Source: an uncultured Actinomycetes bacterium
GTDB taxonomy: Bacteria > Actinomycetota > Thermoleophilia > Gaiellales > JAICJC01
NCBI GenBank assembly: GCA_963695025.1
Contig: CAVOFQ010000003.1
Location: 1,680,336-1,744,335 of the forward strand
Reading direction: 5' to 3'
Length of the DNA stretch: 64,000 nt
Shown here: one piece after another, positions 1 to 64,000 of the stretch
Layout: every line of letters begins with the position of its first letter
Position numbering within the stretch: the stretch's first letter is position 1
Notes under the pieces: model-generated
The model's database searches: none
What the model saw: the letters and a program-made list of their open reading frames with translations, nothing else
Told to the model about the DNA's origin: nothing
Program-made: the position numbers and the translations under genes

Positions 1-572
1 CGGCCGGCCCACGGCGAGGCGTACAGGTACGGCTCGGCGTGGTGCCGGTCGCCCGGCGAGGCTCCATAGGTCGCGCGCCGGTCCGCGCCGGCGTCGCCGA
101 GGTCGGTCGCGGCGTCGAAGTGCTCGGGCCAGATGCGTACGATCGAAGCCTCGTCGGCCGGGCCGGCATCGGCGCGCAGGGCGTCCAGCACCTCGGTCGC
201 AAAGGCATACCACGCCCCCAGTGCCCGACCCGCGGTGGCATCGACGGCGAGCGGCTCGTCGAGGTCGCCGTGCGGCGGCACGTCGAACTCCTCCTGCTGG
301 GCGATGTCGGGCGTGATGCCCGCCAGCCGGGCGGCGTCGTTCAGCGAGCCGATCGGGTGGCGGGCGCCGTCCACCACCAGATCGGCGCCGTCAACGCCGA
401 TCACCCGTCCGCCGAAGGCGAACGTCGAGAACCCGCCGGGGGTTGCGTGGAGGATGATCTCGCCATTCTGCAGCCGCTGCGCGGGCGAGATGACGTAGAC
501 GGCCAGACGGTGCAGCGCCTCTCGGGTCTCGGCGAACGCCGTTGGCAGCGGAGGGAGGCTGGCCGCGCTCAT
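1..572 (-). CDS. conserved hypothetical protein (3' end lies beyond window edge)
   Basis: Absent from ORF track because it has no stop in the window. Hand translation from ATG 572..570 (MSAASLPPLPTAFAETREALHRLAVYVISPAQRLQNGE...) stays open to nt 1. GGAGG lies 5 nt upstream. ATGA overlap with the stop of 569..1072. G/C-rich third codon positions. Confidence 0.5.
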   Translation of the reverse strand, partial: MSAASLPPLPTAFAETREALHRLAVYVISPAQRLQNGEIILHATPGGFSTFAFGGRVIGVDGADLVVDGARHPIGSLNDAARLAGITPDIAQQEEFDVPPHGDLDEPLAVDATAGRALGAWYAFATEVLDALRADAGPADEASIVRIWPEHFDAATDLGDAGADRRATYGASPGDRHHAEPYLYASPWAG

Positions 573-1072
573 ACCGCCTCCCCGACGTCGGACCGGCCCC
601 GGAGCTGGAGCCGCTCGACGAGCCAGCGCGCCTGGTGCTTGCGCTCGCGCCGGTGGCCGTCCGCACCGCTGGACACAAAGGCCGCCCGGGCCGCCAGCCA
701 GCCGCAGACATTGGCGTCAGGGGCGCCGCAGCTGCGGGCATCGGCCGCCAGGAGCGCGAGCGTCGCGTCGTCGGGCCGCAGCTCGAGGCGCTCGATCGTC
801 CGCCCGGTGCACCCTGCGACGAACGCCTCGGCGGTGCGCCGGTCCCACGCATCCACCCGCTCGACCAGCCGGCCACGCTCGGCCAGGAGCTGGGCCGCCG
901 GCGTGGCGATACGGCCCTCGAGCTCGACCCTCCAGAGCTCGGGGGCGATCCAGACCGGGAGGTGCTCGAGACTCGTCGCGCGGGCACCGTCGAGCCAGTC
1001 GCCGTTCTCCGGCCATGTCCGGGCCGTGAACGGGCACAGGGCACCCGGCCGTGTGAACGTGTGCGCGATCAC
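569..1072 (-). CDS. hypothetical protein, third gene of the sigma/anti-sigma operon
   Basis: Lower part of track ORF 569..1393. The ATG at 1393 lies inside the sigma gene, so I start at in-frame GTG 1072..1070, which overlaps the anti-sigma stop (GTGA). No family recognised. Confidence 0.45.
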   Translation of the reverse strand: MIAHTFTRPGALCPFTARTWPENGDWLDGARATSLEHLPVWIAPELWRVELEGRIATPAAQLLAERGRLVERVDAWDRRTAEAFVAGCTGRTIERLELRPDDATLALLAADARSCGAPDANVCGWLAARAAFVSSGADGHRRERKHQARWLVERLQLRGRSDVGEAV

Positions 1073-1323
1073 TCGCCGGTCCACGTACGGAAGGTCTCGA
1101 GCAACCGGTCGCGGCTCGGCAGGTCGAGCACCCTTTCGCGCAACCTCCCGACCAGGGCGATCGTGCGCCGCATCTGGTCGAGATAGGCCGTGCACCCGTC
1201 GCAGAGCACGAGATGCTGCTCGAAGCGCGCGCGGTCGTGGTCGGTGAGGGCCCCCTCGAGGTAGTCGGAGACGAGCTCGACCATCTCGCGGCAGGTGAGC
1301 TCGGTGGTCGGCAGGTCGTTCAC
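1069..1323 (-). CDS. zinc-binding anti-sigma factor (ZAS family)
   Basis: 84 aa. Contains EQHLVLCDGC, i.e. the HxxxCxxC motif. 4-nt overlap with the upstream ECF sigma gene. Confidence 0.85.
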   Translation of the reverse strand: MNDLPTTELTCREMVELVSDYLEGALTDHDRARFEQHLVLCDGCTAYLDQMRRTIALVGRLRERVLDLPSRDRLLETFRTWTGE

Positions 1324-2003
1324 GCGGCCGCCTCGTCGAAGAAGCGCTCGAGCCGTGCGCGCACCTTCGACCGCGCCCGGTGCAGGAGCACACGCTGGTT
1401 GGACTCGCTCAGGTCGAGCGCGGCGCGCACCTCGGCCGACGACCAGCCCTCGACGTCACGGAGGGTGATGACGTCGCGCTGCGCGGGCGGCAGCTCGGCG
1501 ATCGCGGCGAGCACCTCCTCCTGCGTCTCCGCCGACAACAGGCGCGCCTCGGGCAGGTCCTCCCAGCGGCGTGGGGGTACGGCCCAGTGGCCCGCGTAGG
1601 CGAGGTCGTCCGCAGGCACGAAGCGGTCGGCGCCGACGGCCCCCTCGGCGCCGCCTCCAAGCGATGAGAACGGCACGGAGCGGCTCTCGCGCACTCCGCG
1701 GGTCTTCGCCTGATTCACGAGGATCCGGAAGATCCAGGTCTTGAGCGACGAGCGGCCCTCGAACGACGGCAGCCCGCGCAATACGCCGACCCACGTGTCG
1801 CCCACGACCTCCTCCGCGGCACTGGGAGTGCGGACGTACGCCATCGCCAGCCGCAGCATCGGCGCGTTGTACCGGTCGACCAGCTCGGCGAACGCCCGCT
1901 CGTCGCCCGCGAGGAGCGCGGCGACGATGCGGCGGTCGTCGGGTGTGGCGACGACGTCCGGGGCATTCGGGTTGGTATCGGCCGTGGACACGAGCAGGAG
2001 CAC
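1320..2003 (-). CDS. ECF-type RNA polymerase sigma-70 family factor
   Basis: 227 aa. Region 2 (DRYNAPMLRLAMAYVRTPSAAEEVVGDTWV) and region 4 (LPPAQRDVITLRDVEGWSSAEVRAALDLSESNQRVLLHRARSKVR) signatures. Confidence 0.9.
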   Translation of the reverse strand: MLLLVSTADTNPNAPDVVATPDDRRIVAALLAGDERAFAELVDRYNAPMLRLAMAYVRTPSAAEEVVGDTWVGVLRGLPSFEGRSSLKTWIFRILVNQAKTRGVRESRSVPFSSLGGGAEGAVGADRFVPADDLAYAGHWAVPPRRWEDLPEARLLSAETQEEVLAAIAELPPAQRDVITLRDVEGWSSAEVRAALDLSESNQRVLLHRARSKVRARLERFFDEAAA

Positions 2004-2061
2004 GTTGACCCTACCGTCCTCCGCACCACCACGCCGTTACGCGGGTGGGCGAACGGGCACT

Positions 2062-2090
2062 GGAACTTGTCGGCCTGGTCGGCTAGAGTC
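2062..2090 (+). promoter_or_regulatory. candidate ECF-type promoter (GGAAC-N17-TAGAGTC) upstream of the secreted protein gene
   Basis: GGAAC at 2062..2066 and TAGAGTC at 2084..2090, about 95 nt upstream of ATG 2183. Motif match by eye only. Confidence 0.25.
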
Positions 2091-2182
2091 GAGCCCGGTC
2101 GACGAGGGGGTGGGCCAGAGGCAGAGATGGCAGGTCACCAGGGATGGATCGCGCGCGGCCGCGAGTCGCAGCGCGCTCGGAC

Positions 2183-3838
2183 ATGTTCCCAGCGTCCACG
2201 GGAGGAAGAGTGAAACGACTACTCGCGCTCGCCATCGTGGTGGTGGCGGCGCTCGCAGGGCCTGCAGCCGTGGCACACGGCGATACCTACACCGAAGGCA
2301 GCCTGTGTCAGGAACGCGCCTTCCTGTGCCTCGATCCGTACCACTCGATCGGAAATGGCTACACCGGCCATGACGAGCCGACGGTGCAGTTCACGTCAAA
2401 CCGGCCGGGCACGGGCGGCAGGGACCTGACGTATTTCGTGACCCTGCCGAAGAACTCGACGGTCAAGCCGAACCAGGCCGGCACCGGCGGCACCTGGGAC
2501 TTCCAGCGGCGCGCCACGTTCTGGTTCAGCATCACGATGTGCGACACCGAATCGTCGCCGAACTTCACGAAGAAGTGCACGCCCAACAGCGACGCCAATG
2601 CCCGCTTCCGCAGCGCCAACCCGAGCTCGCCGGACTACATCGGCAGGTCGCCCGGAAACGCGTTCATGGAGCTCCAGTTCTACACGCCCGGCTGGGTCCC
2701 GCAGTTCGCGGGCTTCGGCTGCAGCGCCACGCAGTGGTGCGCCAACCTGACGATCGACAGCCTGTCCGACCAGGACAACACCGGCGTTACACAGAACGCC
2801 GACTGCCTGAACAATCACCTCCTCGTCGGCGAGGAGCCCATCAACTGGGCGTACATCACCAAGAGCGGCAAGTCCCAGGCGCCCGCCAACCCGCTGGCGC
2901 TCTCGGACGACCCGAACCTCACGGGCCTGAACCCCGATCTGAGCAAGGACCTGCTCATGAACCCGGGCGACAAGCTCCGCGTCCACATGCACGACACACC
3001 GGCCGGCTACCGGGTCGACATCAACGATCTGACCACTCACCAGCACGGCTCGATGACGGCCAGCATCGCCAACGGCTTTGGGCACATCCTGTTCCAGCCC
3101 AAGGCGAAGACGTGCCACGTCGCGCCGTACGCGTTCCACCCGATGTACAACTCGGCGGTGCCGCGCGGCTCCACTTGGGGTGCGCACACCACCAACGTCG
3201 GGGCATCCGACGAGATCGGCCACTTCGAGTACTGCGGTGCGATCGATCCGACCACCGGCGCATGCACGAAGGCCGGCGCCGGCGACCCCACCGTCGATGT
3301 GGACGACCAGGCCTGCCTGGACGGAGCACAGTTCCGGGCGCTGATACCCATCAAGGGCTGCGTGCTTGACGACGGCGACTTCGACGGGCCGTCGTACCTG
3401 CACGACTGGCCGGGCTCGTTCAAGAACCCGGTGCTCGACCGGCGGATGCACGGGACGCCGTTCCGGTTCACGGTTCCGACGTCGAACGGCAAGCCGCTCG
3501 AGAACGTCGCGTTCGAGACCGACCTGCCCCGCATCGAGCGCGGCGAGCCGGGCAACCATCAGCCTGAGTGCGACGCTCTGACGGGCGCACACTGCGTGAA
3601 CCCGCCGATCGGGGCGAAGTTCTACCCGATCTACACGCTCGCCCGGGCGGACGGCCGCTGCTGGTTCCAGCAGGGCGACGTCCACGTCCCGGGCACGGTG
3701 AACCGCTTCGGCGGGACATCGACCTCAGAGTTCGGACATCTCCTGTTCGTGCACTACGCGAACGCCGGATTCACAACCCTCCGGCTGGCCGAGGACTTCC
3801 ACAGGGACCTCCACGGCAACCCCTGCACGAGTCACTGA
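2183..3838 (+). CDS. secreted Cys-rich protein of unknown function
   Basis: Track ORF 2144..3838. I prefer ATG 2183 (or GTG 2210 after GGAGGA). N-terminus MFPASTGGRVKRLLALAIVVVAALAGPAAVAHG is a signal peptide. Numerous Cys residues. No family recognised. Confidence 0.7.
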   Translation: MFPASTGGRVKRLLALAIVVVAALAGPAAVAHGDTYTEGSLCQERAFLCLDPYHSIGNGYTGHDEPTVQFTSNRPGTGGRDLTYFVTLPKNSTVKPNQAGTGGTWDFQRRATFWFSITMCDTESSPNFTKKCTPNSDANARFRSANPSSPDYIGRSPGNAFMELQFYTPGWVPQFAGFGCSATQWCANLTIDSLSDQDNTGVTQNADCLNNHLLVGEEPINWAYITKSGKSQAPANPLALSDDPNLTGLNPDLSKDLLMNPGDKLRVHMHDTPAGYRVDINDLTTHQHGSMTASIANGFGHILFQPKAKTCHVAPYAFHPMYNSAVPRGSTWGAHTTNVGASDEIGHFEYCGAIDPTTGACTKAGAGDPTVDVDDQACLDGAQFRALIPIKGCVLDDGDFDGPSYLHDWPGSFKNPVLDRRMHGTPFRFTVPTSNGKPLENVAFETDLPRIERGEPGNHQPECDALTGAHCVNPPIGAKFYPIYTLARADGRCWFQQGDVHVPGTVNRFGGTSTSEFGHLLFVHYANAGFTTLRLAEDFHRDLHGNPCTSH

Positions 3839-3847
3839 CGCAGGCCA

Positions 3848-3883
3848 CTCCCCGGGGGCGGCCGTCCGGCCGCCCCCGGGGAG
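3848..3883. terminator. bidirectional hairpin terminator between convergent genes
   Basis: Perfect 16-bp inverted repeat CTCCCCGGGGGCGGCC / GGCCGCCCCCGGGGAG with a 4-nt loop. It sits between the stops at 3838 (+) and 3886 (-). Confidence 0.7.
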
Positions 3884-3885
3884 CG

Positions 3886-4221
3886 CTACCGCTTGGCGGG
3901 CAGCGACCCCGCGTAGGCCGTTCCGACCGCGACCCATCTCGCGAGCTGCTCCTGAGTCTGAAGGTGCTCGGGTGCGACGCGCAGCCAGCCCCGCATGGAG
4001 CGGCCGCGCATCTCGAAGGCCTCCGCAGCGGTGGTCGCGACCAGGTCGTCGGTCTGCAGCGGGTCGGCGCGAACCAGCGCCCCTCCCTGGCCGCTCGCCG
4101 CGACCGCCATGTGACCGCCGATCAGGAACGCGAGCCCGCCGAACATCCGCTGCTCCGACAGATCCGCCTCGCCCGCGACCAGTTCACGGATGCGGCCGGC
4201 CAGCTCCTCGTCGTACGCCAT
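3886..4221 (-). CDS. TfoX N-terminal domain protein
   Basis: 111 aa. MAYDEELAGRIRELV...RMFGGLAFLIGGHMAV is typical of the TfoX_N family. Confidence 0.75.
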   Translation of the reverse strand: MAYDEELAGRIRELVAGEADLSEQRMFGGLAFLIGGHMAVAASGQGGALVRADPLQTDDLVATTAAEAFEMRGRSMRGWLRVAPEHLQTQEQLARWVAVGTAYAGSLPAKR

Positions 4222-4349
4222 GGGCTGATCGTACGCCCCCGAGGTGGCGCGCGCGTTCGAGGCGGGCGGTGACGGCCTGGGGTTTCTCGCATTTGGGCCG
4301 CATCATCGTTCCGACGTTTGAGGACGACCGGGTCAGCTGAGCGGTCGGC

Positions 4350-5087
4350 TCAGTCCGGGTACTCGTCCTTGCGGAAGTTGAGGGGCGCGTCCGGCGTCCC
4401 CTTCGGCGTCCGGTCGAGCAGGAAGCTGAAATAGGGCGCGACGAACGGGTCGGGCGCCGTCACCGTGTAGGTGTGGTAGACGGTGCCGTTCTCGCGCGCA
4501 AACGCGATCCAGCTCGGGGCCTCGCGCAGGCCGTCTTCGAGCTTGGCGCCGATCTGGCCCGACCACTGCACGAGCCAATCGGGCGGGTCGTCGACCATCC
4601 CCTTGATCTCGGGCACCTGCTGCGCCTGCTCCTCGGTCATCGCGAGGCCGTAGTCGAACGCAAAGTCGGTGTTGTACGTGGAGACGTAGGGGAACTCCCA
4701 GCCCATCCGCTCCTTGTACGCGACCAGCCGCTCGATCGGCGCCCGCGAGAAGCAGATCAGCGTCACGTCGCAGTGGTTCAGGTGGACGAGCGATCCATCG
4801 AGCCCGTCTCCCAGGCTCGTGCACCCCGGGCACGCGCCGAGCGTGTAGTCGGGCCCGAACATGATGTTGTACGCGAGGAGCTGGGAGCGGCCGTCGAAGA
4901 GCTCGGCGAGGGTCTTCGTGCCATCCTCGGTGTCGAACTGGTACTCCTTCTCGACCGGCACCCACGGCAGTTCGAGCCGCCTCTTCTTGATCTCCTCGTT
5001 TCGCGCCGCCTGCTCGCCCTCGAGCATCGCCAGCTCGCGCCGGGCAGACTGCCATTCCTCGCTGGTTCCAATCGTGTGCTCTGTCAT
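4350..5087 (-). CDS. DUF899 family thioredoxin-like protein
   Basis: 245 aa. LPWVPVEKEYQFDTEDGTKTLAELFDGRSQLLAYNIMFGPDYTLGACPGCTS matches the DUF899 pattern as I remember it. Confidence 0.8.
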   Translation of the reverse strand: MTEHTIGTSEEWQSARRELAMLEGEQAARNEEIKKRRLELPWVPVEKEYQFDTEDGTKTLAELFDGRSQLLAYNIMFGPDYTLGACPGCTSLGDGLDGSLVHLNHCDVTLICFSRAPIERLVAYKERMGWEFPYVSTYNTDFAFDYGLAMTEEQAQQVPEIKGMVDDPPDWLVQWSGQIGAKLEDGLREAPSWIAFARENGTVYHTYTVTAPDPFVAPYFSFLLDRTPKGTPDAPLNFRKDEYPD

Positions 5088-5251
5088 CTCATCTCCTTCT
5101 CTCCAGCTCGGCCGCCCGGTGCGACGGGATCCACCGCTTCACGGCGCGACCGCGATCACCATATGAGACCGCGGGCGCGGTCGAAACTCATCGCGACGAG
5201 GAGCGGCGGCGCACTCTTCGAACCGTCGTGTTTGAGACAACCACCGACCGC

Positions 5252-6917
5252 TCACTGGACGACCGCGTGCTGCATTGCCCACAGAGCGGCGGCGGCTCGT
5301 GTCGACGTGCCGATCTTGCCGTAGATGTGCTGGATGTGGTGATCGGCGGTCTTGGGGGAGATGAAGAGCCGATCGGCGATCTGGCGCGTCGTGAGTCCCC
5401 TGGCCGCAAGCCGCAGCACATCGACCTCGCGCCGGGTGAGCCCGCCCGGATGCTGCTGCCGCTTGCCCGAGGGCACTCGCGGCTCACCGTGCCCCGCGGC
5501 CACGAGCACCGCCCGGCTCGCGCGAGGCTCGAGCACGCCCTGCGATTCGAGCTGGCGAAGCTCGGCGGCCGCGCCGTCGGGCGAGAACGGCAGACGGTCT
5601 GCCCGCTCGGTGGTCAGCCCAACGTAGATCTCCGTCGCCGCCAGGACGCACCCCCCGAGATCGTCGGCGTCCGCCCGCACGCGCTTGTGGTACCCGGAGC
5701 CGTCGCACTTCTCGTGGTGTGCGGACGCGACGGGGTTGAGGACGGCCAGAGCCGGTGAGCGGCGCAGCATCTGCTCAGTCAGCAGGGGGTGAAGCTCGAC
5801 CCGGTCGAACTCCGTGCGGGTGAGCGGCCCGGGCTTGTCCCAGATCGAGTTCGGCACGATGGTGGTGCCGAAGTCGTGGACGAGCGCCGCGCGACGCACC
5901 CCGGTGACAGCTTCCTCGTCGAGCCCGAGCACCAGTGCAGCGTCGCCTGCGATCTCTGCGCAGCGACGGCTGTGCCCGCCCATGTACGGCGACTTCAGGT
6001 CGATGAAGTCGGCGGCGACGGTCAAGGCGTCGTCGAACTGCTCGCCGGACAGCGTGCGGTGCGGCTCGGGCTCGAGGGCGAGCACGACGTCCCACGGCTC
6101 GGCCCTGCTGAGCGCATCGAGCCAGTCGCGCCCATGCGCGACGAACAGGTCGGCGAGAGCCGGGTCGTAGGTGCGGTCGCGGCGATCGCGTGCAGCCTCG
6201 ATCGCATGCTCGGGCGAGAACAGGCGGCCGATCGCCTCCATGTCGTGGCTGAGGTGCACGACGCGCATCGCGAGCGGGATCGCGTCCCCCTTGCGCGTGG
6301 GCCGGGTAGCCGTTGCCGTTCCAGCGCTCGAAGGTGAAGCGCAGAGCGTCACGAACGTCGGGGCCGAAGTCGAGGCGCTGCACGAGCATGTCGGCCACCT
6401 CGCAGCCGGACGTGAAGTTGTAGACCGCCCACTCGCGGGCCGTCTCCTGGATCAACCGGACGATCTCTTCGCGCTCCTCCGGGCTTCGGCCGGCGGTCGC
6501 GAAGGCCATGACGTCGCGCATCACCTCCGTGGGATTCGCGGCGTCGTGGACGAGCGTCTGGGCACGGATCGCGATCTCGTCGCCGAAGACAGTGGCGACC
6601 TCATGGGCGTGACCAGTGCAACCGACGTACCGGAGGAGCGCCACCCAGTACGCGGTGTCGCGCAACTCTCGGTCGAACCCCGCGGCGTCGCATATCGATG
6701 CCGCGAGCACACACGACCGAAGTTGCGATTCGAGCGGCTGGCCGAACGCGTTGTCCTGCGCAAGCGCCAGCGTCGCGACGAACTCACTGAGGCGGAGCGG
6801 TGCGTCGAAGATGGGGGGTCCTCCCGATGTATCGGCCCTGACGGCCGAGCAGAATCCTCTCACGTCGCGTGGGAGGTCGCCACGCGAGACCGCCAAGCTC
6901 AGATCAAGGGAGGACAT
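5252..6917 (-). pseudogene. tandem HD-GYP-like domains fused to a LuxR-type HTH regulator; reading frame broken once near 6300
   Basis: Track ORFs 5775..6917 and 5252..6352 are consecutive parts of one protein. The first ends ...FERWNGNGYP; the second continues TRKGDAIPLAMRVVHL, the rest of the HD-GYP signature. The second domain carries HDFG...HHEKCDGSGYH. The C-terminus LTRREVDVLRLAARGLTTRQIADRLFISPKTADHHIQHIYGKIG is LuxR-type. One extra base in the run at 6299..6303 explains the shift. Confidence 0.7.
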
Positions 6918-6918
6918 C

Positions 6919-8061
6919 GTGGCAGCATCGCCAACCCCGGGCGCTCATCCCATCAGGGTGGGAGTCATCGCCGACCAGACGGGACCGTTCTCGTTCGTGG
7001 GACTCGCGAACGCCAATGTCGCCAGGATGGTCATCGGCGACATCAACGCCAAGGGCGGGCTGCTCGGGCGGCAGCTCGAACTGCACATCGAGGACGGCGC
7101 CACGGACGACGCCGTCGCGAGCGCCGTCGCGACCAAGTTGGTCGAGCGGGACAACGTCGACGTCGTCTTCGGTGGCATCTTCAGCTCCACGAGGCAGGCC
7201 ATCAAGGGTCCGGCCGTCGTGAAGGGCAAGACGCTCTACATCTACCCGGAGCAGTACGAGGGGGCGGAGTCCGATCCACTCATCTTCTGCACCGGCCCGG
7301 GGCCGGCGCAGCAGGTCGACCCGTTCATCCCGTGGCTCATGCGAGAGACCGGAGCGCGGACGTTCTACCTTCCGTCCGCCGACTACATTTGGCCGCACGT
7401 GTTGAACACGCGCGTGCGGGAGATCGTCACGGCCAACGGCGGGTCGATCGTCGGCGAGGAGTACTACCCGCTCGACCACATGGACTACGCCGCGATGGTC
7501 GAGAGGATCAACTCGAGTGGCGCCGACGTGGTGTTCAACACGATCGTCCCACCCGGCGTCACGCCGTTCTTGGAGCAGCTGCACGACTCCGGCTTCTCGC
7601 GCCGCGGCGGCCAGCTCGTCTGCACGTACTTCGACGAGAACTTCATCAACATGGTGCCGGCCGCCCATGTCGAAGGCCTGTACGGCTGCCTCGACTACTA
7701 CCAGGCCGTCGGCGATCCGTTCAGCCAGAAGCTACTCGCACAGTACAACGCGCTCTATCCCGGTGACGCGAAGTTCACGGGTGGCGGCGCATGCTCGGGC
7801 CTCTATCGCGGACTCCGCCTGTGGGCGGCCGCCGTGACAGAGGCGGGCTCGCTCGTGCAGGAGGACGTGATCGCGGCGCTGGATCACGCCGCGATCGCCG
7901 AGGGGCCCGGCGGGGCCGCCGCCGTCGTGCCCGGCGAGCACCACGTGCGCATGAACATGTACATCGCCCAGGCACGCGGCGGCCGTTTCGAGGTGGTCGA
8001 GAGCCTGGGAGCGATCGATCCGCAGGAACGCCAGGTGGGCACGCCGGCCCTCGTGGGCTGA
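6919..8061 (+). CDS. AmiC/UrtA-type (type I periplasmic-binding fold) amide/urea-binding protein without signal peptide
   Basis: In-frame part of track ORF 6616..8061. GTG 6919 follows GGGAGGA. IRVGVIADQTGPFSFVGLANANVARMVIGDINAKGGLLGRQLEL is typical of the Leu/Ile/Val/amide-binding family. No hydrophobic leader. Confidence 0.7.
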   Translation: MAASPTPGAHPIRVGVIADQTGPFSFVGLANANVARMVIGDINAKGGLLGRQLELHIEDGATDDAVASAVATKLVERDNVDVVFGGIFSSTRQAIKGPAVVKGKTLYIYPEQYEGAESDPLIFCTGPGPAQQVDPFIPWLMRETGARTFYLPSADYIWPHVLNTRVREIVTANGGSIVGEEYYPLDHMDYAAMVERINSSGADVVFNTIVPPGVTPFLEQLHDSGFSRRGGQLVCTYFDENFINMVPAAHVEGLYGCLDYYQAVGDPFSQKLLAQYNALYPGDAKFTGGGACSGLYRGLRLWAAAVTEAGSLVQEDVIAALDHAAIAEGPGGAAAVVPGEHHVRMNMYIAQARGGRFEVVESLGAIDPQERQVGTPALVG

Positions 8062-8114
8062 GACGTACGCCGCCACTCCAACAAGGCCACAACAGTCCAG
8101 AAAAGGAGAGAGAG

Positions 8115-8387
8115 ATGCTACTCGCGACGACACAGGTGGAGGACTTCGACCGGTTCATGGCTGTCTTCACGGCCGCTGGCGCCGAGAAGCGCAAGCAGCA
8201 CGGGTCCAAGGGTGCCGCGATCTTCCGCGACCCCTCCGAGTCCGATCGGGTGTGGGTGATCTTCGACTGGGATGAGCAGGGCTGGCACAGCTTCGTGTCC
8301 GACCCCGAAGTTCCCCCGATCATGAAGGCAGCCGGGCACAAGTCGCGTCCCCAGGCCGCGGAGTTCGCCGCCAGGTGCGACGCCTGA
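8115..8387 (+). CDS. small cytoplasmic hypothetical protein
   Basis: Internal ATG of track ORF 7791..8387, preceded by AAAAGGAGAGAGAG. Sequence starts MLLATTQVEDFDRFMAVFTAAGAEKRKQHGSKGAAIFRD... Confidence 0.6.
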   Translation: MLLATTQVEDFDRFMAVFTAAGAEKRKQHGSKGAAIFRDPSESDRVWVIFDWDEQGWHSFVSDPEVPPIMKAAGHKSRPQAAEFAARCDA

Positions 8388-8397
8388 CACTCTGCCG

Positions 8398-8430
8398 GGG
8401 GCGGCGCCAACACGGCGTTGGCGTCGCCCC
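8398..8430. terminator. hairpin between convergent small CDS and tRNA-Ala
   Basis: 14-bp stem GGGGCGGCGCCAAC / GTTGGCGTCGCCCC (one G-U pair) with a 5-nt loop. Confidence 0.55.
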
Positions 8431-8449
8431 GCCGGCAGCTTCCCTCGAA

Positions 8450-8522
8450 TGGAGCTAGTCGGGCTCGAACCGACGACCTCCACGCTGCCAGCGTGGCGCT
8501 CTCCCAGCTGAGCTATAGCCCC
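8450..8522 (-). tRNA. tRNA-Ala (anticodon GGC)
   Basis: Reverse complement GGGGCTATAGCTCAGCTGGGAGAGCGCCACGCTGGCAGCGTGGAGGTCGTCGGTTCGAGCCCGACTAGCTCCA folds as a cloverleaf. G3:U70 pair present. Anticodon loop is CTGGCAG. Confidence 0.9.
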
Positions 8523-9073
8523 AGATCGGGCCGCAGTATACCGCCGCCGGCCGGTTCGACGGCCATGCCGCGCCCCGCGGCCAGCCGCTCCAGCACCAGA
8601 GCGGTGTCGGCGATGGAGACGCCGGACAGGTGCTGCTCGCGGGCCGCGAAGTCGGCCACGATCTGCCCCAGCGCCGCCGCGTAGGCCGGTTGGTCGCGGT
8701 CGCCGAGGGCCTGCAGCGCCCGGCCGGTGCGCGCGAACGCGTCACCGGCGGCGAGCATCACCTCCACGTCCGGCCGCTCGTCCAGCGTCACCTGGGCAAG
8801 GGCCCGCAGGTAGGCCGAGGCGGGCGTGTCACCGGGCCCGACCTCGGTCTGCGCGCGGCGGGCGATGGCCTCGGCGCCGTCACCGGCCAGGATCGCCATC
8901 TTGAGGGCACCCAGCAGCCGGCCCCAGCTCGACGGCCCCGTCTCGGCGTGCGATGCCAGATAGGCGTCGCGGGCACGCAGGAGCGCCGGGCCGGCGTCCG
9001 TCCTCGCCAGAAGCGCGCGGTAGGCGTCGGCCTCGGCGGCGAGCGCCGCCTCGAGATGGGTGCCCGCGCTCAT
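8513..9073 (-). CDS. hypothetical protein
   Basis: Track ORF 8513..9151. I start at ATG 9073, which overlaps the DUF2203 gene stop (ATGA). The 3' end overlaps tRNA-Ala by 10 nt. No family recognised. Confidence 0.5.
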   Translation of the reverse strand: MSAGTHLEAALAAEADAYRALLARTDAGPALLRARDAYLASHAETGPSSWGRLLGALKMAILAGDGAEAIARRAQTEVGPGDTPASAYLRALAQVTLDERPDVEVMLAAGDAFARTGRALQALGDRDQPAYAAALGQIVADFAAREQHLSGVSIADTALVLERLAAGRGMAVEPAGGGILRPDLGL

Positions 9074-9477
9074 TCCAGCGGCCGGCGCCCGGCGAAGCCG
9101 TCGGCGGGCGAATGCCAGTGGGCGATCCGCGGCTCGCCCACGTGCCAGCACAGAAGTGCCTCCTGGCCGTCCACCTCGGCCGGGAAGTCGATCAGGCCCC
9201 GGTCCATGTCCTTCACCTGCACACCCTGAGCGGTGAACCGGGCGACGATCTCGTTCAGCTCCGCGTGCGAGGCCTCAACGGTCTCGCGCAGCTCGCGCAC
9301 TTCGGGCCGCTCCATGTTGCCGCCGTTGGAGCCGATCGCGATCACGAGCCGCCGCCAGCGCGACTCCAGATCACGGCTGCGGGCGCGGGCCTCGACCATG
9401 CGCTCCGCCAGGGCGCGCAATTCGGTGTCGAGCAGCTCCTGCGCCTCGGCGAGCGTGAATCGGCGCTCCTGCTCCAC
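9070..9477 (-). CDS. DUF2203 domain protein
   Basis: 135 aa. GVQVKDMDRGLIDFPAEVDGQEALLCWHVGEPRIAHWH matches DUF2203 as I remember it. Confidence 0.65.
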   Translation of the reverse strand: MEQERRFTLAEAQELLDTELRALAERMVEARARSRDLESRWRRLVIAIGSNGGNMERPEVRELRETVEASHAELNEIVARFTAQGVQVKDMDRGLIDFPAEVDGQEALLCWHVGEPRIAHWHSPADGFAGRRPLE

Positions 9478-9486
9478 GCGCCCGGG

Positions 9487-9846
9487 CTACCCGGCCGCGT
9501 ACGTCTCGCTCGGCACCTGGCCCCAGAGTGCCTCGAGCCGGTAGAACGCACGCGCCTCGGGCGTGAACACATGCACGACGACGTCGAGGTAGTCGAGCAG
9601 GATCCAATCCCCCTGCCGGTGCCCCTCGATCCGCCGCGTCGACAGCTGCTCGCGCTTCAGCTCCTCGTGGACGTGCTCGGCGATGCCCTGCGTCTGGCGT
9701 GGATTGCGCCCCGAACAGATGACGAAGTAGTCGGTGTAGGTGACCACTCCACGCATGTCGAGGATGACGATCTCGGTGGCGAGCCTATCGGCAGCCAACG
9801 ATGCCGCGCGATGGGCAAGCTGGATGGTCTCTGTCAGGCGCTCCAC
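9487..9846 (-). CDS. rsfS: ribosomal silencing factor RsfS
   Basis: 119 aa. IVILDMRGVVTYTDYFVICSGRNPRQTQGIAEHV...DWILLDYLDVVVHVFTPEARAFYRLEALW. Confidence 0.9.
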   Translation of the reverse strand: MERLTETIQLAHRAASLAADRLATEIVILDMRGVVTYTDYFVICSGRNPRQTQGIAEHVHEELKREQLSTRRIEGHRQGDWILLDYLDVVVHVFTPEARAFYRLEALWGQVPSETYAAG

Positions 9847-9866
9847 TCCATATCGGCGCGATCAGA

Positions 9867-11976
<2,110 letters not shown>

Positions 11977-11987
<11 letters not shown>

Positions 11988-12537
11988 CGCCCGCGTCCTC
12001 CTTCTTGGCCCGTGTGCGCCGCGGCTTCGGCGCCGGTGTCGCTGCGTCGGCCTTCGCCTTCGGCTTGGGCTTCGGCTTGGCCGCCGCCCGGGGCTTCGCC
12101 GGCGCCTTCGGCTTGGCCGCCGCGGGCGCCTTCGGCTTGGCGGCCGGCGTGGGCTTGGCTGCCGGCTTCTCGACGACCGCCTCGACCGGTGCCTCGGGCT
12201 CGGCCTTGCGGGCGGGTGCCCGCTTCGGCTTGGTGGCCCGGCCGATCGACTCGACCGAGATCCGGGTCAGCTCCGAGCGATGGCCGCGCGTCTTCTTGAA
12301 CCCGCGTTTCGGCTTGAACGTGAAGACCTTGATCTTCTCGCCGCGCAGATGCTCGACCACCGCTACCGAGACCGCGCCCTCGAGCTTGGACCGGTCGGTC
12401 ACGACCTCATCGCCGCCGGTCATGAGCACGACGGGCGCGAACGCCTCGCCCGCGGCATGCGGCTGCCGGTCGACCAGAAGCTTCTGCCCCTGCTCGACGC
12501 GATATTGCTTGCCGCCGACCTTAATAACCGCGTACAT
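11977..12537 (-). CDS. rplU: 50S ribosomal protein L21 with a long Ala/Lys/Pro-rich C-terminal extension
   Basis: The L21 core [23 protein letters not shown]...[25 protein letters not shown] is followed by about 85 aa ([13 protein letters not shown]...[33 protein letters not shown]...). Confidence 0.9.
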
Positions 12538-12575
12538 AAGCCGCGGAATGGTACCAGAGGTGGTTGGCCGCTTCC

Positions 12576-15014
12576 CTACCCCCCGAGGAGCCTCCCGAGG
12601 AGGCCACGCTTGGGCTCACTCCCGAGCCGCTCGCCGTCGTTCTGCGGCGCGGGCGCGGGCGCGGACTCGGGCGTCGGCGCGGGGGTCGTCGGAGGTGGTG
12701 GCGGGGCTGCCGGTGCCTGATCGCCCTCCGAGTCAGAGGCGGCCGTGGCCGATGCCGCCGCGCGGCGGGCGGGGGCCCGCCGGCGTGGCCGCGGAGCCGC
12801 GGCGGGGGCCTCCTCCGGGGCCGCACCGTCGCCGTCGTCGGACGGGCGCGTCGCCGCCGGCTCATCGACGGCCGGAGCGGCTCCGTCGCCGTCCGCCGCT
12901 GCCGCCTTCGAACGACCACGGCCGCCACGCTTGCCGCGCCGGCGGCGGCGGTTGGCCGTGGCCTCCTCGCCACCCTCGGCAGCTGCATCCACCACATCGG
13001 GATCGCCGTTCTCGGACGCGGCGGCACCCTCCTCGGTCGCCGGCTGCTCGGCGGCCGCCTCCGCGGTGGCCTTCTCGGCCGCCGGCTTTGCGCGTGACCG
13101 GCGCCGCTGCTTGGGAGCCGCCGCGGTCTCGTCGGCCGCATCCGCGTCCTTCTCCTCGGTTGCCGCGGCGGTCGCGGTCGCCCGCGGCTTGGCCGGGGTC
13201 TTGCGGCGCGAGCGCGGCCGGCGATCCTCGAGCTCCAGCCGCTCCCCCACCTCGCGCTCGAACTCCGGCAGCTCGTAGTCGTCCGGCTCCGGAGGCGTGT
13301 CCATCGCCGTCGGCTTGGCATCCAGCAACGTCGCGTAGGCGGTCGTGCGGGTGCCCCGGTCGATGCGCACCTTGTGCTGCTGGCCGACGTAGCCGATCGC
13401 CCCTCCGACCACCACGGGGTAGCCGCCGTCGAGGCGGGCGACGCCGTCGGTGACGTTGTACATGTGCGGCTCGGAGATGCGCACGGTGAGCTCGTCGTTG
13501 TCGGCCACCGGCACCGCGGATCCGTTGACCTCGGCACGCGTGCCCTCGAGGATCACGTCGATCTCGCTCAGCGGCATCCGCTCGACCGGCTCGAGCGTGA
13601 AGCGCTTGCCGGTCTCGTTCTCGAGCTCGATCAGCTTCGTCCCGCCCGGCCCGACGAGCCCGGACGCGACCCTCGCGTTCAGCCGCACGAGATAGGCGTC
13701 GGAGCCCGAGGCGCGGGCAAGCTTGCGCAGCCGCCGCTCGGCCTCGACCGCCATCGTCTGCTCGCTCAAGACGACGCCCTCGCCGCCGCAGGTCGGACAG
13801 GTGCGGGTGAGGATCTCGCGCACTCCGGCGGTCACGTTCTGGCGCGTCATCTCGACGAGGCCAAGCGGGGAGATCTCAACCAGATAGGTCTTGGTGCGGT
13901 CGTGCTCGAGCTCGGCCTGGAGCACGTTCAGCACCTCGGTGCGGTTCTTGGCCGAGGCCATATCGATGAAGTCGATCACGATGATGCCGCCGATATCGCG
14001 CAGCCGGAGCTGGCGCATCACCTCCCGCGCCGCCTCGATGTTGTTGCGCGTGATCGTGTCCTCGAGCCGCCCGGAGGAGCCGACGAAGCGGCCGGTGTTG
14101 ACGTCGATGATCGTGAACGCCTCGGCGTAGTCGAAGATCAGGTAGCCGCCCGAGGGCAGGTCGACGCGGCGGTTGAGCGTTGACAGGATCGCCTGGTCGA
14201 CGCCGTAGCGCTCGAAGAGGGGCACAGGGTCGGTGTAGAGCTTGATCCGCTCGACGAACTCGGGCTGGGTGGTGCGCACCCAGCCGAGGATGCGCCGGTA
14301 CTGGCGCTCGGAGTCGACCAGAACCTCGTCCACGTTTCGCGCCAGCAGGTCGCGGATGACCTTCAGTGAGAGGTCTGCCTCGGCGTAGACGAGGCTGCCG
14401 GACTTGGCCGGCTTTGCCCGGGCCTCGACCTGGGCCCACATCTTGTGCAGGAAGCGCAGGTCGCGCTCGAGGTCATCGGCGGTCGCGCCGGCGGCCGCGG
14501 TGCGAACGATGATGCCGCCGTCCTCGCGTTCGAGCGACTTGGCGAGCTTGCGCAGGCGCTCGCGCTCGCCGTCGGGCAGCCGCCGCGAGACGCCGGAGCC
14601 CTCGCCGTGCGGCGACAGCACCAGGAACCGGCCGGCGATCGAGAGCTCCATCGTCACCCGCGGGCCCTTGGTGCCCATCGAGTCCTTGACGACCTGTACC
14701 AGCACCTCTTGGCCGGGCTTCAGGAGCTCGTCGATCTTGCGCCTGCGGCGGGTCTTCGAGTCCTGGCCGGGGACGACGACGTCGTCCACGTACAGGAACC
14801 CGTTGCGGGGCAGCCCGAGGTCGACGAACGCCGCCTCCATGCCGCGCAGGACGTTGTCGATCTTGCCCTTGTAGATGTTGCCGGCCAGCGAGCCCTGGCC
14901 GCGGCGCTCGATCAGCGCCTCGACCGTACGGCCTTCCTCGACCACGGCCACCCGCAGCTCGGACAGGTCGACCGAGATCAGGATTGTCTTTTTTGCGTCA
15001 GAAGTCAGTGTCAC
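12576..15014 (-). CDS. rne: ribonuclease E/G family endoribonuclease with disordered Arg/Ala/Pro/Glu-rich C-terminal region
   Basis: 812 aa. S1 domain ([23 protein letters not shown]) and catalytic core ([11 protein letters not shown]...). GTG start overlaps the stop of the upstream gene (GTGA). Confidence 0.9.
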
Positions 15015-15658
15015 GTGTGTACTCCCACCGGCTGGGGACGGAGGCGTATCCGCGTCCGCACCAGCTGCTTGATGTTCGCGGTCTGGCCCAAAAGGCCGGC
15101 GACCGCCTGTGCAATCTCATCCGGGCGCGCGGTGCCGGCCTCGGTCATCCGAAGCTCCATCCGCAACAGTCCCGGCTCGTGCTCGATGCTCGAGCAGTAG
15201 CTCCTGACGTCGATCGTCCGGTCGGCCTTGCCGGGGGCGGTTCGCACCACCTCGCAGGAACCGGCCGCCGCGAACGCGGCGAGCGCCCGCGGCCAGTCGA
15301 CGTCGTCCTCCACTTCCACCTCGTATGCCGCACCCTCGACCCGGGCTGCGGCCGTCCGGCCCTCGGCCGGCTCGACGCCCACGACGGTGATGCCGATCGG
15401 AAGCTGAGCGGAAAGCCGCTCTGCCACCTCGGCGGGGTCGGGGTCGTCCACCAGTTCGACGTCGGCCAGATCGGCCAGCGTCCGCACGCCCACCGCTCGC
15501 GGCAGCGCCAGCGAGATCACGGGGCGAGGCTTCATGCCCTTGGAAAGGGCGATGTCGTATCCGGCCCGGCGCAGCGCGCCGAGCAGCGTGTCAACGGTCT
15601 CGAGGTGCGACAGAAAGCGCGCCCGTCCAGCGACCGCAAACGTCAATCGATATGTCAA
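15011..15658 (-). CDS. TIGR03936-family radical-SAM-associated protein (DUF2344)
   Basis: 215 aa. MTYRLTFAVAGRARFLSHLETVDTLLGALRRAGYDIALSKGMKPRPVISLALP. Confidence 0.8.
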   Translation of the reverse strand: MTYRLTFAVAGRARFLSHLETVDTLLGALRRAGYDIALSKGMKPRPVISLALPRAVGVRTLADLADVELVDDPDPAEVAERLSAQLPIGITVVGVEPAEGRTAAARVEGAAYEVEVEDDVDWPRALAAFAAAGSCEVVRTAPGKADRTIDVRSYCSSIEHEPGLLRMELRMTEAGTARPDEIAQAVAGLLGQTANIKQLVRTRIRLRPQPVGVHT

Positions 15659-15711
15659 AGGTCTGTCTCAACTTTCACCATCCAACCAACCGGGGACTGT
15701 CCCCGGTTTGG

Positions 15712-17478
15712 TCAATTCACCAACCTGTTGCGGACGGGGCCGAAGCACGCGCCACAATCGGTGCATCCGTCCCAGCGGCAGTCGCCCGTCGCCACGTCGG
15801 CGCGGCTCTGCCCCCACTCGTCCAGCAGGAACTCCTTGGAGACGCCCGAGCGCACGTGATCCCACGGCAGCTCGTCCCACTCTCCAAACTCTCGCGTGGC
15901 CTGCTCGTCGATGCTCGAGCCGCAGGCCGCGAACGCCGCCTCCCACGCGGCCTCCTGGAACATCTCGCTCCAGGCGTCAAAGCGCGCACCGGATCGCCAG
16001 GCACGCTCGATCACATCTGCCAGATCCTCGCCGCCGCGTGCGAGCGCGCCCTCGAGCATCGAGGTGCGCAGGTCGTGCAGCGAGAGCCGGATCTGGCGGG
16101 TGGGCATCGCCCGGCGCATGTACGCCTGTTTCGCGTCGAGCTGCGCCCGGCTCGACATCCCCTCCCACTGGAAGGGCGTGTGCGGCTTGGGCACGAAGTT
16201 GCTGACGCTCACGTGCACCGAGAAGCGCCCGCCTCCCGGGCGGACGCGGCGGCCGATCTCGCGCGCCCGGATGCCGAGGTCGACGATGCCCTGGACCTCG
16301 GCATGCGTCTCGCGCGGCAGACCGATCATGAAATACAGCTTCAGGCTCGTGTAGCCGGCCTTGAAGGCGGCCTCGATCGCCCGCTCGATCATCTCGCCGG
16401 TGATCGTCTTGCAGATGATGTCGCGCATCCGCTGCGTGGCCGCCTCCGGCGCAAGCGTGATCGAGCTCTGGCGGGCGTTGGCCGCGGCCGTGAGCGCCAC
16501 CGGGCCGGTGTCGACCCGGTTTGACGGAAGCGACAGGTGCAGCGTGGGCATGCGCGACTTGATGCGGTCGATCGCCGGCACGATGCCGGTGTAGTCGCTC
16601 GAGGCGAGCGACGTCAGGGACAGCTCGTCGTAGCCGGTGCAGCGCAGTTGGGCGAGCCCGGCCTCGGCCACCTGATCGGGCGGACGCTCGCGCACCGGCC
16701 GGTACCAGGTGCCGGCGTGGCAGAAGCGGCAGCCGCGGGTGCAGCCGCGCATGACCTCGACCGACGCCCGCGAGAAGATCGCCGACGAGTACGGCACGAC
16801 CACCTCGATCGGGTGCGTCTCGATGCCGAAGTCGGCGTACACGGCCCGTTCGACCGGGTGCCGGCCGCGCTGCGGCATGTACAGGTACGGATTCGGCTCC
16901 AGTGCGGCGAGACGGGCGCTGCGGCCGGGGACGGTCGCGATAACGTCGAGCACGTCGTCGAACGCGCGCTCGGACTCGCCCATGAAGAACGCGTCGAAAA
17001 ACGGTGCCAGCGGGGCCGGATTGGAGGCGCTCGGGCCGCCGGCGACGACGATCGGGTCGCCCTCGCCGCGGTCGGCCGCGCGCAGCGGGATCCCGGCCAG
17101 GTCGAGCACCTCGAGCACGTTGGAGTACGTCAGCTCGGCCTGCAGCGTGATCCCGAGCAGATCGGCCTCACGCACCGGCCGCCACGACTCGAGCGTGAAC
17201 AGCGGCAGGCCCTCGCGCCGCATCGCGTCGGCCATATCGGGCCACGGGCAGTACACCCGCTCGGCCGCCACACCCTCGCGCTTGTTGGTCTGCTGGTAGA
17301 GGATCTGCAGGGCCTGGTTCGAGATCCCGACCTCGTACGCATCGGGATAACAGAGTGCGACGAGCGCGCTCGCCTGCGGCTTTTGCACCTGGTTGGCCTC
17401 GCCGCCGATGTACCGCGACGGCTTCTGCACCGTTTCCAGCACGGCTTCAATTCGGTCTTCGAGCAACGCTCGGCCCAT
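15712..17478 (-). CDS. TIGR03960-family B12-binding-domain radical SAM protein
   Basis: 588 aa. Radical SAM cluster motif CTRGCRFCHAG. Conserved neighbour of the TIGR03936 gene and rne. Confidence 0.85.
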   Translation of the reverse strand: MGRALLEDRIEAVLETVQKPSRYIGGEANQVQKPQASALVALCYPDAYEVGISNQALQILYQQTNKREGVAAERVYCPWPDMADAMRREGLPLFTLESWRPVREADLLGITLQAELTYSNVLEVLDLAGIPLRAADRGEGDPIVVAGGPSASNPAPLAPFFDAFFMGESERAFDDVLDVIATVPGRSARLAALEPNPYLYMPQRGRHPVERAVYADFGIETHPIEVVVPYSSAIFSRASVEVMRGCTRGCRFCHAGTWYRPVRERPPDQVAEAGLAQLRCTGYDELSLTSLASSDYTGIVPAIDRIKSRMPTLHLSLPSNRVDTGPVALTAAANARQSSITLAPEAATQRMRDIICKTITGEMIERAIEAAFKAGYTSLKLYFMIGLPRETHAEVQGIVDLGIRAREIGRRVRPGGGRFSVHVSVSNFVPKPHTPFQWEGMSSRAQLDAKQAYMRRAMPTRQIRLSLHDLRTSMLEGALARGGEDLADVIERAWRSGARFDAWSEMFQEAAWEAAFAACGSSIDEQATREFGEWDELPWDHVRSGVSKEFLLDEWGQSRADVATGDCRWDGCTDCGACFGPVRNRLVN

Positions 17479-17526
17479 AACCGGGATGGTAGACGACCGG
17501 GTGGCGGCGCCAGGGATCCCCCGTTT

Positions 17527-18390
17527 TCAGGTGCGCACGCGCTCCGCCAGCGCGCGCAGGTGGGTGACGTCGGCCACCGCCCCGCGCTCGAAGTACTCGA
17601 CGGCCGCGCGGCCGAGCGCGCGCGTACCGCTGTAGGCCACGCCGCCCTTGACCACCCAGCCGGCCAGCGGGACGACGTCCAGGAGCTCGCGGGCGGCGGA
17701 GCGCAGGCCGAAGCCCGCCCCGAGGATGCCGAGCAGCTCGACCGCGCGGTCGGCGTTGACACCGACCCCGTGGCAGACGCCGATCTGGAGCACCATGCGC
17801 ATGTCGACCGCCGTCAGGAGCGGCATGTCGGCACCCGGGATCCACACCGCCGTTGCGATCACGCCGTTGCGCCGCGCCGCCGTCTCGATCACGCGCTCGA
17901 CGACGTGCGGCCGCAGCGCCGGAATCCTGGCCGCGAGCGCCGGTCCGGACACACCGCTGCGCTCGGCGATCCGCCGCAGCACCGCCTTCTGCGGGAACCG
18001 GCCGCGCTTCACCGCCAGCACCGCATCGGGCTCGATGCCGCGCACACGCGCGGCCTCGACCGCCGCGTCCATGGGCATCTCGACACCCTCGAGCACCACC
18101 AGGACCGGGCGGGTGAGCCGGCCGACGACCTCGAGGTCGGACCGCGTCTCGTCGTCGAGCGTGTGCGTGACGTCGCCGCCGTAGATGACGACGGCGGCCC
18201 GCCCCAGCTGGTCGCGGTCATCGGGCCGTAGCCTGCGCACCGCATAGGCCTCGACCCCCGGGGTGAGGCCCGGCCCACCGCCCACGAGCGCCGATCGCAC
18301 CTGCTCGACCGGGCTCGAGCGCCCGCACAGCATGATCGGGCCGACGCCGTGAGAGGCCTCGGCCACCTCCTTCAGCGCCTTTTGCACCAT
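17527..18390 (-). CDS. DUF697-like protein
   Basis: Lower part of artefactual track ORF 17527..19647. Start ATG 18390 (MVQKALKEVAEASHGV...). The C-terminal part WIPGADMPLLTAVDMRMVLQIGVCHGV...VVPLAGWVVKGGVAYSGTRALGRAAVEYF resembles DUF697. Confidence 0.55.
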   Translation of the reverse strand: MVQKALKEVAEASHGVGPIMLCGRSSPVEQVRSALVGGGPGLTPGVEAYAVRRLRPDDRDQLGRAAVVIYGGDVTHTLDDETRSDLEVVGRLTRPVLVVLEGVEMPMDAAVEAARVRGIEPDAVLAVKRGRFPQKAVLRRIAERSGVSGPALAARIPALRPHVVERVIETAARRNGVIATAVWIPGADMPLLTAVDMRMVLQIGVCHGVGVNADRAVELLGILGAGFGLRSAARELLDVVPLAGWVVKGGVAYSGTRALGRAAVEYFERGAVADVTHLRALAERVRT

Positions 18391-18416
18391 GGTCGCGGAT
18401 CCGACCGCGAACGTTC

Positions 18417-19571
18417 TCACCGCGCGTACACCGGCTCGTCGGCGGTCTGCGAGTGGACGTGGATCGCCTGCAGCACCCCGATCGCGAGCAGGTTCGTGAT
18501 CGTGTGCGACCCGCCGAAGCTCATGAACGGCAGCGGGATGCCGGTGACCGGCGCAAGGCCGATGGTCATACCGATGTTGATGAAGATCTGGAAGAGGAGC
18601 ATCGACACGACTCCCGCGGCGACCAGGCTGCCGAAGGTGGAGCGCGACTTCGTGATCACCTTGAGCCCACGCCACAGGAGCAGCGCGTAGAGGCTGATGA
18701 GCCAGGCCGCGCCGACGAATCCGCGCTCCTCCCCCACCACCGCGAACACGAAGTCGGTGGGCGCCTCGGGCAGGAAGCCGAGCGACGTCTGGGTGGCACC
18801 GGTCTGCGGCTGACCCGGGATCGACTGGCCGGTCCCGGTCCCGCCCACGCCGCCGAGCTGGACCGCGATCACCGACTGGCGCACCTGGAACCCGCTGCCC
18901 TGCGTGTCGTTGGGGTTGGGATGCAGGAACTCCGTCAGGCGCGACATCTGGTAGCCGTGCACCACCTCGACGCCCATCCCGGGCAGGATCGAGAGCACCA
19001 GCGCACCCACCACGCCCACGGCCAGCGCCATCCACACGAAGTGCTGCCAGGGGATGCCGTACACGAACAGCATCCCGAGCATGATCGCGAGGTACACCAG
19101 CGTCGTGCCGAAGTCCGGCTCCTTGAACACCAGCATCGCCGGGATCAGGATGTAGGCGATCGCAAGCAGCGTCAGCCGCGCGGGGCCGGTCACGCCTCGG
19201 CGCGACGCCAGCACGGCCGCGAGGCCGACGATCAGGAGCAGCTTTGCGAACTCGGACGGCTGCAGCTGGAAGGCGCCCAGGTTGATCCAGCGCCGGCCGC
19301 CGCCGACCGAGGTGCCGATCGCGAGCACGGCCGCGGTGCTGAGAATCACGAAGGCATACAGCGGCCAGCGCACCCGCCGCATGAGCGCCGGCGGCACCGC
19401 GGCGACCACCATCATGGCGACCGTGCCGACCGCCACGTACACCAGCTGGTGGCCGTAGAGGTTGCCGGCGTAGCTCTGGGTCGCGGTGCGCATGATCCAG
19501 AGGCCGAAGGCCGAGATCGAGAGCACGGTCGCGAGCATGAGGTAGTCGAGATGGCGCAGGTAGTGGGTCAT
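18417..19571 (-). CDS. rodA: rod shape-determining protein RodA (FtsW/RodA/SpoVE family)
   Basis: Track ORF 18417..19742. ATG 19571 (MTHYLRHLDYLMLATVLSISAFG) overlaps the mrdA stop (ATGA). Polytopic membrane protein with ...GIPLPFMSFGGSHTITNLLAIGVLQ. Confidence 0.9.
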   Translation of the reverse strand: MTHYLRHLDYLMLATVLSISAFGLWIMRTATQSYAGNLYGHQLVYVAVGTVAMMVVAAVPPALMRRVRWPLYAFVILSTAAVLAIGTSVGGGRRWINLGAFQLQPSEFAKLLLIVGLAAVLASRRGVTGPARLTLLAIAYILIPAMLVFKEPDFGTTLVYLAIMLGMLFVYGIPWQHFVWMALAVGVVGALVLSILPGMGVEVVHGYQMSRLTEFLHPNPNDTQGSGFQVRQSVIAVQLGGVGGTGTGQSIPGQPQTGATQTSLGFLPEAPTDFVFAVVGEERGFVGAAWLISLYALLLWRGLKVITKSRSTFGSLVAAGVVSMLLFQIFINIGMTIGLAPVTGIPLPFMSFGGSHTITNLLAIGVLQAIHVHSQTADEPVYAR

Positions 19572-21583
19572 CGCGACGTGTCGCTTCCGGCGTGGAAGAC
19601 GAAGCGGTGGTGCGGCGCGAAGAACTCCTGGAACACGCTTGCGGCAACCGGCGCTGCCGTCACGCCGCCGTGGCCGCCGTTGTGGATGAACGCCACCACG
19701 ACCAGCGACTGACCGCCCTGGGACGCCCAGCCGGCCCACCATGCATCGGAGCAGTTCGGGCAGGTGGGGGTGGGCACCTCGGCGGTGCCGGTCTTGCCGT
19801 AGACAGTCGGCTGGAAGTTGCCGAAGATCGCGCTGGAGGTACCGTTGCCCGCGTGGGTGGCGCCATAGAGGCCCAGCTTGATCTCGCTCAGGAGCGTCGG
19901 GCTCAGGTTCATGTGCCGCTGCGCCTTCGGGGCGATCGCGCCGCCCGGGATCACCTGGGTGGTGCTGCCGGGCTTGAGGATGTCCTGGCCGACATGCGGG
20001 GTGACGACGTAGCCGCCGTTTTCGAGCGCGCTGTAGGCAACCGCCTGCTGCAGCGGCGAGACGAGCAGATTGCCCTGGCCGATGGCCATCGTGATGTCAT
20101 CGCCGGGCTCCCAGATCTGCTCGATCTGCTGCTGGGCAGGCGTGCCGGGCCAGGTCTGGTCGGCCTTCCACACCCTGTCGGGGACGATGCCGGCCTGCGC
20201 GCCGCCGGCGTCCAGCGGCGGCGTCTGGCCGTAGCCGAACCTGCGGATCCAGCCCTGGAACTGGTCCCGCCGCGCCCAGAAGTCGTCCCCGAGCTGGTAG
20301 AAGAACGTGTCGCACGACACCTGGAGCGCCGTGGACAGGTTCATCGCGCCCATCGAGAGCGGCGTCCAGTCGAAGAACTTGTGCGGGTTCGCGGACTTGT
20401 CCCACTGCGACGTGATGTAGCCGGGGCACTCGAGCTTCTGGCCGGGGGCGAGGATGCCGGACTGGAAGGCGGCCGTCGCGGTGATCGGCTTGAACGTCGA
20501 CCCCGCCGGGTAGGTGCCCTGGAAGGCCTTGTCGTAGGCGGGCGTGAGCGTGCTCTTTGCCAGCGCCGTCGAGCCCTTGAAGGGCGGGATGTGCACCTTG
20601 GGGCTGTACGTGGGCGACGAGGCCATCGCATAGATGGCCCCGGTCTGGGGGTTCATGGCCACCACAGCGCCGAAGTCGGCCGGCTGGCCGTCGAGGTGTG
20701 CGATGGAGATGCCCTGGAGCACCGCCTGCTGGGCTGTGCGCTGGAGGGGGGCGTCGATGGTCAGGCGCAGGTTGTCGCCGGCGACCGGAGACTGGGTCAG
20801 ATAGGCCGCACCGACCGGGGCGCCCGTTGGGTCGACGGTCTCCTGGATCTGGCCGTCCTGGCCGCGCAGGTAGCGGTCGTAGGTCTTCTCCACGCCCGCC
20901 TGGCCGGCGGTGCCGATGGTCGGCAGCTTCTCGTGGTAGGTGGAGTCCTTCAGGTTCTGGAGCGTGATCGCCCCGACGAACCCGATCAGGTTGGGGTTGA
21001 TCGGGCCGAACTGGGCGAGCGTCGGGTACGTGCGCTGGTACGCGTGCTCGAACTGGACGCCGGGGAACCGCCACCGCCGCTCCAGGACGTAGGCCGTCTC
21101 GCGCCGGTTGACGCTGAACGGCAGCGTCACCGGGTAGCCGGGGTTCGCGTTGGCGAGGTGGGAGAACCTGTTCCACATGCGCGGATAGGGGACGTTCAGC
21201 ACCCACGCCAAGCGGCTCAGCACCATGCAGCCGGGCTTGTGCTGCAGCGCCGTCCGGTCGTGCACCGTGTCCGCGCAGTGCGCCCCGTCCGGCAGTCGCC
21301 CCTCATCGACCTGGACGGCGATGCTCGCGCCGGTACCGACGAGCACATGGCCGTTACGGTCGAGGATCTCGCCGCGCGGGGCCGGCACGCTGATCGTCCG
21401 GACGCTGTCCTGGGCCGCGGCGGCGACGTACTGGTCGGAGTGCAGCACCTGCAACGCCCACAGCCGGAACAGCAACACCCCCAGCAGCGCCGCCGCGATC
21501 ACCCCAAGCGTCGCCGCCCGCAGTGCCAGCGGCACCGGGTCGGGGGTCGGCTCGGGCCTAGACGGTGGCCGCTGCAGGAACAT
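19568..21583 (-). CDS. mrdA: penicillin-binding protein 2 (elongasome transpeptidase)
   Basis: 671 aa. N-terminal TM helix. SxxK (AGSTFKP) and KTG (YGKTGTAE) motifs. Confidence 0.9.
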   Translation of the reverse strand: MFLQRPPSRPEPTPDPVPLALRAATLGVIAAALLGVLLFRLWALQVLHSDQYVAAAAQDSVRTISVPAPRGEILDRNGHVLVGTGASIAVQVDEGRLPDGAHCADTVHDRTALQHKPGCMVLSRLAWVLNVPYPRMWNRFSHLANANPGYPVTLPFSVNRRETAYVLERRWRFPGVQFEHAYQRTYPTLAQFGPINPNLIGFVGAITLQNLKDSTYHEKLPTIGTAGQAGVEKTYDRYLRGQDGQIQETVDPTGAPVGAAYLTQSPVAGDNLRLTIDAPLQRTAQQAVLQGISIAHLDGQPADFGAVVAMNPQTGAIYAMASSPTYSPKVHIPPFKGSTALAKSTLTPAYDKAFQGTYPAGSTFKPITATAAFQSGILAPGQKLECPGYITSQWDKSANPHKFFDWTPLSMGAMNLSTALQVSCDTFFYQLGDDFWARRDQFQGWIRRFGYGQTPPLDAGGAQAGIVPDRVWKADQTWPGTPAQQQIEQIWEPGDDITMAIGQGNLLVSPLQQAVAYSALENGGYVVTPHVGQDILKPGSTTQVIPGGAIAPKAQRHMNLSPTLLSEIKLGLYGATHAGNGTSSAIFGNFQPTVYGKTGTAEVPTPTCPNCSDAWWAGWASQGGQSLVVVAFIHNGGHGGVTAAPVAASVFQEFFAPHHRFVFHAGSDTSR

Positions 21584-22100
21584 CGCGTCGGCGTCTCGAG
21601 GGACGGAACAGCAAGCGCAGGAGCGGCAGGAACAGGAGTGCCAGAAGCGTCGTCTGGAGCAGGGAGGGCACGATCTGGTGCCAGATCAGGTAGCCCGCCG
21701 GGTAGCCGAATCCGAGCAGCACCTCGACCGCCACCAGCACGACCTGGACGAGCAGGGCGCCCGCGACGACCCACGGCAGGGGCCGCACCGGCGCCGGCTC
21801 GAGCATGCCCGCGCCGGCCTCACCGCGGGTCGCAAAGGTCGCGACCACCCAGGCGCATGCGAGGTACGAGAGCGATGTCAGGCCGAGGTGCCGGAACAGG
21901 ATCGCGTCCAGCAGGAGTCCGCCCACGAACCCGGCGACCGCCGCGATCTCGAGCCCCCGCCAGAGGGCGAGCGCCACGACGAGGATGGCCACCAGATCGG
22001 GCCCGCCCCCGAACGGATACAGCTGCGGCGTCACGGATACCTGCATGATCACGAGGACGAACACGCACACGAGCGCCTTGAGGTAGTCGAGTGCGGCCAT
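21558..22100 (-). CDS. mreD: rod shape-determining protein MreD
   Basis: Track ORF 21558..22241. I start at ATG 22100 (MAALDYLKALVCVFVLVIMQVSV...). Small polytopic membrane protein between mreC and mrdA. Confidence 0.75.
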   Translation of the reverse strand: MAALDYLKALVCVFVLVIMQVSVTPQLYPFGGGPDLVAILVVALALWRGLEIAAVAGFVGGLLLDAILFRHLGLTSLSYLACAWVVATFATRGEAGAGMLEPAPVRPLPWVVAGALLVQVVLVAVEVLLGFGYPAGYLIWHQIVPSLLQTTLLALLFLPLLRLLFRPSRRRRDVPAAATV

Positions 22101-22267
22101 CAGGTGAGTGGTTCCACGTCGCCGTGATGTCCTGGGTGGCGAGAACCACCCGCAAGGCATTGCCTTGCGGGAGCGTTGAGGCGAAGGTTCGCAGCCGCAG
22201 CCCCGCCACGACCTGCCACACCACCGCCAGCGGACGTCCAAGTGCGCGGGGGCGTGGAATCACTCAC

Positions 22268-23143
22268 CTAGTGGGCCTCGAGGACGGAGACGGCGCTGAG
22301 CGTCCCGAAGTTGACGAACGGCGTCACCTGGATCACCTTCGCGCCACCGCCGAAGTCATTGTTGGTGACGGTGTCGACGCGGCCGATGAGGATGCCCGCC
22401 GGATAGAACGACTGCAGCTGCGGGTTCCCCGTGCCGGGCAGCCCCGTGGTGACGACCGTATCGCCCTTGTGGACCGCGGCCGACTGGAGCACCTGCTCCA
22501 TGTTGAGCTCGCCGGGCGTGCCGGTCGCGGGCACGACCGTCCCCGACGCGCCCTGCTGTCCCTGCACCGCGGCGGTGACGCCGGTGTTGGGATCGAGCAG
22601 TGTCTCGACGAGGGCCGTGGTGGACGTCACCTCCGAGACCCGCCCGACCAGTCCCCCGCCCTCAGACGTCGGGGCCACCACGGCGTCGTTCACCTTCACG
22701 CCCTGGTCGCTGCCGATGCCGAGCGTGACCGTGGGCGAGGTGGCGTAGGGAGACACGGCGATCACCGAACCCGACACCGGGCTGAACTGGGGATTCTTCT
22801 GCACCCAGTTGGCGAGGCCCTTGTAGGTTGCGTTCTCGCTCTGGAGCTGCTTGATCAGCGATGCGGCCTGACCCAGCTTCGTGCGTTCGATCCTGAGCTC
22901 CGCGGTCTGGTTGCGCGCGTGGATGAGGCTGGTCGTCCAGTGCCAGCCGTCGACGAACGGGCTCGTGACGCGATGGGCGACGGCCGAGAACGGAGAGGTG
23001 AACTGCGCCACGCTGCGCTGCATGGATCCGACGACGCCGGTCGATCCCTCCCGGTAGGACACGGTGAGGAGGGTGAGCGAGGCGGCGACCAGCAGGCCGA
23101 CAACGGCCCGCCTGCGTATGACACGGTTCTTGCTCAGGAGCAT
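22268..23143 (-). CDS. mreC: rod shape-determining protein MreC
   Basis: 291 aa. N-terminal TM helix, coiled-coil, then beta domains (…VVTTGLPGTGNPQLQSFYPAGILIGRV). Confidence 0.88.
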   Translation of the reverse strand: MLLSKNRVIRRRAVVGLLVAASLTLLTVSYREGSTGVVGSMQRSVAQFTSPFSAVAHRVTSPFVDGWHWTTSLIHARNQTAELRIERTKLGQAASLIKQLQSENATYKGLANWVQKNPQFSPVSGSVIAVSPYATSPTVTLGIGSDQGVKVNDAVVAPTSEGGGLVGRVSEVTSTTALVETLLDPNTGVTAAVQGQQGASGTVVPATGTPGELNMEQVLQSAAVHKGDTVVTTGLPGTGNPQLQSFYPAGILIGRVDTVTNNDFGGGAKVIQVTPFVNFGTLSAVSVLEAH

Positions 23144-23238
23144 GATTCAGGACGGGTCGGGGGCCCGATTCTACCTGACAGGGCCGCAGCCGCCCCGTAC
23201 AGGTGAATATTCAAACGTGGCTCCAAGAGAAAGGCTCG

Positions 23239-23244
23239 TATACT
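23239..23244 (+). promoter_or_regulatory. -10-like TATACT placed for a leaderless transcript of 23251..23496
   Basis: TATACT is followed by 6 nt and then ATG 23251. No Shine-Dalgarno sequence. Confidence 0.35.
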
Positions 23245-23250
23245 CGAAAC

Positions 23251-23496
23251 ATGTCCAAGCAACGAGCTCTCGTGATCGCCGGCGTGCTCGCCGGGATCTT
23301 CTTCATCGCAGTCGCCATCATGTATTGGACCGTTCCGCCCAAGTCGCTTCCGCTCCCGAACTTCCTCGGACACGAGTCCGGCGTCTCGGCCGTGCACGTC
23401 AAGCACGGCGTCGCCTCGTTCCTGGTCGGCCTGGCCTGCTTCGCCTTCGCCTGGTTCCAGAGCGGGCCGAAGCGCGAGCGCGCGTCTGCGACCTGA
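23251..23496 (+). CDS. small two-helix membrane protein, hypothetical
   Basis: Internal ATG of track ORF 23203..23496. MSKQRALVIAGVLAGIFFIAVAIMYW...GVASFLVGLACFAFAWF. G/C-rich third positions. Confidence 0.5.
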   Translation: MSKQRALVIAGVLAGIFFIAVAIMYWTVPPKSLPLPNFLGHESGVSAVHVKHGVASFLVGLACFAFAWFQSGPKRERASAT

Positions 23497-23507
23497 TCCA
23501 AACGGGG

Positions 23508-24404
23508 TCAGTTGACGGTGAAGTAGATCGAGGTCGCGACGCCGGCGATCACGCAGTAGATCGCAAACGGCGTCAGCCGGTTCGTTTCGAAGTAGCGCAT
23601 CAGGAAGCGCACCGAGAGGTACGCCGTCACCGCGGCGCACAGCGAGGCCGCGATGGCCGGTCCGCGCACGCCGTTCCCGTCGGGCCCCAGGAGCACCGGG
23701 ATCTTGAGCAGTGCCGCCGCGCCGATGATCGGAGTCGCCAGCAGGAACGAGAACCGGGCGGCGTCCTCGTTCGACAGACCCGCGAGCAGGCTGCCCCCCA
23801 TCGAGGCGCCCGAGCGCGAAAAACCCGGGATGAGCGCGATGGCCTGTGCGGCTCCGACGCCGAGCGCCTCCCGCCAGCCCACCCGCTTGACGATGCGCAC
23901 GTCGTCGTCGGAGTCGCCCTCGGGCACGCCCGGTGCGCGGCGGCGCAAGAGCTCCGCGCCGTAGAGCATGAACCCGTTCAGGATCAGAAAGAATGCGGCG
24001 GAGCGGGCCGACGCGAACACCGACTGCAGCTTGTCCTGCAGCAGCAGCCCCAGGATGCCGGCGGGGATCGTGGCGACCACGACCAGCCAGCCCAGCCGGG
24101 CCTCGGGGTTCTCGGGTGAGATCTCGCGCTCGACCAGCGACCGCCACATGCCGCTCAGGATGCGGATCCAGTCGCGCCCGAAGAACACGAGCAGCACGAT
24201 CGCCGTGGCCAGATGGGTGGCCACCAGGAAGGCGATGAAGTACTTGTCGTCCTGGTGGATGTTCCAGCCGAGCAGCCGGGGCAGGATGACGCTGTGACCG
24301 AGGCTCGAGATCGGGAAGAGCTCGGCGAAGCCCTGCAGCAGGCCCAGCACCACGGCCTGAAAGTATGAGATCGGTCCGGCGAGGATCAGCATGCCCAGGC
24401 CCAA
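23508..24404 (-). CDS. uppP: undecaprenyl-diphosphate phosphatase
   Basis: 298 aa. LGLLQGFAELFPISSLGHSVILP and ...IPGFSRSGASM motifs of BacA/UppP. Confidence 0.9.
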   Translation of the reverse strand: MGLGMLILAGPISYFQAVVLGLLQGFAELFPISSLGHSVILPRLLGWNIHQDDKYFIAFLVATHLATAIVLLVFFGRDWIRILSGMWRSLVEREISPENPEARLGWLVVVATIPAGILGLLLQDKLQSVFASARSAAFFLILNGFMLYGAELLRRRAPGVPEGDSDDDVRIVKRVGWREALGVGAAQAIALIPGFSRSGASMGGSLLAGLSNEDAARFSFLLATPIIGAAALLKIPVLLGPDGNGVRGPAIAASLCAAVTAYLSVRFLMRYFETNRLTPFAIYCVIAGVATSIYFTVN

Positions 24405-24413
24405 TCCACCATC

Positions 24414-25439
<1,026 letters not shown>

Positions 25440-25533
25440 GTCGCGGCCGCCAAGACCGGTGAGAGAGTTGAGGAAGCTGATGGTGTGTGAAGCTCGAGAG
25501 TTCGCTGCAATTCGCCTGAAAAACGGCTATTCG

Positions 25534-25539
25534 ATTCTA
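25534..25539 (-). promoter_or_regulatory. candidate -10 box (TAGAAT on minus strand) for mreB
   Basis: Reverse complement reads GCTAGAATCGAATAGCC, about 95 nt upstream of the mreB ATG. By eye only. Confidence 0.3.
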
Positions 25540-26109
25540 GCGTACCGCTGCAACTGCCATGACATCGATCAGCGCGGCGACCGGCAGGCCGACCACGTTC
25601 TGATAGTCGCCGGCGATCGATCGCACCAACGCCGCGCCGCGGCCCTGCACCGCGTAGCCGCCGGCGCGGTCGCGCCACTCGCCGGTGCCGAGGTACCAAT
25701 CGACGTCACTCGGCTCGAGGGCGGCGAACGTCACGTCGGTCGCCGCGTGGCGCACATGCTCGGCACCATCGAGTCGCAGACACAGCCCCGAGTGGACGGT
25801 GTGGGTGCGTCCGGACAGCAGGGTCAGGTACTCACGCGCCTGCTCCTCGCCGGCCGGCTTGCCCAGCACACGCCCCTCCACAGCCACCAGAGTATCGACG
25901 CCGAGCACGCAGCGGCCGTCGACCGATGCCGCCTTCGCCCGCGCATGGGTGACGGCGATCTCGCCCGGCTCGCCGGCGAGCGGGGGCTCGTCGTAGGCAG
26001 GCTCGACCACCTCGAAGTCGACCCCGAGCATGGCCAGGATCGCGCGCCGCTGCGGGGAGCGAGACGCCAGCAGCAGCGGCTGCAGGCGGCCGAGCCCCTC
26101 GGGGATCAT
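25537..26109 (-). CDS. maf: Maf-like nucleoside triphosphate pyrophosphatase
   Basis: 190 aa. [24 protein letters not shown]...[27 protein letters not shown]. Confidence 0.9.
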
Positions 26110-26531
26110 CCCGTGAGCTCGCCGTCCGCGAAGAAGATCGCGATCTCCCGCGCGGCGGAGGTCGGCGAGTCGGATCCGTGGACGACGTTGCGGCCGAGGT
26201 CGAGCGCGTAGTCGCCCCGCATCGTTCCGGGTGCGGAGTCAAGCGGGTTGGTCACGCCCATCATGGCCCGCACCGCCGCCACGGCTCCCGGGCCCTCGAG
26301 CACCATCGCGACGACCGGGCCGGACGTGATGAACTGGACGAGCTCGGGGTAGAACGGCTTGCCGACGTGCTCGACGTAGTGCTCGGCCGCCTGCTGCTCG
26401 GCGACACGGATCAGCTTCAGGCCGCGGATCGTGAAGCCGCGGCGCTCGAAGCGCGAGACGATCTCGCCCACAAGCCGCCGTTCCACGGCATCGGGCTTGA
26501 CCAGAAACAGGGTGCGCTCGACGTCGGCCAC
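26106..26531 (-). CDS. ndk: nucleoside-diphosphate kinase
   Basis: 141 aa. [29 protein letters not shown]...[16 protein letters not shown]. Confidence 0.95.
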
Positions 26532-26549
26532 GATCCCGGCGGGGTCCGC

Positions 26550-27092
26550 TCAGGCCTCGGTCGTCGTGCGCTGGCCGGCGCGGCGGGGCCGTTCCGGTGG
26601 TGGCAGCGTGGTCGCCACCGTCTCGCAGTACGGGCACAGGCGCCAGGTCGGGTCGAGCGGTGCCTTGCAGCGCCGGCAGGCCTGCTTCAGCTTGGTGCCG
26701 CAGTGCGGGCACGAGAGGAAGCTGGCCTCGGAGGGGTTGCGGCAGTACGGGCACACCGAGTCGGCACCGAGGCGCCGCTCCATGGCCCGGATCTCGAGTT
26801 CGCGCTCGTGAACGTCGGCGATGTACTCGGGCGGCCGCAGGATGAGGTAGATGAGCACCCCGACGAACGGGAAGCAGACCGCGGTGGCGACACACACTCC
26901 GACGATGACCGGGTCCTCGATCCTCCGGCGTGCGTCCTTCCAGGTCCAGAACACCGTCGCCCCGTAGAGCGCGATCCCAAACAGCGCCGCCAGCTTGATC
27001 AGCGCCGAGAAGTAGCTCGAGCTGAAGAAGTCCGTGACGCTCGAGAACGCGCCGGAGCTGGTGGTTGAGGCGGATGTGGCGGCGAAAAGCAT
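26550..27092 (-). CDS. membrane protein with C-terminal double zinc ribbon
   Basis: 180 aa. Two hydrophobic helices (WTWKDARRR between them), then four CxxC pairs (CPYC, CPHC, CRRC, CPYC). Confidence 0.7.
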   Translation of the reverse strand: MLFAATSASTTSSGAFSSVTDFFSSSYFSALIKLAALFGIALYGATVFWTWKDARRRIEDPVIVGVCVATAVCFPFVGVLIYLILRPPEYIADVHERELEIRAMERRLGADSVCPYCRNPSEASFLSCPHCGTKLKQACRRCKAPLDPTWRLCPYCETVATTLPPPERPRRAGQRTTTEA

Positions 27093-27103
27093 AAGCAGTC
27101 GGC

Positions 27104-28238
27104 TCAGTGTACGGCGGCCGGCGCGGTTCCGGCTCGTGTCGTCAGGTCATGGAGAAGATACAGCGAACCGCAAATGACAACCGCCCCCGACGGCCCCGCG
27201 AGGGTCAGGGCACGCTCTCGAGCCACCACAGGATCCGGCTCCGCCGGGTCCTCCGGTGAGCGCCGCAAGTGTATCCGCTGCAAGCGCGCGCGGGTTGCTC
27301 GATTGTGTTGCGATGATTGTCGGGCAAACGTTACGCAAGAGCTCGACCATCGCCGCGACGTCCTTCTCGCCCAGCGTCGAGAACACGGCCACGGGGGTGC
27401 GCCCGCCGATCAGCCCCGGGAGCTCGGACACCAGCCGGCGCATGCCGGCCGGGTTGTGGGCGCCGTCCCAGATCTCGAGCGGATCGTACCCGCGCACCTC
27501 CATCCGTCCCGGGATGCGCACCGCGTCCATCGGCCCGGCGTCGATCGCGTGCCCGAGCGCGAGCTCGACGGTCGCGCGCGCCACCGCCCGATTCTGGTCC
27601 TGGTATGTCCCGGCCACGGTCACCTGCTTCAAAGTACGCGCCTGCGGCACAAACCCCTCCCAGCCGGCCTCTCCGACGACCACCACTCCGCCCGCGGGAA
27701 CGACCGCCAGCTTCTCGGCTGCGATCGCCTCACGCGTCTCTCCGAGCAGCTCGGTGTGCTCGAGCGAGATGTTCGTGAGCACCTGCACGCGCGAGCGGGC
27801 GAGCACATTGGTGGCGTCCAGCCGGCCGCCCAGGCCGGCCTCGACGACCGCCCACCGGACACCGGCCGCGGCGAAGGCGGCAAACGCCGCGCCGGTGAGC
27901 GCCTCGAACTGGGTCACGCCGGCCCCGACGGCGTCGCGCACGCGCAGCACCGCCGCCTCATAGGCGGCCGCGTGGATCTCGGCGCCTCCGATCCGGATCC
28001 GCTCGCGGAACGACGTCAGATGCGGCGAGAGATAGGCGCCCACATGCACGCCCTCGGCGCGCAGGAGCGCCTCGGCATAGAGGGTGGTCGAGCCCTTGCC
28101 GTTGGTGCCGACGACGTGGATGGCGTCGAACGAGCGCTCGGGGTGGCCGAGCCGGTCGAGCAGCCCGTGCATGCGCTCGAGGCCGAAACGCATGCCGAAC
28201 AGCTGCAGCGAGTCGATGTAGACGTCCGCCGGGGTCAT
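27104..28238 (-). pseudogene. folC: folylpolyglutamate synthase/dihydrofolate synthase; apparent 1-nt frame disruption about 50 codons before the native stop
   Basis: ATG 28238 (MTPADVYIDSLQLFGMRFGLERM...HVVGTNGKGST). The track frame ends at 27147 with ...LTGGPGGAGSCGGSRACPDPRGAVGGGCHLRFAVSSP. The +1 frame from about 27253 reads EDPAEPDPVVARERALTLAGPSGAVVICGSLYLLHDL..., the canonical FolC C-terminus, and stops at 27104. Confidence 0.75.
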
Positions 28239-28258
28239 CGCAGCAGCCGAGCGGGTGC

Positions 28259-30772
<2,514 letters not shown>

Positions 30773-30804
30773 GGCCGCGCATCGTAGTGTCTCACCCCGC
30801 CGTA

Positions 30805-30810
30805 TAGACT
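30805..30810 (+). promoter_or_regulatory. -10-like TAGACT placed for a leaderless lysE-like transcript
   Basis: TAGACT is followed by 7 nt and then GTG 30818. Only 45 nt separate the divergent valS and lysE-like starts. Confidence 0.3.
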
Positions 30811-30817
30811 CGCCGGC

Positions 30818-31441
30818 GTGCACGCCGTGGTGGTGGGATTCGGGCTCGGGTTTCTGGTCGCGGTGCAGCTCGGGCCGATGTCACTGTTTCTGATCCGCTC
30901 GACGCTGCGGCGGGGGTGGTCGGTTGGGCTCGCAGTGGGCGCCGGAATCGCCGTGATCGACGGGGTGTACGCGTCACTCGGCGCCGCCGGCGCGGTGCCG
31001 CTGCTCGAGATCGGACCGCTGCGGGTGGTGCTGGGCCTAGTCGGTGCCGCGGTGCTCGTCGTCATCGGCGCGCGCACGCTCTGGAGCGCGTTCCGCGTCC
31101 GCCACGGCGGCGAGTCAGACCTCGAGGTGTCCGGGCCGTGGCGCGCATTTCTGACCGCGCTTGCGGGGACGGCGTCGAATCCGGCCACGATCGCGTCGTG
31201 GGCGGCAATCTTCGCCGCCGCGGGCGTCGGAGGCACGGGTACCTCGGCTCGGGCCGCCGCACTGCTGGTCACCGGCGTCGCGCTGGGCAGCGCCACCTGG
31301 GTGACCGTGCTCGCGAGCGTCGTCGCGATCATCCGCCGCGCCGTGGGGCCGCGCGCGATCAGGGCCGCCGACACCATCGCGGGCGTGGGGCTCGTCGGCT
31401 TCGGCGGCGCCCTCGCCTACGGCGCCGTCCACGACCGCTGA
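30818..31441 (+). CDS. LysE/RhtB family amino-acid exporter
   Basis: 207 aa. Six hydrophobic segments. N-terminus GFGLGFLVAVQLGPMSLFLIRSTLRRG is typical of the family. Confidence 0.8.
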   Translation: MHAVVVGFGLGFLVAVQLGPMSLFLIRSTLRRGWSVGLAVGAGIAVIDGVYASLGAAGAVPLLEIGPLRVVLGLVGAAVLVVIGARTLWSAFRVRHGGESDLEVSGPWRAFLTALAGTASNPATIASWAAIFAAAGVGGTGTSARAAALLVTGVALGSATWVTVLASVVAIIRRAVGPRAIRAADTIAGVGLVGFGGALAYGAVHDR

Positions 31442-31447
31442 ATACGC

Positions 31448-31460
31448 GGTGCCAGGCACC
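31448..31460. repeat. short palindrome GGTGCCAGGCACC (first copy of the motif)
   Basis: Same core as the larger palindrome about 85 nt downstream (GGTGCC-W-GGCACC). Confidence 0.5.
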
Positions 31461-31522
31461 ACATATTCACGCCGAAGAGCGTGGCGGCCTTACGGACCTT
31501 TCGCGTCCACGGTTTTTGGCCG

Positions 31523-31553
31523 TGCATACACGGTGCCTGGCACCGTGTATGCA
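31523..31553. terminator. 31-nt perfect palindrome between convergent lysE-like and clpX genes (probable bidirectional terminator or protein-binding site)
   Basis: TGCATACACGGTGCC-T-GGCACCGTGTATGCA. The arms are 15 nt and perfectly complementary. Confidence 0.55.
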
Positions 31554-31591
31554 TCCACCATGGCGGTGGTGGGTTGGCGAGCGGTGGTGCG

Positions 31592-32872
31592 TTAGGCCGA
31601 CTCTTCGCGCAGCTCGTCGGTGACGTCGAGCTCCTGGCCGCCCTCGGTGACGAGAGTCGGGTCGAGATGCTTCTCGATCGTCTCCTTGGTCACGACGCAC
31701 TTGTTCACGTCCTTGCGCGACGGCAGGTCGAACATCACGTTCAAAAGCGCCGACTCGATGATCGAGCGCAGGCCGCGGGCGCCGGTCGCGCGCTCCAGTG
31801 CGCTGTTCGCGATCGCGCCGAGGGCGTCCTCGGTGAAGACCAGGTCGATGGAGTCGTAGTTGAAGAAGCGCTGGTACTGCTTGACGAGCGCGTTCTTCGG
31901 CTCGAGCAGGATCCGGATCAGGTCTTCGCGGTCGAGCGCGTGCACCGCCGAGACCACCGGCAGGCGGCCGATGAACTCGGGGATGAGGCCGTAGGAGATC
32001 AGATCCTCCGGCATGACCTGTGGGAAGAGATCCTTGGACGGGCCGTTCTTGCGCGAGCGCAGCTCGGCGCCGAAGCCGACGGAGTTGCGGCCGATCCGGC
32101 GCTCGATGATCTTGTCGAGGTCGGCGAAGGCGCCGCCGCACACGAACAGGATGTTGGTCGTGTCGATCGACAGGAACTCCTGGTGGGGGTGCTTGCGCCC
32201 ACCCTGCGGCGGCACGCTTGCAACCGTCCCCTCGAGGATCTTCAGGAGCGCCTGCTGGACGCCCTCGCCGCTGACGTCGCGCGTGATCGAGGGGTTGTCC
32301 GCCTTGCGGGCGATCTTGTCGACCTCGTCGATGTAGATGATCCCGGTCTCGGCCTTCTTCACATCGAAGTCGGCCGCCTGGATCAGCTTGAGCAGGATGT
32401 TCTCGACGTCCTCACCGACGTACCCGGCCTCGGTCAGGGCCGTGGCATCGGCGATCGCGAACGGCACGTTCAGGATCCGGGCGAGCGTCTGGGCCAGGAG
32501 CGTCTTGCCGCAGCCGGTCGGCCCCAGCAGCAGGATGTTCGACTTCTGGAGCTCGACCTCGGAGTCGGATGAGCCCGCCATCTGGACGCGCTTGTAGTGG
32601 TTGTAGACCGCCACCGACAGCGTCCGCTTGGCCTCCTCCTGCCCCACCACGTAGTCGTTCAGGACCGCGTAGATCTCCTTCGGCTTGGGCAGGTTGTCGA
32701 GGTCGAGCTGGGCGGGAGTGGTCAGCTCCTCGTCGATGATCTCGTTGCACAGGTCGATGCACTCGTCGCAGATGTAGACGCCCGGGCCGGCGATCAGCTT
32801 CTTGACCTGCCGCTGCGACTTGCCGCAGAAACTGCACAGGAGTTGCTCGTTCGTGTCGGTGGGCCGTGCCAT
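31592..32872 (-). CDS. clpX: ATP-dependent Clp protease ATP-binding subunit ClpX
   Basis: 426 aa. N-terminal zinc finger [27 protein letters not shown]. Walker [11 protein letters not shown]. Confidence 0.97.
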
Positions 32873-33457
32873 CTAGTGCTTGGCGATCACGCGGTCGATG
32901 ATCCCATAGTCCTTTGCTTCGTCGGCGCTCATGAAGAAGTCCCGCTCCGTGTCCCTTGCGACCTTCTCGATCGGCTGGCCGGTCTCGTCCGCGATGATCT
33001 GGTCAAGCCGTTTGCGCAGGTCGATGATTTCACGCGCATGTATCTCGATATCGGTCGCCTGGCCCTGAAATCCAGAGCTGACCTGGTGAATCAGGATCTT
33101 TGCGTTCGGAAGCGCCATGCGCTTGCCCTTGGTGCCGCCGGCCAGAAGCAGGGCGCCCATGCTCATGGCGATGCCCACGCAGATCGTCTGCACGTCGGGC
33201 TTCACGAAGTTCATGGTGTCGTAGATCGCGAGGCCGGCATAGACGCTGCCGCCCGGAGAGTTCACGTAGATCGAGATGTCCTTGTCGGGATCCTCGCTCT
33301 CGAGATGCAGCAGCTGAGCCACGATCAGGTTGGCGATCTGGTCGTCGACGGGCGTACCCAGGAAGATGATGCGCTCGTTGAGCAGGCGCGAGTAGATGTC
33401 GAAGGACCGCTCGCCCCGCGACGTCTGCTCAATCACCATCGGAATCAGTGGACTCAC
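32873..33457 (-). CDS. clpP: ATP-dependent Clp protease proteolytic subunit
   Basis: Track ORF 32873..33604. I start at GTG 33457 after GAGGAG ([26 protein letters not shown]...). Catalytic context [11 protein letters not shown]. The stop abuts the clpX ATG. Confidence 0.93.
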
Positions 33458-33479
33458 AGGTGCTCCTCGGGTTGGCCGG

Positions 33480-34874
33480 CTAGCTCGAGCCGGGGGTCCA
33501 GATCGGGGTTGATTTGGCGGTTGCCTGGGCGGTCTCCTTCTCAGGCGTCCATAACTTCTGCTTCGCGTCGGCCTGCTCGGGCGTGATCGCCTTGGCATTC
33601 TCAACGACGATATCGAGCGCTTTTTGGGCGGAGAGGTCCTGCCGCAGCGCGGTCAGGGTGGCCGGATCGGCGAGCAGCCGCTCGACGGCCGCGTCGGCGT
33701 CCTCGCCGGCCTCGGCCGCCTGCTCCCGCACCCACGCCGCGATCATCTCGTCGCTCACCTCGATGCCCTCGGCGGCCACGACGGCCTCGAGCGCGAGGTC
33801 CTTGCGGACGAGGTCCTCGGCCTGCACGCGCATGTCGGCGACCATCTGCTCGGGCGTCATGCCGGTCACCTGCAGGTAGTCGGCCAGGGCGATGCCCCGC
33901 GCCTCCAGCGTCGATGCCAGCGAGCGGGTCATGCTCTGGAGCCGGCTCTGCACCAGCGCGTCGGGCACAGGCGTCTTGAGCTCCGCGCCGAGCGCATCGA
34001 GCACCGACCCACGGTACCGCTGCTCGGCCTCGGCGTCGATCACGGCCCGGACGCGCTCGTGGATGTCCGCGCGCAGCTCGCCGAGCGTGTCGAACTCGCT
34101 GACCGACGTTGCGAACTCGTCGTCGAGCTCGGGCAGCACCCGCTCCTTGACGTCCTTCAGCTTGACGTGAAAGCTCACGGGCTTGCCCGCCAGGTGCTCG
34201 GCCGCGTAGTCCTCGGGCATCGAGAACGCGATGTCGCGCTCCTCGCCCGCCTTCATCCCGGCCAGGCCGCGCTCGAGCTCTTCGACCAGCCGGCCGGCAC
34301 CGAGCTCGACCGCGTAGTCGGATCCCGAGCCGCCCTCGAAGGGCTTGCCCTCGGTGCTGCCTGCGAAGTCGATCACCAGGAAGTCGCCCGGCTCGGCCGC
34401 GCGCTCGACGCCGTTCAATTCGGCGACCGTGAGCCGGAGCCGGTCGATCTCGCCGGTGACGGCCTCCTCGGGCACATCGCCCGCCGGCCGCGTCCCCTCG
34501 AGCCCCTTGTAGGACTTCACCTCCGGTGGCGGCTTGACCTCGACCTCGGCGGTGAACGCGAACGGCGCGCCCTCGGCGGGCTCGTCCGTCCAGTCGATGT
34601 TGGGCCGGTCGACCGGGTCGATCCCGGCCGCCGCCACCGCCCGCGAGTACCAGGCGGTGAGGTGGTCGCGCAGCGCTTCCTTGACCACCGTCTCGCGGCC
34701 GACCTGCCGCGCCACGAGCGGCTTGGGCGCCTTGCCGGGACGAAAACCGGGCACGCGGATACTGTGTGACAGGTCGGTCAGGGCGTGATCGAAGGCATGA
34801 TCGACGTCGCCTGCGGGGACCTCGACATCGAGGCGGACACGGTTGTCGGCGAGTTCGGAGACCTGGGTCTTCAT
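33480..34874 (-). CDS. tig: trigger factor
   Basis: 464 aa. [28 protein letters not shown]...[16 protein letters not shown]. Confidence 0.95.
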
Positions 34875-34937
34875 ACGAAGAGACGCCGTGGGCCTTTCCC
34901 CCGGAGCCGTTCTCTAACCTTAGTCGCGCCGCGCCGG

Positions 34938-34968
34938 GTGTGCCACCGCCGTAACGGTGGGGACACAC
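34938..34968 (-). terminator. hairpin just downstream of the antiporter stop
   Basis: GTGTG-CCACCG-ccgtaa-CGGTGG-gga-CACAC. It lies 8 nt beyond the stop at 34976. No U-tract. Confidence 0.4.
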
Positions 34969-34975
34969 GGCCCGT

Positions 34976-36313
34976 TCAGACCGCTTGACCAGCCGGTTCG
35001 ACCGTCGGCTCCAGGGGTTCGGTGGCCGGCCGCACGAGCAGGCGGTCGCGTGGGATGCGATCGAGCCAGGCACCGGCGGCGAGCGACGTGACGATCGCCA
35101 GAAGCACGAGCACGGCGTAGAACGGCTGGCTGATGATGCCGGCCGCAAAGGCGGTCGAGGCAACCACGATCCCGGGGCCTCCCCGTGCGTTCATCGCGAC
35201 GGCCAGGTTGAGCGACGAGCCACTGGTCTCGCCGGCGACACGCGCGCCGGCGAACACGCTGATCGACTTGATGACGCATGCCGCGAGGAGGAAGCCGATG
35301 AAGAACACGACGCTGAAGCCATGGACGAGGTCGAGCCCGAGGCCGATCATCGCGAAGTAGATCGGGATGAAGAACGCCAGCGCGAAGCTCGTCACGGCCT
35401 GTGTTGCCTCGGATGGCTCGCTCTCGGTGGAGCCGACGACGATCCCGGCCACCAGTGCGCCGAAGAAGGCCTCGATGCCGAGGCCGAGGGCGGCGATGGT
35501 GAGCAGGAGCATGAAGGTGAACTGGTGGCCAATCGGGCTCGCGCGCTGGATCAGGTTGATCTTGAGCCCGCCGATCCACCGGTAGAGCGGTGGGCCGATC
35601 ACGAGGGATACGGCGAGGAAGGCGATGGTCGCAAGCACGTGGTAGGCCATGTCGGCGTTGGAGCCGCCGGCGATGTTGAGCTCGGCCGGCAGGCCGAAGA
35701 GCGAGCCCGCCTGCGCGCCGGCGTAGCCGATCGCGACGGCGAGCACCACATACAGCACGAGATCCTCCAGCACCGCGACGCCCAGAACGACGCGGGCGAA
35801 GGTCGTATCAAGGATGCCGAGGTCGTGCATGATCCGCGAGATCACCGGGATGCTGGTGACCGCCATCGAGATCGCGAACACGAGCAGGAACGACCTGGTG
35901 TTGCCGTTCGGGCCCCACATCCGGTGCAGGTTCGTGAACTGCAGGATGGCGATGCCGGCCAGGAACGGGATCAGCATCCCCGTGACGAAAACGGCGCCCA
36001 CCGTCTTTCGCTCCTCGCGGTGAAACACCCGGCGGATCTCGATGCCGGTGATGAACAGGAGCAGCAGGAGGCCGAGCTGGTTCACGGCGGCAAGCACGGT
36101 CGGCGTGGCTCCCGTCGACGGGAACAGCCAGGACTGTGCTGACGGCGCGAGGTACCCGAACACGGTCAGGCCCAGGAGCAGTCCGCCGACCACCTCGCCG
36201 ATGGCACGCGGCTGCCGGAAGCGCACGAATACCGAGCCCATCCCATGCGCGGCCAGCAGCAGCGCTGCCAGGGCCATCAGGATATGGGCGACGTCCGTCG
36301 TCTGGAGAGACAC
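34976..36313 (-). CDS. cation:proton antiporter (CPA2 / Na_H_exchanger family)
   Basis: Track ORF 34976..36421. I start at GTG 36313 after GAAGGAG (VSLQTTDVAHILMALAALLLAAHGMGSVFVRFRQPRAIGEVVGGLLLG). Polytopic membrane protein. Confidence 0.8.
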   Translation of the reverse strand: MSLQTTDVAHILMALAALLLAAHGMGSVFVRFRQPRAIGEVVGGLLLGLTVFGYLAPSAQSWLFPSTGATPTVLAAVNQLGLLLLLFITGIEIRRVFHREERKTVGAVFVTGMLIPFLAGIAILQFTNLHRMWGPNGNTRSFLLVFAISMAVTSIPVISRIMHDLGILDTTFARVVLGVAVLEDLVLYVVLAVAIGYAGAQAGSLFGLPAELNIAGGSNADMAYHVLATIAFLAVSLVIGPPLYRWIGGLKINLIQRASPIGHQFTFMLLLTIAALGLGIEAFFGALVAGIVVGSTESEPSEATQAVTSFALAFFIPIYFAMIGLGLDLVHGFSVVFFIGFLLAACVIKSISVFAGARVAGETSGSSLNLAVAMNARGGPGIVVASTAFAAGIISQPFYAVLVLLAIVTSLAAGAWLDRIPRDRLLVRPATEPLEPTVEPAGQAV

Positions 36314-36441
36314 CTGCACTCCTTCGCACCTGCGCGCGGGGCCCACACCCCACGTCCACACGATGGTACGGGCATGCGGCCCGGCGGGCAAGCCCCGTTT
36401 CGGGGGGTGGCTCCTCGCCAACGGAACGATCCAATAGTTGT

Positions 36442-36447
36442 TAGTAT
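36442..36447 (+). promoter_or_regulatory. -10-like TAGTAT placed for a leaderless arsR-family transcript
   Basis: Locally AT-rich CCAATAGTTGTTAGTATGTACCC. TAGTAT is followed by 6 nt and then GTG 36454. Confidence 0.4.
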
Positions 36448-36453
36448 GTACCC

Positions 36454-36801
36454 GTGGCCGGCCAGCTGCTGCATCTCAGCGAACCCGAGGGACAGCGCCT
36501 CCGTGCGGGCAGGCCGGCGGCGGCGGACGCCGAACGGGTGGCGGCCGCCTACGCGGCGCTGGCCGACCCCACCCGGCTCTCGCTCGCCCTGTCGCTCCGC
36601 GGCGACCACGAGCTGTGCGTGTGCGACCTGGCCTGGATCAGCGAGCGCTCCCAGACGCTTGTCTCGCACCACATGAAACAGCTGCGCCAGCAGGGGCTGG
36701 TGAGCGCCCGGAAGCAGGGCAAGATGACCATGTACCGTCTCACCGAGCGCGGCGCGGTGCTGCTCGACGCCGCTGTCTGCGAGCTGGGCTCGGGGCGATG
36801 A
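36454..36801 (+). CDS. ArsR/SmtB family metalloregulator
   Basis: 115 aa. LADPTRLSLALSLRGDHELCVCDLAWISERSQTLVSHHMKQLRQQGLV contains the wHTH and an ELCVCDL metal-site motif. Confidence 0.88.
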   Translation: MAGQLLHLSEPEGQRLRAGRPAAADAERVAAAYAALADPTRLSLALSLRGDHELCVCDLAWISERSQTLVSHHMKQLRQQGLVSARKQGKMTMYRLTERGAVLLDAAVCELGSGR

Positions 36802-38054
36802 GCGACGTCATCTCGCAGGTGGGGATTGCGCTCAAGGACGCATTCCTGATGGCATGGGAGGTGTGGTGGGCGCTGGTGCTGGGCTTCTTCATCTCGGCGG
36901 TCGTCCAGGCATGGGTGCCCCGCGAACGGATCGAGGCCAGGCTCGCCGGCGGCGGTCCCCGGCCGCTGGCATGGGCGACGGGGCTCGGCGCGGCCTCGTC
37001 GTCTTGCTCGTATGCGGCCATCGCGATCGCAAAGAGCCTGTTCCAGAAGGGGGCGTCTGCGTCGGCGGCGATCGCCTTTCAGTTCGCGTCCACCAACCTG
37101 GTGTGGGAGCTCGGCCTGGTGCTGTGGGTGCTGATCGGCTGGCAGTTCACCCTCGCCGAGTACCTCGGCGGCCTGGTCATGATCGTCCTGATGGGGCTCC
37201 TCGTTCGGGTTTTCATCCCCCCCGGGCTCGAGGAGGCGGCCCGCGAGCACGCGCGACAGGCCGGCAGCGGCCATCAGCACCACACGGCCGGCGAGCAGCT
37301 GCGGTGGCGCGAGCGGCTCACCTCGGTGTCCGCGTGGTCGGATGTCGCCCACAACTTCCGCGGCGACTGGCAGATGCTCTACCGCGAGATCGCAGGCGGG
37401 TTCGTCCTGGCCGGGGTCATCGGCCTGCTCGGAAACTCGGCCTTCAACACCCTCTTCGTGCACGACGCCCCCGAGCCGCTGCCCACGATCGAAAACGTGA
37501 TCGTCGGGCCGCTGATCGCCGTGCTCAGCTTCGTGTGCTCGGTCGGAAACGTGCCCCTGGCGGCGGTGCTCTGGTCGGGTGGGATCAGCTTCGCCGGCGT
37601 GCTCGCGTTCATCTTCGCCGACCTCATCGTGCTTCCGATCATCGCGATCTACCGCAAGTACTACGGCTGGCAGTTCACGATCCGGCTGACCGCGCTCATG
37701 TTCGTCACCATGGCCGCGGCCGCGCTTCTGATCGACGGGCTGTTCAGCCTGCTCGGCCTCGTTCCCACCGCCCGCCCGACGCGAGCGGACATCTTCCAGA
37801 CCATCCAGCTGGACTACAAGCTCGTCCTCAACGCGATCGCGCTCCTCCTGTTCGCCGCCCTGTTCGGGCTGACAATGCGTCGCGGGGCCACCGACCCCGT
37901 CTGCCACATGACGGTCGACCGCGCCAAGGCCAAGCGCCTCACCCTCGACGGTGCCACCCACTACTTCTGCTCCGACTCCTGCCTGCAGACGTTCGAGGCC
38001 GCTCATGCGGGCGAGAGGACTCGAACCTCCACGGCCAAGGCCACCGGCTCCTAA
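36798..38054 (+). CDS. PF03773-type permease fused to a C-terminal YHS/TRASH metal-binding domain
   Basis: Internal ATG 36798 of track ORF 36438..38054 (ATGA overlap with the arsR stop). Motifs AASSSCSYAAIAIA and SFVCSVGNVPLAAVLW. C-terminus DPVCHMTVDRAKAKRLTLDGATHYFCSDSCLQTFE. The last approx. 50 nt overlap tRNA-Leu on the other strand. Confidence 0.75.
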   Translation: MSDVISQVGIALKDAFLMAWEVWWALVLGFFISAVVQAWVPRERIEARLAGGGPRPLAWATGLGAASSSCSYAAIAIAKSLFQKGASASAAIAFQFASTNLVWELGLVLWVLIGWQFTLAEYLGGLVMIVLMGLLVRVFIPPGLEEAAREHARQAGSGHQHHTAGEQLRWRERLTSVSAWSDVAHNFRGDWQMLYREIAGGFVLAGVIGLLGNSAFNTLFVHDAPEPLPTIENVIVGPLIAVLSFVCSVGNVPLAAVLWSGGISFAGVLAFIFADLIVLPIIAIYRKYYGWQFTIRLTALMFVTMAAAALLIDGLFSLLGLVPTARPTRADIFQTIQLDYKLVLNAIALLLFAALFGLTMRRGATDPVCHMTVDRAKAKRLTLDGATHYFCSDSCLQTFEAAHAGERTRTSTAKATGS

Positions 38055-38086
38055 GGCCGGCGCGTCTACCAGTTCCGCCACACCCG
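38005..38086 (-). tRNA. tRNA-Leu (anticodon TAG)
   Basis: Reverse complement GCGGGTGTGGCGGAACTGGTAGACGCGCCGGCCTTAGGAGCCGGTGGCCTTGGCCGTGGAGGTTCGAGTCCTCTCGCCCGCA. 7-bp acceptor stem, long variable arm, anticodon loop CTTAGGA. Confidence 0.88.
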
Positions 38087-38114
38087 CGCGTGGGCGAAGT
38101 ATCCTACGACCACG

Positions 38115-38189
38115 CGGTGGCCGTAGCTCAGCTGGTGGTAGCCCCTGGTTGTGGTCCAGGAGGTCGTGGGTTCAAGTCCCACCGGTCAC
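38115..38189 (+). tRNA. tRNA-His (anticodon GTG) with encoded G-1
   Basis: GGTGGCCGTAGCTCAGCTGGTGGTAGCCCCTGGTTGTGGTCCAGGAGGTCGTGGGTTCAAGTCCCACCGGTCACC-C. Anticodon loop TTGTGGT. The extra 5' G pairs with C73. Confidence 0.88.
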
Positions 38190-38199
38190 CCTTTTCACT

Positions 38200-38273
38200 T
38201 GCGCCCGTAGCTCAGGGGATAGAGCAGCAGACTTCGAATCTGCCGGTCGTCCGTTCGAATCGGACCGGGCGCG
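38200..38273 (+). tRNA. tRNA-Arg (anticodon TCG); integration target of the downstream element
   Basis: GCGCCCGTAGCTCAGGGGATAGAGCAGCAGACTTCGAATCTGCCGGTCGTCCGTTCGAATCGGACCGGGCGCG. Anticodon loop CTTCGAA. Confidence 0.9.
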
Positions 38274-38276
38274 TCG
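38230..38276 (+). repeat. attL-type direct repeat (3' part of tRNA-Arg plus 3 nt)
   Basis: 47 nt, GACTTCGAATCTGCCGGTCGTCCGTTCGAATCGGACCGGGCGCGTCG, identical to 46742..46788. Weaker similarity continues for about 20 nt (AACCnGGCGGTTTnCGG). Confidence 0.9.
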
Positions 38277-38374
38277 GTCAACCAGGCGGTTTACGGGCGG
38301 TTCGCCGCGGGGCGATCAGGCAGGGTGGGAACAGAAGTGGGAACACCGCGATCGAAGGAAGAGCCCTAAGCACC

Positions 38375-38722
38375 GTGAGCGCCGGCCCGAGCAGAACCCA
38401 ACTCGCGGCCGCCGTGGCCCAGGCTGCGGAAGCGACGGCTCGCGCGCTCGTGCCGACGATCATCGTGTCCGACCAGGGCCACGGCGTCGAGACGGCGGGT
38501 GTCATCCGGCCCTCGCCGTTCCTGACGCCCGTCGACGGTCCCGATAGGGACGAGATCCTTCGACGCCTGGCGATCGTCGCCACGCTGACCAGCCTGCCTG
38601 TCTGGGCGACCTATCTCGAACAGTTATATGCCGCGTTGGTGCCAAGCGTTGGCCCGGATCTGGCCGTCATCGCCTGCGTCACCGTCTTGGGGTACATCTT
38701 GGCATACGTGTTCCGGCGCTAA
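38375..38722 (+). CDS. hypothetical protein with C-terminal TM helix
   Basis: Tail of artefactual track ORF 36854..38722, starting from GTG 38375. ...LAVIACVTVLGYILAYVFRR. G/C-rich third positions. No family recognised. Confidence 0.35.
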   Translation: MSAGPSRTQLAAAVAQAAEATARALVPTIIVSDQGHGVETAGVIRPSPFLTPVDGPDRDEILRRLAIVATLTSLPVWATYLEQLYAALVPSVGPDLAVIACVTVLGYILAYVFRR

Positions 38723-38961
38723 CCGAGCGTAGGCGGTTTACGACCCGTCGCGGGCGCCGTATTCGCCACGGAATGCCGTGGCCGTGTGGTCTCGGTGTGG
38801 TTTTGCCGATCTGCCGCCACGCGTACCGCCTCGCGTGGCGGCAGGTCGGCGAGTTCGGGGAACTCGGGCAGCGCCCGGATGCGCTCCGCCGCGGCCGCGG
38901 CCGCCTTGACCGCCTGCTCCCACGCAGCTACGGCGCGCTCGTCAACGTCCGGCCCCGCCAT
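38719..38961 (-). CDS. hypothetical protein
   Basis: 80-aa track ORF convergent with the previous one. Codon bias is compatible with coding. No family recognised. Confidence 0.3.
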   Translation of the reverse strand: MAGPDVDERAVAAWEQAVKAAAAAAERIRALPEFPELADLPPREAVRVAADRQNHTETTRPRHSVANTAPATGRKPPTLG

Positions 38962-39092
38962 CCGCGCGGCCGCCCGCTCGATGTCGCCGTCCGGCGCCTA
39001 TCCTCCCAGTCGAAGTGGACGCAGCCCCCTTCGCCGCCGAGCAGCAGGTCCCTGCTTTCTGAGCGTTTCCTAGGCCGCTAGGCTAAGTCCGG

Positions 39093-40058
39093 ATGCTGGT
39101 CTCGCGAAGCAATAGTGGGGCTGCGGCGCTCGAGCCGGTCGATGGTGCTGAAGTCACGCTGGTGGTGGATAACTTCGTCGATCTGTTGATGGCCGGCGTC
39201 GAGGGTGTGCAGCGGTATCTCGCCCGCGATTTCGGTGACCGCGAGCAACTGATCGCCGAGCATGGGTTCGCAGCGCTGCTCACGGTCGATCGCAGCGGCA
39301 AACGAAGCTCGCTTCTCTACGACGCCGGCATGACCCCGGCCGCACTGGGGCGGAACCTGGACGTGCTCGGAGTGGCGGTCAAGAACCTGCGCGCGATCGT
39401 CATCTCCCACGGCCACGCTGATCACCACGGCGGCCTGGAGGGCCTATTCCGACGGTATGGCCGCTGCAGCCTGCCGCTCGTGATCCATCCCGATGCGTGG
39501 CGCGAGCGGAAGCTCGTCTTCCCGACCGGAGCGGAGCTCCGCCTACCGCCCCCCAGCCGAGCCGATCTTGAGCGCGAGGGCCTCGAGCTGGTAGAGGAGC
39601 GGGGGCAAACGCTGCTGCTCGACGCCGCCGTCCTCGTGTCGGGGCAGGTCGAACGGTCGACGCCATTCGAGCAAGGCTTTCCGATTCATTACGCACGCGC
39701 CGGCGGCGACTGGAAACCTGACCCGGTCATTGTCGACGACCAGAACGTGATCGTGAAGGTCAAGGGGAAGGGCCTAGTGATCGTCTCCGGCTGCTCCCAC
39801 GCGGGGGCGGTGAACGTGCTGCGAAACGCGCAGCGCCTCACCGGCGAGCAGCGGATAGCGGGCTTCATCGGCGGTTTCCACCTCACCGGCGGGCTGTTCG
39901 AGCCGATCATTGAGCCGACGGTCGAGGCGTTCTCGCTCGCGCAGGTCGGCCGTGTGCTGCCCGCCCACTGCACCGGCTGGAAGGCAGTCCACACCCTCGC
40001 CCGAGCGATGCCGGCCGCCTTCGTCCAGCCAGCCGTTGGAACCACTGTCAGCTTCTGA
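39093..40058 (+). CDS. MBL-fold metallo-hydrolase
   Basis: 321 aa. IVISHGHADHHGGLEGLF is the HxHxDH motif. ...VIVSGCSHAGAVNVL. Confidence 0.8.
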   Translation: MLVSRSNSGAAALEPVDGAEVTLVVDNFVDLLMAGVEGVQRYLARDFGDREQLIAEHGFAALLTVDRSGKRSSLLYDAGMTPAALGRNLDVLGVAVKNLRAIVISHGHADHHGGLEGLFRRYGRCSLPLVIHPDAWRERKLVFPTGAELRLPPPSRADLEREGLELVEERGQTLLLDAAVLVSGQVERSTPFEQGFPIHYARAGGDWKPDPVIVDDQNVIVKVKGKGLVIVSGCSHAGAVNVLRNAQRLTGEQRIAGFIGGFHLTGGLFEPIIEPTVEAFSLAQVGRVLPAHCTGWKAVHTLARAMPAAFVQPAVGTTVSF

Positions 40059-40506
40059 GGCCCCGTACAGTGCGCTGCTGCCCGCATCGCTTCGCACCTC
40101 GACGGCGAATGCGAGTGGCTCGTCACCAACGGCGTCCTTCCCACCGATTTGGTCACGCGCAACCGCCGGATTGCCGAGGCTGCGCTCCGGCCGTGGACAC
40201 CGGTGTTCACGCACGGCGACCTGCAGATCACCCACGTGTTCGTCGACGGTGACCAGGTTACCGGCGTGATCGACTGGTCCGAGGCAGGCCGGGGCGATGC
40301 CCTGTACGACCTCGCCACCTTGCCGCTCGGACACGAAGAGCACCTAGGGAACGTCGTCGCCGGCTACGGCACTGAAGTCGACCTCGGCGTGATCCGCGCG
40401 TGGTGGTCGTTTGCGAAGCCTGCAGGCGGCCCGCTGGCTGATCGAGCACGGCTTCGACCCCTCCTCGCCAGGCTGCGAGTTCGCCGTCCTGAGATCCCAG
40501 CTGTGA
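40059..40506 (+). pseudogene. C-terminal fragment of an APH/choline-kinase-fold phosphotransferase, also frameshifted
   Basis: Only the catalytic half is present (…PVFTHGDLQITHVFVDGDQVTGVIDWSEAGRGDALYDLATL). There is no N-terminal ATP-binding lobe and it starts right after the MBL stop. Near 40410 the frame shifts to ...LRSLQAARWLIEHGFDPSSPGCEFAVLRSQL*. Confidence 0.65.
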
Positions 40507-40720
40507 GGCCGCCAAGCTCAGGCTCGAGCGGTTCCTGCGCGCTCGTGGCTACGAGTCGGCGGCTGATCGCGTGGCGTGAGTAGTGGGGGTCGGTGGTGTC
40601 GGGCACGACCCCTGGTGACTGCCGACCCCTGGGCGAGGGTACGTCGCGCCGATTGAGGGCGACTGCGCTCCCGTGTTCGGCGGGCTGCTGGGCTGCTTCC
40701 GTATACGGTAGGGTCGCGAC

Positions 40721-42143
40721 ATGGTGGCCGATCTGCTGCAGCGAAGCGCCAGCGACCAGGCCGCGATGGTGCGGGCGGGTGAGGTCCGGGCCCGCGAGTT
40801 GGTCGAAGCGGCGCTGGGCGCGATCGAGCGCCGGAACCCCGGTCTGAACGCGTTTGTGACGGTGTGTGGCGAACGGGCGCTGGCAGAGGCTGACACGGTG
40901 GGGGCGGGCGATCCGCGTCCGCTGTGCGGGGTACCGGTCGGGATCAAGGATCTGCTGTCGGCCACCGAAGGAGTACCGACCACCGAGGGCAGCCTCGGCT
41001 TCCCGGATTGGGTCGCCGCCCACGACTCGGCGCACGTGCGGCGGCTGCGTGAGGCCGGGGCGATCATTGTCGGCAAGACCAATACCCCGGAGCTGGGGTT
41101 GCGGCCAGTGACCGAGAATCGCCGCTTCGGCGCGACCCGGAACCCGTGGAACACCGAGCTGTCGGCCGGAGGCTCGTCGGGCGGGAGCGCTGCGGCGGTG
41201 GCGTCGGGGATGGTGGCACTGGCCGACGGCAGCGACCTCGGCGGGTCGATCCGGATCCCGGCGTCGTGTTGTGGGCTGGTCGGGCTCAAGCCGAGCCTGG
41301 GACGGGTGTCGATGGCGCCCGACTACGGCGATGTGGCGGCCGGCATGCCTGCCGACGGCGTGCTCACCCGGACGGTCATGGATACCGCCGTTGCACTCGA
41401 TGCGATCGCCGGCTACGAGTTCGGTGACCGGCACCGGGCGTGGACGCCTCGACAATCGTTTGTGGAGCTGGCAAGGGCCGACCCGGGCCGGCTTCGGGTG
41501 CGGGTGTGCGTGCGCGCACCACACGGCATCGAGGTCGACCCTGAGCCGGCGGCGGCGGCACGCGCGGCGGGCGAACTGCTGGCGTCGCTCGGCCACGAGG
41601 TCGAGGAGGTCGACTTCGGTTGGGAGGATGAGGCGTTCCCGTCCGCGTGGGGCACGTTCATGACCGGAACCGGACAACACCTGATCCGGATCGTCGAGCG
41701 CCTGCACGGGGGACGCGTCGACCCCGACCAACTGGAGCCGGCGACACGAGCCTGGCTGGTCGATTCCCTGCCGGTGCCACTGGTCGACTACCTGGAGGCC
41801 GGCGAGCAGCTGTTCCGATTCAGCCGGAAAGTGATCGACCAATGGCGTGGTGACCACGGTGCTGGTGACTCCGACACTCACGCGGCTGCCGGCGCCGGTC
41901 GGCGGCATCAGGTCGGCGGCCGGCGTGACCGACGACGCCAGCCGCTTCAGCGCCCTGGTGCGGATCTGGAACGTCACCGGCCAACCAGCGATCAGCCTTC
42001 CGCTCGCCCGCACCGACGACGGCCTCCCGATCGGCGTCCAACTGGTCGCCGCGCCCGATCGCGACGACGTGCTGATCAGTCTCGCAGCCCAACTCGAGGC
42101 AGCCGTCGGCTGGCCGGTCGTTGCCACAACGGAACACCCCTAA
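40721..42143 (+). pseudogene. amidase-signature family amidase, frameshifted near 41846
   Basis: Track ORF 40721..42241 carries GVPVGIKDL...GGSSGGSAAAVASGMVALADGSDLGGSIRIPASCCG. After ...VIDQW the sense continues in track ORF 41847..42143 (VVTTVLVTPTLTRLPAPVGG...GQPAISLPLARTDDGLPIGVQLVAAP). Confidence 0.75.
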
Positions 42144-42174
42144 CGTCGCGACGCCCTCCCGGAAAGGAGAAGCC

Positions 42175-42454
42175 ATGTACCTCGGCATCTACGAGATTGA
42201 CGGTGACCCAAACGAGCTGCTCGCCGCCTACGATCGGTTGATCGCGATGATGCCCGAGGGCCAGGTTGTGTTTCACGCCTTGCGCCATCCGTGAGAACGG
42301 CATGACCATCTACGACGCCTGCCCAACTAAGGAGGTGTTCGAGCAGTTCTCGACCTCCCCGGAGTTTCGAGGCGCAACCGAGGCTGCAGGCCTCCCCTGG
42401 CCCAGCCGGATCGAGGGACTGCAGCTTCACGCCGTACGCGCCAAAGGTGTCTAA
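42175..42454 (+). pseudogene. small (approx. 92 aa) protein, frameshifted near 42280
   Basis: ATG 42175 after GGAAAGGAGAAG: MYLGIYEIDGDPNELLAAYDRLIAMMPEGQVVFHA, then a stop. The +1 frame (track ORF 42266..42454) continues CAIRENGMTIYDACPTKEVFEQFSTSPEFRGATEAAGLPWPSRIEGLQLHAV. An extra T at 42280/42281 explains the shift. Confidence 0.6.
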
Positions 42455-42919
42455 GAGGCCTGGTTCGCCGTTCGCGAGTTTGGCGCACCCGCTCGGCATG
42501 TAGCGCGGCTCAGACGGACCCCTTGCCGCGCCATCGTGGCCGGGGGTAGATTCGGGACTGGCCCGCCGGGCGCGGCTTTCCGATTCGGGCCCGGCTCGTG
42601 GTGTGGTTTGTGAGCCGTTGCAGGCATGGCCGCTCCTCGTACCGCTGGCGCCGAGGTGCGCGAGCTCGTCGGCGTGCTCACTGCTTCGGGTGCAGGACCA
42701 GGTCGCGCAGTCGCGGGTCGAGCAGTTCCTGCGTGGCCGGGGGAACACACCCCGGCGCGAAGCTGTCGCCCTCGACGGCGGCAAGAGTGTGGTGGGCAGC
42801 CAAGCGGGGGGAGGCGGGGGTCACTCTGGTGGGGGGTCTTGCGCGCTGTGGCGCAGGGTATGGCCGCCCGTGGGGTCTTGTTAGGTGACAGGAATCCTCG
42901 GCTCCAGGAGCGCCCGTCG

Positions 42920-44008
42920 ATGTTTATTGCACGGTCTATGCGGTCTGAACCCGCGCTCGCGGCTTTGTCGGTCAGGCGTTGGCGCCGCATCGGGCTGGCG
43001 TCGGCGTTTGACCGTTTCCGTCCCGCCGGGCGCGGCCAGGCCGGGCAGACGCTGCCGTTGATCTGTCTGTTCTCGATGACTCTGCTCGGGTTCGTCGGCT
43101 TGGTGATCGACGTGAGCAGCACGTATGTTCAGCGACAAGAGATCCAGAACGCGGCCGATGCCGCTGCGCTGGCGGGCGCGGCGGCGATTCCCACCGGGAC
43201 ATACCAGACGGCAGCCCAAGAGATCGCAACCAAGAATGACGTTACCGGCGACCACGTCGCGGTTAGCTTCAACAACACCGACTCGGTGACCGTCACCGTC
43301 ACCCGGTCTGCCCCCACCTACTTTCTGCGCATGTTCGACATGAACTCGATCTCGGTGTCCGCCACCGCCACGGCCAGGATCGAGGCGATCGGTCAAATCC
43401 AGGGGCACGTGTCCCCCTACGTGGTTACCCAGCAGGCATATGCGAACGGCACCGGAACAACGCTCTTTACGGAGAACGGACCCGGCTCCTACGGCACCGT
43501 CGACCTGCCCACTTCGGACAACACCTCCGGTGGCAGTTGCACCGGCAACACCAACAAAGGCACACCCACAAACATCGGCAACGAGCTCAGCGACCAACTC
43601 GCGACCGGGTCGCTCCTGGTCGGAGGCTGCCTGTCGGTAAAAGGCGGCGCATCCCAGCCATCGGCGAACATCGTCAACCAGATCCCGCCGGCCAACAACG
43701 CCATGAGCCAAGACCTGCAAAGCCAGGGCAACGGCCAATACCAAGTCATCCCCCAACCATGGGACGACGCCAACGGCCTGCCCCCACGGCTGATGTACAT
43801 CCCCATCGTCCAATCGCTGCCCGGCGGCAACGGCAACGCCACCATCACCAGCTTCGCCTGGTTCTACCTGACCAGCGCCACCGGCGGCGGCAGCGGCCTC
43901 ACCATCACCGGACAATGGGTCACCGTCGACCTACCCGCCACAGGACAAACCACCACCTACCAACCCGGCGTCCAAGGCCAAATCCTCGCCATCGAACTCA
44001 CCCAATAA
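42920..44008 (+). CDS. TadG-like (Tad_N / Flp pilus-assembly TadE/G-like N-terminal domain) protein, paralog 1
   Basis: Part of track ORF 42626..44008, starting at ATG 42920 (start uncertain). GQTLPLICLFSMTLLGFVGLVIDVSSTYVQRQEIQNAADAAALAGA is the Tad_N signature. APTYFLRMF, LVGGCL and the C-terminal ...LTQ are shared with paralog 2. Confidence 0.75.
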   Translation: MFIARSMRSEPALAALSVRRWRRIGLASAFDRFRPAGRGQAGQTLPLICLFSMTLLGFVGLVIDVSSTYVQRQEIQNAADAAALAGAAAIPTGTYQTAAQEIATKNDVTGDHVAVSFNNTDSVTVTVTRSAPTYFLRMFDMNSISVSATATARIEAIGQIQGHVSPYVVTQQAYANGTGTTLFTENGPGSYGTVDLPTSDNTSGGSCTGNTNKGTPTNIGNELSDQLATGSLLVGGCLSVKGGASQPSANIVNQIPPANNAMSQDLQSQGNGQYQVIPQPWDDANGLPPRLMYIPIVQSLPGGNGNATITSFAWFYLTSATGGGSGLTITGQWVTVDLPATGQTTTYQPGVQGQILAIELTQ

Positions 44009-44064
44009 CCCCTGCCCACCCATCCACCCCAAAACAAACCACATCGTGCTAGAAGGAGAACCAC

Positions 44065-44223
44065 ATGTCACACACGCTCGCCAAACTACACGCCGAGGCC
44101 GGCCAGACGATGGCCGAATACGCCGTCGTCCTGGGCGTCATCACCATCGCCGTAGTAGTCACCCTGGGATTGCTCAGCACCGCCATCCAGGGCACCCTCA
44201 CCAACGTCATCGCCGCCCTCTAG
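44065..44223 (+). CDS. flp: Flp family type IVb prepilin (52 aa)
   Basis: Not in ORF track (below the length cutoff; the overlapping track ORF 44046..44243 is in the wrong frame). GAAGGAGAA lies 5 nt upstream of the ATG. MSHTLAKLHAEAG|QTMAEYAVVLGVITIAVVVTLGLLSTAIQGTLTNVIAAL contains the G/xxxxEY processing motif followed by a hydrophobic helix. Confidence 0.85.
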   Translation: MSHTLAKLHAEAGQTMAEYAVVLGVITIAVVVTLGLLSTAIQGTLTNVIAAL

Positions 44224-45087
44224 ACCGCCGCGACGGGGTATAGAACGTTCGGGGTGGCCGGCGCACGTCCTTCGGTCGAGCGGCCGGCCGTCGCCACCTA
44301 TGCGGTTGGCCGCTTGAGCGCGACTGCCAGGAAGCCAAGCGGTGGAGGGTTACGGGAGCGTCGCCGAGGTACTCTCGGCGGCACGGGAAGTCGAGCGGGC
44401 CGCCTGCTCATTGACGTGTCAGGTGGCCGCGTTCTCCATCTAGGCGGATGCGGGTATTGGTGGGTGGGGTGGCCCGGCCTGCAGGCAGCGCCTCCGCCGC
44501 CATCTCGCGGTCGCCGTCGACCTCGGCGGGGTCGGCGAGCAGTCCGACCAGGACGAAGCGCCATTCAGGCTGGGTGCAGCGGCCCGAGCATCGCTGCAAG
44601 CCGAACATGAGTTCCGACTCATACCACCGGTCAAGCAGCGCCGCGCGCCTGAGCGGATCGTCGTGCTGTTGTCGCTCGCAGGGCTCGTCACGCTGGTCGG
44701 GGTGAGGCGCCCCGCATCGTGGGCAGGGGAAGCTGCCAATCGGCGACGATCGTTTTGTAAAGGACCGGTCTCAGATTGCCGGATCTCGTCACTGACGTTG
44801 CCGGTCGCGCCGCCTTGCTAGTCGCAACGATGCTCCATGCCCAGCCCGCGGACTGTTGCTGCTCAACTATCATGATCAACTCTTTCGGGGGCGGGGGGTA
44901 GCGCGCTTCCGCGAAGCTTGTACGCTGGATGTATGTCACCGAGTCGGGACCCATCAGGGCCGATTCGGTGTACTCGCATCCTTTAAGACACACCAAGGGC
45001 TCGATACGGAAGGGCCGTCGTCCCCCGAGGCAGTACTTCCCGCGATTGCGTATTTCGCTCGAGCCACCCGACTCCAAAGACATCCCC

Positions 45088-46071
45088 GTGGGCGGACTCC
45101 AACAAGCGCGTGGCCAGACGCTACCCGTGATCGTGCTTTTCATGGTGAGCATTCTCGGCATAGCTGGTCTTACGATTGATGCAGGCAGTTTGCTCCAAGC
45201 CAAGCAAACCACTCAGGTGAATGCGGATGCGGCTGCGCTCGCGGTTGCACAGGGCATGGTCAACGGTCAGTGGTCAACCTACGCGGCGCACAACTTCGGC
45301 GTCAACAACAAGACCACCGAGTCCGGCAGCTACTCGCTGACAACGTACCTCGCGGCAAACGACTCGGTCACCGCCACAGTCGTCTACCAAGCACCCACCT
45401 ACTTCAGCAAGATGTTCGGGTTCACCTCCGTACACGAGCAATCAGTTGCGCGGGCAACGGTGCAAAGCGTGCACTCATTCAGCGGGTCAAAAATGCCGTT
45501 CGCGCTCTTCAACAACTGTGTCCCGCCGATCGGCCAGACCGTCGTTGTCTACGGCGGCTCGAGTTGCGGATCGTCATCCTCAAACGTAGGCTCGATCCAA
45601 CTGCCGGCCTCCGGCCAGACCGCAGGCTCGTGCGACTCAAAGGGCGTTCCAAACTACACGCCCGTTGGCAACGGCAACGAGTTCGACAAGATCATGAACG
45701 GAACAGTTGCGACCGGCAACGTGCTCGTCGGCGGGTGCCTCGCACAGACGCAGACGGGCAAGGGCAGCGGTCCCGGCAACGACCTGTTCGCCGACTACCC
45801 CAACACGTCGCTCTGGCCCCCTGGCCGCGCTGATCCCGGTTGTGCAACAGGCCGCCGGCCAAGGCACCAAGGGCCATACACCGTGACCGCGTTTGAATGG
45901 ATCAGCATCACCGGGTGTTCGGGGGGCACCGGCCCAGTCTCCTGCAGCGGAGTCAGCGGCAAAGAGATCGACGGCCTACGACTCGGGATCTACGACGGAA
46001 CATCCTGCGCCGGGATCGTGACCGGCCCATACATCCCAGGCTATGCAAACAGCCTCGGCCTCACACAGTAG
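45088..46071 (+). CDS. TadG-like protein, paralog 2 (start uncertain; about 17 internal codons appear out of frame)
   Basis: Track ORF 44929..46071; GTG 45088 is my tentative start. GQTLPVIVLFMVSILGIAGLTIDAGSLLQAKQTTQVNADAAALAVA, APTYFSKMF, LVGGCL, ending ...LGLTQ. Between about 45829 and 45880 the +1 frame (ALIPVVQQAAGQGTKGH) aligns with paralog 1 (MYIPIVQSLPGGNGNAT), whereas the ORF frame (ADPGCATGRRPRHQGP) does not. Confidence 0.6.
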   Translation: MGGLQQARGQTLPVIVLFMVSILGIAGLTIDAGSLLQAKQTTQVNADAAALAVAQGMVNGQWSTYAAHNFGVNNKTTESGSYSLTTYLAANDSVTATVVYQAPTYFSKMFGFTSVHEQSVARATVQSVHSFSGSKMPFALFNNCVPPIGQTVVVYGGSSCGSSSSNVGSIQLPASGQTAGSCDSKGVPNYTPVGNGNEFDKIMNGTVATGNVLVGGCLAQTQTGKGSGPGNDLFADYPNTSLWPPGRADPGCATGRRPRHQGPYTVTAFEWISITGCSGGTGPVSCSGVSGKEIDGLRLGIYDGTSCAGIVTGPYIPGYANSLGLTQ

Positions 46072-46082
46072 AAAGGACTGGA

Positions 46083-46268
46083 ATGAAAGTCTGCTCGAAC
46101 GACAACTGCAGCGCAACCGTATGGGACGACAACCAGATCTACTGCTCAGGTTCCTGCCAGATCATGCACCTCCGCAACATGTCCGAAGCAGACGCCCGCA
46201 TCGCGAAGCGCGGCGCGATCGAGGGTGGACTTCGGCAGCGACTCAGCCTCCCGCCCTTCAATTCCTAG
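46083..46268 (+). CDS. small four-Cys (zinc-ribbon-like) protein
   Basis: ATG 46083 after AAAGGA, within track ORF 45897..46268. MKVCSNDNCSATVWDDNQIYCSGSCQIMHLRNMSEADARIAKRG... Cys spacing is CxxxxC...CxxxC. Confidence 0.5.
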   Translation: MKVCSNDNCSATVWDDNQIYCSGSCQIMHLRNMSEADARIAKRGAIEGGLRQRLSLPPFNS

Positions 46269-46326
46269 GCCAAACCGTGGGCGCGCGGGGCGGCCGGGCC
46301 ATGTGATGTTCCGACGGAGGGGATGA

Positions 46327-46692
46327 CCTGCGCGCTCGGTCGACTCCGACCCGGTATTCACGAGCTCGACCGACGCGATGCTCGACCCGAGCAACCTGGC
46401 TGCGCGAGTCGTCAAGCCCGCGGCTCGAGCGGCCCGGCGTCGAGTGGGCGGCGTTCCACACGCTGCGCCATACCTGCGCGACGGAGCTCTTCCGTCGCGG
46501 CCTGAACGCCAAGCAGGTGCAGCTATGGTCGGCCACCACTCCCCCGCCTTCACGCTCCCCGTGTACGTGCATGTGCTGTCCGACGAGTTGCCGGCGTCAC
46601 CGTTCGAGCCGGAGGGTGGGAATCAGGTGGGAACGAGACCGACCGAGGCCGGGCGAGAAGCCTCGTCGATCGTCGCGGCCGAAACCGCCTGA
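46327..46692 (+). pseudogene. tyrosine recombinase/integrase remnant (C-terminal catalytic part only, internally frame-shifted twice)
   Basis: Frame of track ORF 46378..46692 reads ...DPVFTSSTDAMLDPSNLAARVVKPAARAA. The next frame reads PGVEWAAFHTLRHTCATELFRRGLNAKQVQLW. The first frame then resumes GHHSPAFTLPVYVHVLSDELP (HxLRH box and catalytic Tyr). There is no N-terminal core-binding or SAM-like domain upstream. Confidence 0.8.
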
Positions 46693-46741
46693 TAGCAGCA
46701 GGTTTCCAGCCTGCCCGAACAAGGGCGAGACAGCGCCGAGC

Positions 46742-46788
46742 GACTTCGAATCTGCCGGTCGTCCGTTCGAATCGGACCGGGCGCGTCG
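46742..46788 (+). repeat. attR-type direct repeat (displaced 3' fragment of tRNA-Arg)
   Basis: Identical to 38230..38276. It lacks the 5' half of the tRNA, so it is not a functional tRNA. Confidence 0.9.
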
Positions 46789-46997
46789 CCTAACCGGGCG
46801 GTTTCCGGCGACCACACATTGGCACGCTTCGTTGTTCTCAACCTGTGAGCCGGGTGCGGGGTGGTGCGGCTGATCGCTTCCTTTTGACGACAAAAATCAT
46901 TCTCTAGGCAACCAAATGTACGATCGCGCGCATGCCACGCCGACCAACCGCAGCCCACTGCATCTGCGCCCACCCGATCGACCCGTTGGCTCGGCGG

Positions 46998-48429
46998 ATG
47001 ACCGCTGCCCGGAGACGGCGAGTCGCGGCCGTGGCGCTCATGGTTGGGTTGTCGGCAGGGTGTGTCGGAGGGTCGACGGGGACCGAATCGACGATGCGCG
47101 GGACTCGCACGGAGGCGGCGATGACGAGCCCCGCGGGGATCCACAGGATCCGGCATGTGATCATCATCACGCAAGAGAACCGTTCGTTTGACTCCTACTT
47201 CGGCACCTACCCGGGCGCTGACGGGATCCCGATGCGCAACGGGCGACCGGCGGTGTGCATTCCCGATCCGCTCCGTGGTCGGTGCCAGCGTCCATACCAC
47301 GACCGGGCGCTGGTAAACGGCGGAGGGCCCGCACGGGCCGAGATCAGCTGTGAGGGATATCGGTGGTGGTCGGATGAAGGGGTTCCTGCGCCAGGCTGAA
47401 CAGGGCCGGCCAGGCTGCCTGCGCTCGTTTGGGCCGCTCAACCCGCTCTGCAGCCTGTCGCGGCTGCATCCCGACGTGATGGGCTATCACACCGCCGCGG
47501 AGATCCCCAACTACTGGGCATATGCACGCCGCTTCGTGCTGCAAGACCACATGTTCTCCCCGAACCTGGGCTGGAGCCTCCCCGCCCACCTGTACGGAGT
47601 ATCGGCGTGGTCGGCCACGTGCAAGAACCGCTCGCCCATGAGTTGCACCACTGCCCTCGGGATCCGGCGGGGCGGCAGGTCGGCGTTCACCGCGCTGCCG
47701 AGTACGCCATTCCGCTGGACGGACCTCACCTACGTACTCCACCGGGCGCATGTCAGCTGGCGCTACTACGTCCACGCCGGCCGCCTGCCCGACTGCGCCT
47801 CCGGCGCCCAGAAATGCCACCTCCCCCGACTGTCCGCCAAGACACCCGGAATCTGGAACCCTCTGCCGAGGTTCACGACCGTCCGCAAAGACCACCAATT
47901 GGGGGACATCCAGGGTGTACGCCGATTCTTCACCGCCGCTCGCAGGGGCGCCCTCCCTGCCGTTGCATGGATCGTCCCCGACGAGAAGCACAGCGAGCAC
48001 CCACCCGCAAACATCGCCGTCGGCCAAGCATGGGTAACCCACATCATCAACGCCGTCATGCGAAGCTCCGACTGGAACTCCACCGCCATCTTCCTCACCT
48101 GGGACGACTGGGGCGGCTTCTACGATCACGTTCGCCCACCCATCGTCGACCGCTACGGCTACGGACTGCGCGTCCCCGGCCTTGTCATCAGCCCCTATGC
48201 CCGCCAGGGCTACGTCGACCATCAAACCCTCAGCTTCGACGCCTACCTCAAATTCATCGAAGACGACTTCCTCCACGGCCAACGCCTCAACCCCAGAACC
48301 GACGGCCGACCCGACTCCCGACCCACCATCCGCGAAAACGCTCCCATCCTCGGCAACCTCACCCACGACTTCAACTTCCACCAACCCCCCCAACCGCCCT
48401 TCATCCTCCCACAGTACCCACACATCTAA
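46998..48429 (+). pseudogene. phosphoesterase-family (PLC/AcpA-like, PF04185-type) lipoprotein, frameshifted near 47325
   Basis: ATG 46998: MTAARRRRVAAVALMVGLSAGC (lipobox), then IRHVIIITQENRSFDSYFGTYPGADGIP (track ORF 46932..47399). The sense continues in track ORF 47350..48429 ([21 protein letters not shown]...[28 protein letters not shown]...[11 protein letters not shown]...[13 protein letters not shown]). Confidence 0.75.
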
Positions 48430-48780
48430 CGGCCAGGCATCGCCGCCCTGGCGAAACCAATATCACCATGCCTCACGGCGGACGTTCGTTGGGAACCTCG
48501 AGACCCGCCCGTGAGCTCGGCGACGATCGTCGCCGCCGGCATGGTCGCGTGCACGTCGCCGACTGAGGTTCGGGCATACATCGGCATCGCGGAGATCTCG
48601 CCATGCGCGGCGCCGGTCGGTGGTACCGGCGCGAACGGGGGAAGGCTGCGCTCAGCGACCGTGGCCACGACCTCCCTGTGAATGACGCGCGCCGCCGAGC
48701 CGATGCTGCCCGAGGCGACGCCGGGCAGATCGACCGCGGAGATCGTGTGCGCGCTGGGCCGAACTCGACGGTCGGATTGC
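48430..48780 (-). pseudogene. possible relic of an acetamidase/formamidase-like gene
   Basis: The minus frame reads ...ISAVDLPGVASGSIGSAARVIHREVVATVAERSLPPFAPVPPTGAAHGEISAMPMYARTSVGDVHATMPAATIVAELTGG. The GDxHA...E context is reminiscent of the FmdA/AmdA family. There is no start and no N-terminal part. Weak call. Confidence 0.25.
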
Positions 48781-49605
48781 CTACCGGCGGCCAGCGACGG
48801 CGAGTATGGCGTTGGTGCTGTCGTGCACGAGGCTCGGGGAGGGTTGTCCGCCGGGGAGTTCGACGACGAAGGAGGTCGTGCCAGGGAGTCGATGGTTCTC
48901 CCACCCGGTGACGCTTCCGGGATACCGCGGCAGTCGTGCTGCCGGCAGGTCGACCAGCCGGGCGAATCGGCGCTCGATCGCCACGGCTCCTCCCCCGAGG
49001 TCGACGACCGCGAGCGCCTGATGAAACCAGATCGAAAGCGTGGGCCGCACGTGGAGGATCAGGTTCGCCACGGCTCGGCTCTCAGGCTCGCTGAGGGGGC
49101 CGCGGCCGGAGTAGTGGACATCCCCGGGGCGGCCGATCCGGTGCCAACGGTAGGGAAAGTTCCGATTCAGGTCGACTTGATCACCGTTTTGGCGGCGGCG
49201 CGTCGCCAGGCCGTCTGGATTCAGCACCGGCACAAGCCAGAATGCCACCTCAGGTGAGAGCCGGCTGGTCATCAGCGTTCGCACAACCGCGATCCCGCCG
49301 GGCTCGTCTCCATGGATACAGCCGACCACGAGCACCCGATGAGACGCGTCCGGATCTCCTGATGTGTACAGCCACACCACTCGACCATCGACGGACCTGG
49401 CCAAGACTTCCCGCGCGCGGATCGGCGCCTCATCCTCCGACCGCGCCCGCCGTGCGGATCTGAGCGGAACAACGCGCGCGGTCGATCGCGGTGCGCTTCC
49501 GGTCGGCGCGCCGGCGGGCGCAGACGCGCAGCCGGCCCCCACTAGGAACACAAACACCGCCAGCACGCCGCATATGACGAACGGGTCCGACGCCGGCTGC
49601 CGCAT
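48781..49605 (-). CDS. M14-family zinc carboxypeptidase-like lipoprotein
   Basis: Track ORF 48781..49698. I start at ATG 49605 (MRQPASDPFVICGVLAVFVFLVGAGC, lipobox). VVGCIHGDEPGG, VPVLNPDG, VDLNRNFPYRW motifs. Confidence 0.8.
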   Translation of the reverse strand: MRQPASDPFVICGVLAVFVFLVGAGCASAPAGAPTGSAPRSTARVVPLRSARRARSEDEAPIRAREVLARSVDGRVVWLYTSGDPDASHRVLVVGCIHGDEPGGIAVVRTLMTSRLSPEVAFWLVPVLNPDGLATRRRQNGDQVDLNRNFPYRWHRIGRPGDVHYSGRGPLSEPESRAVANLILHVRPTLSIWFHQALAVVDLGGGAVAIERRFARLVDLPAARLPRYPGSVTGWENHRLPGTTSFVVELPGGQPSPSLVHDSTNAILAVAGRR

Positions 49606-49769
49606 CGGTTTACCCCGGGCGGCTCGTCTCGCGCGGGCACCGCCGCAGGAATGCCCCCCATCTGCCACGCGCATACCAGAACCATCGCAAACATGCATTG
49701 ACCCGAGGTTCGACCCGTGCGCACCATCCGCCGAACGGCCGAAACCGATGGTAGAGTCTGGAAACTGTC

Positions 49770-50378
49770 ATGCCGGGCCGATTCGAAGAGCTGATGGAGA
49801 GGTTGCGCGAGCTGCGGATTCGACGCCGGGGGCGGACCTCCCGGCCTCACGGGCTGGCGCACCGCCTTGGCGATCCGTTCGAGCGTCTGCGCGAGAGCGG
49901 GCGCTTCTCCGGCCTGCGGCACCGCGTGCGGCCGTGGCAGGCCGTTCCGGCGCTGGTCGCGGCGATCGCGCTGATCGTCGGCGGGTTCTGGCTGGGCGGC
50001 GCCATCGGCGGCCATGCAAGCGCAGCGACGCTCGTCCGCACCCTGACGGGCAAGGTGCTCACGAAGAACGGGATCCGCTACGTGAAGACGCCCGCCACGA
50101 CGGTGAAGGTCAACGGCAAGACGGTCCAGATCCCGGCCCGCACGGTCGCGCTGGCCGCAGACACCGTCATCTCCGGCACGACGGTCGCTGTCCCAATCAA
50201 TAGGACCGTCCCGGTGACGATCTTGACGACGGTCAATCACACGACGACCACGACGGTCGTCCAGACGCTCACCTTGACGGGGCCGACAACGACCGTTCAG
50301 GGGCCAACGCAGACGGTGACCGACACCATCACCATCACGCTGCCGGGGACGACCGTCACGCTGCCCGCGACGAGCTGA
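49770..50378 (+). CDS. single-pass membrane protein with Thr/Val-rich extracytoplasmic region, hypothetical
   Basis: 202 aa. Charged N-terminus, TM helix AVPALVAAIALIVGGFWLGGAIGG, then TTVKVNGKTVQIP...TTTTTVVQTLTLTGPTTTVQGPTQTVTDTITITLPGTTVTLPATS. Confidence 0.6.
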   Translation: MPGRFEELMERLRELRIRRRGRTSRPHGLAHRLGDPFERLRESGRFSGLRHRVRPWQAVPALVAAIALIVGGFWLGGAIGGHASAATLVRTLTGKVLTKNGIRYVKTPATTVKVNGKTVQIPARTVALAADTVISGTTVAVPINRTVPVTILTTVNHTTTTTVVQTLTLTGPTTTVQGPTQTVTDTITITLPGTTVTLPATS

Positions 50379-50621
50379 GGCCACTTCGTCGTGTCCGGCT
50401 CGGCGCCGCGCGCCGATCAACGGGGGATCACAGGCGGCCCATTCGGGGGATTGGCTTTCCCGGGCTGTGTCCGAATTTGTGAGTAGTGAGCGCGGCCGCC
50501 GGGGGGACGGCGTCGCGCCGAAACCTTCCTCGGAGGCACGGACGTGGCGCACCTCTCCGTCGAGCACTCGAACCGAATCGTTGCCTTGGCCGTCACGAGA
50601 GGACGACGCACTCGCGGGTCG

Positions 50622-51888
50622 ATGGCGGGTCAGGTGTTGCCGCTGGTGGTCGTGTTCATGTTCACGCTTCTGATCTTTCGCCGGCTTGGTGATCGACCTG
50701 GGCAATGCCTATCGGGTGCAGCAGGCGCTGCAGGCCTCGGCGGACGCCTCGGCCGCCGCTGGAGCCGGCCAGTTGACCCTGACATACCCGCCGCAGGTCG
50801 CGACGGCCACGTCGCAGGCGCAGAAGTACGGGTCGCAGTCGGGCGGCCAGAACCCGATCACCGGCGTCCCCGCCGGCAACGTCACCCAGACGGTCACCGT
50901 CACATGTGCGCCTCAGGCCGGCTACAACTGCAACTCGGGGTACGCCAACACGGTCACGGTCAACGAGACGGCCAGCGTGCCCACCTACTCTGCTCAAGCT
51001 GCTCGGGTTCAGCACCATCAGCCTCAACGCCCATGCGCAGGCCTGTTCACCGTGCGGTGGGGTGCCGCTGGACGTGATGATCGTGCTTGACCGCACGGGG
51101 TCGATGGCCGACAACAACAAGCTCAGCCAGGCGAAGGCGGGCATCACCGCGTTCATGAAGACCATGGACCCCACGCTTGACAACGTCGGGCTGGCCGTCC
51201 TCCCGCCGGCACCGAGCGTGGCCGCGCCCTGTGTCGATGTCGACCCGTACTTCAACGACCGTAAACGCCGAGGGCCAGTACGACGGCAGCGGGGGCACCT
51301 ACAGCCTCCCCAACGCCGCATACACACTGGTGCCGCTGTCGAACACCTATGCGTCGAGCGTCGGCAACCTCAACAACGGATCGCCCCTGATATCGACCAT
51401 CAACTGCGTCCAGGCCGGCGGGGGCACGGCCTACGCCGAGGCAATCGACGCAGCATACGCCGAACTGCAAAAGGACGGCCGCCCCAAGACGCAGAAGGTG
51501 ATCGTGTTCCTCTCCGACGGCGCGGCCAACGACGCCCCCATCTCGCTGCCGGCCACCTCGCCGTATCGAACGAACCCCTGCGGCCAAGGCGTCACCAGCG
51601 CCGGGATCGCCAAGGCCGCCAAGGTACTCGTGTACTCGATCGCCTATACCGCCAACGGAGACAACTGCTACGCCGCGGTGGGCGCGAACGTGGGCGGCAA
51701 GATCGTCACCACCTACGACGGAACCCTCGAGTCGCCGGCCATCGCCGCACAGCCAGGCCCTCCAGAGCATCGCCAGCACCGGCAACGGCACCTACTTCTA
51801 CGACCTCCCCAATCCCACGTCGCTGACCGGCATCTTCCAGCAAATCGCGGCAGACATCACCGGCGGCACCGCACGCATCGTCCAATAG
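50622..51888 (+). pseudogene. TadG-like N-terminal domain + von Willebrand A domain protein, four successive +1 frame disruptions
   Basis: MAGQVLPLVVVFMFTLLIF (frame 0). Shift near 50678: AGLVIDLGNAYRVQQALQASADASAAAGAG...NETASVPTY (frame 1). Shift near 50990: LLKLLGFSTISLNAHAQACSPCGGVPLDVMIVLDRTGSMAD (MIDAS)...DPYFND (frame 2). Shift near 51260: VNAEGQYDGSGG...GGGTAYAEAID...KVIVFLSDGAAND...TLESPAIAA (frame 0). Shift near 51750: SQALQSIASTGNGTYFYDLPNPTSLTGIFQQIAADITGGTARIVQ* (frame 1). Confidence 0.75.
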
Positions 51889-53086
51889 TCAGCACCCCGT
51901 AGCGTTCCCGGACCGCCACCCTCCTCCTTCGCGGGCGGGCCGGACCACTCGGGGGCGACCTTCGTGCTGTCGCTCGTGCTCTTCCCGACGTGATGGGCGT
52001 GGCCATCCTCCGCTATCGCCTGTACGACATGCGCCCGTCGCCGAGCGAAAGACCGCGCCCAGAACGGCGATCCCACCGAGGGTAGAGCAACGCGAGTACG
52101 GCGACCAGGCAGGTGTACACCAGGGGGTTGCGGATCACGACGTCTTGCGGCCCTCAAATCACGACGCGTGAGCGCCCGCCGCCGCGAGCTCCAGATGATC
52201 GTGGATTGCGCCCGCGACGAGATCGCGGCAGGCGCTGCTGTGCCCGTTCGCCAGCTCGAGGGCGGGTGTGAACACGGCACGGCGGGCGACTCTGCGATGG
52301 AGCTGAAGCGTCGCGGCGATGGCGCCGTGCATGCGCACGGGATCGCCCTCGGTCGCGCCCCGGACGATCCGGGCGACCAGAGCGGACGGAGTGAATTCGA
52401 TCTCGGGTGGTGAGGTCACTCCCGTCCAGTCTGGCGGCAATCGCCGCCGGAGAATCTGGGAATTGCGGTAACCCGGCCCACCAATCGTGGTATCTCCACT
52501 CGCCAGGATGCGCCGCGCACTCGAAGTCGCACAATCGCGCCGACGTGGCATGCGTCCTCACGAACGGAGGGTCGTGTGTCGGCGCCGGACGTCCAGCACA
52601 AACCAGGTCGGGCCGCTCGCGCGCCATCCAGAGAGCCCGTCGGTGCCGGCCATCGTGACCTCGACGCGGTCGCCGGCCCCGGTCTGCGATCCTACCGTCA
52701 CCCCTGCATACGGCCCCTGGGATCAGCCGACGGCGGGAACCCTGCCCCACGCGGCGGTGACCGCGATGTCGGCCATCGCCTGCGAGCGCTCGCGCGCATC
52801 CTCCGGAGTGTGCACCCGCACCGAGTGGGGCGTGTCGCCCATCGGCGAGACGACCTCGCCGTAGAGCCCGGCGGCAGCACTGCGAGCGACATCCTCGGAC
52901 GATCCCGCCGCGACCGTCACCCACCGGTTCGGGCGGAAGATGTTGAAGCGCGCCTGGGCGAACACCACATCGTCAGAGGCATCCATATCGGGGCTCACCG
53001 TAGCGACGAACCCCCGTGCTGTCGACCCCCTTTACAAACCTCTCCAACAAAATTCTCAACTCACATGGCACACGTACACTGGTTCC

Positions 53087-54121
53087 ATGTGGAGATGGGT
53101 GTTGCCGGTCGCGGTGGCCGCCGCGCTATTGATCGGATTCTTGGCGAGCCGCAACGGCCCGACCAGTCACGTCGGCGCGCACGCACCTCCCACGACCACC
53201 ACGACGCCCACGGCGCCGGGCCCGCATCTGGACGCGACCTGCGGCAGCCTGACCGGGACGGCGACCGTTCGCCACGTCGTCTGGATCTGGATGGGCGGCC
53301 AGTCCTACAAGCACATCATCGGCAAGGTACGGGAGGCGCCGTACATCAACCAGCTGGCGGGCCAGTGCGGCCTTGCGAGCGCCTACAGCACGATCACCCA
53401 CCCCGCGATCGCAAACGACGTCGGCGTCCTGGCCGGGGATTCCCACGGCCTCGTCCACAACGCCTGCTCGCCATGCATCGTCCCCGGCGCAAGCCTGCTC
53501 ACACAGGTGCCGTCGTGGCGGGCATTCATCGGCGGGATGCCGACGCCGTGCCGCAAGCTCGCCGACGAACGCGATACTCGCGCCTCTCCAACCCGCCGAT
53601 CGTACCTGACCGCTCCCCGGCTGTCCCTCGCTTCGACCTGCCTCTGGGCACACCGACCGGCTGGCCGGCTGGCCCCGCTCCTGACCGCGAACACCATGCC
53701 GGCGTTCACGATGATCGTCCCCGACGGCTGTCACGACACCGGCTTCAACAAGCACTGCGGCGGAGTGAAGAAGCGGGGCGCGTTCATCGCCCGCGGCGAC
53801 ACATGGCTGCGCACCTGGATCCCGGTGCTCACCTCATCGCTCGCCTACCGCTCGGGCTCGATGGTGATCTTCATCACCTGGAACCAGGGCACGCCGGCCA
53901 AGCCGCTCGACATCGCCTGCACCACCGGGACCCCCAGGAACGCGTGCCGGGTGCCGCTGCTGGTCATCTCGCCGTACGTGAAGGCCGGCATCAACGTGAC
54001 GACCCGGTTCAGCCACTACAGCCTGCTTCGGGCGACCGAGAAGCTGCTCGGCATCAAGACCCAGCTGGGCAACGCCGGGCGACCGGCGGCGGGCGATTTG
54101 GTGCAGGCGTTCGGCCTGTGA
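53087..54121 (+). CDS. second phosphoesterase-family (PF04185-like) exported protein; an internal approx. 35-codon stretch appears out of frame
   Basis: Part of track ORF 52940..54121, starting at ATG 53087 (MWRWVLPVAVAAALLIGFLASRNG). VRHVVWIWMGGQSYKHIIG...APYINQLAGQCGLA...MPAFTMIVPDGCHDTG...GDTWLRTWIP...MVIFITWNQG. Between about 53568 and 53670 another frame reads RYSRLSNPPIV...RFDLPLGTPTG, which fits family expectations better than the ORF frame. Confidence 0.6.
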   Translation: MWRWVLPVAVAAALLIGFLASRNGPTSHVGAHAPPTTTTTPTAPGPHLDATCGSLTGTATVRHVVWIWMGGQSYKHIIGKVREAPYINQLAGQCGLASAYSTITHPAIANDVGVLAGDSHGLVHNACSPCIVPGASLLTQVPSWRAFIGGMPTPCRKLADERDTRASPTRRSYLTAPRLSLASTCLWAHRPAGRLAPLLTANTMPAFTMIVPDGCHDTGFNKHCGGVKKRGAFIARGDTWLRTWIPVLTSSLAYRSGSMVIFITWNQGTPAKPLDIACTTGTPRNACRVPLLVISPYVKAGINVTTRFSHYSLLRATEKLLGIKTQLGNAGRPAAGDLVQAFGL

Positions 54122-55376
54122 GCCGGCGAGGGCTGGCAGCCGCCGCCGCGGCGCTGCTCGTCGCCGCCGGATGCGCCGGTGGCGGTGGCCAGAGCGGCGC
54201 ACCACGACAGGGCCGCCGCCTCCCCCGCGCCGGCCGTTCCCACCCCCGCACGGCACCGGCCTGCGCAAGCCGTGGGTCACCACCTGCGGCAGCCAGTTCG
54301 TCGACCAGAATGGCAAGCCGGTGCTCCTGCGCGGCGTCAACATGTCGGTCGGCCAGGCCACGCTCGCCCCCGCCGCGGCGGCCCTCGGCGTGAACTTCGT
54401 TCGCATCCACGTCGGCTGGGATTCGATCGAGCCCCAGCCGCCGTTGCACGGCCGCTACCGGTGGGACACCAATGTCCTCGACCCAGCTCGACCAGGAGGT
54501 CCAGGCGCTCCAGCGCCTGCACGTGAACGTCCTGATCGACTACCACCAGTTCCACTGGTCGCCCTACTTCGCCCAGGCGACATGCAAGGCGGGCAAGACC
54601 GTGTGCCGTGCCAGCGGCGTGCCGGCCTGGTTCTACTCCGGCGGCCGCTTCGCCGCCACGAAGAGCGGCGTGTCGCAGAGCCGAGGCGGCGTTCTGGAGC
54701 AGCCGAGTCGTCACTCTCGCAGGGCTACTACGCCGCATTCGTGAGCATGATGGCGGCCCGCTACGCGCGCTACCCGAACGTCGTCGGATACGAGCTCTTC
54801 AACGAGCCCCACCCCGGCCGGCTGGGCGACACGACCGGTGCGACCGACACGATGCTGCGTTGGCAGGCGGGCATCCGCGCCGCCATCCGCAAGGTCGATC
54901 CGTCCAGGACCGTGTTCATCATGTGCCGCGGCGGCGGCGAGGGCGTCGGCACCGCCAGCCTGGCGCCGTTCGGATCGCTCACGCACCTGGCCCTCGACTG
55001 GCACGACTACTTCAACGGCCTCTCGGGCGGCCTCGACGCGGCCGGGGACAACTGGGTGCCGTCATGGACGGCCACGCACAACCAGACCACCGCGAGCTAC
55101 ACCGGCAGCGAGCAGGCCCAGGCGCGCGTCCTCCAGGTGCCGCTCGAGCGTACGCGCACGTGGGGCATCCCGCTCCTCGTCGGCGAGTGGGGCATCCACA
55201 GCGGCACCCCCGGAGCCGCGGTGTACCAGACGCAGATGCTCGATCTCTTCGCCAAGGACAAGGTCAGCTGGACGCGCTGGGTGCTGACGGGCGGCGGCTT
55301 CGGCCTGCTGTCGACGAACGGCGCGCCCACCGCCGAGGCCGACCAGATCAAGGCCGCGCTGGCCGTCAGCCCCTGA
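54118..55376 (+). pseudogene. glycoside hydrolase family 5 (cellulase-like) lipoprotein, at least four frame disruptions
   Basis: GTG 54118 overlaps the upstream stop (GTGA): VSRRGLAAAAAALLVAAGC (lipobox). Shift near 54197 to ...CGSQFVDQNGKPVLLRGVNM...GVNFVRIHVGWDSIEP. Shift near 54478 to QLDQEVQALQRLHVNVLIDYHQFHWSPYF...GVPAWFY. Shift near 54683 to AEAAFWSS. Shift near 54700 to ...YYAAFVSMMAARYARYPNVVGYELFNEPHPG...LLVGEWGIHSG. Confidence 0.7.
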
Positions 55377-55472
55377 GCCGCGGCCCGAAGCGGATGCCAT
55401 CGAGCCAATGGCGGATCCGACCGATGAAGCAGGTCGAGCTAGGTGGGAGCCGATCCGCGAACGAGGGGCGAT

Positions 55473-57059
55473 TCACCCGTGCGTCGCGGCCGCGGCCCTG
55501 CCGCGCCGCCGCCGGCGCAGCGAGCCCCCCAGAAGCTCCAGCTCGACCCGGTCGCGGAACTTCCACAGGAGCCATGCGTAGCCGGCCGTGCCGACGACGA
55601 GGCAGACGATGAGCGCCGGCACTGTCGTGCCCACGGTGACCCGAAGCGCAAGTCCGAGCACGCCGTAGCAGAGCAGCGCGCTGCCGCTTGCGACCGGGAA
55701 GCCGCGGCCGAACGGGTGCACCTTCAGGAAGGCGCGCACCTCGGCCAGAGGGGCGACGTTGTTGATGACGATGCTCCCGGCCCATGCCACGGCCGCCCCG
55801 GCGATCCCGAAATGCGGGATCAGGAGCAGGCTCAGGCCGACGTTCACCGTCAGCGCCACGATCACGTTGAAGAGGTTCCAGAAGCTGCGCCCGCCCATCA
55901 GGAGCACCATGTCCACGGGCCCGATGCCCGTCGCGACCAGCATCGTGACCGCCAGGATCTCGAGCGACGACGTCCCGGAGACGTACTGGGGCTTGAACAC
56001 GCGCAGCAGCAGCGGGGCGAAGATCGCGAGGCCCAGGTACATCGGCCAGGCCATGAGCACGAGCCAGGCGGTCGCCACCTGGTAGACGTCCATCGCCCGC
56101 TTCCGGGCGCCGCTTGCCAGCAGCTCGGAGAGCTTGGGCCCGATCACCTGGATGATGGCCATGTTGACCACGCTGCCCGCGACGAGGTACCGCGTCGAGG
56201 CGGTGTAGATCGATGCGTGGGCGGTGTCCATCAGCGAGCCCACCATCAGCGTCCCCACCCAGAGCGTTGTCACCTGGAAGACGCCGGTCATCCCCCGCGG
56301 CGCCGTGAACACCCAGAACTCGCGCGCCAGCTCGCGCAACGGCGTCCCCGGCTGGGTCGCCTTCTCGCGCCGCTCGGTGCGGCGCACCAGATGGCCGAGC
56401 CAGAGCAGCGCGACGGCGAACGAGATCCCGATCGGGACGCCCCACGCGACCGCGACGGCGAAGCTGCCGCCGCCGGCCAGCACGGCGACCGCCACCGCGA
56501 GGGTCTGCACCGCCGCCTTGCCGATGCGATCGACGAGCGCGTTGGGGAGCATCGTCCCGAAGCCACGGGTCGCGGCAATGGCCACCGTGTAGGCCGACGA
56601 CAGCGGCACGAACACGGCCAGCACGCGGATGTAGGTGGCGACGGCGTCTGCCGAGGCCTGACGGTGGTTCGTGAAGATCTCGGCCAGAGGGCCGGCGAGG
56701 GCGAAGGAGATCGCCGCGAGCACCACTCCGCCGACGAACGACGGGACGAGGCCGACGCTCAGGCTGCGGCGCACGTCGGCCACCCGGCCGGCGACGCGGT
56801 AGCGCGGGATCATCCGGGTGAGGCCGGTGTCGGCTCCGAGCTCGGCCGTGTTGGACAGGATCAGAAACAGCGCCACCGCCTCGAAGAAGGCGCCCGAGGC
56901 GCTGCGGGTGAGCGCGCGCGTCACCACCACCACCATGGCGAACTGGAGCAGGCCGTTTGCGAGCGCGCCGATGAAGTTGAGCGAGCCGCCGCGGGCGACC
57001 ATGCGCAGGTCGTCGGTGCGCTCCTGGCCGGCCGTGGCCGGCGACTCCACCGCCGTCAC
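55473..57059 (-). CDS. polysaccharide biosynthesis protein / oligosaccharide flippase (Wzx, MOP superfamily)
   Basis: Track ORF 55473..57341. I start at GTG 57059, which overlaps the stop of the sulfotransferase gene (GTGA). About 12-14 hydrophobic segments. GGSLNFIGALANGLLQFAMVVVVTRAL. Confidence 0.8.
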   Translation of the reverse strand: MTAVESPATAGQERTDDLRMVARGGSLNFIGALANGLLQFAMVVVVTRALTRSASGAFFEAVALFLILSNTAELGADTGLTRMIPRYRVAGRVADVRRSLSVGLVPSFVGGVVLAAISFALAGPLAEIFTNHRQASADAVATYIRVLAVFVPLSSAYTVAIAATRGFGTMLPNALVDRIGKAAVQTLAVAVAVLAGGGSFAVAVAWGVPIGISFAVALLWLGHLVRRTERREKATQPGTPLRELAREFWVFTAPRGMTGVFQVTTLWVGTLMVGSLMDTAHASIYTASTRYLVAGSVVNMAIIQVIGPKLSELLASGARKRAMDVYQVATAWLVLMAWPMYLGLAIFAPLLLRVFKPQYVSGTSSLEILAVTMLVATGIGPVDMVLLMGGRSFWNLFNVIVALTVNVGLSLLLIPHFGIAGAAVAWAGSIVINNVAPLAEVRAFLKVHPFGRGFPVASGSALLCYGVLGLALRVTVGTTVPALIVCLVVGTAGYAWLLWKFRDRVELELLGGSLRRRRRGRAAAATHG

Positions 57060-57979
57060 GGCTCGACCTGCTCGTGCTCGGCCTCCGGCCAGCCCATCCT
57101 CATGCCCACGAACGCCTCCAGCCTCCGGTTGGGCGCGGCGAAGTGCGCCCGCAGCCGTGCCCGCGTCTCGTCCGCCATGCCCGTGGCGCGTCGGGCATTG
57201 TATGCCCGGAACTCCGGCGGGCTCTCGGGATCGGGCAGGCCGAGGAAGCGCAGGACCTCGGCATAGCCGGCCTGGGGATCGGCGAAGAACCGCTCGTAAC
57301 AGATCACCAGGGTGCGCTCGGCCGGGAAGTGCTCGCGCCATGCCGCGAGCTGGTCGGCGTACTCGCCGCGCTTGACGTAGGCGTGGTGCTGGTAGGCGCG
57401 GCTGTCGTAGGCGGGATCGGCCAGCATCCGCTCGCGCTCACCCTCGATGCGCGCCGGCTCGAGGTCGAGCGCGGCCTCGAAGGAGGCGGCGTCCTCGAAC
57501 CCGCGGGCGTACTCCTGCTGGTAGTGGGAGTAGGCCCGCTCGACCGGGTCGCGGAGCATCACGATCACGCGCGCGCCAGGCACCGCCGCCGCCGCCCGCG
57601 CCGGCCCGTGGGGGTGGAAGAGGTAGTAGGGGCTGCCCTCGCCCGTGACCGCCGGCGGGCCGGCGGAGCGCTCGCGCCGCCGCCGCTCCGCCTCCGTCGG
57701 GAAGTGTGCCCGGTACCACCGCAGGCTGCGGTCGGCGTGCTTGTCGAAGTAGTGCACGCCCTTGCTCGGCACGGCGGGCATCACCTGGGGATGGGCGGCC
57801 AGGTAGTTGTACAGCGACGTCGTACCGCTGCGCTGGGCGCCGATGATGAGGAAGTCCGGCAGCGGCCGGTGCGTGGCGGTGAGCATGCGCCAGCCGATCA
57901 GGGTCTCGCGCGCAGCGGTGATCACCGGTGCGGGCAGCCGCGAGTAGTTGTCGTTGGCCGCGCCGCGCTCGCGGGGCAT
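57056..57979 (-). CDS. sulfotransferase family protein 1
   Basis: Part of track ORF 57056..58516, starting at ATG 57979 (ATGA overlap). PDFLIIGAQRSGTTSLYNYL is the 5'-PSB PAPS motif and VIVMLRDPVERAYSHY is the 3'-PB motif. Confidence 0.85.
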   Translation of the reverse strand: MPRERGAANDNYSRLPAPVITAARETLIGWRMLTATHRPLPDFLIIGAQRSGTTSLYNYLAAHPQVMPAVPSKGVHYFDKHADRSLRWYRAHFPTEAERRRRERSAGPPAVTGEGSPYYLFHPHGPARAAAAVPGARVIVMLRDPVERAYSHYQQEYARGFEDAASFEAALDLEPARIEGERERMLADPAYDSRAYQHHAYVKRGEYADQLAAWREHFPAERTLVICYERFFADPQAGYAEVLRFLGLPDPESPPEFRAYNARRATGMADETRARLRAHFAAPNRRLEAFVGMRMGWPEAEHEQVEP

Positions 57980-58785
57980 CAGCCGGCCAGCTCCAGCGGC
58001 GTCAGGAGCACCGGCTGCTTGAGGCTGTAGCCGAACCGGTTCACCCGGTCTTCGAGCGTCTCCACGGCGGTGGCGATGTCGGTACCGGTCCCGGGGGCGC
58101 GCCGGGCCAGCGTCCAGCGGCGGAAATAGCCGTCGTTGATGCCGCCCCTCACCTCGAGGCCGCTCGGCAGCGGCTCGACACCGGCAAACCGGAACACTTC
58201 GCCAAGGCGGCGGTCGGGGTCGAAGACGAACTCCTCGTAGCGCATCACCAGGAGTTTCTCGATGTGCGACGCGTCGTCCATCAGGAGCTCGTGGCAGCGC
58301 AGCCAGTGCTCGATCAGCGACGTGTAGGACATCCGCTTCCACGTCCGCCGTGCGCGCCCGAACTGGCGCGTCGCGCCGGCCACAGCGATCGGGTGGCGGA
58401 TCAGGACGACCATGCACGAGCCGGGGAAGAGCGCCTGCAGGAACCGCGTCCGGATCAGGTTGGGCGGCGACTTCTCGACCAGCACCGGCCGCGAGGCGTC
58501 CCAGTGGCGGCCCCACTCCTCGAACAGCCGCCGGCGGCTCTCGTCGTTCACGAGCGGGGAGTCCTCGGTCAGATGGGCGCTGGGGTCGAACCCGAACCGG
58601 CCCGGCCCGCCGTGCTCGTTCGCAGGCCGGTACACGGTCTGCAGGTGCTGGCCCTCATCCTCGGTCGCACCGGTCTCGGAGAAGCCGCTCACCTGCGGAT
58701 GCTCGGCCAGACAGCGGCCGAGCAGGGTCGTGCCACTGCGGTGCAGACCGCCGATGAACACGAACGTGTGCTCATGCCAATCCAT
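57979..58785 (-). CDS. sulfotransferase family protein 2
   Basis: 268 aa. FVFIGGLHRSGTTLLGRCL (5'-PSB-like) and VVLIRHPIAV. Confidence 0.75.
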   Translation of the reverse strand: MDWHEHTFVFIGGLHRSGTTLLGRCLAEHPQVSGFSETGATEDEGQHLQTVYRPANEHGGPGRFGFDPSAHLTEDSPLVNDESRRRLFEEWGRHWDASRPVLVEKSPPNLIRTRFLQALFPGSCMVVLIRHPIAVAGATRQFGRARRTWKRMSYTSLIEHWLRCHELLMDDASHIEKLLVMRYEEFVFDPDRRLGEVFRFAGVEPLPSGLEVRGGINDGYFRRWTLARRAPGTGTDIATAVETLEDRVNRFGYSLKQPVLLTPLELAG

Positions 58786-58789
58786 CTGT

Positions 58790-59029
58790 TCAAGCCGGGA
58801 CGAGCGCCCGTCGCCGAGGTCGGGCAGGCGACGCCTCGCCCACCGGTTCCGGTGCCTCTGCCGTCATCATCGCACGGTAGGTGATCGCAGCGGCCACCAG
58901 CATGATCGGCAGGCGCTCGGTGACGTCGTAGTAGGGCACCTGCAGCATGGCGACCAGCAGCCAGCCCCCCGGCAGCACCCAGCCCGAGGGCAGGTTCTGG
59001 TTGATCCGCGCGGCGGGGGCTCTAAGCAT
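58790..59029 (-). CDS. small hydrophobic hypothetical protein
   Basis: 79-aa track ORF. 8-nt overlap with the upstream sulfotransferase stop. G/C-rich third positions. WVLPGGWLLVAMLQ...LPIMLVAAAITY. Confidence 0.35.
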   Translation of the reverse strand: MLRAPAARINQNLPSGWVLPGGWLLVAMLQVPYYDVTERLPIMLVAAAITYRAMMTAEAPEPVGEASPARPRRRALVPA

Positions 59030-59966
59030 GGTGCCGGAGATAGCCGTAGCGAAGCAGCAGCGGCCAGGTCACCAGCACCACGAGGGAGCGTGTCTTTCGG
59101 GCCATGCCGGTGCGCCAGGCCTCGTCGGGCCGCACCTGCTGGCGGCCGTGGGCAAAGCGCATCGGGTTTCCGCGCACGCTGTGCTGCCCCGAGACGTGCA
59201 CCGAGTCGGCCCCGATCGCCGAGAGGTCGTGCCGGCCCGGCTCGCCCATCGCCGCGAACATCCGCTCGAGCTCGCCGCGCGGGTCGGCTGCGAGCGACTC
59301 GTAGCGCATCCGCACCGTCGGCGCACCGACGCGCCGCAGGAACTCGAAGGCCAGGTTGCACTGCATCCAGCGCACACCCGCCGAGACCGGCGAGAACTCC
59401 TGGAAGTAGGCCTCGCCGGCGATCACCTCGGGGCGCGCGACCCGCTTGGCCCACGAGTACACGACGCCGCGGCTGTCGCGCACCAGGTGCACCACGCGCA
59501 GGGCGATCCCCGAGCCCGCCGCAGCGCGCAGGAAGTACGCGTACGGCGGGTTCTTGGTCGAATCGACCACGACCTGCGCTCCCGACACGGTCAGGATGCC
59601 GCGATAGAGCTGCGCGGTCAGGTCGGCGTAGCGGCGCACGGCCTGTGCGTGGCCGGACGCGAGCCGGCCCAGCGCCAGAAGCGGGATCCTGCGGTGGGCG
59701 AGGACCGTGGACTCGAGCCGCAGGATCTCGTCGGTGTCCACCTTGTCCCAGCCGCCGAAGGCCGCATCCCCGACCGCCGCCCAGAATGGGCAGTCGGCGA
59801 ACTGCAGGCCGCATCCGCACAGCTCGTTCGCGCCGGGCCCGGCCTGCCACACGTAGCGCAGCTCACCGACCGACACGAACCCCGGCACCTCGCCCAGAAC
59901 GTGCGCGAGCAGGGTCGAACCGCTCCGCCCCCAGCCGCCGATGTAGAGCACCGGAACGTCGGTCAT
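59022..59966 (-). CDS. sulfotransferase family protein 3
   Basis: 314 aa. VLYIGGWGRSGSTLLAHVL (5'-PSB-like) and VVHLVRDSRGVVYSW (3'-PB-like). ATGA overlap with the upstream gene. Confidence 0.8.
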   Translation of the reverse strand: MTDVPVLYIGGWGRSGSTLLAHVLGEVPGFVSVGELRYVWQAGPGANELCGCGLQFADCPFWAAVGDAAFGGWDKVDTDEILRLESTVLAHRRIPLLALGRLASGHAQAVRRYADLTAQLYRGILTVSGAQVVVDSTKNPPYAYFLRAAAGSGIALRVVHLVRDSRGVVYSWAKRVARPEVIAGEAYFQEFSPVSAGVRWMQCNLAFEFLRRVGAPTVRMRYESLAADPRGELERMFAAMGEPGRHDLSAIGADSVHVSGQHSVRGNPMRFAHGRQQVRPDEAWRTGMARKTRSLVVLVTWPLLLRYGYLRHHA

Positions 59967-60583
59967 GCACGCCGCCGCGAGAACGGCGCCGACCGCGCGA
60001 CGCCCCCGTGCGAGCCGTTCGTGTGGGAGACGAGCTCGTCAACCAGCTGCTCGAACATGGCCACCGCGTTCGCAGGCCCGGCGCCGGCGGGCGGCAGCTT
60101 CGCCTCGCTGCCGTCGAGGCCGAGAGCCGCGTCAAGGCACGTGCGCAGCTCCTCCTCGGACTGGGCCAGGACGATCGCGCCCTCTCCCGCGATGCGCTCG
60201 GTGAACGAGCACTGATGGTCGTCCACGTGCTCGCCGTAGCGCTTGCGCCGGGGCACGACGATCGGCCGCTTGCCGAGCGTCGCGGCCAGCATGATCGTCC
60301 CCGGGCCGCCGTGGCACACCACGACCGCGGCCTCGCGCACCATCGCCTCCATCTCGGCATGGCCGAGGTACTGGCGGTGTTCGGCAAGACGCGGCACGGC
60401 CGACGTGCCGGTCTGCACGAAGCAACGGGCGACGTCGCAGCCGCCCGCCTCGAGCCAGGCGTCCATCCAGCGGGACAGGCGGTCGAAGGGGTGGTAGTCG
60501 GTACCGACGGAGGCGAAGACGAGTGGCAGAGGGTCGCTCAGAACAGGCCGCCGATCACGCGTGCCCCGGGGTAGAACCGGCAC
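59963..60583 (-). CDS. PssE/Cps14G-type glycosyltransferase subunit (Alg13-like, Glyco_tran_28_C); start uncertain
   Basis: Part of track ORF 59963..60766. LPLVFASVGTDYHPFDRLSRWMD...VVCHGGPGTIMLAATLGKRPIVVPRRKRYGEHVDDHQ. GTG 60583 is the nearest canonical start. Confidence 0.75.
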   Translation of the reverse strand: MPVLPRGTRDRRPVLSDPLPLVFASVGTDYHPFDRLSRWMDAWLEAGGCDVARCFVQTGTSAVPRLAEHRQYLGHAEMEAMVREAAVVVCHGGPGTIMLAATLGKRPIVVPRRKRYGEHVDDHQCSFTERIAGEGAIVLAQSEEELRTCLDAALGLDGSEAKLPPAGAGPANAVAMFEQLVDELVSHTNGSHGGVARSAPFSRRRA

Positions 60584-60987
60584 TGCTCCTCCCACTGCAC
60601 CAGAAAGAGGCTCGAGAACGGCCGGCAGAGACGGCCGGTCAGCGTGGGTGAGTCGATCCGGTCGTACACCTCGAGGTACACCGTGGGGATACGCAGGAGA
60701 CGGGCGACGATGAAGAACGGGAACGCCACGGCGGCACCGTCCGAGACGACCACGTCGGGCCGCCACCGTGGCAGCATGCGAACGGCCAGAAGAAAGTTCC
60801 GCACCGCGTTACGGATGTTGCGCGTGGTCGGGTAGTACGCCCACGTGACGCGTTCGTCCTGCAGGAGCGACCGGCTGTCGGGCAGGTCGAACGTGACCCA
60901 CCTGCGGTCGTGCTTCGTCCACCACGGCTTGAGTTGGTGCAGCTGGATCAGGTGGCCGCCCGATGAGCAGACCAGCAGGACTCTCAC
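60538..60987 (-). CDS. PssD/Cps14F-type glycosyltransferase subunit (Alg14-like)
   Basis: Part of track ORF 60538..61128, starting at GTG 60987 (GTGA overlap with the kinase stop). VRVLLVCSSGGHLIQLHQL...VVSDGAAVAFPFFIVARLLRIPTVYLEVYDRIDSPTLTGRL. Confidence 0.8.
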   Translation of the reverse strand: MRVLLVCSSGGHLIQLHQLKPWWTKHDRRWVTFDLPDSRSLLQDERVTWAYYPTTRNIRNAVRNFLLAVRMLPRWRPDVVVSDGAAVAFPFFIVARLLRIPTVYLEVYDRIDSPTLTGRLCRPFSSLFLVQWEEQCRFYPGARVIGGLF

Positions 60988-62635
60988 AGCAGTTCGGTTT
61001 CTCGTGTCTGTCCAGGCTGCGGGACCGAGTCTGGCTGGACGTGGGACGTGCCCACGTAGCCGCCGTACTCCTGCACCTCGTCGGCGGCGCCGCCGACGAA
61101 CACGAACCCAAGCCGCGGTGCGGCGCACGCCTCGAGGGCGCGGCCGAGTGCGACGAGCTGCGGACGGCTGGCGAGCCGTGCCCGTGCGACCACGACCACC
61201 GCGTCCACCTTCGTGCCGAGCACCATGGCGTCGGTCACCGGCAGCATCGGCGGCGCGTCCACCAGGACGACGTCGGCGCGCGTGCGCAGCTCACGGAGGA
61301 GCTCGGTCATCGCCCGGCTGTCGAGCAGCTCCGCAGCATCGCCCGGGATCGGGCCGGCCGGCAGCACCTCGAGCAGGCCGGCACCGCCGCCGGAGCCGTT
61401 CGAGCCGGACTCGACGGCCTGCTCGCGGCTGACATCGACGATCGTCAGGGCATCGCCGAGCTGGCTGTGGCCCGAAAGGATGTCGCTCACACCCATGCGG
61501 TCGTCCAGTCCGAAGAATCCACCCAGGGCCGGCCGGCGCATATTGGCGTCGACCACGACCACGTGCTGGCCGGCGCGCGTCAGCGCAACCGCCAGGTTCG
61601 CGACGGTGGTCGAGATGCCCTCGTCATCCGAGGCGCTGGTGAACATGATCACCTTCATGCCGCGCCGCAGCGTCGAGGACAGGTTCAGCTTGAGGATGCG
61701 GAAGGCCTCGGCCGTCGGCATCTGCGCTCCGCCCTGCGGAGACATCAGCACCACGGCCTGATCTCGGAGCGCACGCGGCCGCGACGGGATGCTGGCCAGG
61801 AGCGGCAGGCGCAGGCGCCGGCCGACCTCGTCCACCGTGCGGATGCGGGTGTCGAGCAGATCCTGCAGGAAGGCCAGGATCACGCCGAGGATCAGTCCGA
61901 GGACGAGCCCGATGGCGGCGTTGCGGCTGGTCTTGGGCTGCGTCTGGTTGGCCGACTGCGCGACGCGGGCGGTTCAGCTGGAGGCCCGAGTTCGTGATCT
62001 GAGCCACCTTCTTGGTGAGAATGCCGTTGTCGGTCGTGATCTGGTCCGTGAGCTGGTGCGCCTTGGCCGCCGTGAACGGCGGCGTCGTGTGATTGCTCAC
62101 GGCTTCGTTGTAGGGGATGAGCTCGGTCGTCGCGTTCGCGATCTGTGTCCGCAGGGCGACGATCGAGTTGTGGAGCTGCGTCTGGTCAATCCTGTTCGAG
62201 TATGCGCCGATGATCGTTGCCCACGCGTTGGCGAGCTGCTGGGCGACCACCGGGCTCGGGTCGGTGACGGTGAAGTCGATCGCATCGACGGCGGCGTCGG
62301 GCGTCACCGTCGTCTCGCCAGGAGCTGCGCCGGGGAGATGCCCGTGAGGTGGGACTGGGAGATGATCGACCTTCGCGCCCGGCGAGGGTCGCGAGCAGCG
62401 GAGCGTGCGTGCCCGACCACGTGTTGCCGCTCGGGTTCTTGGACGACGACGACGACGCCGACGACGTCGTGTTGACCAGCTGGGAGCTCGCCGAATACAG
62501 CTTCTGCTGGCGCTCCGAGAAGCCGAACGCGGCCGCCGTGACCATCACCGTGACCAGGAGCGCAATCCACTTGCGCCTCCACACCACACCGACGTAGTCG
62601 CTCAGCGAAACCGACTCATACCATCCGTTTTCCAC
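60984..62635 (-). pseudogene. polysaccharide co-polymerase / BY-tyrosine autokinase (Wzc-like), three frame disruptions
   Basis: GTG 62635 after AGAGGA: VENGWYESVSLSDYVGVVWRRKWIALLVTVMVTAAAFGFS...LLATLAG. Shift near 62375: SIISQSHLTGISPAQLL. Shift near 62320: TTVTPDAAVDAIDFTVTDPSPVVAQQLANAWATII...GLQLN. Shift near 61970: ARVAQSANQTQPKTSRNAAIGLVLGLILGVILAFLQDLLD..., followed by the kinase domain (Walker A-like FTSASDDEGISTT, VVVVDANMRRP, VLVDAPPMLPVTD). Confidence 0.75.
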
Positions 62636-62898
62636 TACTCGGTCCTCTCGGGTCGTCTGCGCTCGCGCGTTGTCGGCATGGCCAAGCCAGGTGCCGTTAC
62701 GAATAGGCTCCGCCCGGCGCGGGGACGCCGGCTGGAGGGAGGCTCTGGATCGTCCAGGTAACACCCGGCCTCCCACACCCATGGTACTCCCCAGCAGTTC
62801 GGCGTCAACCCTGCTCTCGGGCACTATTGGCACGCGATTGACAGGTTCTCGTTGCCTCCACGGGTACGGTGTTCGGCGTGAGGGATGCAGACGCCTGC

Positions 62899-64000
62899 AT
62901 GCGGGGTCTCGCGGCGACGGGCGAACGCGTCCACGCCGGGCCCGCTCCACCGCCGGCCTTTCGGCCGGTCGACCGCTATGTGGTGCTGCCGTCGCTGCGC
63001 CGGCCCGGCCTGCTCGTCCCGGTGACGTCGCGCCGGCCCGCGGCCGCAGCCGCACGTCAATACCTGCTCTTGCCAGGCGGCGCCGGCCGTTTCGCCACCG
63101 AGGCCGTCGCGATCGCGCTGCGCACGGGAGTGCCGCAGCGGCTGAGCCGAAGCCGGCTCGGCATCTGGGTTGCACCCGACGTGGCGGTCGCGGAACTGCC
63201 GGACCTCGTGCTGCGCCACCATCTCGCCGCCGTGCTCGGGGAGGCCGACGTCGAGCTGGCGGTGCGGGTCGGCGCCACCCGCCCGAACGGCAAGCCGGTG
63301 GTGCAGGTGGCCGAGCCGGGCGGGCGGGTGCTCGCATACGCGAAGGTGGGCTGGAACGACCTCACACGTCCGCTGGTCGCCGCCGAGGCTGAGGCGCTGC
63401 GGAGCATCGCCGCCCGGGCCGCGGCGCCGCGCACGTTCCGTGTGGCGCAGCTCCTGCATGCCGGCGAGTGGCAGGGCAACACGCTCACCGTTGTCGAGCC
63501 GCTGGTCGGCGGGGTGCCGGTGCGCTCGCCCGACCCGCCCCGAGACGCCACCCACGAGCTGGCGCTCGGCGGCGCCGTCGGCCGCGAGCCTCTTGGGCTG
63601 AGCGGCTGGTGGTACGACGCCCGGGCCCGGATCGAGGCCTCGGGCGCCGACCTCGGTCCTGCCGCCGACGCGATTGCGGCCGAGGCGGGCGACCTGATGC
63701 TCGGCTTCGGCCGCGGCCACGGCGACTGGACGCCCTGGAACATGCGCCATCTCGACGGGCGCCTCGTCGTGTGGGATTGGGAGCGCAGCCGCGAGGGCGT
63801 CCCGGTCGGCCTGGACGCGCTGCACTACGGCCTGCTTGTGGCGCTGAACGTGCGCAAGCTGGCGCCGCGGAATGCCGTGGCCGACACGCTCGCGCGCGCG
63901 CCCGCGTGGCTGGGCGACCTCGACCAGCCGCCCGAGGCCGCCCGGCTGATGCTGTGCCTCGAGCTGCTCGAGATGTCGCTGCGCTTCGCCGAGGCCCGCC
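62899..64000 (+). CDS. APH/ChoK-fold phosphotransferase-like protein (3' end beyond window)
   Basis: Absent from ORF track (no stop in the window). Hand translation from ATG 62899 (or GTG 62878): MRGLAATGERVHAGP...VLAYAKVGWNDLTRPLVAAEAEALRSI...FGRGHGDWTPWNMRHLDGRLVVWDWERS... HGDxxPWN plus a downstream DWE is the kinase-fold catalytic signature. Confidence 0.6.
   Translation, partial: MRGLAATGERVHAGPAPPPAFRPVDRYVVLPSLRRPGLLVPVTSRRPAAAAARQYLLLPGGAGRFATEAVAIALRTGVPQRLSRSRLGIWVAPDVAVAELPDLVLRHHLAAVLGEADVELAVRVGATRPNGKPVVQVAEPGGRVLAYAKVGWNDLTRPLVAAEAEALRSIAARAAAPRTFRVAQLLHAGEWQGNTLTVVEPLVGGVPVRSPDPPRDATHELALGGAVGREPLGLSGWWYDARARIEASGADLGPAADAIAAEAGDLMLGFGRGHGDWTPWNMRHLDGRLVVWDWERSREGVPVGLDALHYGLLVALNVRKLAPRNAVADTLARAPAWLGDLDQPPEAARLMLCLELLEMSLRFAEAR

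Follow-up and report, generated by a model that had tools for sequence, protein, structure and literature searches.

The 64,000-nt window analyzed here, a stretch of contig CAVOFQ010000003.1 from an uncultured actinomycete, contains about 25 frame breaks, and its housekeeping genes are almost entirely spared. This pattern could have been due to relaxed selection and decay of accessory functions. Alternatively, the breaks might be assembly artefacts specific to strain-variable regions. Both options had been offered by the initial annotation of the window, and the pattern itself held up when we compared the sequence with relatives and homologues. We therefore asked which of the breaks are mutations and which are errors in the sequence.

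Distribution of the frame breaks

Neither a GC3 frame plot nor a Viterbi model with frameshift states could tell frameshifted fragments from operon neighbours, and both were dropped; homologue comparisons were used instead to place the breaks (Table 1). By this means, segments 3-542, 575-1087, and 1072-1332, which had been considered as frameshift fragments, were recognized as three separate genes, as in relative L183.

Table 1. Coordinates of frame breaks and associated features in the window. Positions are those of the window; L numbers denote contigs of relatives.
Feature	Position	Strand	Description
HD-GYP/LuxR regulator, +1	6293	-	Frame switch at 6294-6300; base absent from L185
Housekeeping block	8449..38284	-	Near gap-free short-read alignments; full-length Pfam matches; essentially no frame-breaking indels. 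Contains rsfS, nadD, obg, rpmA, rplU, rne, radical SAM gene, rodA, mrdA, mreDCB, uppP, maf, ndk, folC, valS, clpXP, tig, Na/H exchanger, ArsR/ArsP, tRNAs
folC, +1	27246	-	CC to CCC on coding strand; base absent from L004 (98.9% identical)
Genomic island at tRNA-Arg	38226..46788	+	~50-bp direct repeats 38226-38276 and 46739-46788
Amidase, +1 frame junction	41831..41859	+	Pfam Amidase 1-305 in one frame, 371-443 in the next
TadG-like 2	45814..45874	+	+1 in C5 run 45814-45818; -1 in CCC run near 45872
Integrase remnant	46328..46789	+	Four single-base indels relative to L167 and L176; adjoins right-hand att repeat
Phosphoesterase 1, +1	47325..47330	+	Gene split into 92-aa and ~359-aa fragments
TadG-vWA, four +1	50675, 50989, 51257, 51753	+	All absent from L193 (short-read) and L192
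Phosphoesterase 2, six +1	53565..53662	+	Relative to L179 and L192; net +6 nt, frame restored
GH5 cellulase, two -1 and four +1	54200..54704	+	L179 and L192 agree at all six sites
EPS genes without frame breaks	55485..61900	-	Flippase, three sulfotransferases, Alg13/Alg14-like glycosyltransferase pair, Wzc kinase domain
Wzy, in-frame 1,086-bp deletion	junction 58960	-	Wzy residues 23-384 removed
Wzc-like tyrosine kinase	61967..62381	-	Three frame junctions at ~62370-62381, 62317, and 61971

Within the 29.8-kb housekeeping block, comparison with short-read contigs of close relatives revealed one frame-breaking indel, located in folC. Contig L184 (97.4% identical) aligned to 8449-20772 with 0 gaps, L004 to 16225-28897 with the folC indel alone in coding sequence, and L175 (98.8-99.1%) to 28503-38284 with one gap, which is intergenic. 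The core genes are thus as uninterrupted as the initial annotation had described them. The folC insertion swaps out the last ~47 residues of a normally essential protein. Five short-read relatives encode an intact 377-aa FolC, and the frameshifted 363-aa product was found solely on the source contig. The initial annotation had already argued from folC that at least some of the breaks are errors.

Elsewhere, indels are frequent. Of 22 single-nucleotide coding indels, 21 fall in three stretches of variable sequence totaling 6.6 kb and one in the 29.8 kb of core (binomial p = 5e-15); HD-GYP, the amidase, TadG-like 2, and Wzc carry further breaks beyond those 21. The indel rate is ~0.03 per kb in the housekeeping block and the conserved part of the EPS locus, versus ~3 per kb in the variable stretches. 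Insertions outnumber deletions 18 to 4, in line with the initial annotation's statement that most events are +1. Its per-gene tallies were recovered exactly for HD-GYP/LuxR, folC, the amidase, and phosphoesterase 1 (one each), TadG-like 2 (two), Wzc (three), and TadG-vWA (four). For the integrase remnant, phosphoesterase 2, and GH5, the disruption was real in the sequence and the counts (two, two, and four) were too low: we located four, six, and six events, respectively. A separately listed "92-aa gene" probably corresponds either to the amidase C terminus (41844-42119) or to the first fragment of phosphoesterase 1, from its N terminus (47121-47399), in which case one break was counted twice.

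Two of the affected regions are islands next to tRNA genes. The HD-GYP insertion lies inside an island (5199-8448) that adjoins a tRNA-Ala gene and is missing from L183 and L188. The island at tRNA-Arg is bordered by repeats of the tRNA 3' end, carries the integrase remnant next to the right-hand repeat, and drops in G+C to 63-66% from ~43 kb to its right-hand end; the site holds other cargo in L167 and L176 and no island in L192. For the amidase, PDB amidases could be aligned to the first frame as far as about residue 375, and tblastn placed the C terminus in frame 3. What is present of APH is a truncated remnant, beginning directly after the stop codon of the MBL gene. In TadG-like 2, the compensating pair of indels scrambles 18 residues: the 327-aa homologue P0400 (85% identical) aligns end to end except at residues 245-262, and the alternative frame, PLAALIPVVQQAAGQGTKG, agrees with P0400. 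The integrase indels (-1 at 46389, +1 at 46435, -1 at 46529, and +1 at 46616) affect a gene that is only a 94-aa Phage_integrase fragment in the relatives as well.

The Tad/phosphoesterase/GH5 block is affected as well. Phosphoesterase 1 is uninterrupted in L176 (97.7% identical, short-read), and tblastn recovered it in two pieces, with residues 1-141 read in frame 3 and residues 140-412 in frame 1. A 92-aa fragment of this gene in L192 was considered as a shared break and rejected, as it results from indels of L192 itself near the site (1 nt missing at 47324 and one added at 47346). When metagenome and genome collections were searched with phosphoesterase 1, only relatives at 58-67% identity came back, with no synteny, and tblastn of the ORFs from their loci was informative only for the amidase and phosphoesterase 1. 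Once repaired, TadG-vWA matches the intact 446-aa P0280 along its whole length (100%), at 93% identity. Phosphoesterase 2, which tblastn had matched in a single frame, was at first regarded as intact; this was withdrawn after residue-level protein alignment revealed a scrambled patch of ~35 residues, confined to positions ~160-195. The bin 53600-53699 within this gene has 24 mismatches per 100 nt, compared with ~10 elsewhere. GH5 (-1 at 54200 and 54221; +1 at 54232, 54482, 54675, and 54698) passes from frame 3 to 1 and back to 3 by tblastn, with residues 125-203 readable only in the other frame; in this out-of-frame stretch, the conserved peptide is still encoded in the true frame.

The EPS locus contains both clean and broken genes. 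All three Wzc junctions lie within the hypervariable periplasmic domain, and the intact 553-aa proteins P0245 and P0248 align to the gene in frames -1, -2, and -3 in succession. An equal-length 299-aa Wzc fragment in L182 was rejected as a shared real frameshift when DNA alignment showed L182 to be error-ridden itself, at other positions. The flippase and sulfotransferases are unbroken, as had been reported. No coding indel relative to L179 was found over 55485-59992, for which the rate in the variable block gives P = 6e-7, and beyond 59992 the genes have single-frame, full-length tblastn matches to L181 proteins. Nucleotide identity to relatives is 88-90% for the disrupted genes versus 91-93% for the clean EPS genes, a modest gap that only partly accounts for the sharp boundary at 55.4 kb. 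The Wzy deletion has an identical junction against L179, L181, and L182 and is also carried by L192; it is a real, inactivating lesion.

Privacy, spectrum, and selection

If the breaks had been inherited, relatives would be expected to share them. No relative that spans the site of a checked indel has that indel. The indels in folC, phosphoesterase 1, TadG-vWA, phosphoesterase 2, GH5, and HD-GYP are absent from L004, L176, L193, L179, L192, and L185, and the first five of these genes are intact in short-read contigs from relatives 88-99% identical. Even L192, the closest relative over 50.4-61.4 kb, has none of the checked TadG-vWA, phosphoesterase 2, or GH5 indels despite the common Wzy deletion. 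Since these comparisons are with other strains (88-99% identical) and not with this genome itself, real mutations that arose in a very recent burst may be compatible with them.

The spectrum of events can be compared with that of sibling assemblies. In the window, 8 of the 18 insertions adjoin an identical base and 10 do not extend a base run; the longest run at any indel site is C5, and no recurrent motif at the insertion sites was apparent by eye. As siblings we took ENA contigs named "contig_N", scored against short-read references and, for L001, inside core genes. L001 has 42 insertions and 7 deletions, with 36 of the 42 insertions not adjoining an identical base, and L192 has 21 insertions and 4 deletions over its EPS, GH5, and phosphoesterase 2 genes. 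The insertion-to-deletion ratio is similar in the window and L001 (Fisher p = 0.73), and insertions lie mostly outside base runs in the window, L001, and L192. The non-run fraction is lower in the window (10/18) than in L001 (36/42; p = 0.02), which counts against reading the events as errors. The events are also clustered, with six +1 insertions within 100 nt in phosphoesterase 2, three indels within 35 nt in GH5, and the compensating +1/-1 pair in TadG-like 2, an arrangement that is implausible as mutation.

The initial annotation had reasoned that random sequencing error should strike housekeeping genes too. Its premise fails because consensus error in metagenome assemblies is not uniform: between L185 and the window we counted 2 indels in 7.3 kb of core and 22 in a 3.2-kb island, 17 of the latter being insertions in L185. 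L185 thus has a nearly clean core and a dirty island, whereas in a second sibling, L001, the core genes are noisy throughout.

We then considered whether the broken genes bear marks of decay. After removal of the indel columns, the checked genes contain zero in-frame stops, and the repaired genes are collinear over their full length with intact homologues. Their dN/dS values (0.13-0.34) overlap those of intact neighbours (0.07-0.39), and dS is about equal among the genes compared with L179 or L193. Individual values are 0.128 for TadG-vWA, 0.28 for GH5, 0.34 for phosphoesterase 2, and 0.07 for the flippase. This comparison, which the initial annotation had proposed, speaks against its decay option: TadG-vWA has the low value given despite four frameshifts, and no stops accompany them. 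Large deletion or truncation was found only for Wzy, the integrase remnant, and the APH fragment, and for none of the genes with single-base events.

Probable consensus error and competing explanations

These results make it very probable that the frames were broken by single-base consensus errors left in a long-read-only metagenome-assembled genome (MAG), most of them spurious insertions. The artefact option is favored by the private indels, the sibling-like spectrum, the clustering, and the purifying selection, and decay is disfavored for the single-base events. Many genomes in the collection, and the sibling contigs, have names in the style of the MFD long-read catalogue, which is Nanopore-only and was assembled with Flye followed by one Medaka polish (PMC12313526). 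The present assembly was probably also made from Nanopore reads with metaFlye and one Medaka polish, a technology we infer. R10.4 assemblies need ~40-fold coverage to be near-finished (PMC9262707). Errors would be uneven if consensus quality tracks local read support. Where co-occurring strains are near-identical, as in the housekeeping block and the conserved EPS genes, the consensus would be well supported and clean. Strain-specific or divergent sequence, which here means the tRNA-linked islands, the hypervariable Wzc domain, and the Tad/phosphoesterase/GH5 block, would draw fewer or conflicting reads and keep its errors. Local read depth or strain mixture would thus be the driver of the concentration of errors. 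Some features nearby are genuine, namely the tRNA-linked islands, the Wzy deletion, and what remains of the integrase and APH genes.

With the Wzy deletion as one real inactivating lesion in the EPS locus, relaxed selection on Wzc and GH5 would be biologically coherent. A minority of the breaks, notably in these two genes, could be real. This would be a soil Thermoleophilia lineage starting to dismantle a sulfated-EPS locus after loss of Wzy, in which co-polymerase and glycanase genes fail before the flippase and sulfotransferases. We consider this unlikely. Quite unlikely, too, is genuine pseudogenization at large, in which the frameshifts are real and the strain is shedding its Tad pilus, exopolysaccharide, and secreted hydrolases under relaxed selection. 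The Wzy deletion, common to two assemblies, and the integrase and APH remnants fit such a process, as do the accessory nature of the hit genes, their location in or beside tRNA-linked islands, and dN/dS values for GH5 and phosphoesterase 2 somewhat above that of the flippase. Yet L192 shares the deletion and has none of the checked indels, nonsense mutations are absent, TadG-vWA appears constrained, and the six insertions in phosphoesterase 2 restore the frame. More than half of the insertions are not of the slippage type, their 18:4 excess matches the error spectrum of the siblings, the flippase, three sulfotransferases, and both glycosyltransferase halves of the operon are untouched, and folC is also hit.

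The artefact explanation also has a second form, in which the proximate cause is a chimeric consensus of at least two co-assembled strains: depth would have been adequate and the polisher would have merged divergent alleles, so that the indels mark haplotype switches. Several strains at 91-99% identity occur in related samples, and a single assembly, ERZ25039475, includes both L001 and L192, which are related contigs. The dirty patches fall in the most divergent segments (50% amino acid identity in the Wzc periplasmic domain and 70% in GH5), and mismatches spike in the phosphoesterase 2 patch. Outside that patch, however, mismatch density around the indels is ordinary, and the TadG-vWA insertions are isolated, with no local rise in divergence; we regard this variant as very unlikely. 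Programmed or phase-variable frameshifting at surface-structure contingency loci is barely credible: surface and pilus genes are among those hit and some of the breaks, though few, are in short runs of C or G (45814-45818 and 27246), but long homopolymer or repeat tracts are absent at the sites, insertions fall mostly outside base runs, single genes carry several events, and the cytoplasmic enzymes FolC and amidase are also hit.

Under residual consensus error, nothing biologically unusual is left to explain; the pattern is ordinary and its value mainly cautionary. Consensus errors in long-read-only MAGs can gather in the strain-specific part of the genome while core genes seem perfect. Core-marker checks (CheckM-type completeness and coding density) then pass, and accessory, island, and surface genes are split or mis-called as pseudogenes. 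Pangenome, pseudogene, and "genome decay" analyses of such catalogues would be biased toward apparent decay.

Comparison with known systems

The region from 38276 to 46788 resembles known tRNA-linked genomic islands in its tRNA-Arg 3'-end repeats, integrase remnant, lower G+C, and cargo swapped in relatives. Such islands account for the strain variability of the region and not for the frameshifts themselves. Reductive decay with pseudogene accumulation is known, for example, from Mycobacterium leprae and host-restricted Salmonella. The window is like these in having disrupted accessory genes beside intact housekeeping genes, the Wzy deletion, and gene remnants. It is unlike them in that there are no nonsense mutations or IS insertions, the nearest relative lacks the disruptions, purifying selection is visible, and neither the clustering nor the spectrum of the indels is that of mutation.

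The closer likeness is to the indel errors of Nanopore-only assemblies, which truncate or split gene calls and whose effect is measured with the IDEEL test (Sereika et al. 2022, PMC9262707): single-nucleotide ORF breaks that are absent from short-read assemblies of relatives, stochastic between assemblies, and dependent on read support. The textbook case consists of length errors in long homopolymers throughout a genome. In the window, by contrast, the insertions lie mostly outside base runs and the breaks are confined to strain-variable stretches, next to ~30 kb of almost perfect core.

Distribution of the frame breaks

A gene map of the window, whose G+C content is approximately 70%, was built from codon-usage segmentation and Pfam; homologues point to an affiliation with the Thermoleophilia (Gaiellales or Solirubrobacterales). 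The contig to which the window belongs is 2,117,769 nt long and is available from NCBI and ENA. Relatives were gathered via exact-protein look-ups and homologue searches. They comprised short-read (JGI) contigs with 88-99% identity (L002-L006, L167-L179, L183, L184, L188-L191, and L193) and long-read-style ENA contigs named "contig_N" (L001, L180-L182, L185, and L192).

Layout of the window (positions within the window)
Feature	Position	Strand	Remarks
Sigma/anti-sigma cluster, TfoX, DUF899	1-5.1 kb		
Small island: HD-GYP/LuxR regulator, periplasmic binding protein (Peripla_BP_6)	5199-8448		Adjoins tRNA-Ala (8449-8523)
Housekeeping block (core), 30 kb	8.4-38.3 kb		rsfS-nadD-obg-rpmA-rplU-rne ... 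rodA-mrdA-mreDCB-uppP ... ndk-folC-valS-clpXP-tig; closed by a tRNA-Leu/His/Arg cluster
tRNA-Arg island, ~8.5 kb	38276-46788		~50-bp direct repeats of tRNA-Arg 3' end at 38226-38276 and 46739-46788
Variable region, lower G+C	38.3-55.4 kb		MBL, APH fragment, amidase, Tad/Flp genes, two phosphoesterases, TadG-vWA, GH5
Exopolysaccharide (EPS) operon	55.5-62.7 kb		Flippase, three sulfotransferases, Alg13/Alg14-like glycosyltransferase pair, Wzc-like kinase
Wzy remnant ORF	~58793-59026	minus	1,086-bp deletion junction at 58960

The initial annotation held that housekeeping genes avoid frame breaks, and alignments to short-read relatives agree. L184 aligns over 8449-20772 with no gaps in 12.3 kb, and L175 over 28503-38284 with a single, intergenic gap. 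Against L004 (98.9% identity; 16225-28897), the sole coding difference of indel type is an extra base at 27246 in folC, the one indel that had been claimed there. The core thus contains one frame-breaking coding indel in 29.8 kb. Its location in folC, a normally essential gene, is an additional point for consensus error; an exact look-up among 15 billion proteins found no other copy of the frameshifted product.

Elsewhere, we recovered the predicted single +1 in the HD-GYP/LuxR gene (6293, versus L185), the amidase (41831-41859), and phosphoesterase 1 (47325-47330), as well as four +1 insertions in TadG-vWA, a +1/-1 pair scrambling 18 residues in TadG-like 2, and three frame junctions in the Wzc-like kinase. 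The integrase remnant, phosphoesterase 2, and GH5 are indeed disrupted, but by four, six, and six single-base events rather than two, two, and four. A "92-aa gene" listed separately probably represents a piece of either the amidase or phosphoesterase 1. When the comparison is limited to short-read references, the variable stretches, 6.6 kb in total, contain 21 of the 22 1-nt indels in coding sequence and the 29.8-kb core contains the other (p = 5e-15), and the EPS genes beside the variable block have none in 4.5 kb (P = 6e-7 at the variable-block rate). The concentration of frame breaks in variable sequence is therefore a real pattern, beyond chance.

Two further features of the core were observed. 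The RNase E/G homologue (12807-14990) has a TRAM domain (Pfam E = 7.5e-7) after its catalytic and thioredoxin-like domains, a match also recorded, faintly, in relatives. Approximately 180 nt between mreC and a mreD-like gene (22089-22267) are missing in L002, L003, L005, and L006; in L004, the closest relative there, the spacer is about as long and includes a small cluster of intergenic indels (22158-22168).

Origin of the single-base indels

The pattern had been attributed either to genuine decay of accessory genes or to an assembly artefact of strain-variable regions. The evidence favors the artefact and speaks against decay. All relatives covering a checked indel site lack that indel. L192, the closest relative over 50.4-61.4 kb (~98% identity with gaps ignored), lacks every indel that the window has in TadG-vWA, phosphoesterase 2, and GH5 despite sharing the window's Wzy deletion, which argues against decay. 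The window's spectrum comprises 18 insertions and 4 deletions, and in 10 of the insertions the added base is unlike both of its neighbours (e.g., GAT-C-TTT, TAC-T-CTG, AAC-G-ACC), a pattern that is not slippage. Core genes of L001 show 42 insertions and 7 deletions in 21 kb relative to short-read references, with 36 of the insertions outside base runs; indels inside core genes of sibling long-read contigs can only be attributed to error. The insertion-to-deletion ratio does not differ between the window and L001 (p = 0.73), and L192 has 21 insertions and 4 deletions over its EPS, GH5, and phosphoesterase 2 genes.

The indels are also clustered: the six phosphoesterase 2 insertions lie within ~100 nt, adding a net two codons, three others fall inside 35 nt, and one gene has a compensating pair. 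Such clustering is implausible for independent mutations. Once repaired, the broken genes still look functional, judging from their sequences. Removing indel columns leaves no in-frame stops in them, and an intact 446-aa protein matches the repaired TadG-vWA from end to end at 93% identity. The out-of-frame stretch of GH5 still encodes a conserved peptide in the true frame. The dN/dS comparison suggested in the initial annotation gave no decay signal: TadG-vWA has a value of 0.128 despite four frameshifts, versus 0.07-0.39 for intact neighbours, with dS about equal among those genes for which L179 and L193 served as references.

L185, an independent sibling assembly, repeats the contrast between a clean core and a dirty island: relative to the window, it has 2 indel differences over 7.3 kb of core sequence and 22 in the 3.2-kb tRNA-Ala island, 17 of the latter being insertions in L185. 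L180 (3376-4977) and L181 (3337-4977), near-identical long-read assemblies (67 mismatches and 5 single-base indels in 21.6 kb), show the same type of artefact in the same gene independently: Wzc is split into 69- and 371-aa pieces in L180, and L181 encodes it unbroken at 546 aa. Private indels, a non-mutational spectrum, clustering, live genes, and replication in L185 together indicate that the window's frame breaks are very probably consensus errors rather than mutations.

Island turnover and gene loss

Decay is a tempting explanation because real losses lie nearby. The Wzy_C polymerase gene has a clean in-frame 1,086-bp deletion that removes residues 23-384 relative to L179, L181, and L182; its presence in both the window and the independent assembly L192 shows that the lesion is real and specific to the lineage. 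In the same operon, the genes for the flippase, the three sulfotransferases, and the two halves of the glycosyltransferase are intact. The APH gene has been reduced to a truncated piece. The tRNA-Arg island, which carries MBL, the APH fragment, amidase, Tad-like genes, Flp pilin, and the integrase remnant, is absent from L192; the same site holds TIR and PAS-HD genes in L167 and Dirigent and DUF4386 genes in L176. The tRNA-Ala island is present in L185 and absent from L183 and L188. These features show ordinary island turnover with some real gene loss, and they leave the single-base events unexplained. We consider it improbable that genuine decay produced the frame breaks; their pattern is no biological feature.

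Beside the right-hand att repeat, an 88-bp stretch (46694-46781) is 98.9% identical to L176 5304-5391, inverted. In the EPS operon (55476-60987), three sulfotransferase genes adjoin a Wzx-type flippase and a split Alg13/Alg14-like glycosyltransferase, an arrangement kept in L179, L181, and L182; this gene content suggests a sulfated polysaccharide as the product. Periplasmic Wzc residues ~90-225 (61972-62372) form a hypervariable cassette with 35-50% identity to relatives, compared with 81-92% for the N-terminal segment and kinase domain.

Proposed mechanism

Strains of the window's species are numerous across related samples (91-99% identity), and two related contigs occur within one assembly; mixed strains as the direct source of the frame breaks, a variant of the artefact explanation, are more improbable still than decay. 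For consensus error, stretches near-identical among strains would pool all strains' reads and polish cleanly, and strain-only or strongly divergent stretches would receive fewer or conflicting reads, so that errors could persist. Several observations fit this mechanism. The dirty stretches are those that vary between relatives, both tRNA islands being missing or replaced in some, and in L180 and L181 only ~5.6 kb separates the tRNA cluster from phosphoesterase 2. Amino acid identity to relatives is lowest in dirty genes (Wzc periplasmic domain, 50%; GH5, 70%; phosphoesterase 2, 79%) compared with clean parts (Wzc kinase domain, 91%; flippase, 96%; sulfotransferases, 91-95%). The sharp boundary at 55.4 kb is the mechanism's weak point, as the nucleotide divergence step there is modest.

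The naming of the sibling contigs, and of many genomes in the collection, suggests a source of the Microflora Danica long-read type, a Nanopore-only catalogue assembled with metaFlye and given one Medaka polish (PMC12313526). Assemblies of this kind require ~40-fold coverage for near-finished quality (PMC9262707). The window serves as a warning that long-read-only MAGs may have accessory genes that are selectively corrupted while their core genes seem perfect.

Follow-up and report, generated by a model that had tools for sequence, protein, structure and literature searches.

An 8.5-kb stretch at tRNA-Arg(TCG) of an uncultured actinobacterium is very probably the remnant of an element inserted by a tyrosine integrase

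The tRNA-Arg(TCG) locus and its 47-nt direct repeat

We analysed a 64-kb stretch of DNA (64,000 nt, hereafter the window) from an uncultured actinobacterium, in which a tRNA cluster is followed by about 8.5 kb of mixed gene pieces and the 3' part of the last tRNA recurs at the far end of these 8.5 kb. The tRNA genes and the repeat are laid out as follows (L091 is a related locus described below):

38006..38087, reverse strand: tRNA-Leu(TAG), first gene of the tRNA cluster, given for context (ARAGORN and Rfam, 56.6 bits)
38117..38191, forward strand: tRNA-His(GTG), cluster context (ARAGORN and Rfam)
38201..38273, forward strand: tRNA-Arg(TCG), the presumed integration target (Rfam RF00005, 66.2 bits, model positions 1-71 of 71; 38200-38275 according to ARAGORN)
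38230..38276, forward strand: attL core, left copy of a perfect 47-nt direct repeat (window-wide repeat comparison)
38277..38296, forward strand: segment adjoining the attL core (GTCAACCAGGCGGTTTACGG), similar to the first 20 nt beyond attR and to the matching position of L091
46742..46788, forward strand: attR core, right 47-nt copy and displaced tRNA-Arg 3' fragment (window-wide repeat comparison)

The tRNA-Arg(TCG) gene is intact and its 3' part falls within attL. An earlier reading made from the sequence alone (the sequence-only reading) had described a perfect 47-nt repeat from the anticodon stem to 3 nt past the 3' end of the tRNA, a second copy devoid of a 5' tRNA half, and about 20 further similar nucleotides; all three points were borne out. 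The two copies (38230-38276 and 46742-46788) lie in the same orientation, have 0 mismatches over 47 nt and consist of the last 44 nt of tRNA-Arg plus 3 nt. The identity begins at tRNA position 30, in the anticodon stem, and reaches 3 nt beyond the discriminator base. Upstream of 46742 there is no match to the tRNA-Arg 5' half, and neither ARAGORN nor Rfam calls a tRNA gene at 46742-46788. When extended without gaps, the repeat reaches 67 nt at 93% identity; in the extension, AACCAGGCGGTTTACGG and AACCGGGCGGTTTCCGG agree at 15 of 17 positions, and in the alignment L091 carries AACCAGGC at the same offset as the window segment 38277..38296.

Gene pieces between the repeats

The coding features between the two copies, read from left to right, are:

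39093..40058, forward strand: MBL-fold metallo-hydrolase, 321 aa, intact (Pfam PF00753; identical protein on record)
40149..40583, forward strand: C-terminal fragment of an APH-family (aminoglycoside-phosphotransferase-type) kinase (Pfam PF01636, profile positions 159-226 of 239)
40721..42143, forward strand: amidase pseudogene with a 2-nt deletion between 41854 and 41883 (Pfam PF01425 split over two frames)
42121..42454, forward strand: small ORF of about 92 aa with an apparent +1 T near 42275 (two overlapping ORFs whose translations join)
42920..44008, forward strand: TadG-like protein 1, 362 aa, intact (Pfam Tad and Tad_C; identical protein on record)
44065..44223, forward strand: Flp-type pilin, 52 aa, intact (weak Pfam Flp_Fap match)
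44929..46071, forward strand: TadG-like protein 2, longest ORF 380 aa (Pfam PF13400; exact ORF called in the source genome)
46205..46692, forward strand: tyrosine-integrase remnant, C-terminal part only (translation and relatives; +1 C near 46432, -1 near 46525, 15-codon gap)

Read at the level of its genes, the interior is a mosaic of gene-sized pieces, some intact and some broken. The N-terminal ~150 residues of the APH kinase have no room upstream because the MBL gene ends at 40058. The amidase relatives P0507, P0509 and P0511, 86-94% aa identical across both pieces that match, read through. The small ORF has no Pfam match, and its apparent frameshift is deduced from the reading frames only. 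At least 5 frame disruptions had been claimed for the cargo; three cargo lesions (APH, amidase and small ORF) could be counted, not 5, and at least 3 more lie in the integrase. Replication, transfer and capsid genes had been reported as missing, and indeed no replication, transfer, capsid or terminase gene was detected by Pfam or PHROGs in any plausible ORF of 38277-46741; an intact tra gene would not fit into the unassigned gaps (~815, 465 and 870 nt).

TadG-like protein 1 belongs to a large Thermoleophilia family (316 homologues; those listed have 285-399 aa, mostly 311-362, and up to 92% identity). Together with the Flp pilin it forms a two-gene module (42650-44211) found in relatives in unrelated contexts, and two loci (L096 and L098) match 42650-44211 at 87% nt identity and have neither a tRNA nor an integrase in the vicinity. 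TadG-like protein 2 is 32% identical to TadG-like protein 1 (blastp) and its true start is probably later than that of the longest ORF, the Tad domain running from residue 62. The MBL piece is 93% nt identical to a chromosomal gene beside ychF in Gaiellales MAGs, and this homology is confined to 39095-40077. Because the MBL gene and the TadG-like/Flp module sit in ordinary chromosomal contexts in relatives, much of the interior may not be original cargo. The k-mer check called for by the sequence-only reading gave a divided answer: the right half is deviant (tetranucleotide z ~3, GC 0.64 versus ~0.69) and the host-type GC3 signal is absent over 42078-47372, whereas the left half (38.3-42 kb) is host-like in composition.

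The C-terminal part of a tyrosine recombinase, truncated and frameshifted, had been placed just inside the right repeat, and the translations agree. The HTLRHT motif lies at 46457-46474 and GHHSPAFTLPVYVHVL at 46531-46578 in another frame, so that HTLRHT (HxxR) is out of frame with the GHHS...Y motif; the stop codon (46690-46692) falls 49 nt short of the repeat. The 104-aa integrase ORF has no Pfam match, and a frame-corrected reconstruction of 136 aa matches PF00589-annotated proteins (E = 5.7e-49). Full-length relatives are 409-422 aa long, with a SAM-like N-terminal domain and a match to the PHROG 1 integrase. The remnant is equivalent to residues ~283-381 of a 412-aa relative, about the last third of the protein; it has lost the N-terminal domains and the region with the box I Arg, and does not hold a complete R-K-H-R-H-Y catalytic domain in one frame with a core-binding domain. 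By its sequence, this integrase is dead.

Since frameshifts are also present outside the element (~6291, 47328, three in 50544-51900, and ~61966), single-base frameshifts taken by themselves say little about decay specific to the element, and some of the "decay" reflects either a genome-wide process or sequencing noise. Could the decay be largely an artefact, with indel errors of a long-read metagenome assembly making a less degraded element look broken? Some of the frameshifts in flanking genes do lie in homopolymers (G5 at ~6291 in an HD-GYP regulator, CCC at 47328), and the nearest relatives come from contig_N-named assemblies (ERZ250395xx), among them L106 with a split integrase. The decisive lesions, however, go beyond single-base indels: the integrase is missing about two thirds of its length and the APH kinase half, with no space in which the lost parts could lie, the amidase lesion is a 2-nt deletion, and one integrase lesion is a -1 outside a homopolymer, in addition to the 15-codon gap. 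We consider a largely artefactual decay quite improbable.

Candidate arm-type sites, relatives and flanks

Near each att core we found a doublet of the motif GTGGGAA:

38322..38345, forward strand: candidate P' arm-type sites (AGGGTGGGAACAGAAGTGGGAAC), GTGGGAA doublet with 12-nt spacing, 48 nt after the attL core
46613..46635, forward strand: candidate P arm-type sites (AGGGTGGGAATCAGGTGGGAAC), GTGGGAA doublet with 11-nt spacing, 108 nt before the attR core

These are the only 2 GTGGGAA doublets in the window, where 0 are expected. Among the 106 loci compared, the doublet is found only in L091, at the two equivalent places (~50 and 109 nt from the core, versus 48 and 108 nt in the window), and the L091 doublet 109 nt before the core is identical to the right-hand doublet of the window. 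The doublets are probably arm-type sites bound by the N-terminal domain of the integrase. Presumably they are comparable to the arm-type sites of lambda and mycobacteriophage L5, which are short direct repeats lying on either arm at distances of tens to ~100 nt from the core. In the full-length relatives, as in the lambda and L5 integrases, the SAM-like core-binding domain is preceded by an N-terminal domain; unlike in those systems, the motif is GTGGGAA(C/T), which together with its spacing is particular to this integrase family and marks candidate sites. The right-hand doublet sits inside the 3' end of the integrase gene. It is coding there (EGGNQVGT), and EGGNQVGT is also conserved at the protein level in P0122, which counts against this reading of the doublets.

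A search for relatives through the integrase fragment, as the sequence-only reading had suggested, was productive and turned up the same architecture at other tRNAs. In L091 a tRNA-Met serves as attL, the opposite end bears a repeat spanning 43 nt or more, and the integrase is truncated and 71% aa identical to the window remnant. In L092, HTH_17 genes precede an unbroken integrase of 412 aa, and the 3' half of a tRNA-Lys(TTT) comes next; L106 has an HTH_17 gene, the integrase, GGGGAA x3 and then a tRNA-Arg(TCT) 3' half. IMG/VR gave no matches to the att core or the integrase family. The doublets, and the layout of integrase, arm repeats and tRNA fragment in three relatives at other tRNAs, indicate that the two ends are attL and attR of one integrase family.

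This recurring layout also bears on whether the repeat is an att pair at all, or whether it came from partial duplication of the tRNA, or is generic or due to chance, with an unrelated integrase fragment beside it. Allowing up to 3 mismatches, the 47-mer occurs twice in the 64-kb window, with extra copies in 0 of 100 shuffles, and a fuzzy search of the window (up to 5 errors) gave no third or degenerate copy, which speaks against a generic repeat. Its extent is exactly that typical of tDNA integration. Two related loci (L085 and L086; 86% nt) have the same Leu(-)/His/Arg tRNA cluster with an uninterrupted tRNA-Arg and different downstream DNA; with these loci and a repeat limited to two copies, neither outcome named by the sequence-only reading as fatal to it was observed. 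The only point for a non-att repeat, which also weighs against the main reading, is that the empty site, tRNA-Arg joined to 46789 onward, was not found in any collection scanned, nor was an exact attB junction; we regard such an origin as hardly credible.

The right flank was compared with L081-L083, relatives of its phosphoesterase region; these have no tRNA upstream and their homology begins only at 46849-46860. It is conceivable, although we would not favor it, that integration was serial (tandem), so that 46789 to ~52.7 kb would be an older related island and the 47-nt pair would mark the youngest of at least two insertions. The distance from tRNA-Arg to the homologue of 52708-53125 is 2.4 kb in L086 and 14.4 kb in the window, but L086 is a different species (80-86% nt). 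Within 46.9-51.9 kb, the phosphoesterase gene is frameshifted and a TadG-like/vWA gene carries three frameshifts; against this, 46849-49039 is syntenic with L081, and no further tRNA-Arg fragment or integrase relic was found to the right. The 20 nt right of attR contain TCGNNNAACC(A/G)GGC at the same offset as in the P' arms of the window element and L091, but the similarity spans only ~17 nt and partly resembles the native downstream sequence of L086 too.

Comparison with known elements and proposed course of events

A regenerated tDNA and a displaced fragment mark the ends of islands (PMC4383910). The locus resembles the tDNA islands of Islander, which are islands of tyrosine integrases in tRNA or tmRNA genes, in its regenerated intact tRNA at one end and displaced 3' fragment as a direct repeat at the other, in an identity block that begins in the anticodon stem/loop and ends shortly beyond the 3' end, and in an integrase at one end beside the fragment; it differs in that the integrase is a pseudogene missing about two thirds and no empty site is documented. 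Under the Islander criteria the locus presents an intact tRNA, a displaced fragment in the same orientation and a tyrosine integrase inside, the last as a remnant only. We take the site to belong to the anticodon-loop sublocation class of Williams 2002.

With the AICEs (pSAM2, SLP1) the element shares an actinobacterial host, a tyrosine integrase and an att site in the 3' part of a tRNA, and its intact relatives carry HTH_17 (excisionase-type) genes beside the integrase. Unlike the AICEs, neither the window nor the short relatives have Rep (RepSA, RepAM, prim-pol) or an FtsK/SpoIIIE-type Tra, and the host belongs to Thermoleophilia (Solirubrobacterales/Gaiellales-like), not to Actinomycetes proper; AICE membership cannot be claimed. 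As for a temperate phage, there was no match to structural PHROGs (capsid, portal, terminase, tail), and the remaining genes do not tell AICE from phage origin.

The element had been called immobilised. We infer this loss of mobility, as we do the order of events and integrase binding at the doublets; both att cores have stayed intact, as have the candidate arm sites. CIMEs are elements that have lost their integration and transfer genes and kept attL and attR (PMC6323972), and the window likewise keeps 47/47 core positions and both doublets, with a dead integrase and no tra. A non-autonomous, still mobile island of this kind might be excised in trans by a related integrase/excisionase elsewhere in the 2.1-Mb genome, or carried along by a related element integrating beside it; these lineages often carry integrases of this family, which target several different tRNAs. 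The family members found, however, use different tRNA cores, so a paralogue residing in the genome might not recognise tRNA-Arg(TCG). The 64-kb window contains no second integrase relative, and there is no sign of excision. Continued mobility therefore seems unlikely to us. The lineage and integrase family are also unrelated to those of the Streptococcus CIMEs (ICESt1/ICESt3), and ICE descent and accretion mobilisation are not part of the likeness.

We concluded that the 8.5-kb stretch is very probably the remnant of a mobile element inserted at tRNA-Arg(TCG) by a tyrosine integrase. The repeat, the integrase remnant, the missing backbone genes and the same layout in relatives all agree with the decayed element that the sequence-only reading had proposed. 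A mobile element with a tyrosine integrase of ~410 aa, its attP adjoining the integrase 3' end, would have integrated by recombination at the 3' part of tRNA-Arg(TCG); the exchange would fall somewhere in the 47 nt common to attP and attB, most likely in the anticodon loop. The element-borne copy would now complete tRNA-Arg (attL, 38230-38276), and the original 3' part would have been displaced 8.5 kb downstream (attR, 46742-46788). The element may later have shed the N-terminal two thirds of its integrase together with any excisionase and every gene for replication, transfer or virions, leaving between the ends a patchwork of an intact MBL hydrolase and TadG-like/Flp pair with a broken APH half, amidase and small ORF. 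Such an element would be unable to excise on its own, and would be a genomic fossil of a widespread type, in this case from a soil actinobacterial lineage that has received little study.

Attachment cores, candidate arm doublets and integrase relatives

We examined the direct repeat that bounds the element, together with the tRNA cluster on its left side and the integrase remnant on its right side.

Features of the tRNA cluster and of the element ends
38006-38087, minus strand: tRNA-Leu(TAG), tRNA cluster
38117-38191: tRNA-His, tRNA cluster
38201-38273: tRNA-Arg(TCG) (Rfam, 66 bits, full model)
38325-38343, plus strand: GTGGGAA doublet, attL side, 48 nt past the attL core
46205-46692: tyrosine-integrase remnant (own translation and homology)
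46616-46633, plus strand: GTGGGAA doublet, attR side, 108 nt ahead of the attR core and within the integrase 3' end

At 38230-38276 lies a 47-mer that starts at tRNA position 30 (anticodon stem) and stops 3 nt beyond the discriminator base; it is identical to 46742-46788 (0 mismatches), where the tRNA 5' half is absent. Only these two copies were found in the 64-kb window at up to 3 mismatches, and none in 100 shuffles; the ungapped similarity covers 67 nt at 93%. Inward of the right repeat, the integrase motif HTLRHT was located at 46457-46474 and GHHSPAFTLPVYVHVL at 46531-46578 in a different frame, and the integrase reading frame ends at 46692, 49 nt ahead of the repeat. The sequence-only reading had described a perfect 47-nt repeat of the tRNA-Arg 3' part lacking a 5' half at the second copy, with the C-terminal part of an integrase immediately inside the right repeat; the Rfam, mismatch and shuffle searches confirmed the former, and the HTLRHT motif and the position of the stop the latter.

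The plus strand of the window holds five copies of GTGGGAA, four of which make the two doublets. The pattern GTGGGAAN(4-5)GTGGGAA is present in the window at these two places only (0 expected). By analogy with lambda-type integrases, the doublets are candidate arm-type binding sites, with the P' arm inside attL and the P arm inside attR. The 10-mer CAGGCGGTTT at 38283-38292, just past the attL core, and AAACCGCCTG at 46682-46691, 51 nt ahead of the attR core, are reverse complements of each other; in a reconstructed attP they would form an inverted repeat around the core, and the window holds one copy per orientation.

Among the 106 loci compared, the doublet was found in one, L091, which carries the closest integrase relative (P0122, 71% aa identity). 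On this contig a tRNA-Met(CAT) gene lies at 3548-3624, a copy of its 3' part (at least 43 nt, starting from the anticodon loop) lies at 8234-8277, which is the contig end, and the integrase, which lacks its N-terminal part, stops shortly before this copy. The first L091 doublet (3674-3692) follows its core at ∼50 nt, and the second (8107-8124) precedes the other core by 109 nt; the P' arm of L091 gives a gap-free alignment with that of the window over the whole stretch between tRNA end and doublet. In locus L092, an intact 412-aa integrase is followed by the 3' half of tRNA-Lys(TTT); two HTH_17 genes lie upstream of the integrase, and a TGGGAAC triplet is found elsewhere on the contig. The order in locus L106 is an HTH_17 gene, integrase, GGGGAA three times at 11-nt spacing, and the 3' half of tRNA-Arg(TCT). 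Since this layout is shared by L091, L092, and L106, we concluded that the 47-mers are the attL and attR cores of one tyrosine-integrase family. The attP layout reads integrase 3' end, GTGGGAA-type doublet, ∼108 nt, tRNA 3' part, ∼48 nt, second doublet. The family switches its tRNA target (so far Arg-TCG, Met-CAT, Lys-TTT, and Arg-TCT) and retains its arm layout.

As a side observation, L091 3548-8277 is a further decayed element belonging to this integrase family (∼4.7 kb, on another MAG contig), with a cargo different from that of the window element (an AAA_22/HTH_77 regulator and YggT). Searches of IMG/VR with the core sequence and for relatives of P0242, a 412-aa integrase of the family, gave 0 matches each; the GTGGGAA doublet as a query gave at least 120 matches, mostly tandem repeats, and was discarded as too unspecific.

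Integrase remnant and interior of the element

A frame-corrected 136-aa reconstruction of the remnant had 185 homologues (best E = 5.7e-49), and those listed were annotated as PF00589 nearly throughout. The best 120 of the 185 are all 237 aa or shorter. A naturally short (∼230 aa) integrase family was considered and rejected: an exhaustive search with the relative P0162 returned relatives of 409-422 aa, in which a SAM-like core-binding domain is present and the match to the PHROG 1 integrase is almost end to end. The short homologues are either cut off at a contig end or belong to split ORFs; the 105-aa match in L106, for example, has a 300-aa ORF with the N-terminal part directly 5' of it (split integrase).

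Compared with P0242, the remnant covers residues ∼283-381 only, with a weaker integrase trace back to ∼46205 that includes a 15-codon gap. One additional C in GCGGCCCGGC near 46432 puts the HxxR segment out of frame, and a base missing near 46525 (TGGTCGGCC instead of the expected TGGCTCGGC) shifts the frame back, so the integrase is both truncated and frameshifted, as had been claimed. There is no space for the missing ∼250 residues because the ORF of the second TadG-like gene ends at 46071. The window integrase is dead through real deletions, single-base indels not being the sole cause. Between this TadG-like gene and the remnant, and overlapping the upstream end of the latter, lies a 61-aa ORF (46083-46268, plus strand) with the pattern CxxxxC...CxxxC (MKVCSNDNCS...CSGSCQ); its sole Pfam match was zf-CGNR, which was not significant (E = 0.08).

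Genes and gene remnants inside the element
39093-40058: MBL hydrolase, intact
40149-40583: APH-type kinase, C-terminal half (profile positions 159-226 of 239)
40721-42143: amidase, split over two frames
42121-42454: small split ORF
42920-44008: TadG-like 1, intact, 362 aa
44065-44223: Flp-type pilin
44929-46071: TadG-like 2

No recognisable gene was found at 38277-39092. The interior is a mosaic of gene-sized pieces. Homology of the MBL hydrolase is confined to 39095-40077, with 93% nt identity to a gene of Gaiellales MAGs that has a GST-like gene on one side and ychF on the other; the TadG-like 1/Flp module (42650-44211) has 87% nt identity to a module that stands in a different context in relatives, without tRNA or integrase. 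TadG-like 1 alone is found in yet other contexts (loci L093 and L094); it belongs to a large, conserved family that gave 316 matches, and lengths among the 120 listed range over 285-399 aa, with most at 311-362 aa. We rejected the TadG-like genes as typical cargo of this element family because the L091 cargo differs and relatives of TadG-like 1 and Flp lie in unrelated contexts without integrase or tRNA. Compared with intact close relatives (86-94% aa identity over two matched pieces), the amidase carries a 2-nt deletion.

The MBL counterpart at L101 4059-5040 has conserved housekeeping surroundings (GST-like gene, MBL, ychF, ftsH); the homology breaks off no more than ∼20 nt from the gene ends, and the first 7 codons have been exchanged for other sequence. 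The TadG-like/Flp two-gene module is found at L096 1945-3498 and L098 523-2076, and its neighbourhoods vary across Thermoleophilia genomes. Composition is host-like at 38.3-42 kb, and at 42-47 kb the GC content is 0.64, tetranucleotide z is ∼3, and the host-type GC3 periodicity is absent. A second compositional outlier, unrelated to the element, spans ∼10000-15000 of the window (tetranucleotide z up to 2.8, GC 0.73).

Flanking frameshifts and the empty site

Frame breaks outside the element were located by a GC3 hidden-Markov frame model and inspection; the model calls at 54483-54703 and 26547-27054 were artefacts and were discarded. The first gene outside the element, a phosphoesterase of the phospholipase C family (PF04185; 46932-48429, plus strand), is likewise frameshifted, by one additional C in GGGCCC at 47328 relative to loci L081 and L082. 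A third TadG-like/vWA gene (50544-51900, plus strand) carries three frameshifts, near 50655, 50990, and 51260; in its protein, an N-terminal Tad domain precedes putative von Willebrand A-like sequence. On the minus strand, an additional G in a G5 run at ∼6291 splits the GYP motif of an HD-GYP/LuxR-type regulator, and one break at ∼61966 affects a Wzz/tyrosine-kinase-like gene; either gene may be a real pseudogene or owe its break to a consensus error. The nearest relatives come from assemblies with long-read-style contig names. Given these names and the flanking frameshifts, consensus errors or genome-wide pseudogenisation may account for part of the single-base lesions. The case for decay of the element rests on the integrase and APH truncations, the 2-nt deletion, and the missing backbone.

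The predicted empty-site junction is GAGCAGCA + 47-mer + CCTAACCGGGCGGTTTCCGG. No empty site was found in relatives of the left-flank permease or the right-flank phosphoesterase, or in metagenome contigs with the tRNA cluster. The permease search returned 80 Solirubrobacterales loci: the permease gene alone aligned in all 12 inspected by blastn, and a tRNA scan of 20 loci showed no tRNA cluster just downstream of the permease. Because the permease relatives lack synteny to the tRNA cluster in these loci, the cluster seems to be rearranged on its left side, too. The permease/YHS-domain ORF (36438-38054, plus strand) extends 48 nt into the opposite-strand tRNA-Leu gene.

On the right side, homology of the phosphoesterase relatives begins only at 46849-46860, with other genes upstream, and the closest contigs (87-89% nt) have no tRNA upstream. 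Metagenomes were scanned for tRNA-Arg together with the motif that follows it, with 0 matches; a scan with the 44-nt core gave two contigs with the Leu/His/Arg cluster at 86% nt, in which tRNA-Arg is intact and the downstream DNA is different from the window. In locus L086, DNA homologous to the window (52708-53125) begins again 2.4 kb past tRNA-Arg; the distance from tRNA-Arg to the shared DNA is 14.4 kb in the window vs. 2.4 kb in L086. These comparisons fit a locus downstream of the tRNA cluster that is hypervariable among relatives. The DNA right of attR could itself be an older island, to which the pseudogenes at 46.9-51.9 kb and a motif common to the P' arms of L091 and the window as well as the sequence right of attR, TCGNNNAACC(A/G)GGC, would point; however, no further tRNA fragment or integrase relic was found there, nor any further degenerate 47-mer copy or tRNA-Arg fragment marking older islands in the window (up to 5 errors), and we consider this origin unlikely.

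Classification and significance

Pfam and PHROGs searches over the element found no replication, transfer, packaging, or virion functions. The earlier statement that replication, transfer, and capsid genes are lacking stands, and the interpretation as a degraded integrative element in tRNA-Arg (att cores, crippled integrase, no backbone) is essentially right, with qualifications. The element cannot be filed as an AICE because it has no Rep or Tra gene, or as a prophage because it has no structural genes. It agrees with the Islander definition of a tDNA island (regenerated tRNA, displaced fragment, and integrase; PMC4383910), save for a documented empty site. CIMEs retain att sites and have lost integration and transfer genes (PMC6323972); the element fits this descriptive definition. 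One further reading, which seems to us improbable, treats the segment as a CIME-like passenger that sits at an accretion hot spot at tRNA-Arg, is still mobile via a resident integrase of the same family, and moves genes between species. Under such a scheme, the mismatch-free att cores together with the conserved GTGGGAA doublets of the arms would permit mobilisation, a resident full-length integrase of the Thermoleophilia family would excise or co-mobilise the segment, and gene-sized chromosomal pieces (the TadG-like/Flp pair and the MBL hydrolase) would shuttle between species.

By itself the element, a degraded tRNA-borne island, is routine genome archaeology, with the caution that single-base frameshifts in such assemblies should not be taken for element-specific decay. 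The host group consists of Solirubrobacterales/Gaiellales-like soil actinobacteria (Thermoleophilia), and we know of no genetic tools for this lineage. The modest value of the analysis lies in a tyrosine-integrase family with a constant attP layout and changing tRNA targets, documented in uncultured Thermoleophilia, whose intact members, e.g., P0242, might be a base for integrative vectors in Thermoleophilia.

Follow-up and report, generated by a model that had tools for sequence, protein, structure and literature searches.

What is a short pilin gene doing between two genes for TadG-like proteins, beside the debris of a mobile element? The question is raised by a stretch of 64,000 nucleotides from the chromosome of an uncultured Gaiellales bacterium (contig CAVOFQ010000003.1; the whole stretch is called the window below). 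A preliminary description of this DNA had proposed one horizontally carried module, made up of an orphan flp gene and two TadG genes. The reading that we prefer, and hold to be moderately probable, is a different one: the locus contains two separately portable cassettes for subunits of a Tad (type IVc) pilus, which lie in a dead 8.5-kb tRNA-Arg island.

The Flp prepilin gene and its TadG-like neighbours

The reading frame at 44065..44223 on the plus strand encodes exactly the 52-aa peptide that had been described as Flp-type, with the Shine-Dalgarno sequence GAAGGAGAA at 44052-44060, 4 nt 5' of the ATG. The gene had escaped annotation through length cut-offs. The peptide matches the Pfam Flp_Fap profile (PF04964) from position 5 to 46 of 46 with 19.8 bits (E 7e-4), which is below the curated cut-off of 32.2, and it matches DUF4244 as well as Flp_Fap. 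All 120 of 120 close homologues match PF04964 at E<0.01 (best 1.3e-7), again with DUF4244 equally good; most of the 994 clusters homologous to the peptide are named Flp pilin, and source annotations of the relatives read 'Flp family type IVb pilin'. Conservation of the small frame, which the preliminary description had left to be checked, turned out to be strong: G13, Q14, T15, E18 and Y19 are invariant in the 120-sequence alignment, and dN/dS is 0.09-0.14. Around the putative processing site the peptide reads AEAG13/QTMAEY19AVVLGVITIAVVVTLGLL, a G/XXXXEY site that is followed by a hydrophobic segment of ~20 residues, and its length falls within the 50-80 aa of such precursors. Cleavage after G13 is predicted to give a 39-aa mature pilin that starts with QTMAEY.

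In these respects the gene product resembles Flp1 of Aggregatibacter actinomycetemcomitans and PilA of Caulobacter, which are likewise ~50-aa prepilins with a short polar leader. It differs from the Flp/Fap major pilins of type IVc (Tad) systems in its sub-threshold Pfam score with the equally good DUF4244 match, and in its genomic setting: it is encoded apart from tadA/B/C/V, it lies 3' of a TadG-like gene instead of at the head of a tad operon, and it is one among several flp paralogues per genome.

The two larger proteins, TadG-A (42920..44008, plus strand, 362 aa) and TadG-B (45088..46071, plus strand, 327 aa), both match the Tad profile PF13400 above its cut-off of 22.3 bits (53.1 and 31.6 bits, respectively), in agreement with the earlier Tad_N assignment, and TadG-A additionally matches Tad_C (PF09977; 24.0 bits, cut-off 22.1). 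They are indeed paralogues, which align along ~330 residues with 28% identity (E 7e-20) and have the previously quoted motifs in common. For TadG-B the frame is open from an ATG at 44929; this candidate was rejected, the real start being the GTG at 45088. TadG-A has 383 homologues with 60-91% identity and a dN/dS of 0.14-0.23. Hydropathy and an AF2 model (pLDDT 79.5, pTM 0.70; N-terminal module pLDDT 82.9) give the following layout: a variable basic leader is followed by a conserved G41-QTLPLICLF and a transmembrane helix (45-63), which extends into a helix of 45 residues; then a short helix and a 3-stranded sheet complete the Tad_N plus Tad_C module, and residues ~150-362 form a lineage-specific beta-rich domain. 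The same topology of helix and strands has been described for CpaL and TadG-like tip pilins (PMC12607857, PMC12075869). Foldseek searches with the whole model and with the N-terminal module matched no pilin and no other fold. The C-terminal regions, in which the preliminary description had recognised nothing, gave no Foldseek match in PDB or BFVD and no PDB profile match. With only 25 clusters among 1.84 billion representatives, the domain is lineage-restricted.

TadG, CpaL of Caulobacter (PMC12607857) and KilN of the Myxococcus Kil 'Tip' complexes (PMC12075869) are minor pilins of large size whose C-terminal domain is modular. TadG-A and TadG-B share with them the N-terminal Tad_N hydrophobic helix, here predicted to lead into a long alpha-helix and a 3-stranded sheet, the large and variable C-terminal domain, and the presence of multiple paralogues in a genome, an indication of alternative tips. 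Unlike classical TadG and CpaL, they gave no VWA match, and the model of TadG-A is beta-rich and not Rossmann-like. Further differences are that no TadE or TadF partner is encoded nearby and that neither has a class III signal peptide, which combines a short polar leader with G/A-X4-E/F. The corresponding region is G41-QTLP-L46 in TadG-A and G-QTLP-V in TadG-B, hence with an aliphatic residue at +5 in place of Glu or Phe; full-length homologues retain the Gly and QT(L/A)P, preceded by a basic leader that varies. Because of this deviating site, cleavage is doubtful, and both may be plain membrane-anchored proteins.

Two cassettes within a tRNA-Arg island

Comparison with other loci divides the genes into two independent cassettes of ~1.4-1.6 kb, both on the plus strand. 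The first (42650-44223) consists of a leader, TadG-A and flp; its segment 42650-44211 is 87% identical to L024-L029 in blastn, and the flanks are unrelated. The second (44895-46268) consists of a leader, TadG-B and a small Cys-rich ORF; here 44895-46264 is 87% identical to locus L110, once more with unrelated flanks. Since both are found in differing contexts elsewhere, we conclude that the cassettes move. In no other locus examined were the two seen together, so that the supposed single module resolves into two units, each of which stands alone in other genomic contexts. Each cassette is under purifying selection (dN/dS 0.14-0.19).

The TadG-A leader (42650..42919, plus strand) begins at the blastn boundary and travels with its cassette. 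Conservation of its final ~130 nt (42790-42919) persists even at a protein identity of only 74%; the leader is non-coding, because its indels are not multiples of 3, and an Rfam search gave no match. The flp gene, with its own Shine-Dalgarno sequence, begins 56 nt 3' of TadG-A. Order and spacing of the two genes are identical in L024-L029, their adjacency recurs among the loci, and they are probably co-transcribed. In the second cassette, the leader (44895..45087, plus strand) starts where the homology to L110 begins. The Cys-rich ORF (46083..46268, plus strand, 61 aa, MKVCSNDNCSATVWDDNQIYCSGSCQ...) accompanies TadG-B and is kept 3' of the TadG-B orthologue in L110, with a dN/dS of 0.19; it has no Pfam or PHROG match. 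The 670-nt spacer between the cassettes holds a small gene remnant (44525..44660, minus strand) with no start codon 5' of its conserved part. This remnant shares homology with the DNA directly 3' of TadG in L022 and runs the other way round: tblastn gives 54% across 67 aa, and blastn gives 74% across 136 nt of the opposite strand. We also considered integron cassettes, since small promoter-proximal units lie here beside a tyrosine recombinase: inspection of the alignments revealed no repeat shared by the four cassette borders, and the integrase remnant of the locus is co-oriented with the cassettes and associated with a tRNA att site, unlike an IntI-type integrase, which is divergent from its array.

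Both cassettes lie in an island whose integration target is a tRNA-Arg(TCG) gene (38200..38275, plus strand; ARAGORN), the last of a tRNA-Leu/His/Arg cluster that is also present in the relatives L111 and L112. A 47-nt, attL-like repeat that comprises the 3' part of this gene (38230..38276) returns as a displaced tRNA-Arg 3' fragment, attR-like, at 46742..46788. Repeat search and blastn-short show the two to be 47/47 identical, with no third copy; similarity runs 20 nt further, to 38296, with 15/20 identical. Between them lies the 8.5-kb island (38277..46741), which houses the cassettes and what is left of the integrase along with a hypothetical gene, genes for an MBL-fold hydrolase and a frame-broken amidase, an APH-like fragment, and small ORFs. 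GC is 0.62-0.65 at 43-47 kb, compared to 0.69 for the window. In the relative L111, whose ClpX is identical, collinearity extends as far as the tRNA cluster, with 89-93% identity across the adjoining 15 kb. L111 has nothing of 38277-46741, and homology resumes only at 51929; the site is filled with other DNA in L111 and is not a clean empty site. Of the tyrosine integrase (46336..46692, plus strand), only the C-terminal catalytic third is left (HxLRH...GHHSPAFTL.VYVH), and the N-terminal two-thirds are gone. It carries a frameshift at about 46525; after repair from the three-frame translation, 118 aa match PF00589 at profile positions 93-169 of 172 (5.4e-12). Judged from its sequence, the integrase as it stands is non-functional and the island is no longer mobile. 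These findings bear out the earlier suggestion of a mobile-element remnant. As in other tRNA-integrating islands, perfect tRNA 3'-end repeats mark both borders, the integrase lies just inside one of them, and the segment is missing from a close relative and lower in GC. The island differs from intact ones by its mutilated integrase and by having no excision, transfer or replication genes left, and from typical ones in that the adjoining 5 kb outside the repeat are also variable.

Could the island then have brought in one flp and two-TadG module as its cargo, which re-dresses a resident Tad pilus? The bona fide tRNA-linked setting, the absence from the relative, the lower GC and the evident mobility of the cassettes all speak for such a transfer, and TadG-related genes elsewhere often lie just 3' of a tRNA gene (59 nt in L110, 470 nt in L001 and 1.5 kb in L005). 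We nevertheless regard it as unlikely. The genes form two cassettes and not one module; the tRNA-proximal copies elsewhere have no flanking tRNA-derived repeats, other copies stand alone among housekeeping genes, and searches of plasmids, phages and IMG/VR contigs brought up no relatives. Moreover, ~70 nt separate the end of cassette 2 from the truncation point of the integrase. Because the truncation falls where the TadG-B cassette ends, secondary recombination into an already dead island is suggested, which argues against cassettes that were moved as cargo by this integrase.

Frame damage between 40 and 55 kb

The second alternative is that the region is a hot spot of insertion and recombination filled with dead fragments, in which TadG-A, flp and TadG-B are non-functional leftovers. 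Damage is certainly plentiful. Besides the integrase and the remnant in the spacer, the amidase, two phosphoesterases, a GH5-like gene and a vWA-type TadG gene are frame-broken between 40 and 55 kb, and 38 kb of housekeeping genes are intact. In TadG-B, two compensating 1-nt indels put 17 codons (~45820-45870) out of frame relative to all relatives and thereby remove an invariant IPVVQ strand. Yet TadG-A and flp both have their full length, an intact Shine-Dalgarno sequence, 87-91% identity to intact homologues and a dN/dS of 0.14, and TadG-B shows a dN/dS of 0.16 outside the shifted stretch. In addition, almost every frame switch is +1, the loss of a single base, and the two indels of TadG-B lie in C-runs, a pattern that is also expected from errors in long-read metagenome assembly; contigs of the same project contain many split housekeeping genes. 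We therefore judge that the cassettes are quite improbable as mere debris.

Putative pilus parts and Tad machinery in the Gaiellales

Profile searches for T2SSE, T2SSF and A24 found no such gene in the window, which agrees with the earlier observation that Tad machinery genes are missing here. Neither in the window nor in the Gaiellales loci examined did we see a Tad ATPase, a platform protein or a prepilin peptidase; 29 Gaiellales loci with flp or TadG-related genes contain no T2SSE-like sequence, and no distinct context examined has a Tad ATPase within 10 kb. The 'orphan' status that had been taken as a peculiarity of this locus is thus the rule in every Gaiellales locus examined. Two TadG paralogues are located on one 2.29-Mb contig, and the source contig probably carries another flp locus with a second flp type. 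Because stand-alone pilin genes are normal in this order, the locus is a well-documented example and not a new system.

A comparable arrangement is known from rhizobia, where orphan flp and separate tadG loci still work with the main Tad cluster (PMC10934763). Like smc02446 of S. meliloti and the tadGEF locus 3 of B. diazoefficiens, which are thought, or shown, to feed a machine encoded elsewhere, the genes described here are (minor-)pilin genes away from a main Tad cluster. The difference is that TadG and flp here form a two-gene cassette that has a conserved leader of its own, occupies differing contexts between genomes and in this genome lies inside a tRNA-linked island. The idea that these are not pilus parts at all, with membrane-anchored TadG-related surface proteins and a small Flp-like membrane protein acting independently of Tad, is very unlikely: the remoteness from any Tad machine, the missing TadE and TadF, the +5 residues, the lack of a pilin-fold match and the ECF sigma/anti-sigma-like genes that adjoin some copies would fit it, but Tad_N and Tad_C are pilus-system domains, the TadG to flp adjacency recurs, and a G/xxxxEY signature that is invariant in 120/120 Flp relatives is difficult to account for unless a prepilin peptidase and filament assembly exist.

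For two portable pilus cassettes, we envisage the following course of events. A TadV/CpaA-type peptidase would cut the prepilin after G13, and a TadA/B/C machine, which we assume to be encoded elsewhere, would polymerise the mature Flp. TadG-A would be anchored in the membrane by its N-terminal hydrophobic helix, predicted to continue as a long pilin-like alpha-1 helix packed on the small beta-sheet, and would function at the pilus tip or close to it, as a minor pilin of large size. Its exposed, lineage-specific beta-rich domain may set the binding specificity, which implies a putative adhesive role. The cassettes probably reached the island by secondary recombination. Gaiellales genomes hold many flp and TadG-related genes of this kind, dispersed over the chromosome, and the locus would be one entry in such a diversified repertoire of pilus parts and not a unique hitch-hiker. 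The swapping of pilus tip properties by such genes is plausible, and the 'adaptable tips' of Myxococcus are a precedent in the literature (PMC12075869).

As it stands, the analysis mainly corrects the annotation: it adds a missed Flp gene, gives exact island borders and replaces one module by two cassettes. If the functional reading is right, it shows how adhesion pili diversify in an abundant, uncultured soil actinobacterial order, with many small TadG(+Flp) cassettes that lie apart from the genes of the assembly machine and can change their location, as here into a tRNA island. The 'adaptable tip' principle, recently proposed for the Tad pili of Myxococcus and Caulobacter, would thereby be extended to Gram-positive-type soil bacteria. 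One may speculate further, as a tentative and doubtful proposal, that the Gaiellales possess a single Tad machine and, to go with it, a large library of interchangeable TadG(+Flp) cassettes, each complete in itself, with its own conserved leader and a tip fold unseen in solved structures. These cassettes would be exchanged inside a genome and from one genome to another, with tRNA-linked hot spots as the preferred destination. With such a library, pilus shaft and tip specificity would be a horizontally tradable trait of a lineage that ranks among the most abundant uncultured ones in soil, and the co-travelling flp would be a matched shaft subunit that the tip protein brings along. The putative tip domain, lineage-specific and without structural relatives, makes a sensible object for structure determination and ligand discovery.

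Finally, the window contains a third TadG-like gene (50616..51887, plus strand), which had gone unnoticed in the preliminary description. It is of the classical TadG type, with Tad_N and vWA domains, and is split by four +1 frame switches. Its fragments match Tad (2.6e-4; 21.7 bits, cut-off 22.3) and VWA_2/VWA (VWA_2 with 1.4e-4 and 2.3e-4) and include a MIDAS-like DRTGS motif. The gene lies outside the 8.5-kb island, in the segment 46789-51928, which is likewise missing from the relative L111.

Flp and TadG-like genes of the window

The short ORF at 44065..44223 (+) encodes a 52-aa peptide identical to the one quoted in the preliminary description, with GAAGGAGAA located 4 nt upstream of its ATG and an exact fit to the G/XXXXEY prepilin signature. 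Pfam Flp_Fap (PF04964) was matched over profile positions 5-46 of 46 with 19.8 bits (E 7e-4) but below the curated cut-off of 32.2, and a DUF4244 match was equally strong. This sub-threshold score is the sole weak point for placing the peptide in the Flp family. A protein search gave 994 homologous clusters, mostly of 52 aa and mostly annotated as Flp pilin, and the named organisms among them are Gaiellales. In an alignment of 120 homologues, all of which match PF04964 at E<0.01, residues G13, Q14, T15, E18 and Y19 are invariant together with most of the hydrophobic helix, and the leader peptide is variable; dN/dS against the counterparts in other loci is 0.09-0.14. Because of the homologous clusters, the invariant motif, the PF04964 matches and the low dN/dS, we conclude from sequence conservation that the ORF is a real gene, flp.

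Upstream of flp lies TadG-A (42920..44008, +; 362 aa), with AGGAG 9 nt before its ATG. The downstream ORF, open from 44929 to 46071 (+), encodes TadG-B, whose true start is GTG 45088 (327 aa), as fixed by similarity with locus L110. Both proteins exceed the curated Pfam cut-off of 22.3 for PF13400 (Tad, TadE/G-like N-terminus), with 53.1 bits for TadG-A and 31.6 for TadG-B. TadG-A additionally matches Tad_C (24.0 vs a cut-off of 22.1), and NCBIfam gave for it only a sub-threshold match to the Rv3654c-type TadE-like family. With 28% identity over ~330 residues (E 7e-20), including the motifs noticed earlier, TadG-A and TadG-B are, judged by their alignment, true paralogues. The PF13400 and Flp_Fap matches and this paralogy show that the pilin between two TadG-like proteins was correctly recognised in the preliminary description. 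An upstream extension of the TadG-A coding sequence, in an ORF open from 42626, was rejected because relatives show 1-nt indels in this part.

TadG-A has 383 homologues with 60-91% identity, the named ones being "TadG-related protein [Gaiellales bacterium]", and dN/dS vs three relatives is 0.14, 0.19 and 0.23. TadG-A and flp are intact and, by their dN/dS values, under purifying selection. Only 23 homologues were found for TadG-B. The segment LAVLIPVVQQVAGQGTK, present in all its relatives, reads PGRADPGCATGRRPRHQ in the window, and the +1 frame gives PLAALIPVVQQAAGQGTKGH; two compensating 1-nt indels, an extra C within a C-run at ~45820 and a C lost at ~45868, therefore shift 17 codons, and dN/dS outside this stretch is 0.16. 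Always 3' of TadG-B we find a Cys-rich ORF of 61 aa (CxxxxC...CxxxC; window 46083-46268, L110 5688-5888, +) that is under purifying selection (dN/dS 0.19) and has no match in Pfam or among PHROGs.

Full-length homologues of TadG-A start with a variable basic leader of 15-40 residues, followed by the conserved (E/Q)xG-QT(L/A)PLICLF; residues 45-63 form the most hydrophobic segment of the protein. The class III signal motif is absent from TadG-A and TadG-B, because position +5 is Leu or Val instead of Glu or Phe. An AlphaFold2 model of TadG-A built with 139 sequences (pLDDT 79.5, pTM 0.70) shows disorder in residues 1-34, a 45-residue helix (44-88), a short helix (95-105), strands at 112-117, 122-132 and 143-157, and then a beta-rich domain up to the C-terminus. 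The N-terminal module modelled alone keeps its topology (pLDDT 82.9). This predicted layout of a helix plus three strands is that of the CpaL pilin-like module (PMC12607857) and of TadG-like tip pilins (PMC12075869), which makes a pilin-like fold plausible for TadG-A. Searches by fold and sequence did not support it: Foldseek gave no significant match with the full model against PDB and BFVD or with the N-terminal module against PDB, and a profile search of PDB sequences returned nothing. Among 1.84 billion representatives, just 25 clusters are related to the C-terminal half (150-362), and the earlier remark that this region matches nothing recognisable stands.

A tRNA-Arg island in variable DNA

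The GC content of the window is 69% and drops to 0.62-0.65 over 43-47 kb. Its left 38 kb are a block of intact housekeeping genes (obg, rplU, RNase E/G, rodA, PBP2, mreBCD, ndk, valS, clpXP, tig), which ends with a tRNA-Leu/His/Arg cluster at 38006-38275. A repeat search detected a perfect 47-nt direct repeat, 38230-38276 = 46742-46788, that comprises the tRNA-Arg end plus one base; 15 of the 20 nt following it are also identical. No third copy of the tRNA end and no border of a tandem island was found. Just inside the right repeat is a tyrosine integrase reduced to its C-terminal third and split between two successive frames (FHTLRHTCATELFRRGLNAKQVQLW, then GHHSPAFTLPVYVHVLSDELP). With this single frameshift repaired, it matches PF00589 at 5.4e-12 (profile 93-169 of 172); the N-terminal two-thirds are missing, and this truncation is structural and real. 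For an empty site, the ClpX of the window was looked up by exact sequence, which led to the close relative L111. Here an identical ClpX and the same tRNA cluster are present, and the DNA is collinear and 89-93% identical over window 21.5 to 36.4 kb. Nothing of 38277-46741 exists in L111, and homology resumes only at 51929. The tRNA-Arg repeats, the integrase remnant and the absence from L111 together establish 38277-46741 as an 8.5-kb island at tRNA-Arg with a dead integrase, which gives exact borders to the mobile-element remnant suspected in the preliminary description.

Beyond the right repeat, the next 5.1 kb (46789-51928) are variable too. They contain a phosphoesterase, an M14 peptidase, a Thr-rich membrane protein (49770-50378) and a vWA-TadG, and L111 (reverse complement, 15297-17525) has in their place 2.2 kb of unrelated DNA; further on, L111 carries a two-component system that the window does not have. 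These differing segments make the region downstream of tRNA-Arg a variable hot spot shaped by multiple events. The vWA-TadG, which had previously been missed, is a third TadG of the classical TadG/CpaL type (50616-51887, +; Tad_N 2.6e-4, vWA pieces 1.4e-4 and 2.3e-4, MIDAS-like DRTGS). It lies outside the island, in the segment also absent from L111, and is spread over four +1 frame switches.

Frame-broken genes cluster at 40700-55400, with intact housekeeping blocks on either side (0-38 kb and 55-64 kb). Besides the integrase remnant and the vWA-TadG, the broken genes include an amidase (40721-42143), a phosphoesterase (46932-48429), a phosphoesterase-like gene (52940-54121) and a GH5-like gene (54171-55376). 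Nearly all frame switches at 40-55 kb are +1, and contigs with many split housekeeping genes occur in the same sequencing project. The breaks are due either to genuine decay of accessory DNA or to artefacts of long-read assembly, with single bases deleted in error where coverage was low or the sequence heterogeneous.

Two further genes of this region deserve mention. An ArsP_1/YHS permease beside the tRNA cluster (36438-38054, +) is found in L112, together with an HTH_5 regulator; L111 lacks it, which adds one more presence/absence difference beside the cluster. Within the island, an MBL-fold hydrolase (39093-40058, +) matches Lactamase_B and, weakly, the anti-Pycsar protein Apyc1 (20.2 bits vs a cut-off of 50), the latter match being probably generic MBL similarity.

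Two cassettes and a conserved leader

The 90% cluster of TadG-A contains proteins on 16 metagenome contigs. In L024-L029, a 362-aa TadG is followed by a 52-aa flp in the order and spacing of the window, and the flanking genes are entirely unlike those of the window. The DNA similarity (87%) is limited to window 42650-44211, thus reaching from ~270 nt upstream of TadG-A to the flp stop codon. L022 has TadG-A (89%) with the same upstream DNA and without flp. In L110, an 85% TadG-B orthologue and then the same small Cys-rich ORF lie 59 nt downstream of tRNA-Thr amid housekeeping genes and without flp, TadG-A or integrase in the vicinity; here the similarity (87%) extends over window 44895 to 46264. 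What had been described as one module of a single flp and two TadG genes is instead two cassettes, TadG-A plus flp (cassette 1) and TadG-B plus the Cys-rich ORF (cassette 2), each of which occurs alone elsewhere.

The two cassettes are separated by a 670-nt spacer. It harbours a 136-nt small-gene remnant (44525-44660, -) that is inverted compared to its place right after TadG in L022 (5780-5915, +). The ORF pattern is ..DPLR.A.LDRW.ESE..FG..RC.G.C.Q.E.R..L.GLL.D..; upstream of its conserved part, no start codon is present in the window. A distance of ~70 nt separates the end of cassette 2 from the start of the integrase remnant. An integron-like array was set aside, because the integrase points the same way as the cassettes and is associated with a tRNA att site, and because no repeats common to the cassette borders were seen. 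In the simplest reading, the island would have been resident first, and recombination would then have carried the cassettes into it and destroyed the integrase.

Cassette 1 travels with a non-coding leader of ~130 nt (window 42790-42919; L024 2154-2282; L022 4512-4638; L023 8100-8181; +). Its identity of 82-88% holds even where the TadG protein is just 74% identical. The leader carries the direct repeat GGGGTCTTG twice, ~37 nt apart, and a predicted hairpin. Rfam gave no match for it, and RNAalifold on the four leader sequences found only 3 compensatory pairs, which does not suffice to claim a structure. A consensus scan for promoters and terminators was uninformative. A regulator-binding or an RNA element is possible.

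Scattered pilus genes in Gaiellales and their proposed role

A tblastn search detected no T2SSE-like sequence (the ATPase family) either in the window or in 29 loci of Gaiellales (~0.4 Mb) with flp or TadG-related genes, and Pfam found neither T2SSF (platform) nor A24 (prepilin peptidase) when applied to the window's remaining membrane and unknown ORFs, in agreement with the earlier failure to see Tad machinery genes here. TadG-related genes stand alone in L001, L005-L009 and L022, together with one or two flp genes in L002/L003, L023 and L024-29, and L010/L011 have a tandem flp pair. The flp most widespread in Gaiellales, found in identical form on 270 contigs, occupies a conserved chromosomal site just after a MarR-like gene (L012-L021, ~5250-5660 and 10001-10159), with a second, more divergent 52-aa flp-like ORF 4.5 kb upstream and no Tad machinery within 10 kb. 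The window's own source contig probably carries another flp type as well. Two TadG-related paralogues lie 680 kb apart on one contig of 2.29 Mb, and a scan of genome contigs with TadG-A found only 4 loci. None of 80 TadA loci on metagenome contigs, collected with a TadA/CpaF core alignment as query, has a Gaiellales-type flp or TadG. Distance from the machinery is, as far as the flp and TadG contexts tell, typical in Gaiellales. The "orphan" state of flp noted in the preliminary description is thus the norm of the lineage and no evidence for horizontal carriage.

Searches of plasmids, phages and IMG/VR contigs with TadG-A and with TadG and Flp alignments gave no relatives. Three of 11 other TadG contexts lie at most 1.5 kb downstream of a tRNA gene, more than chance would suggest (L110 4372-4445, Thr; L001 9444-9529, Leu; L005 8428-8500, Trp; distances from 59 nt to 1.5 kb). 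No tRNA-derived direct repeats flank the TadG genes in these three loci. The positions hint at tRNA-linked hot spots for TadG genes.

The site G/XXXXE(Y/F) is where TadV cuts Flp, TadE and TadF (Tomich et al. 2006, as cited in PMC12075869). Proteins of the TadG-like type are large minor pilins, which build the backbone of tip complexes and expose modular domains (PMC12075869), and a main Tad cluster can be served by orphan flp genes and separate tadG loci (PMC10934763). In view of these precedents we propose that cassette 1 would provide a shaft subunit, processed and assembled by a Tad machine from another locus, together with a large tip or priming subunit to match it, and that cassette 2 would contribute an alternative TadG. 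Both would then be part of a diversified repertoire of pilus parts, with a putative adhesive function at the tip. None of the components is of a new kind, since Flp pilins, TadG-like minor pilins with variable heads, orphan pilin loci and tRNA-linked islands are all known. The novelty is modest and consists of a two-gene cassette (TadG+flp) that brings along a conserved leader of its own and occurs in different contexts, and of a lineage-restricted head domain of TadG-A without structural relatives. A literature search on Tad pili in Gaiellales or Thermoleophilia found nothing, and as far as the searchable literature shows this is the first description of Tad-type genes in Gaiellales.

Finally, ECF-type sigma genes adjoin TadG-related genes in two unrelated contexts (L001 11142-12566; L023 5810-7213 and 9334-9900), a neighbourhood that may point to a regulatory link. 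One of them is long, resembles a sigma/anti-sigma fusion and ends in a (GKGTGN)n repeat tail.

Follow-up and report, generated by a model that had tools for sequence, protein, structure and literature searches.

The systems closest to the locus described here are wps-1 of Actinoplanes missouriensis and the cyanobacterial synechan system. The wps-1 locus (wpsA-K) encodes Wzx, Wzy, a PCP, sulfotransferases, a kinase-like protein, and a glycoside hydrolase, and the gene set as listed is without a priming transferase; it has a genetic phenotype in sporangium formation, and its sulfated exopolysaccharide is a prediction, not chemically shown (PMC13390465, 2026). For synechan, made by Synechocystis xss, the sulfate has been demonstrated chemically, and sulfation is thought to precede flipping, taking place on the lipid-linked unit (PMC8205485).

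We analyzed a 64,000-nucleotide stretch of contig CAVOFQ010000003.1 (the window), part of which appears to be one copy of a compact, conserved glycan locus of uncultured soil Gaiellales-like Actinomycetota. We put at roughly 60% the reading that this is a conserved Wzx/Wzy-type locus for building a densely sulfated polymer, in which wzy, wzc, and the GH5 gene are damaged in the present genome and polymerization has probably been lost.

Gene content and conservation of the locus

The gene order from wzx to wzc on the minus strand was read from the sequence, and domains were assigned with Pfam at scores above the gathering cutoff (Table 1). The result matches the initial annotation except at a 79-amino-acid open reading frame, which has no match, and at wzc, which is split. 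Every junction listed there was recovered by direct reading: GTGA between the PssD-like gene and wzc (60984/60987), ATGA between ST3 and the PssE-like gene (59963/59966), an 8-nt overlap of the wzy remnant and ST3 (59022/59029), TGATG between ST1 and ST2 (57979), and GTGA between Wzx and ST1 (57056/57059). Its central proposal, a Wzx/Wzy-type glycan locus with three different sulfotransferases, is upheld by the Pfam domains and by credible PAPS sites.

Table 1. Features of the glycan locus and its flanks (window coordinates)
Feature	Coordinates	Strand	Evidence and remarks
Phosphoesterase	52940..54121	+	Pfam PF04185, E 8.5e-12; N-terminal membrane or signal segment
GH5 (cellulase-family) glycanase	54118..55376	+	Pfam Cellulase, E 1.6e-21; lipoprotein-type signal LLVAAGC
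Wzx-type flippase	55473..57059	-	528 aa, intact; Pfam Polysacc_synt, 39.7 bits vs cutoff 28.2
ST1	57056..57979	-	307 aa, intact; Pfam Sulfotransfer_1/_3, E about 8e-20
ST2	57979..58785	-	268 aa, intact; Pfam Sulfotransfer_3, E 1.2e-27
wzy remnant (79-aa ORF)	58790..59029	-	Pfam, no match; two wzy ends joined in frame
ST3	59022..59966	-	314 aa, intact; Pfam Sulfotransfer_3, 36.4 bits vs cutoff 27
PssE/Cps14G/Alg13-like C-terminal half	59963..60583	-	206 aa; Pfam Glyco_tran_28_C, E 4.8e-12
PssD/Cps14F/Alg14-like N-terminal half	60538..60987	-	149 aa; Pfam Alg14
Wzc-like PCP-2 co-polymerase	60984..62635	-	Pfam Wzz and AAA_31 on separate ORFs; C-terminal P-loop domain
Divergent intergenic region	62636..62898	.	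Between operon and kinase gene; presumed promoter region; sequence read
APH-fold (eukaryotic-like) kinase	62899..64000	+	396 aa in relatives; last ~29 codons past window end

The comparison set consisted of 25 syntenic, species-level loci from Gaiellales/Thermoleophilia genomes (designated L001 and so on). Gene order is identical in all of them, with ST2 identities of 57 to 88%; relative to L084, the reference locus in which every gene is intact, dN/dS of the operon genes is 0.05 to 0.28. The intact form, as in L084, comprises a Wzc-like protein, a Wzy_C polymerase, a Wzx flippase, the split PssD/PssE, and three PAPS-type sulfotransferases, all of them cytoplasmic and each belonging to a different subfamily. 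Its Wzc-like co-polymerase is predicted to be kinase-dead, and its PssD/PssE pair to constitute one beta-1,4-type glycosyltransferase. The locus is flanked by the divergent APH-fold kinase gene, followed by one for a 41-aa membrane peptide, and by the convergent GH5 and phosphoesterase genes.

The last two genes, which lie outside the coordinates of the initial annotation, belong to the conserved locus as a pair (52940-55376). GH5 adjoins Wzx in nearly all 25 loci, the phosphoesterase gene adjoins GH5 in L001, L002, and L084 also, and the GH5 start is translationally coupled to the phosphoesterase stop by a GTGA overlap at 54118. The phosphoesterase has one TM-like segment (residues 50-68). 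In the window, GH5 is broken by four 1-nt indels, near 54199, 54482, 54679, and 54699.

On the other side, the divergent gene running off the window had been called an APH-fold kinase, and its AlphaFold2 model (pLDDT 92), Foldseek matches to APH(3')-IIa, glucosamine kinase, and maltokinase, and invariant residues (K132, E163, HGD274-276, N281, and D293) bear that call out. It has only 246 homologues, a few of them carrying PF01636, and TM-segment prediction found none in the protein. In each of the 24 syntenic loci that extend far enough on this side, the gene is found next to wzc. The suggestion that the locus continues beyond 64000 was not borne out, since relatives carry there the 41-aa peptide and a two-component system (GAF-HisKA_3 kinase and LuxR-type regulator); further polysaccharide genes, sought beyond the kinase gene in relatives, were not found. 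Priming transferase and PAPS-synthesis genes were absent from the window, and the six flanks inspected (L001, L002, L083, L084, L015, and L024) had none less than 10 kb away from the locus.

Sulfotransferases and the split glycosyltransferase

All three sulfotransferases score above the Pfam cutoff, and the proposed PAPS-binding motifs QRSGTTS, HRSGTTL, and GRSGSTL are present, along with RDPVERAYS and RDSRGVVYS. The three proteins resemble one another at the motif level only, and TM-segment prediction found none in any of them. ST1 is, by alignment, a clear carbohydrate-type sulfotransferase: it resembles heparan sulfate 3-O/N-sulfotransferases (PDB 1t8t, E 2e-20, about 210 residues aligned), with the 5'-PSB, the catalytic glutamate of GEGSPYY, and the 3'-PB motif RDPVERAYS all in register. 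The PAPS loop, catalytic Glu, and 3'-PB motif of heparan sulfate 3-O-sulfotransferase/NDST are thus conserved, but ST1 is bacterial and cytoplasmic, and its 5'-PSB has Arg where those enzymes have Lys. ST2, with 3,797 homologues, is most similar to tyrosylprotein sulfotransferase (PDB TPST2, E 1.3e-8) and has the invariant motifs GLHRSGT, EDEGQHLQ, EKSPPN, and RHP. ST3, a divergent protein of the Sulfotransfer_3 family, has CxC...C, GRSGSTL, and RDSRGxxxS as invariant motifs; its AlphaFold2 model (pLDDT 91.5), whose top Foldseek matches are TPST2, the CurM sulfotransferase, and 3-OST, allows a sulfotransferase fold to be predicted with confidence.

PssD/PssE of Rhizobium leguminosarum, Cps14F/G of Streptococcus pneumoniae, and Alg14/Alg13 are split MurG-like transferases, and WelK of sphingan synthesis is a fused one; transferases of this type extend a lipid-PP-monosaccharide by a second, beta-1,4-linked sugar. 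The assignment of the two halves here to this transferase type, already made from the open reading frames, is supported by Pfam Alg14 and Glyco_tran_28_C matches. The PssD-like half passes the NCBIfam PssD model (117.1 bits versus a cutoff of 110) and also matches the N-terminal half of WelK; the PssE-like half matches the C-terminal half of WelK (E 2e-23), while its PssE score of 64.8 bits lies below the family cutoff of 120. To our knowledge, none of these related systems is sulfated.

Co-polymerase, flippase, and loss of wzy

The Wzc-like gene has both the expected Wzz and P-loop domains (the latter at 60984-61883, with the Wzz N-terminal domain further upstream), but it is not the single open reading frame of about 545 to 553 aa found in relatives. 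A frame plot, HMM segmentation, and tblastn of intact orthologues, which matched in three frames, showed that the reading frame shifts three times within the extracytoplasmic domain, near 62383 (+2 nt), 62318 (-1 nt), and 61970 (+1 nt). The protein had been labeled a BY-kinase, a label that does not hold: besides the frameshifts, its Walker A sequence, DEGIST, is without lysine, and a Walker A survey found this lysine absent across the whole clade, so that the protein looks like a pseudokinase co-polymerase. EcpK-EpsV of Myxococcus xanthus pairs a BY pseudokinase with a phosphorylation-independent PCP-2 (PMC12004946). Both EcpK and the Wzc-like protein have a BY-kinase-like P-loop domain without key catalytic residues and a co-polymerase partner, which is separate in M. 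xanthus and fused to the pseudokinase domain here; the Wzc-like protein keeps Walker A', Walker B, and two C-terminal tyrosines. Wzx, with about 12 predicted TM segments, matches its relatives over the full length in one piece (dN/dS of 0.15 versus L084).

That no polymerase was in view had been attributed to the edge of the window; none is intact in the window, but the reason is a deletion between ST3 and ST2. In relatives, wzy sits at this position as an intact Wzy_C gene of 443 to 446 aa, including in one relative that is 94 to 95% identical; an NCBIfam scan of Wzy gave no match and so favors neither a polymerase nor a ligase role. Comparison with relatives shows that the 79-aa hydrophobic frame is not a separate gene but a scar in which codons 1 to 23 of wzy are fused in frame to the last 56, with 1,086 bp (362 codons) lost between ends that share the 5-bp microhomology GCTGG. 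The junction, at 58960, is identical by blastn and tblastn against L001, L083, L084, and L085. wzy has been lost at least three times in the clade, and since L003 and L008 are without it yet have intact wzc and GH5, its loss cannot simply be equated with decay.

Proposed product and alternative readings

The most likely product of the cluster is a sugar polymer of the cell surface with heavy sulfation, for which we infer a multiply sulfated repeat unit. A priming enzyme encoded elsewhere would make undecaprenyl-PP-monosaccharide, to which PssDE would add a second sugar, perhaps a uronic acid; what the sugars are is guesswork based on weak similarity to WelK/PssDE and to heparan sulfate sulfotransferases. 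The three sulfotransferases would then decorate the short unit on the cytoplasmic face, Wzx would flip it, and Wzy with the Wzc-like scaffold would join such units into a surface polymer that is densely sulfated and glycosaminoglycan-like; GH5 would trim or release this polymer. Given the 362-codon deletion in wzy and the frameshifted wzc and GH5, polymerization is probably lost in this genome, which would make single sulfated units at most.

It is conceivable, though we lean against it, that the locus works in full in this organism, with assembly or consensus errors accounting for the frame changes in wzc and GH5 and with a Wzy encoded elsewhere or not needed. The frameshifts could indeed be consensus errors of metagenome assembly: sister assemblies of the same naming style (MFD... 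contig_N; L083, L007, and L017) are full of frameshifts and carry many split genes. The other operon genes here are intact with low dN/dS, and L003 and L008 keep all genes other than wzy intact. However, the wzy deletion is in frame with a clean microhomology junction, which is not an assembler-type error, and the seven or eight indels lie outside long homopolymers and in accessory genes only, whereas the housekeeping genes of the window, spanning over 35 kb, are free of frameshifts.

The damaged-polymer-locus reading must also be weighed against different products. Wzy_C (PF04932) is common to polymerases, WaaL ligases, and PglL-type O-oligosaccharyltransferases, so the protein might act as a ligase or O-oligosaccharyltransferase that puts a short sulfated oligosaccharide on lipid, cell wall, or protein. 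The presence of only one glycosyltransferase in the locus and the repeated dispensability of wzy would suit such a product; the conserved PCP-2 co-polymerase and the extracytoplasmic GH5 glycanase both fit a polymer, and we regard the oligosaccharide as improbable. Least credible is a non-glycan substrate, such as peptide tyrosine or a small molecule, with the sulfotransferases next to polysaccharide genes by co-location only. Among solved structures, ST2 and ST3 come closest to tyrosylprotein and polyketide sulfotransferases, but the genes are translationally chained among those for the glycosyltransferase, wzy, and wzx in an order invariant in 25 loci, natural fusions of a PssE domain to an ST3-like sulfotransferase exist, and ST1 is of the carbohydrate type.

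Comparison with the synechan and wps-1 systems

The locus shares with xss the Wzx/Wzy/PCP pathway and sulfotransferases within the cluster. Synechocystis, unlike the organism studied here, is Gram-negative, and xss includes an OPX protein and XssQRS regulation; its unit of eight sugars is served by eight glycosyltransferases and two sulfotransferases, where the present locus has three sulfotransferases and a single glycosyltransferase. The sulfate of synechan is chemically established and wps-1 is tied to a sporangium phenotype; for the Gaiellales-like locus, sulfation is predicted from its genes. wps-1 differs in its glycosyltransferases (GT2 and GT26 rather than a split PssD/PssE), in having two sulfotransferases rather than three and GH26 in place of GH5, and in carrying a methyltransferase and a DUF4262 gene. 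By gene content, the likeness to wps-1 extends to an actinomycete Wzx/Wzy/PCP set, two or more sulfotransferases drawn from different families, a protein-kinase-like gene, and a glycoside hydrolase, with both loci (wps-1 in its listed set) lacking a priming transferase.

A conserved minus-strand operon and its relatives

The genes of the minus-strand chain at 55473-62635, in a window with a G+C content of ~70%, were identified by profile searches (Pfam and NCBIfam) with matches above the curated cut-offs. The junctions that the initial annotation had reported between successive genes could all be read in the sequence: GTGA at 60984/60987, ATGA at 59963/59966, an 8-nt overlap at 59022/59029, TGATG at 57979, and GTGA at 57056/57059. 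A MurG-like glycosyltransferase is encoded by two adjacent genes, one for its N-terminal and one for its C-terminal half. The PssD-like and PssE-like proteins match residues 2-152 and 167-303, respectively, of the beta-1,4-glucuronosyltransferase WelK (NCBIfam), and the PssE-like half scores 64.8 bits with the NCBIfam PssE model, under its cut-off of 120. The products of the convergent GH5 and phosphoesterase genes are predicted to be extracytoplasmic.

Features of the locus and of the rest of the window, with protein lengths in the fully intact homologous locus L084
Feature	Position	Strand	Evidence or remark	Length in L084 (aa)
tRNA-Ala(GGC)	8449-8523		separate from the cluster
tRNA-Leu(TAG), tRNA-His(GTG), tRNA-Arg(TCG)	38006-38275		cluster
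Amidase	40721-42241	+	split
Three TadE/G-like proteins	42626-51900	+	third copy (49770-51900) over three or four reading frames
PF04185 phosphoesterase	47350-48429	+
PF04185 phosphoesterase	52940-54121	+	GH5-coupled
GH5	54118-55376	+	lipoprotein signal at start; four 1-nt indels	418
Wzx flippase	55473-57059	-	Pfam Polysacc_synt PF01943, 39.7 bits vs cut-off 28.2; ~12 TM segments	528
ST1	57056-57979	-	Sulfotransfer_1/_3, E ~8e-20	307
ST2	57979-58785	-	Sulfotransfer_3, E 1e-27	268
79-aa ORF (wzy remnant)	58790-59029	-	no family match	443 (intact Wzy)
ST3	59022-59966	-	Sulfotransfer_3, 36.4 bits vs cut-off 27	314
PssE-like, Glyco_tran_28_C protein	59963-60583	-	Pfam 46.7 bits vs cut-off 22	206
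PssD-like, Alg14 protein	60538-60987	-	NCBIfam PssD 117 bits vs cut-off 110	149
Wzz + P-loop protein (Wzc-like)	60984-62635	-	profile searches	553
APH-fold kinase	62899 to beyond 64000	+	divergent from operon; family alignment and structure model	396

Homologues of ST2 number 3,797, those with names coming from Gaiellales. When one genome per species was scanned, 80 ST2 loci were obtained, and 25 of these, in uncultured Actinomycetes, Gaiellales, and Thermoleophilia genomes with ST2 identities of 57-88%, carry the same genes in the same order: APH-like kinase (divergent), Wzc, PssD, PssE, ST3, Wzy, ST2, ST1, and Wzx. Nearly all of the 25 loci have GH5 as a convergent gene, and many have a phosphoesterase gene. 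L084, on a 3.79-Mb contig, represents the fully intact form, in which GH5 is translationally coupled to the phosphoesterase, while the other side of the operon carries the APH-like gene followed by genes for a 41-aa membrane peptide, a GAF-HisKA_3 kinase, and a LuxR-type regulator. Relative to L084, dN/dS values of the locus genes are 0.05-0.28, and these genes are under purifying selection. The two-component pair adjoins the locus in the closer clade only. The 41-aa single-TM peptide (MSISIASLVSLAPIFGVVVLAVIAAFLLARGDDAARTRTGR; 11202-11327 in L084, with the homologous position just past the window end) is conserved after the APH-like kinase gene and persists even in deep-branching loci without the two-component pair.

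The locus had been expected to continue beyond 64000. No priming phosphoglycosyl transferase was found in the scanned window ORFs or within 10 kb of the locus in six flanks (L001, L002, L083, L084, and the deep-branching loci L015 and L024), and no PAPS-synthesis genes were found within 10 kb in the same six flanks or in the rest of the window, which is ordinary core chromosome (obg, rplU, RNase E/G, rodA, PBP2, mreBC, uppP, ndk, valS, clpX, and tig). We therefore consider that the locus ends rather than continuing past 64000; the priming transferase may be encoded elsewhere.

More distant ST2 homologues occur in other contexts in Solirubrobacterales, Phycisphaerae, cyanobacteria, and others, several with an ST3-like gene a few kilobases away. 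An ST2 homologue and an ST3-like gene lie 2-6 kb apart in L026, L036, L038, L039, L042, L047, and L056 (Thermoleophilia, Solirubrobacterales), and L026 additionally has ST1-like and Wzx-like genes; glycan loci with several sulfotransferases may thus form a broader set in Thermoleophilia.

Elsewhere in the window, the low-coding stretch at 42-47 kb was considered as an rRNA operon, and this was ruled out: Rfam gives four tRNAs only, and the stretch carries TadE/G-like paralogues. A vWA domain was detected only in the third of the three TadE/G-like proteins; the stretch holding all three has a weak codon-position GC signal and a lower G+C content (0.63-0.67). The two PF04185 phosphoesterase genes are paralogous and separated by 4.5 kb; only the GH5-coupled copy is conserved with the locus.

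Three predicted sulfotransferases of different kinds

All three proteins assigned as sulfotransferases in the initial annotation exceed the curated cut-offs of 22-27 bits for sulfotransferase HMMs (72, 98, and 36.4 bits for ST1, ST2, and ST3, respectively), and the PAPS-loop motifs attributed to them (QRSGTTS, HRSGTTL, and GRSGSTL) are present. The 5'-PSB loop (xRSG[ST]T) is invariant across the ST2 and ST3 families and, in ST1, aligned to that of 3-OST-3. Motifs of the 3'-PB type had been claimed for two of the three, and RDPVERAYS and RDSRGVVYS were indeed found; the motif (RxxxxxxxS) is clear in ST1 and ST3, and ST2 reads RHPIAVAGAT, with Thr for Ser.

ST1 aligns over ~210 residues (E 2e-20) with heparan-sulfate 3-O-sulfotransferase 3A1 and the NDST sulfotransferase domain, and its alignment to 3-OST is in register at the 5'-PSB loop, the catalytic Glu (GEGSPYY vs MEKTPSY), and the 3'-PB motif. 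By sequence comparison, the nearest solved relatives of ST2 are tyrosylprotein sulfotransferases (E 1e-8), and the ST2 family has the invariant motifs GLHRSGT, EDEGQHLQ, EKSPPN, and RHP. A PDB sequence search with ST3 gave no solved relative; an AlphaFold2 model built from 31 homologues (pLDDT 91.5) had as its best structural matches TPST2, the CurM and OLS sulfotransferase domains, and 3-OST-1. The sulfotransferase fold is thus predicted for ST3 by the model and for ST1 and ST2 by their matches to solved sulfotransferases. Mutual similarity among the three is at the motif level only; judged from their sequences, they are genuine sulfotransferases and of different kinds. Because none of them has a TM-like segment, all three should act in the cytoplasm, the site of PAPS.

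ST3 also has a family-invariant C50-x-C52 ... C59 motif (ELCGCGxxFxxCPFW, residues 50-59), which may bind metal or have a structural role; to our knowledge, it is not a general feature of sulfotransferases. Natural fusion proteins (P0342, and P0343, encoded at 88-1602 in locus L086) combine a PssE-type Glyco_tran_28_C domain with an ST3-like sulfotransferase, and the fusion gene in L086, from another Actinomycetota genome, adjoins two GT2 genes and a Wzy_C gene. Such fusions tie the ST3-type sulfotransferase to the glycosyltransferase.

A putative pseudokinase co-polymerase and a divergent APH-fold kinase

The Wzc-like protein had been described as a BY-kinase, which the sequence does not support. 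It has Walker A' (VVVVDANMRRP) and Walker B (VVLVDAPPML) motifs, and the intact orthologue in L004, a homologous locus, passes the BY-kinase model TIGR01007 (112.6 bits vs 108), but the Walker A lysine is missing: in the window, as in all 25 loci, the motif reads [E/D]G[T/I/V]S-x-T, and G-K-[ST] is absent. In this region (window 61590-61650, minus strand), Thr, Ile, or Val stands in place of the lysine across the clade. The C-terminal tail contains just two tyrosines (EYGGY). From general knowledge of P-loop NTPases, loss of the Walker A lysine predicts that kinase activity is absent, and the protein resembles a BY pseudokinase in fused form. Myxococcus has a described BY pseudokinase that acts as a scaffold for its PCP (PMC12004946).

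Sequence searches alone gave nothing for the divergent gene at the window edge: its window protein had no Pfam, NCBIfam, or PDB sequence match, PF01636 included. The APH fold assigned to it initially is nonetheless supported by both a family alignment and a structure model. The family comprises 246 clusters among 5.8 billion proteins, with PF01636 present in a few members, and the kinase catalytic set (K132, E163, HGD274-276, N281, and D293) is invariant in 35 homologues. The model (pLDDT 92) matched APH(3')-IIa, actinobacterial glucosamine kinase, maltokinase, and fructosamine-3-kinase (FN3K) in Foldseek, with probability 1.0 and target TM-scores of up to 0.6. Its role may be that of a kinase acting on sugars or glycans, or of a regulator.

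Loss of wzy in the window and in related loci

The 79-aa hydrophobic ORF, initially taken for a separate gene, turned out to be two joined ends of Wzy. The window aligns continuously with the homologous loci L001, L083, L084, and L085 except for ~1,086 bp absent at window position 58960, and the ORF consists of Wzy residues 1-23 followed in frame by the final 56 residues, with the junction in a 5-bp microhomology, GCTGG. By this alignment, the ORF is the scar of a deleted wzy; an intact Wzy_C gene stands at the equivalent position in 21 of the 25 relatives. The deletion is recent, since L085, a JGI soil-metagenome contig with 94-95% DNA identity, carries a complete wzy encoding 443 aa. The gene is also absent from L003 (a complete chromosome), L007, and L008, where the leftover fragments between ST3 and ST2 (~9860-10000) differ, and every other locus gene is intact in L003 and L008. 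On a neighbor-joining tree of four concatenated proteins, wzy losses are distributed over at least three positions. Among JGI metagenome contigs, a 24-nt junction probe had four matches, none similar to the window; no second copy of the allele was found there, and the deletion is therefore without independent confirmation.

Other genes in the window are also broken. The PCP domains of the Wzc-like protein are present and split over three frames, whereas its relatives have a single intact ORF with two TM segments; the frame changes (+2 nt at ~62383, -1 nt at ~62318, and +1 nt at ~61970), all in the extracytoplasmic domain, have a net shift of +2, so the frame stays unrestored. Also split are an amidase gene (~41.8 kb) and, at 49.8-51.9 kb, a Tad/vWA gene. 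For the amidase, Pfam profile positions 1-305 lie in one frame and positions 371-443 in the ORF at 41835-42140.

We considered whether these frame changes are random nanopore indels and did not adopt this explanation, as the housekeeping genes of the window are clean: more than 35 kb of such genes, together with all other locus genes, give full-length single-frame matches. The indels in wzc and GH5 lie outside long homopolymers. This non-uniform pattern speaks for real inactivation, or for consensus problems from strain mixture, rather than for random sequencing error. However, the sister assemblies L083, L007, and L017 contain many split genes. As a counterpoint to decay, L003 and L008 lack wzy, yet their wzc and GH5 genes are intact. 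On balance, we put the probability that the inactivation is real in the window genome at roughly 60%, and this copy of the locus is probably crippled.

A candidate route to a sulfated glycan

In the route that we propose for the intact locus, a primer made elsewhere would be extended by the lone split PssD/PssE transferase; members of the PssDE, Cps14FG, and Alg13/14 family add the second sugar to a lipid-PP-monosaccharide. Given one transferase and three sulfotransferases, the repeat unit would probably be a short, densely sulfated saccharide. Wzx would flip the sulfated unit, Wzy and the scaffold PCP would polymerize the flipped units, and GH5 would trim the polymer. In its fullest form, the proposal is that this minimal kit (one glycosyltransferase, three sulfotransferases, and Wzx/Wzy) makes a GAG-like disaccharide-repeat polymer with up to three sulfates, that the dead-kinase co-polymerase and the dedicated APH-fold kinase replace tyrosine-phosphorylation control, and that repeated wzy deletion serves as an off-switch; taken as a whole, we consider this combination rather unlikely and offer it as speculation.

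Gaiellales-like actinobacteria are very common in soil, and sulfated matrix polymers bind cations and retain water. If the prediction is true, a compact conserved locus would bring such polymers to abundant uncultured soil Gram-positives. The small gene set (split transferase, three sulfotransferases, flippase, and polymerase) could be of use in engineering heparin-like or densely sulfated glycans, and the repeated deletion of wzy with the other locus genes kept represents a natural experiment on the role of each part.

Comparison with known systems

Sulfated polysaccharides are rare in bacteria. They have been called exclusive to cyanobacteria (PMC13390465), a statement to which the sulfated capsules of marine Vibrio and Cobetia, also retrieved in our literature search, run contrary. 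Among actinomycetes, the sole indication of a sulfated polysaccharide so far is a genetic hint, the wps-1 cluster, and a search combining Gaiellales and sulfotransferase gave no paper connecting the two. The closest described system is this wps-1 cluster of Actinoplanes missouriensis, which encodes GT2, GT26, two sulfotransferases, GH26, a methyltransferase, a kinase-like protein, and Wzx/Wzy/PCP; its product is a predicted sulfated EPS, and the kinase-like gene is needed for the phenotype of that cluster (PMC13390465). In the synechan cluster, xss, eight glycosyltransferases are accompanied by two sulfotransferases, and the presence of sulfate is verified (PMC8205485). From its gene content, the Gaiellales-like system appears real and coherent and of minimal design, with precedents for the idea and with sulfation as a prediction. 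It has its logic in common with wps-1 and synechan, whereas its parts are different: one split transferase, three sulfotransferases, and a putative fused pseudokinase PCP, together with a rare APH-fold kinase family, GH5, and recurrent loss of wzy.
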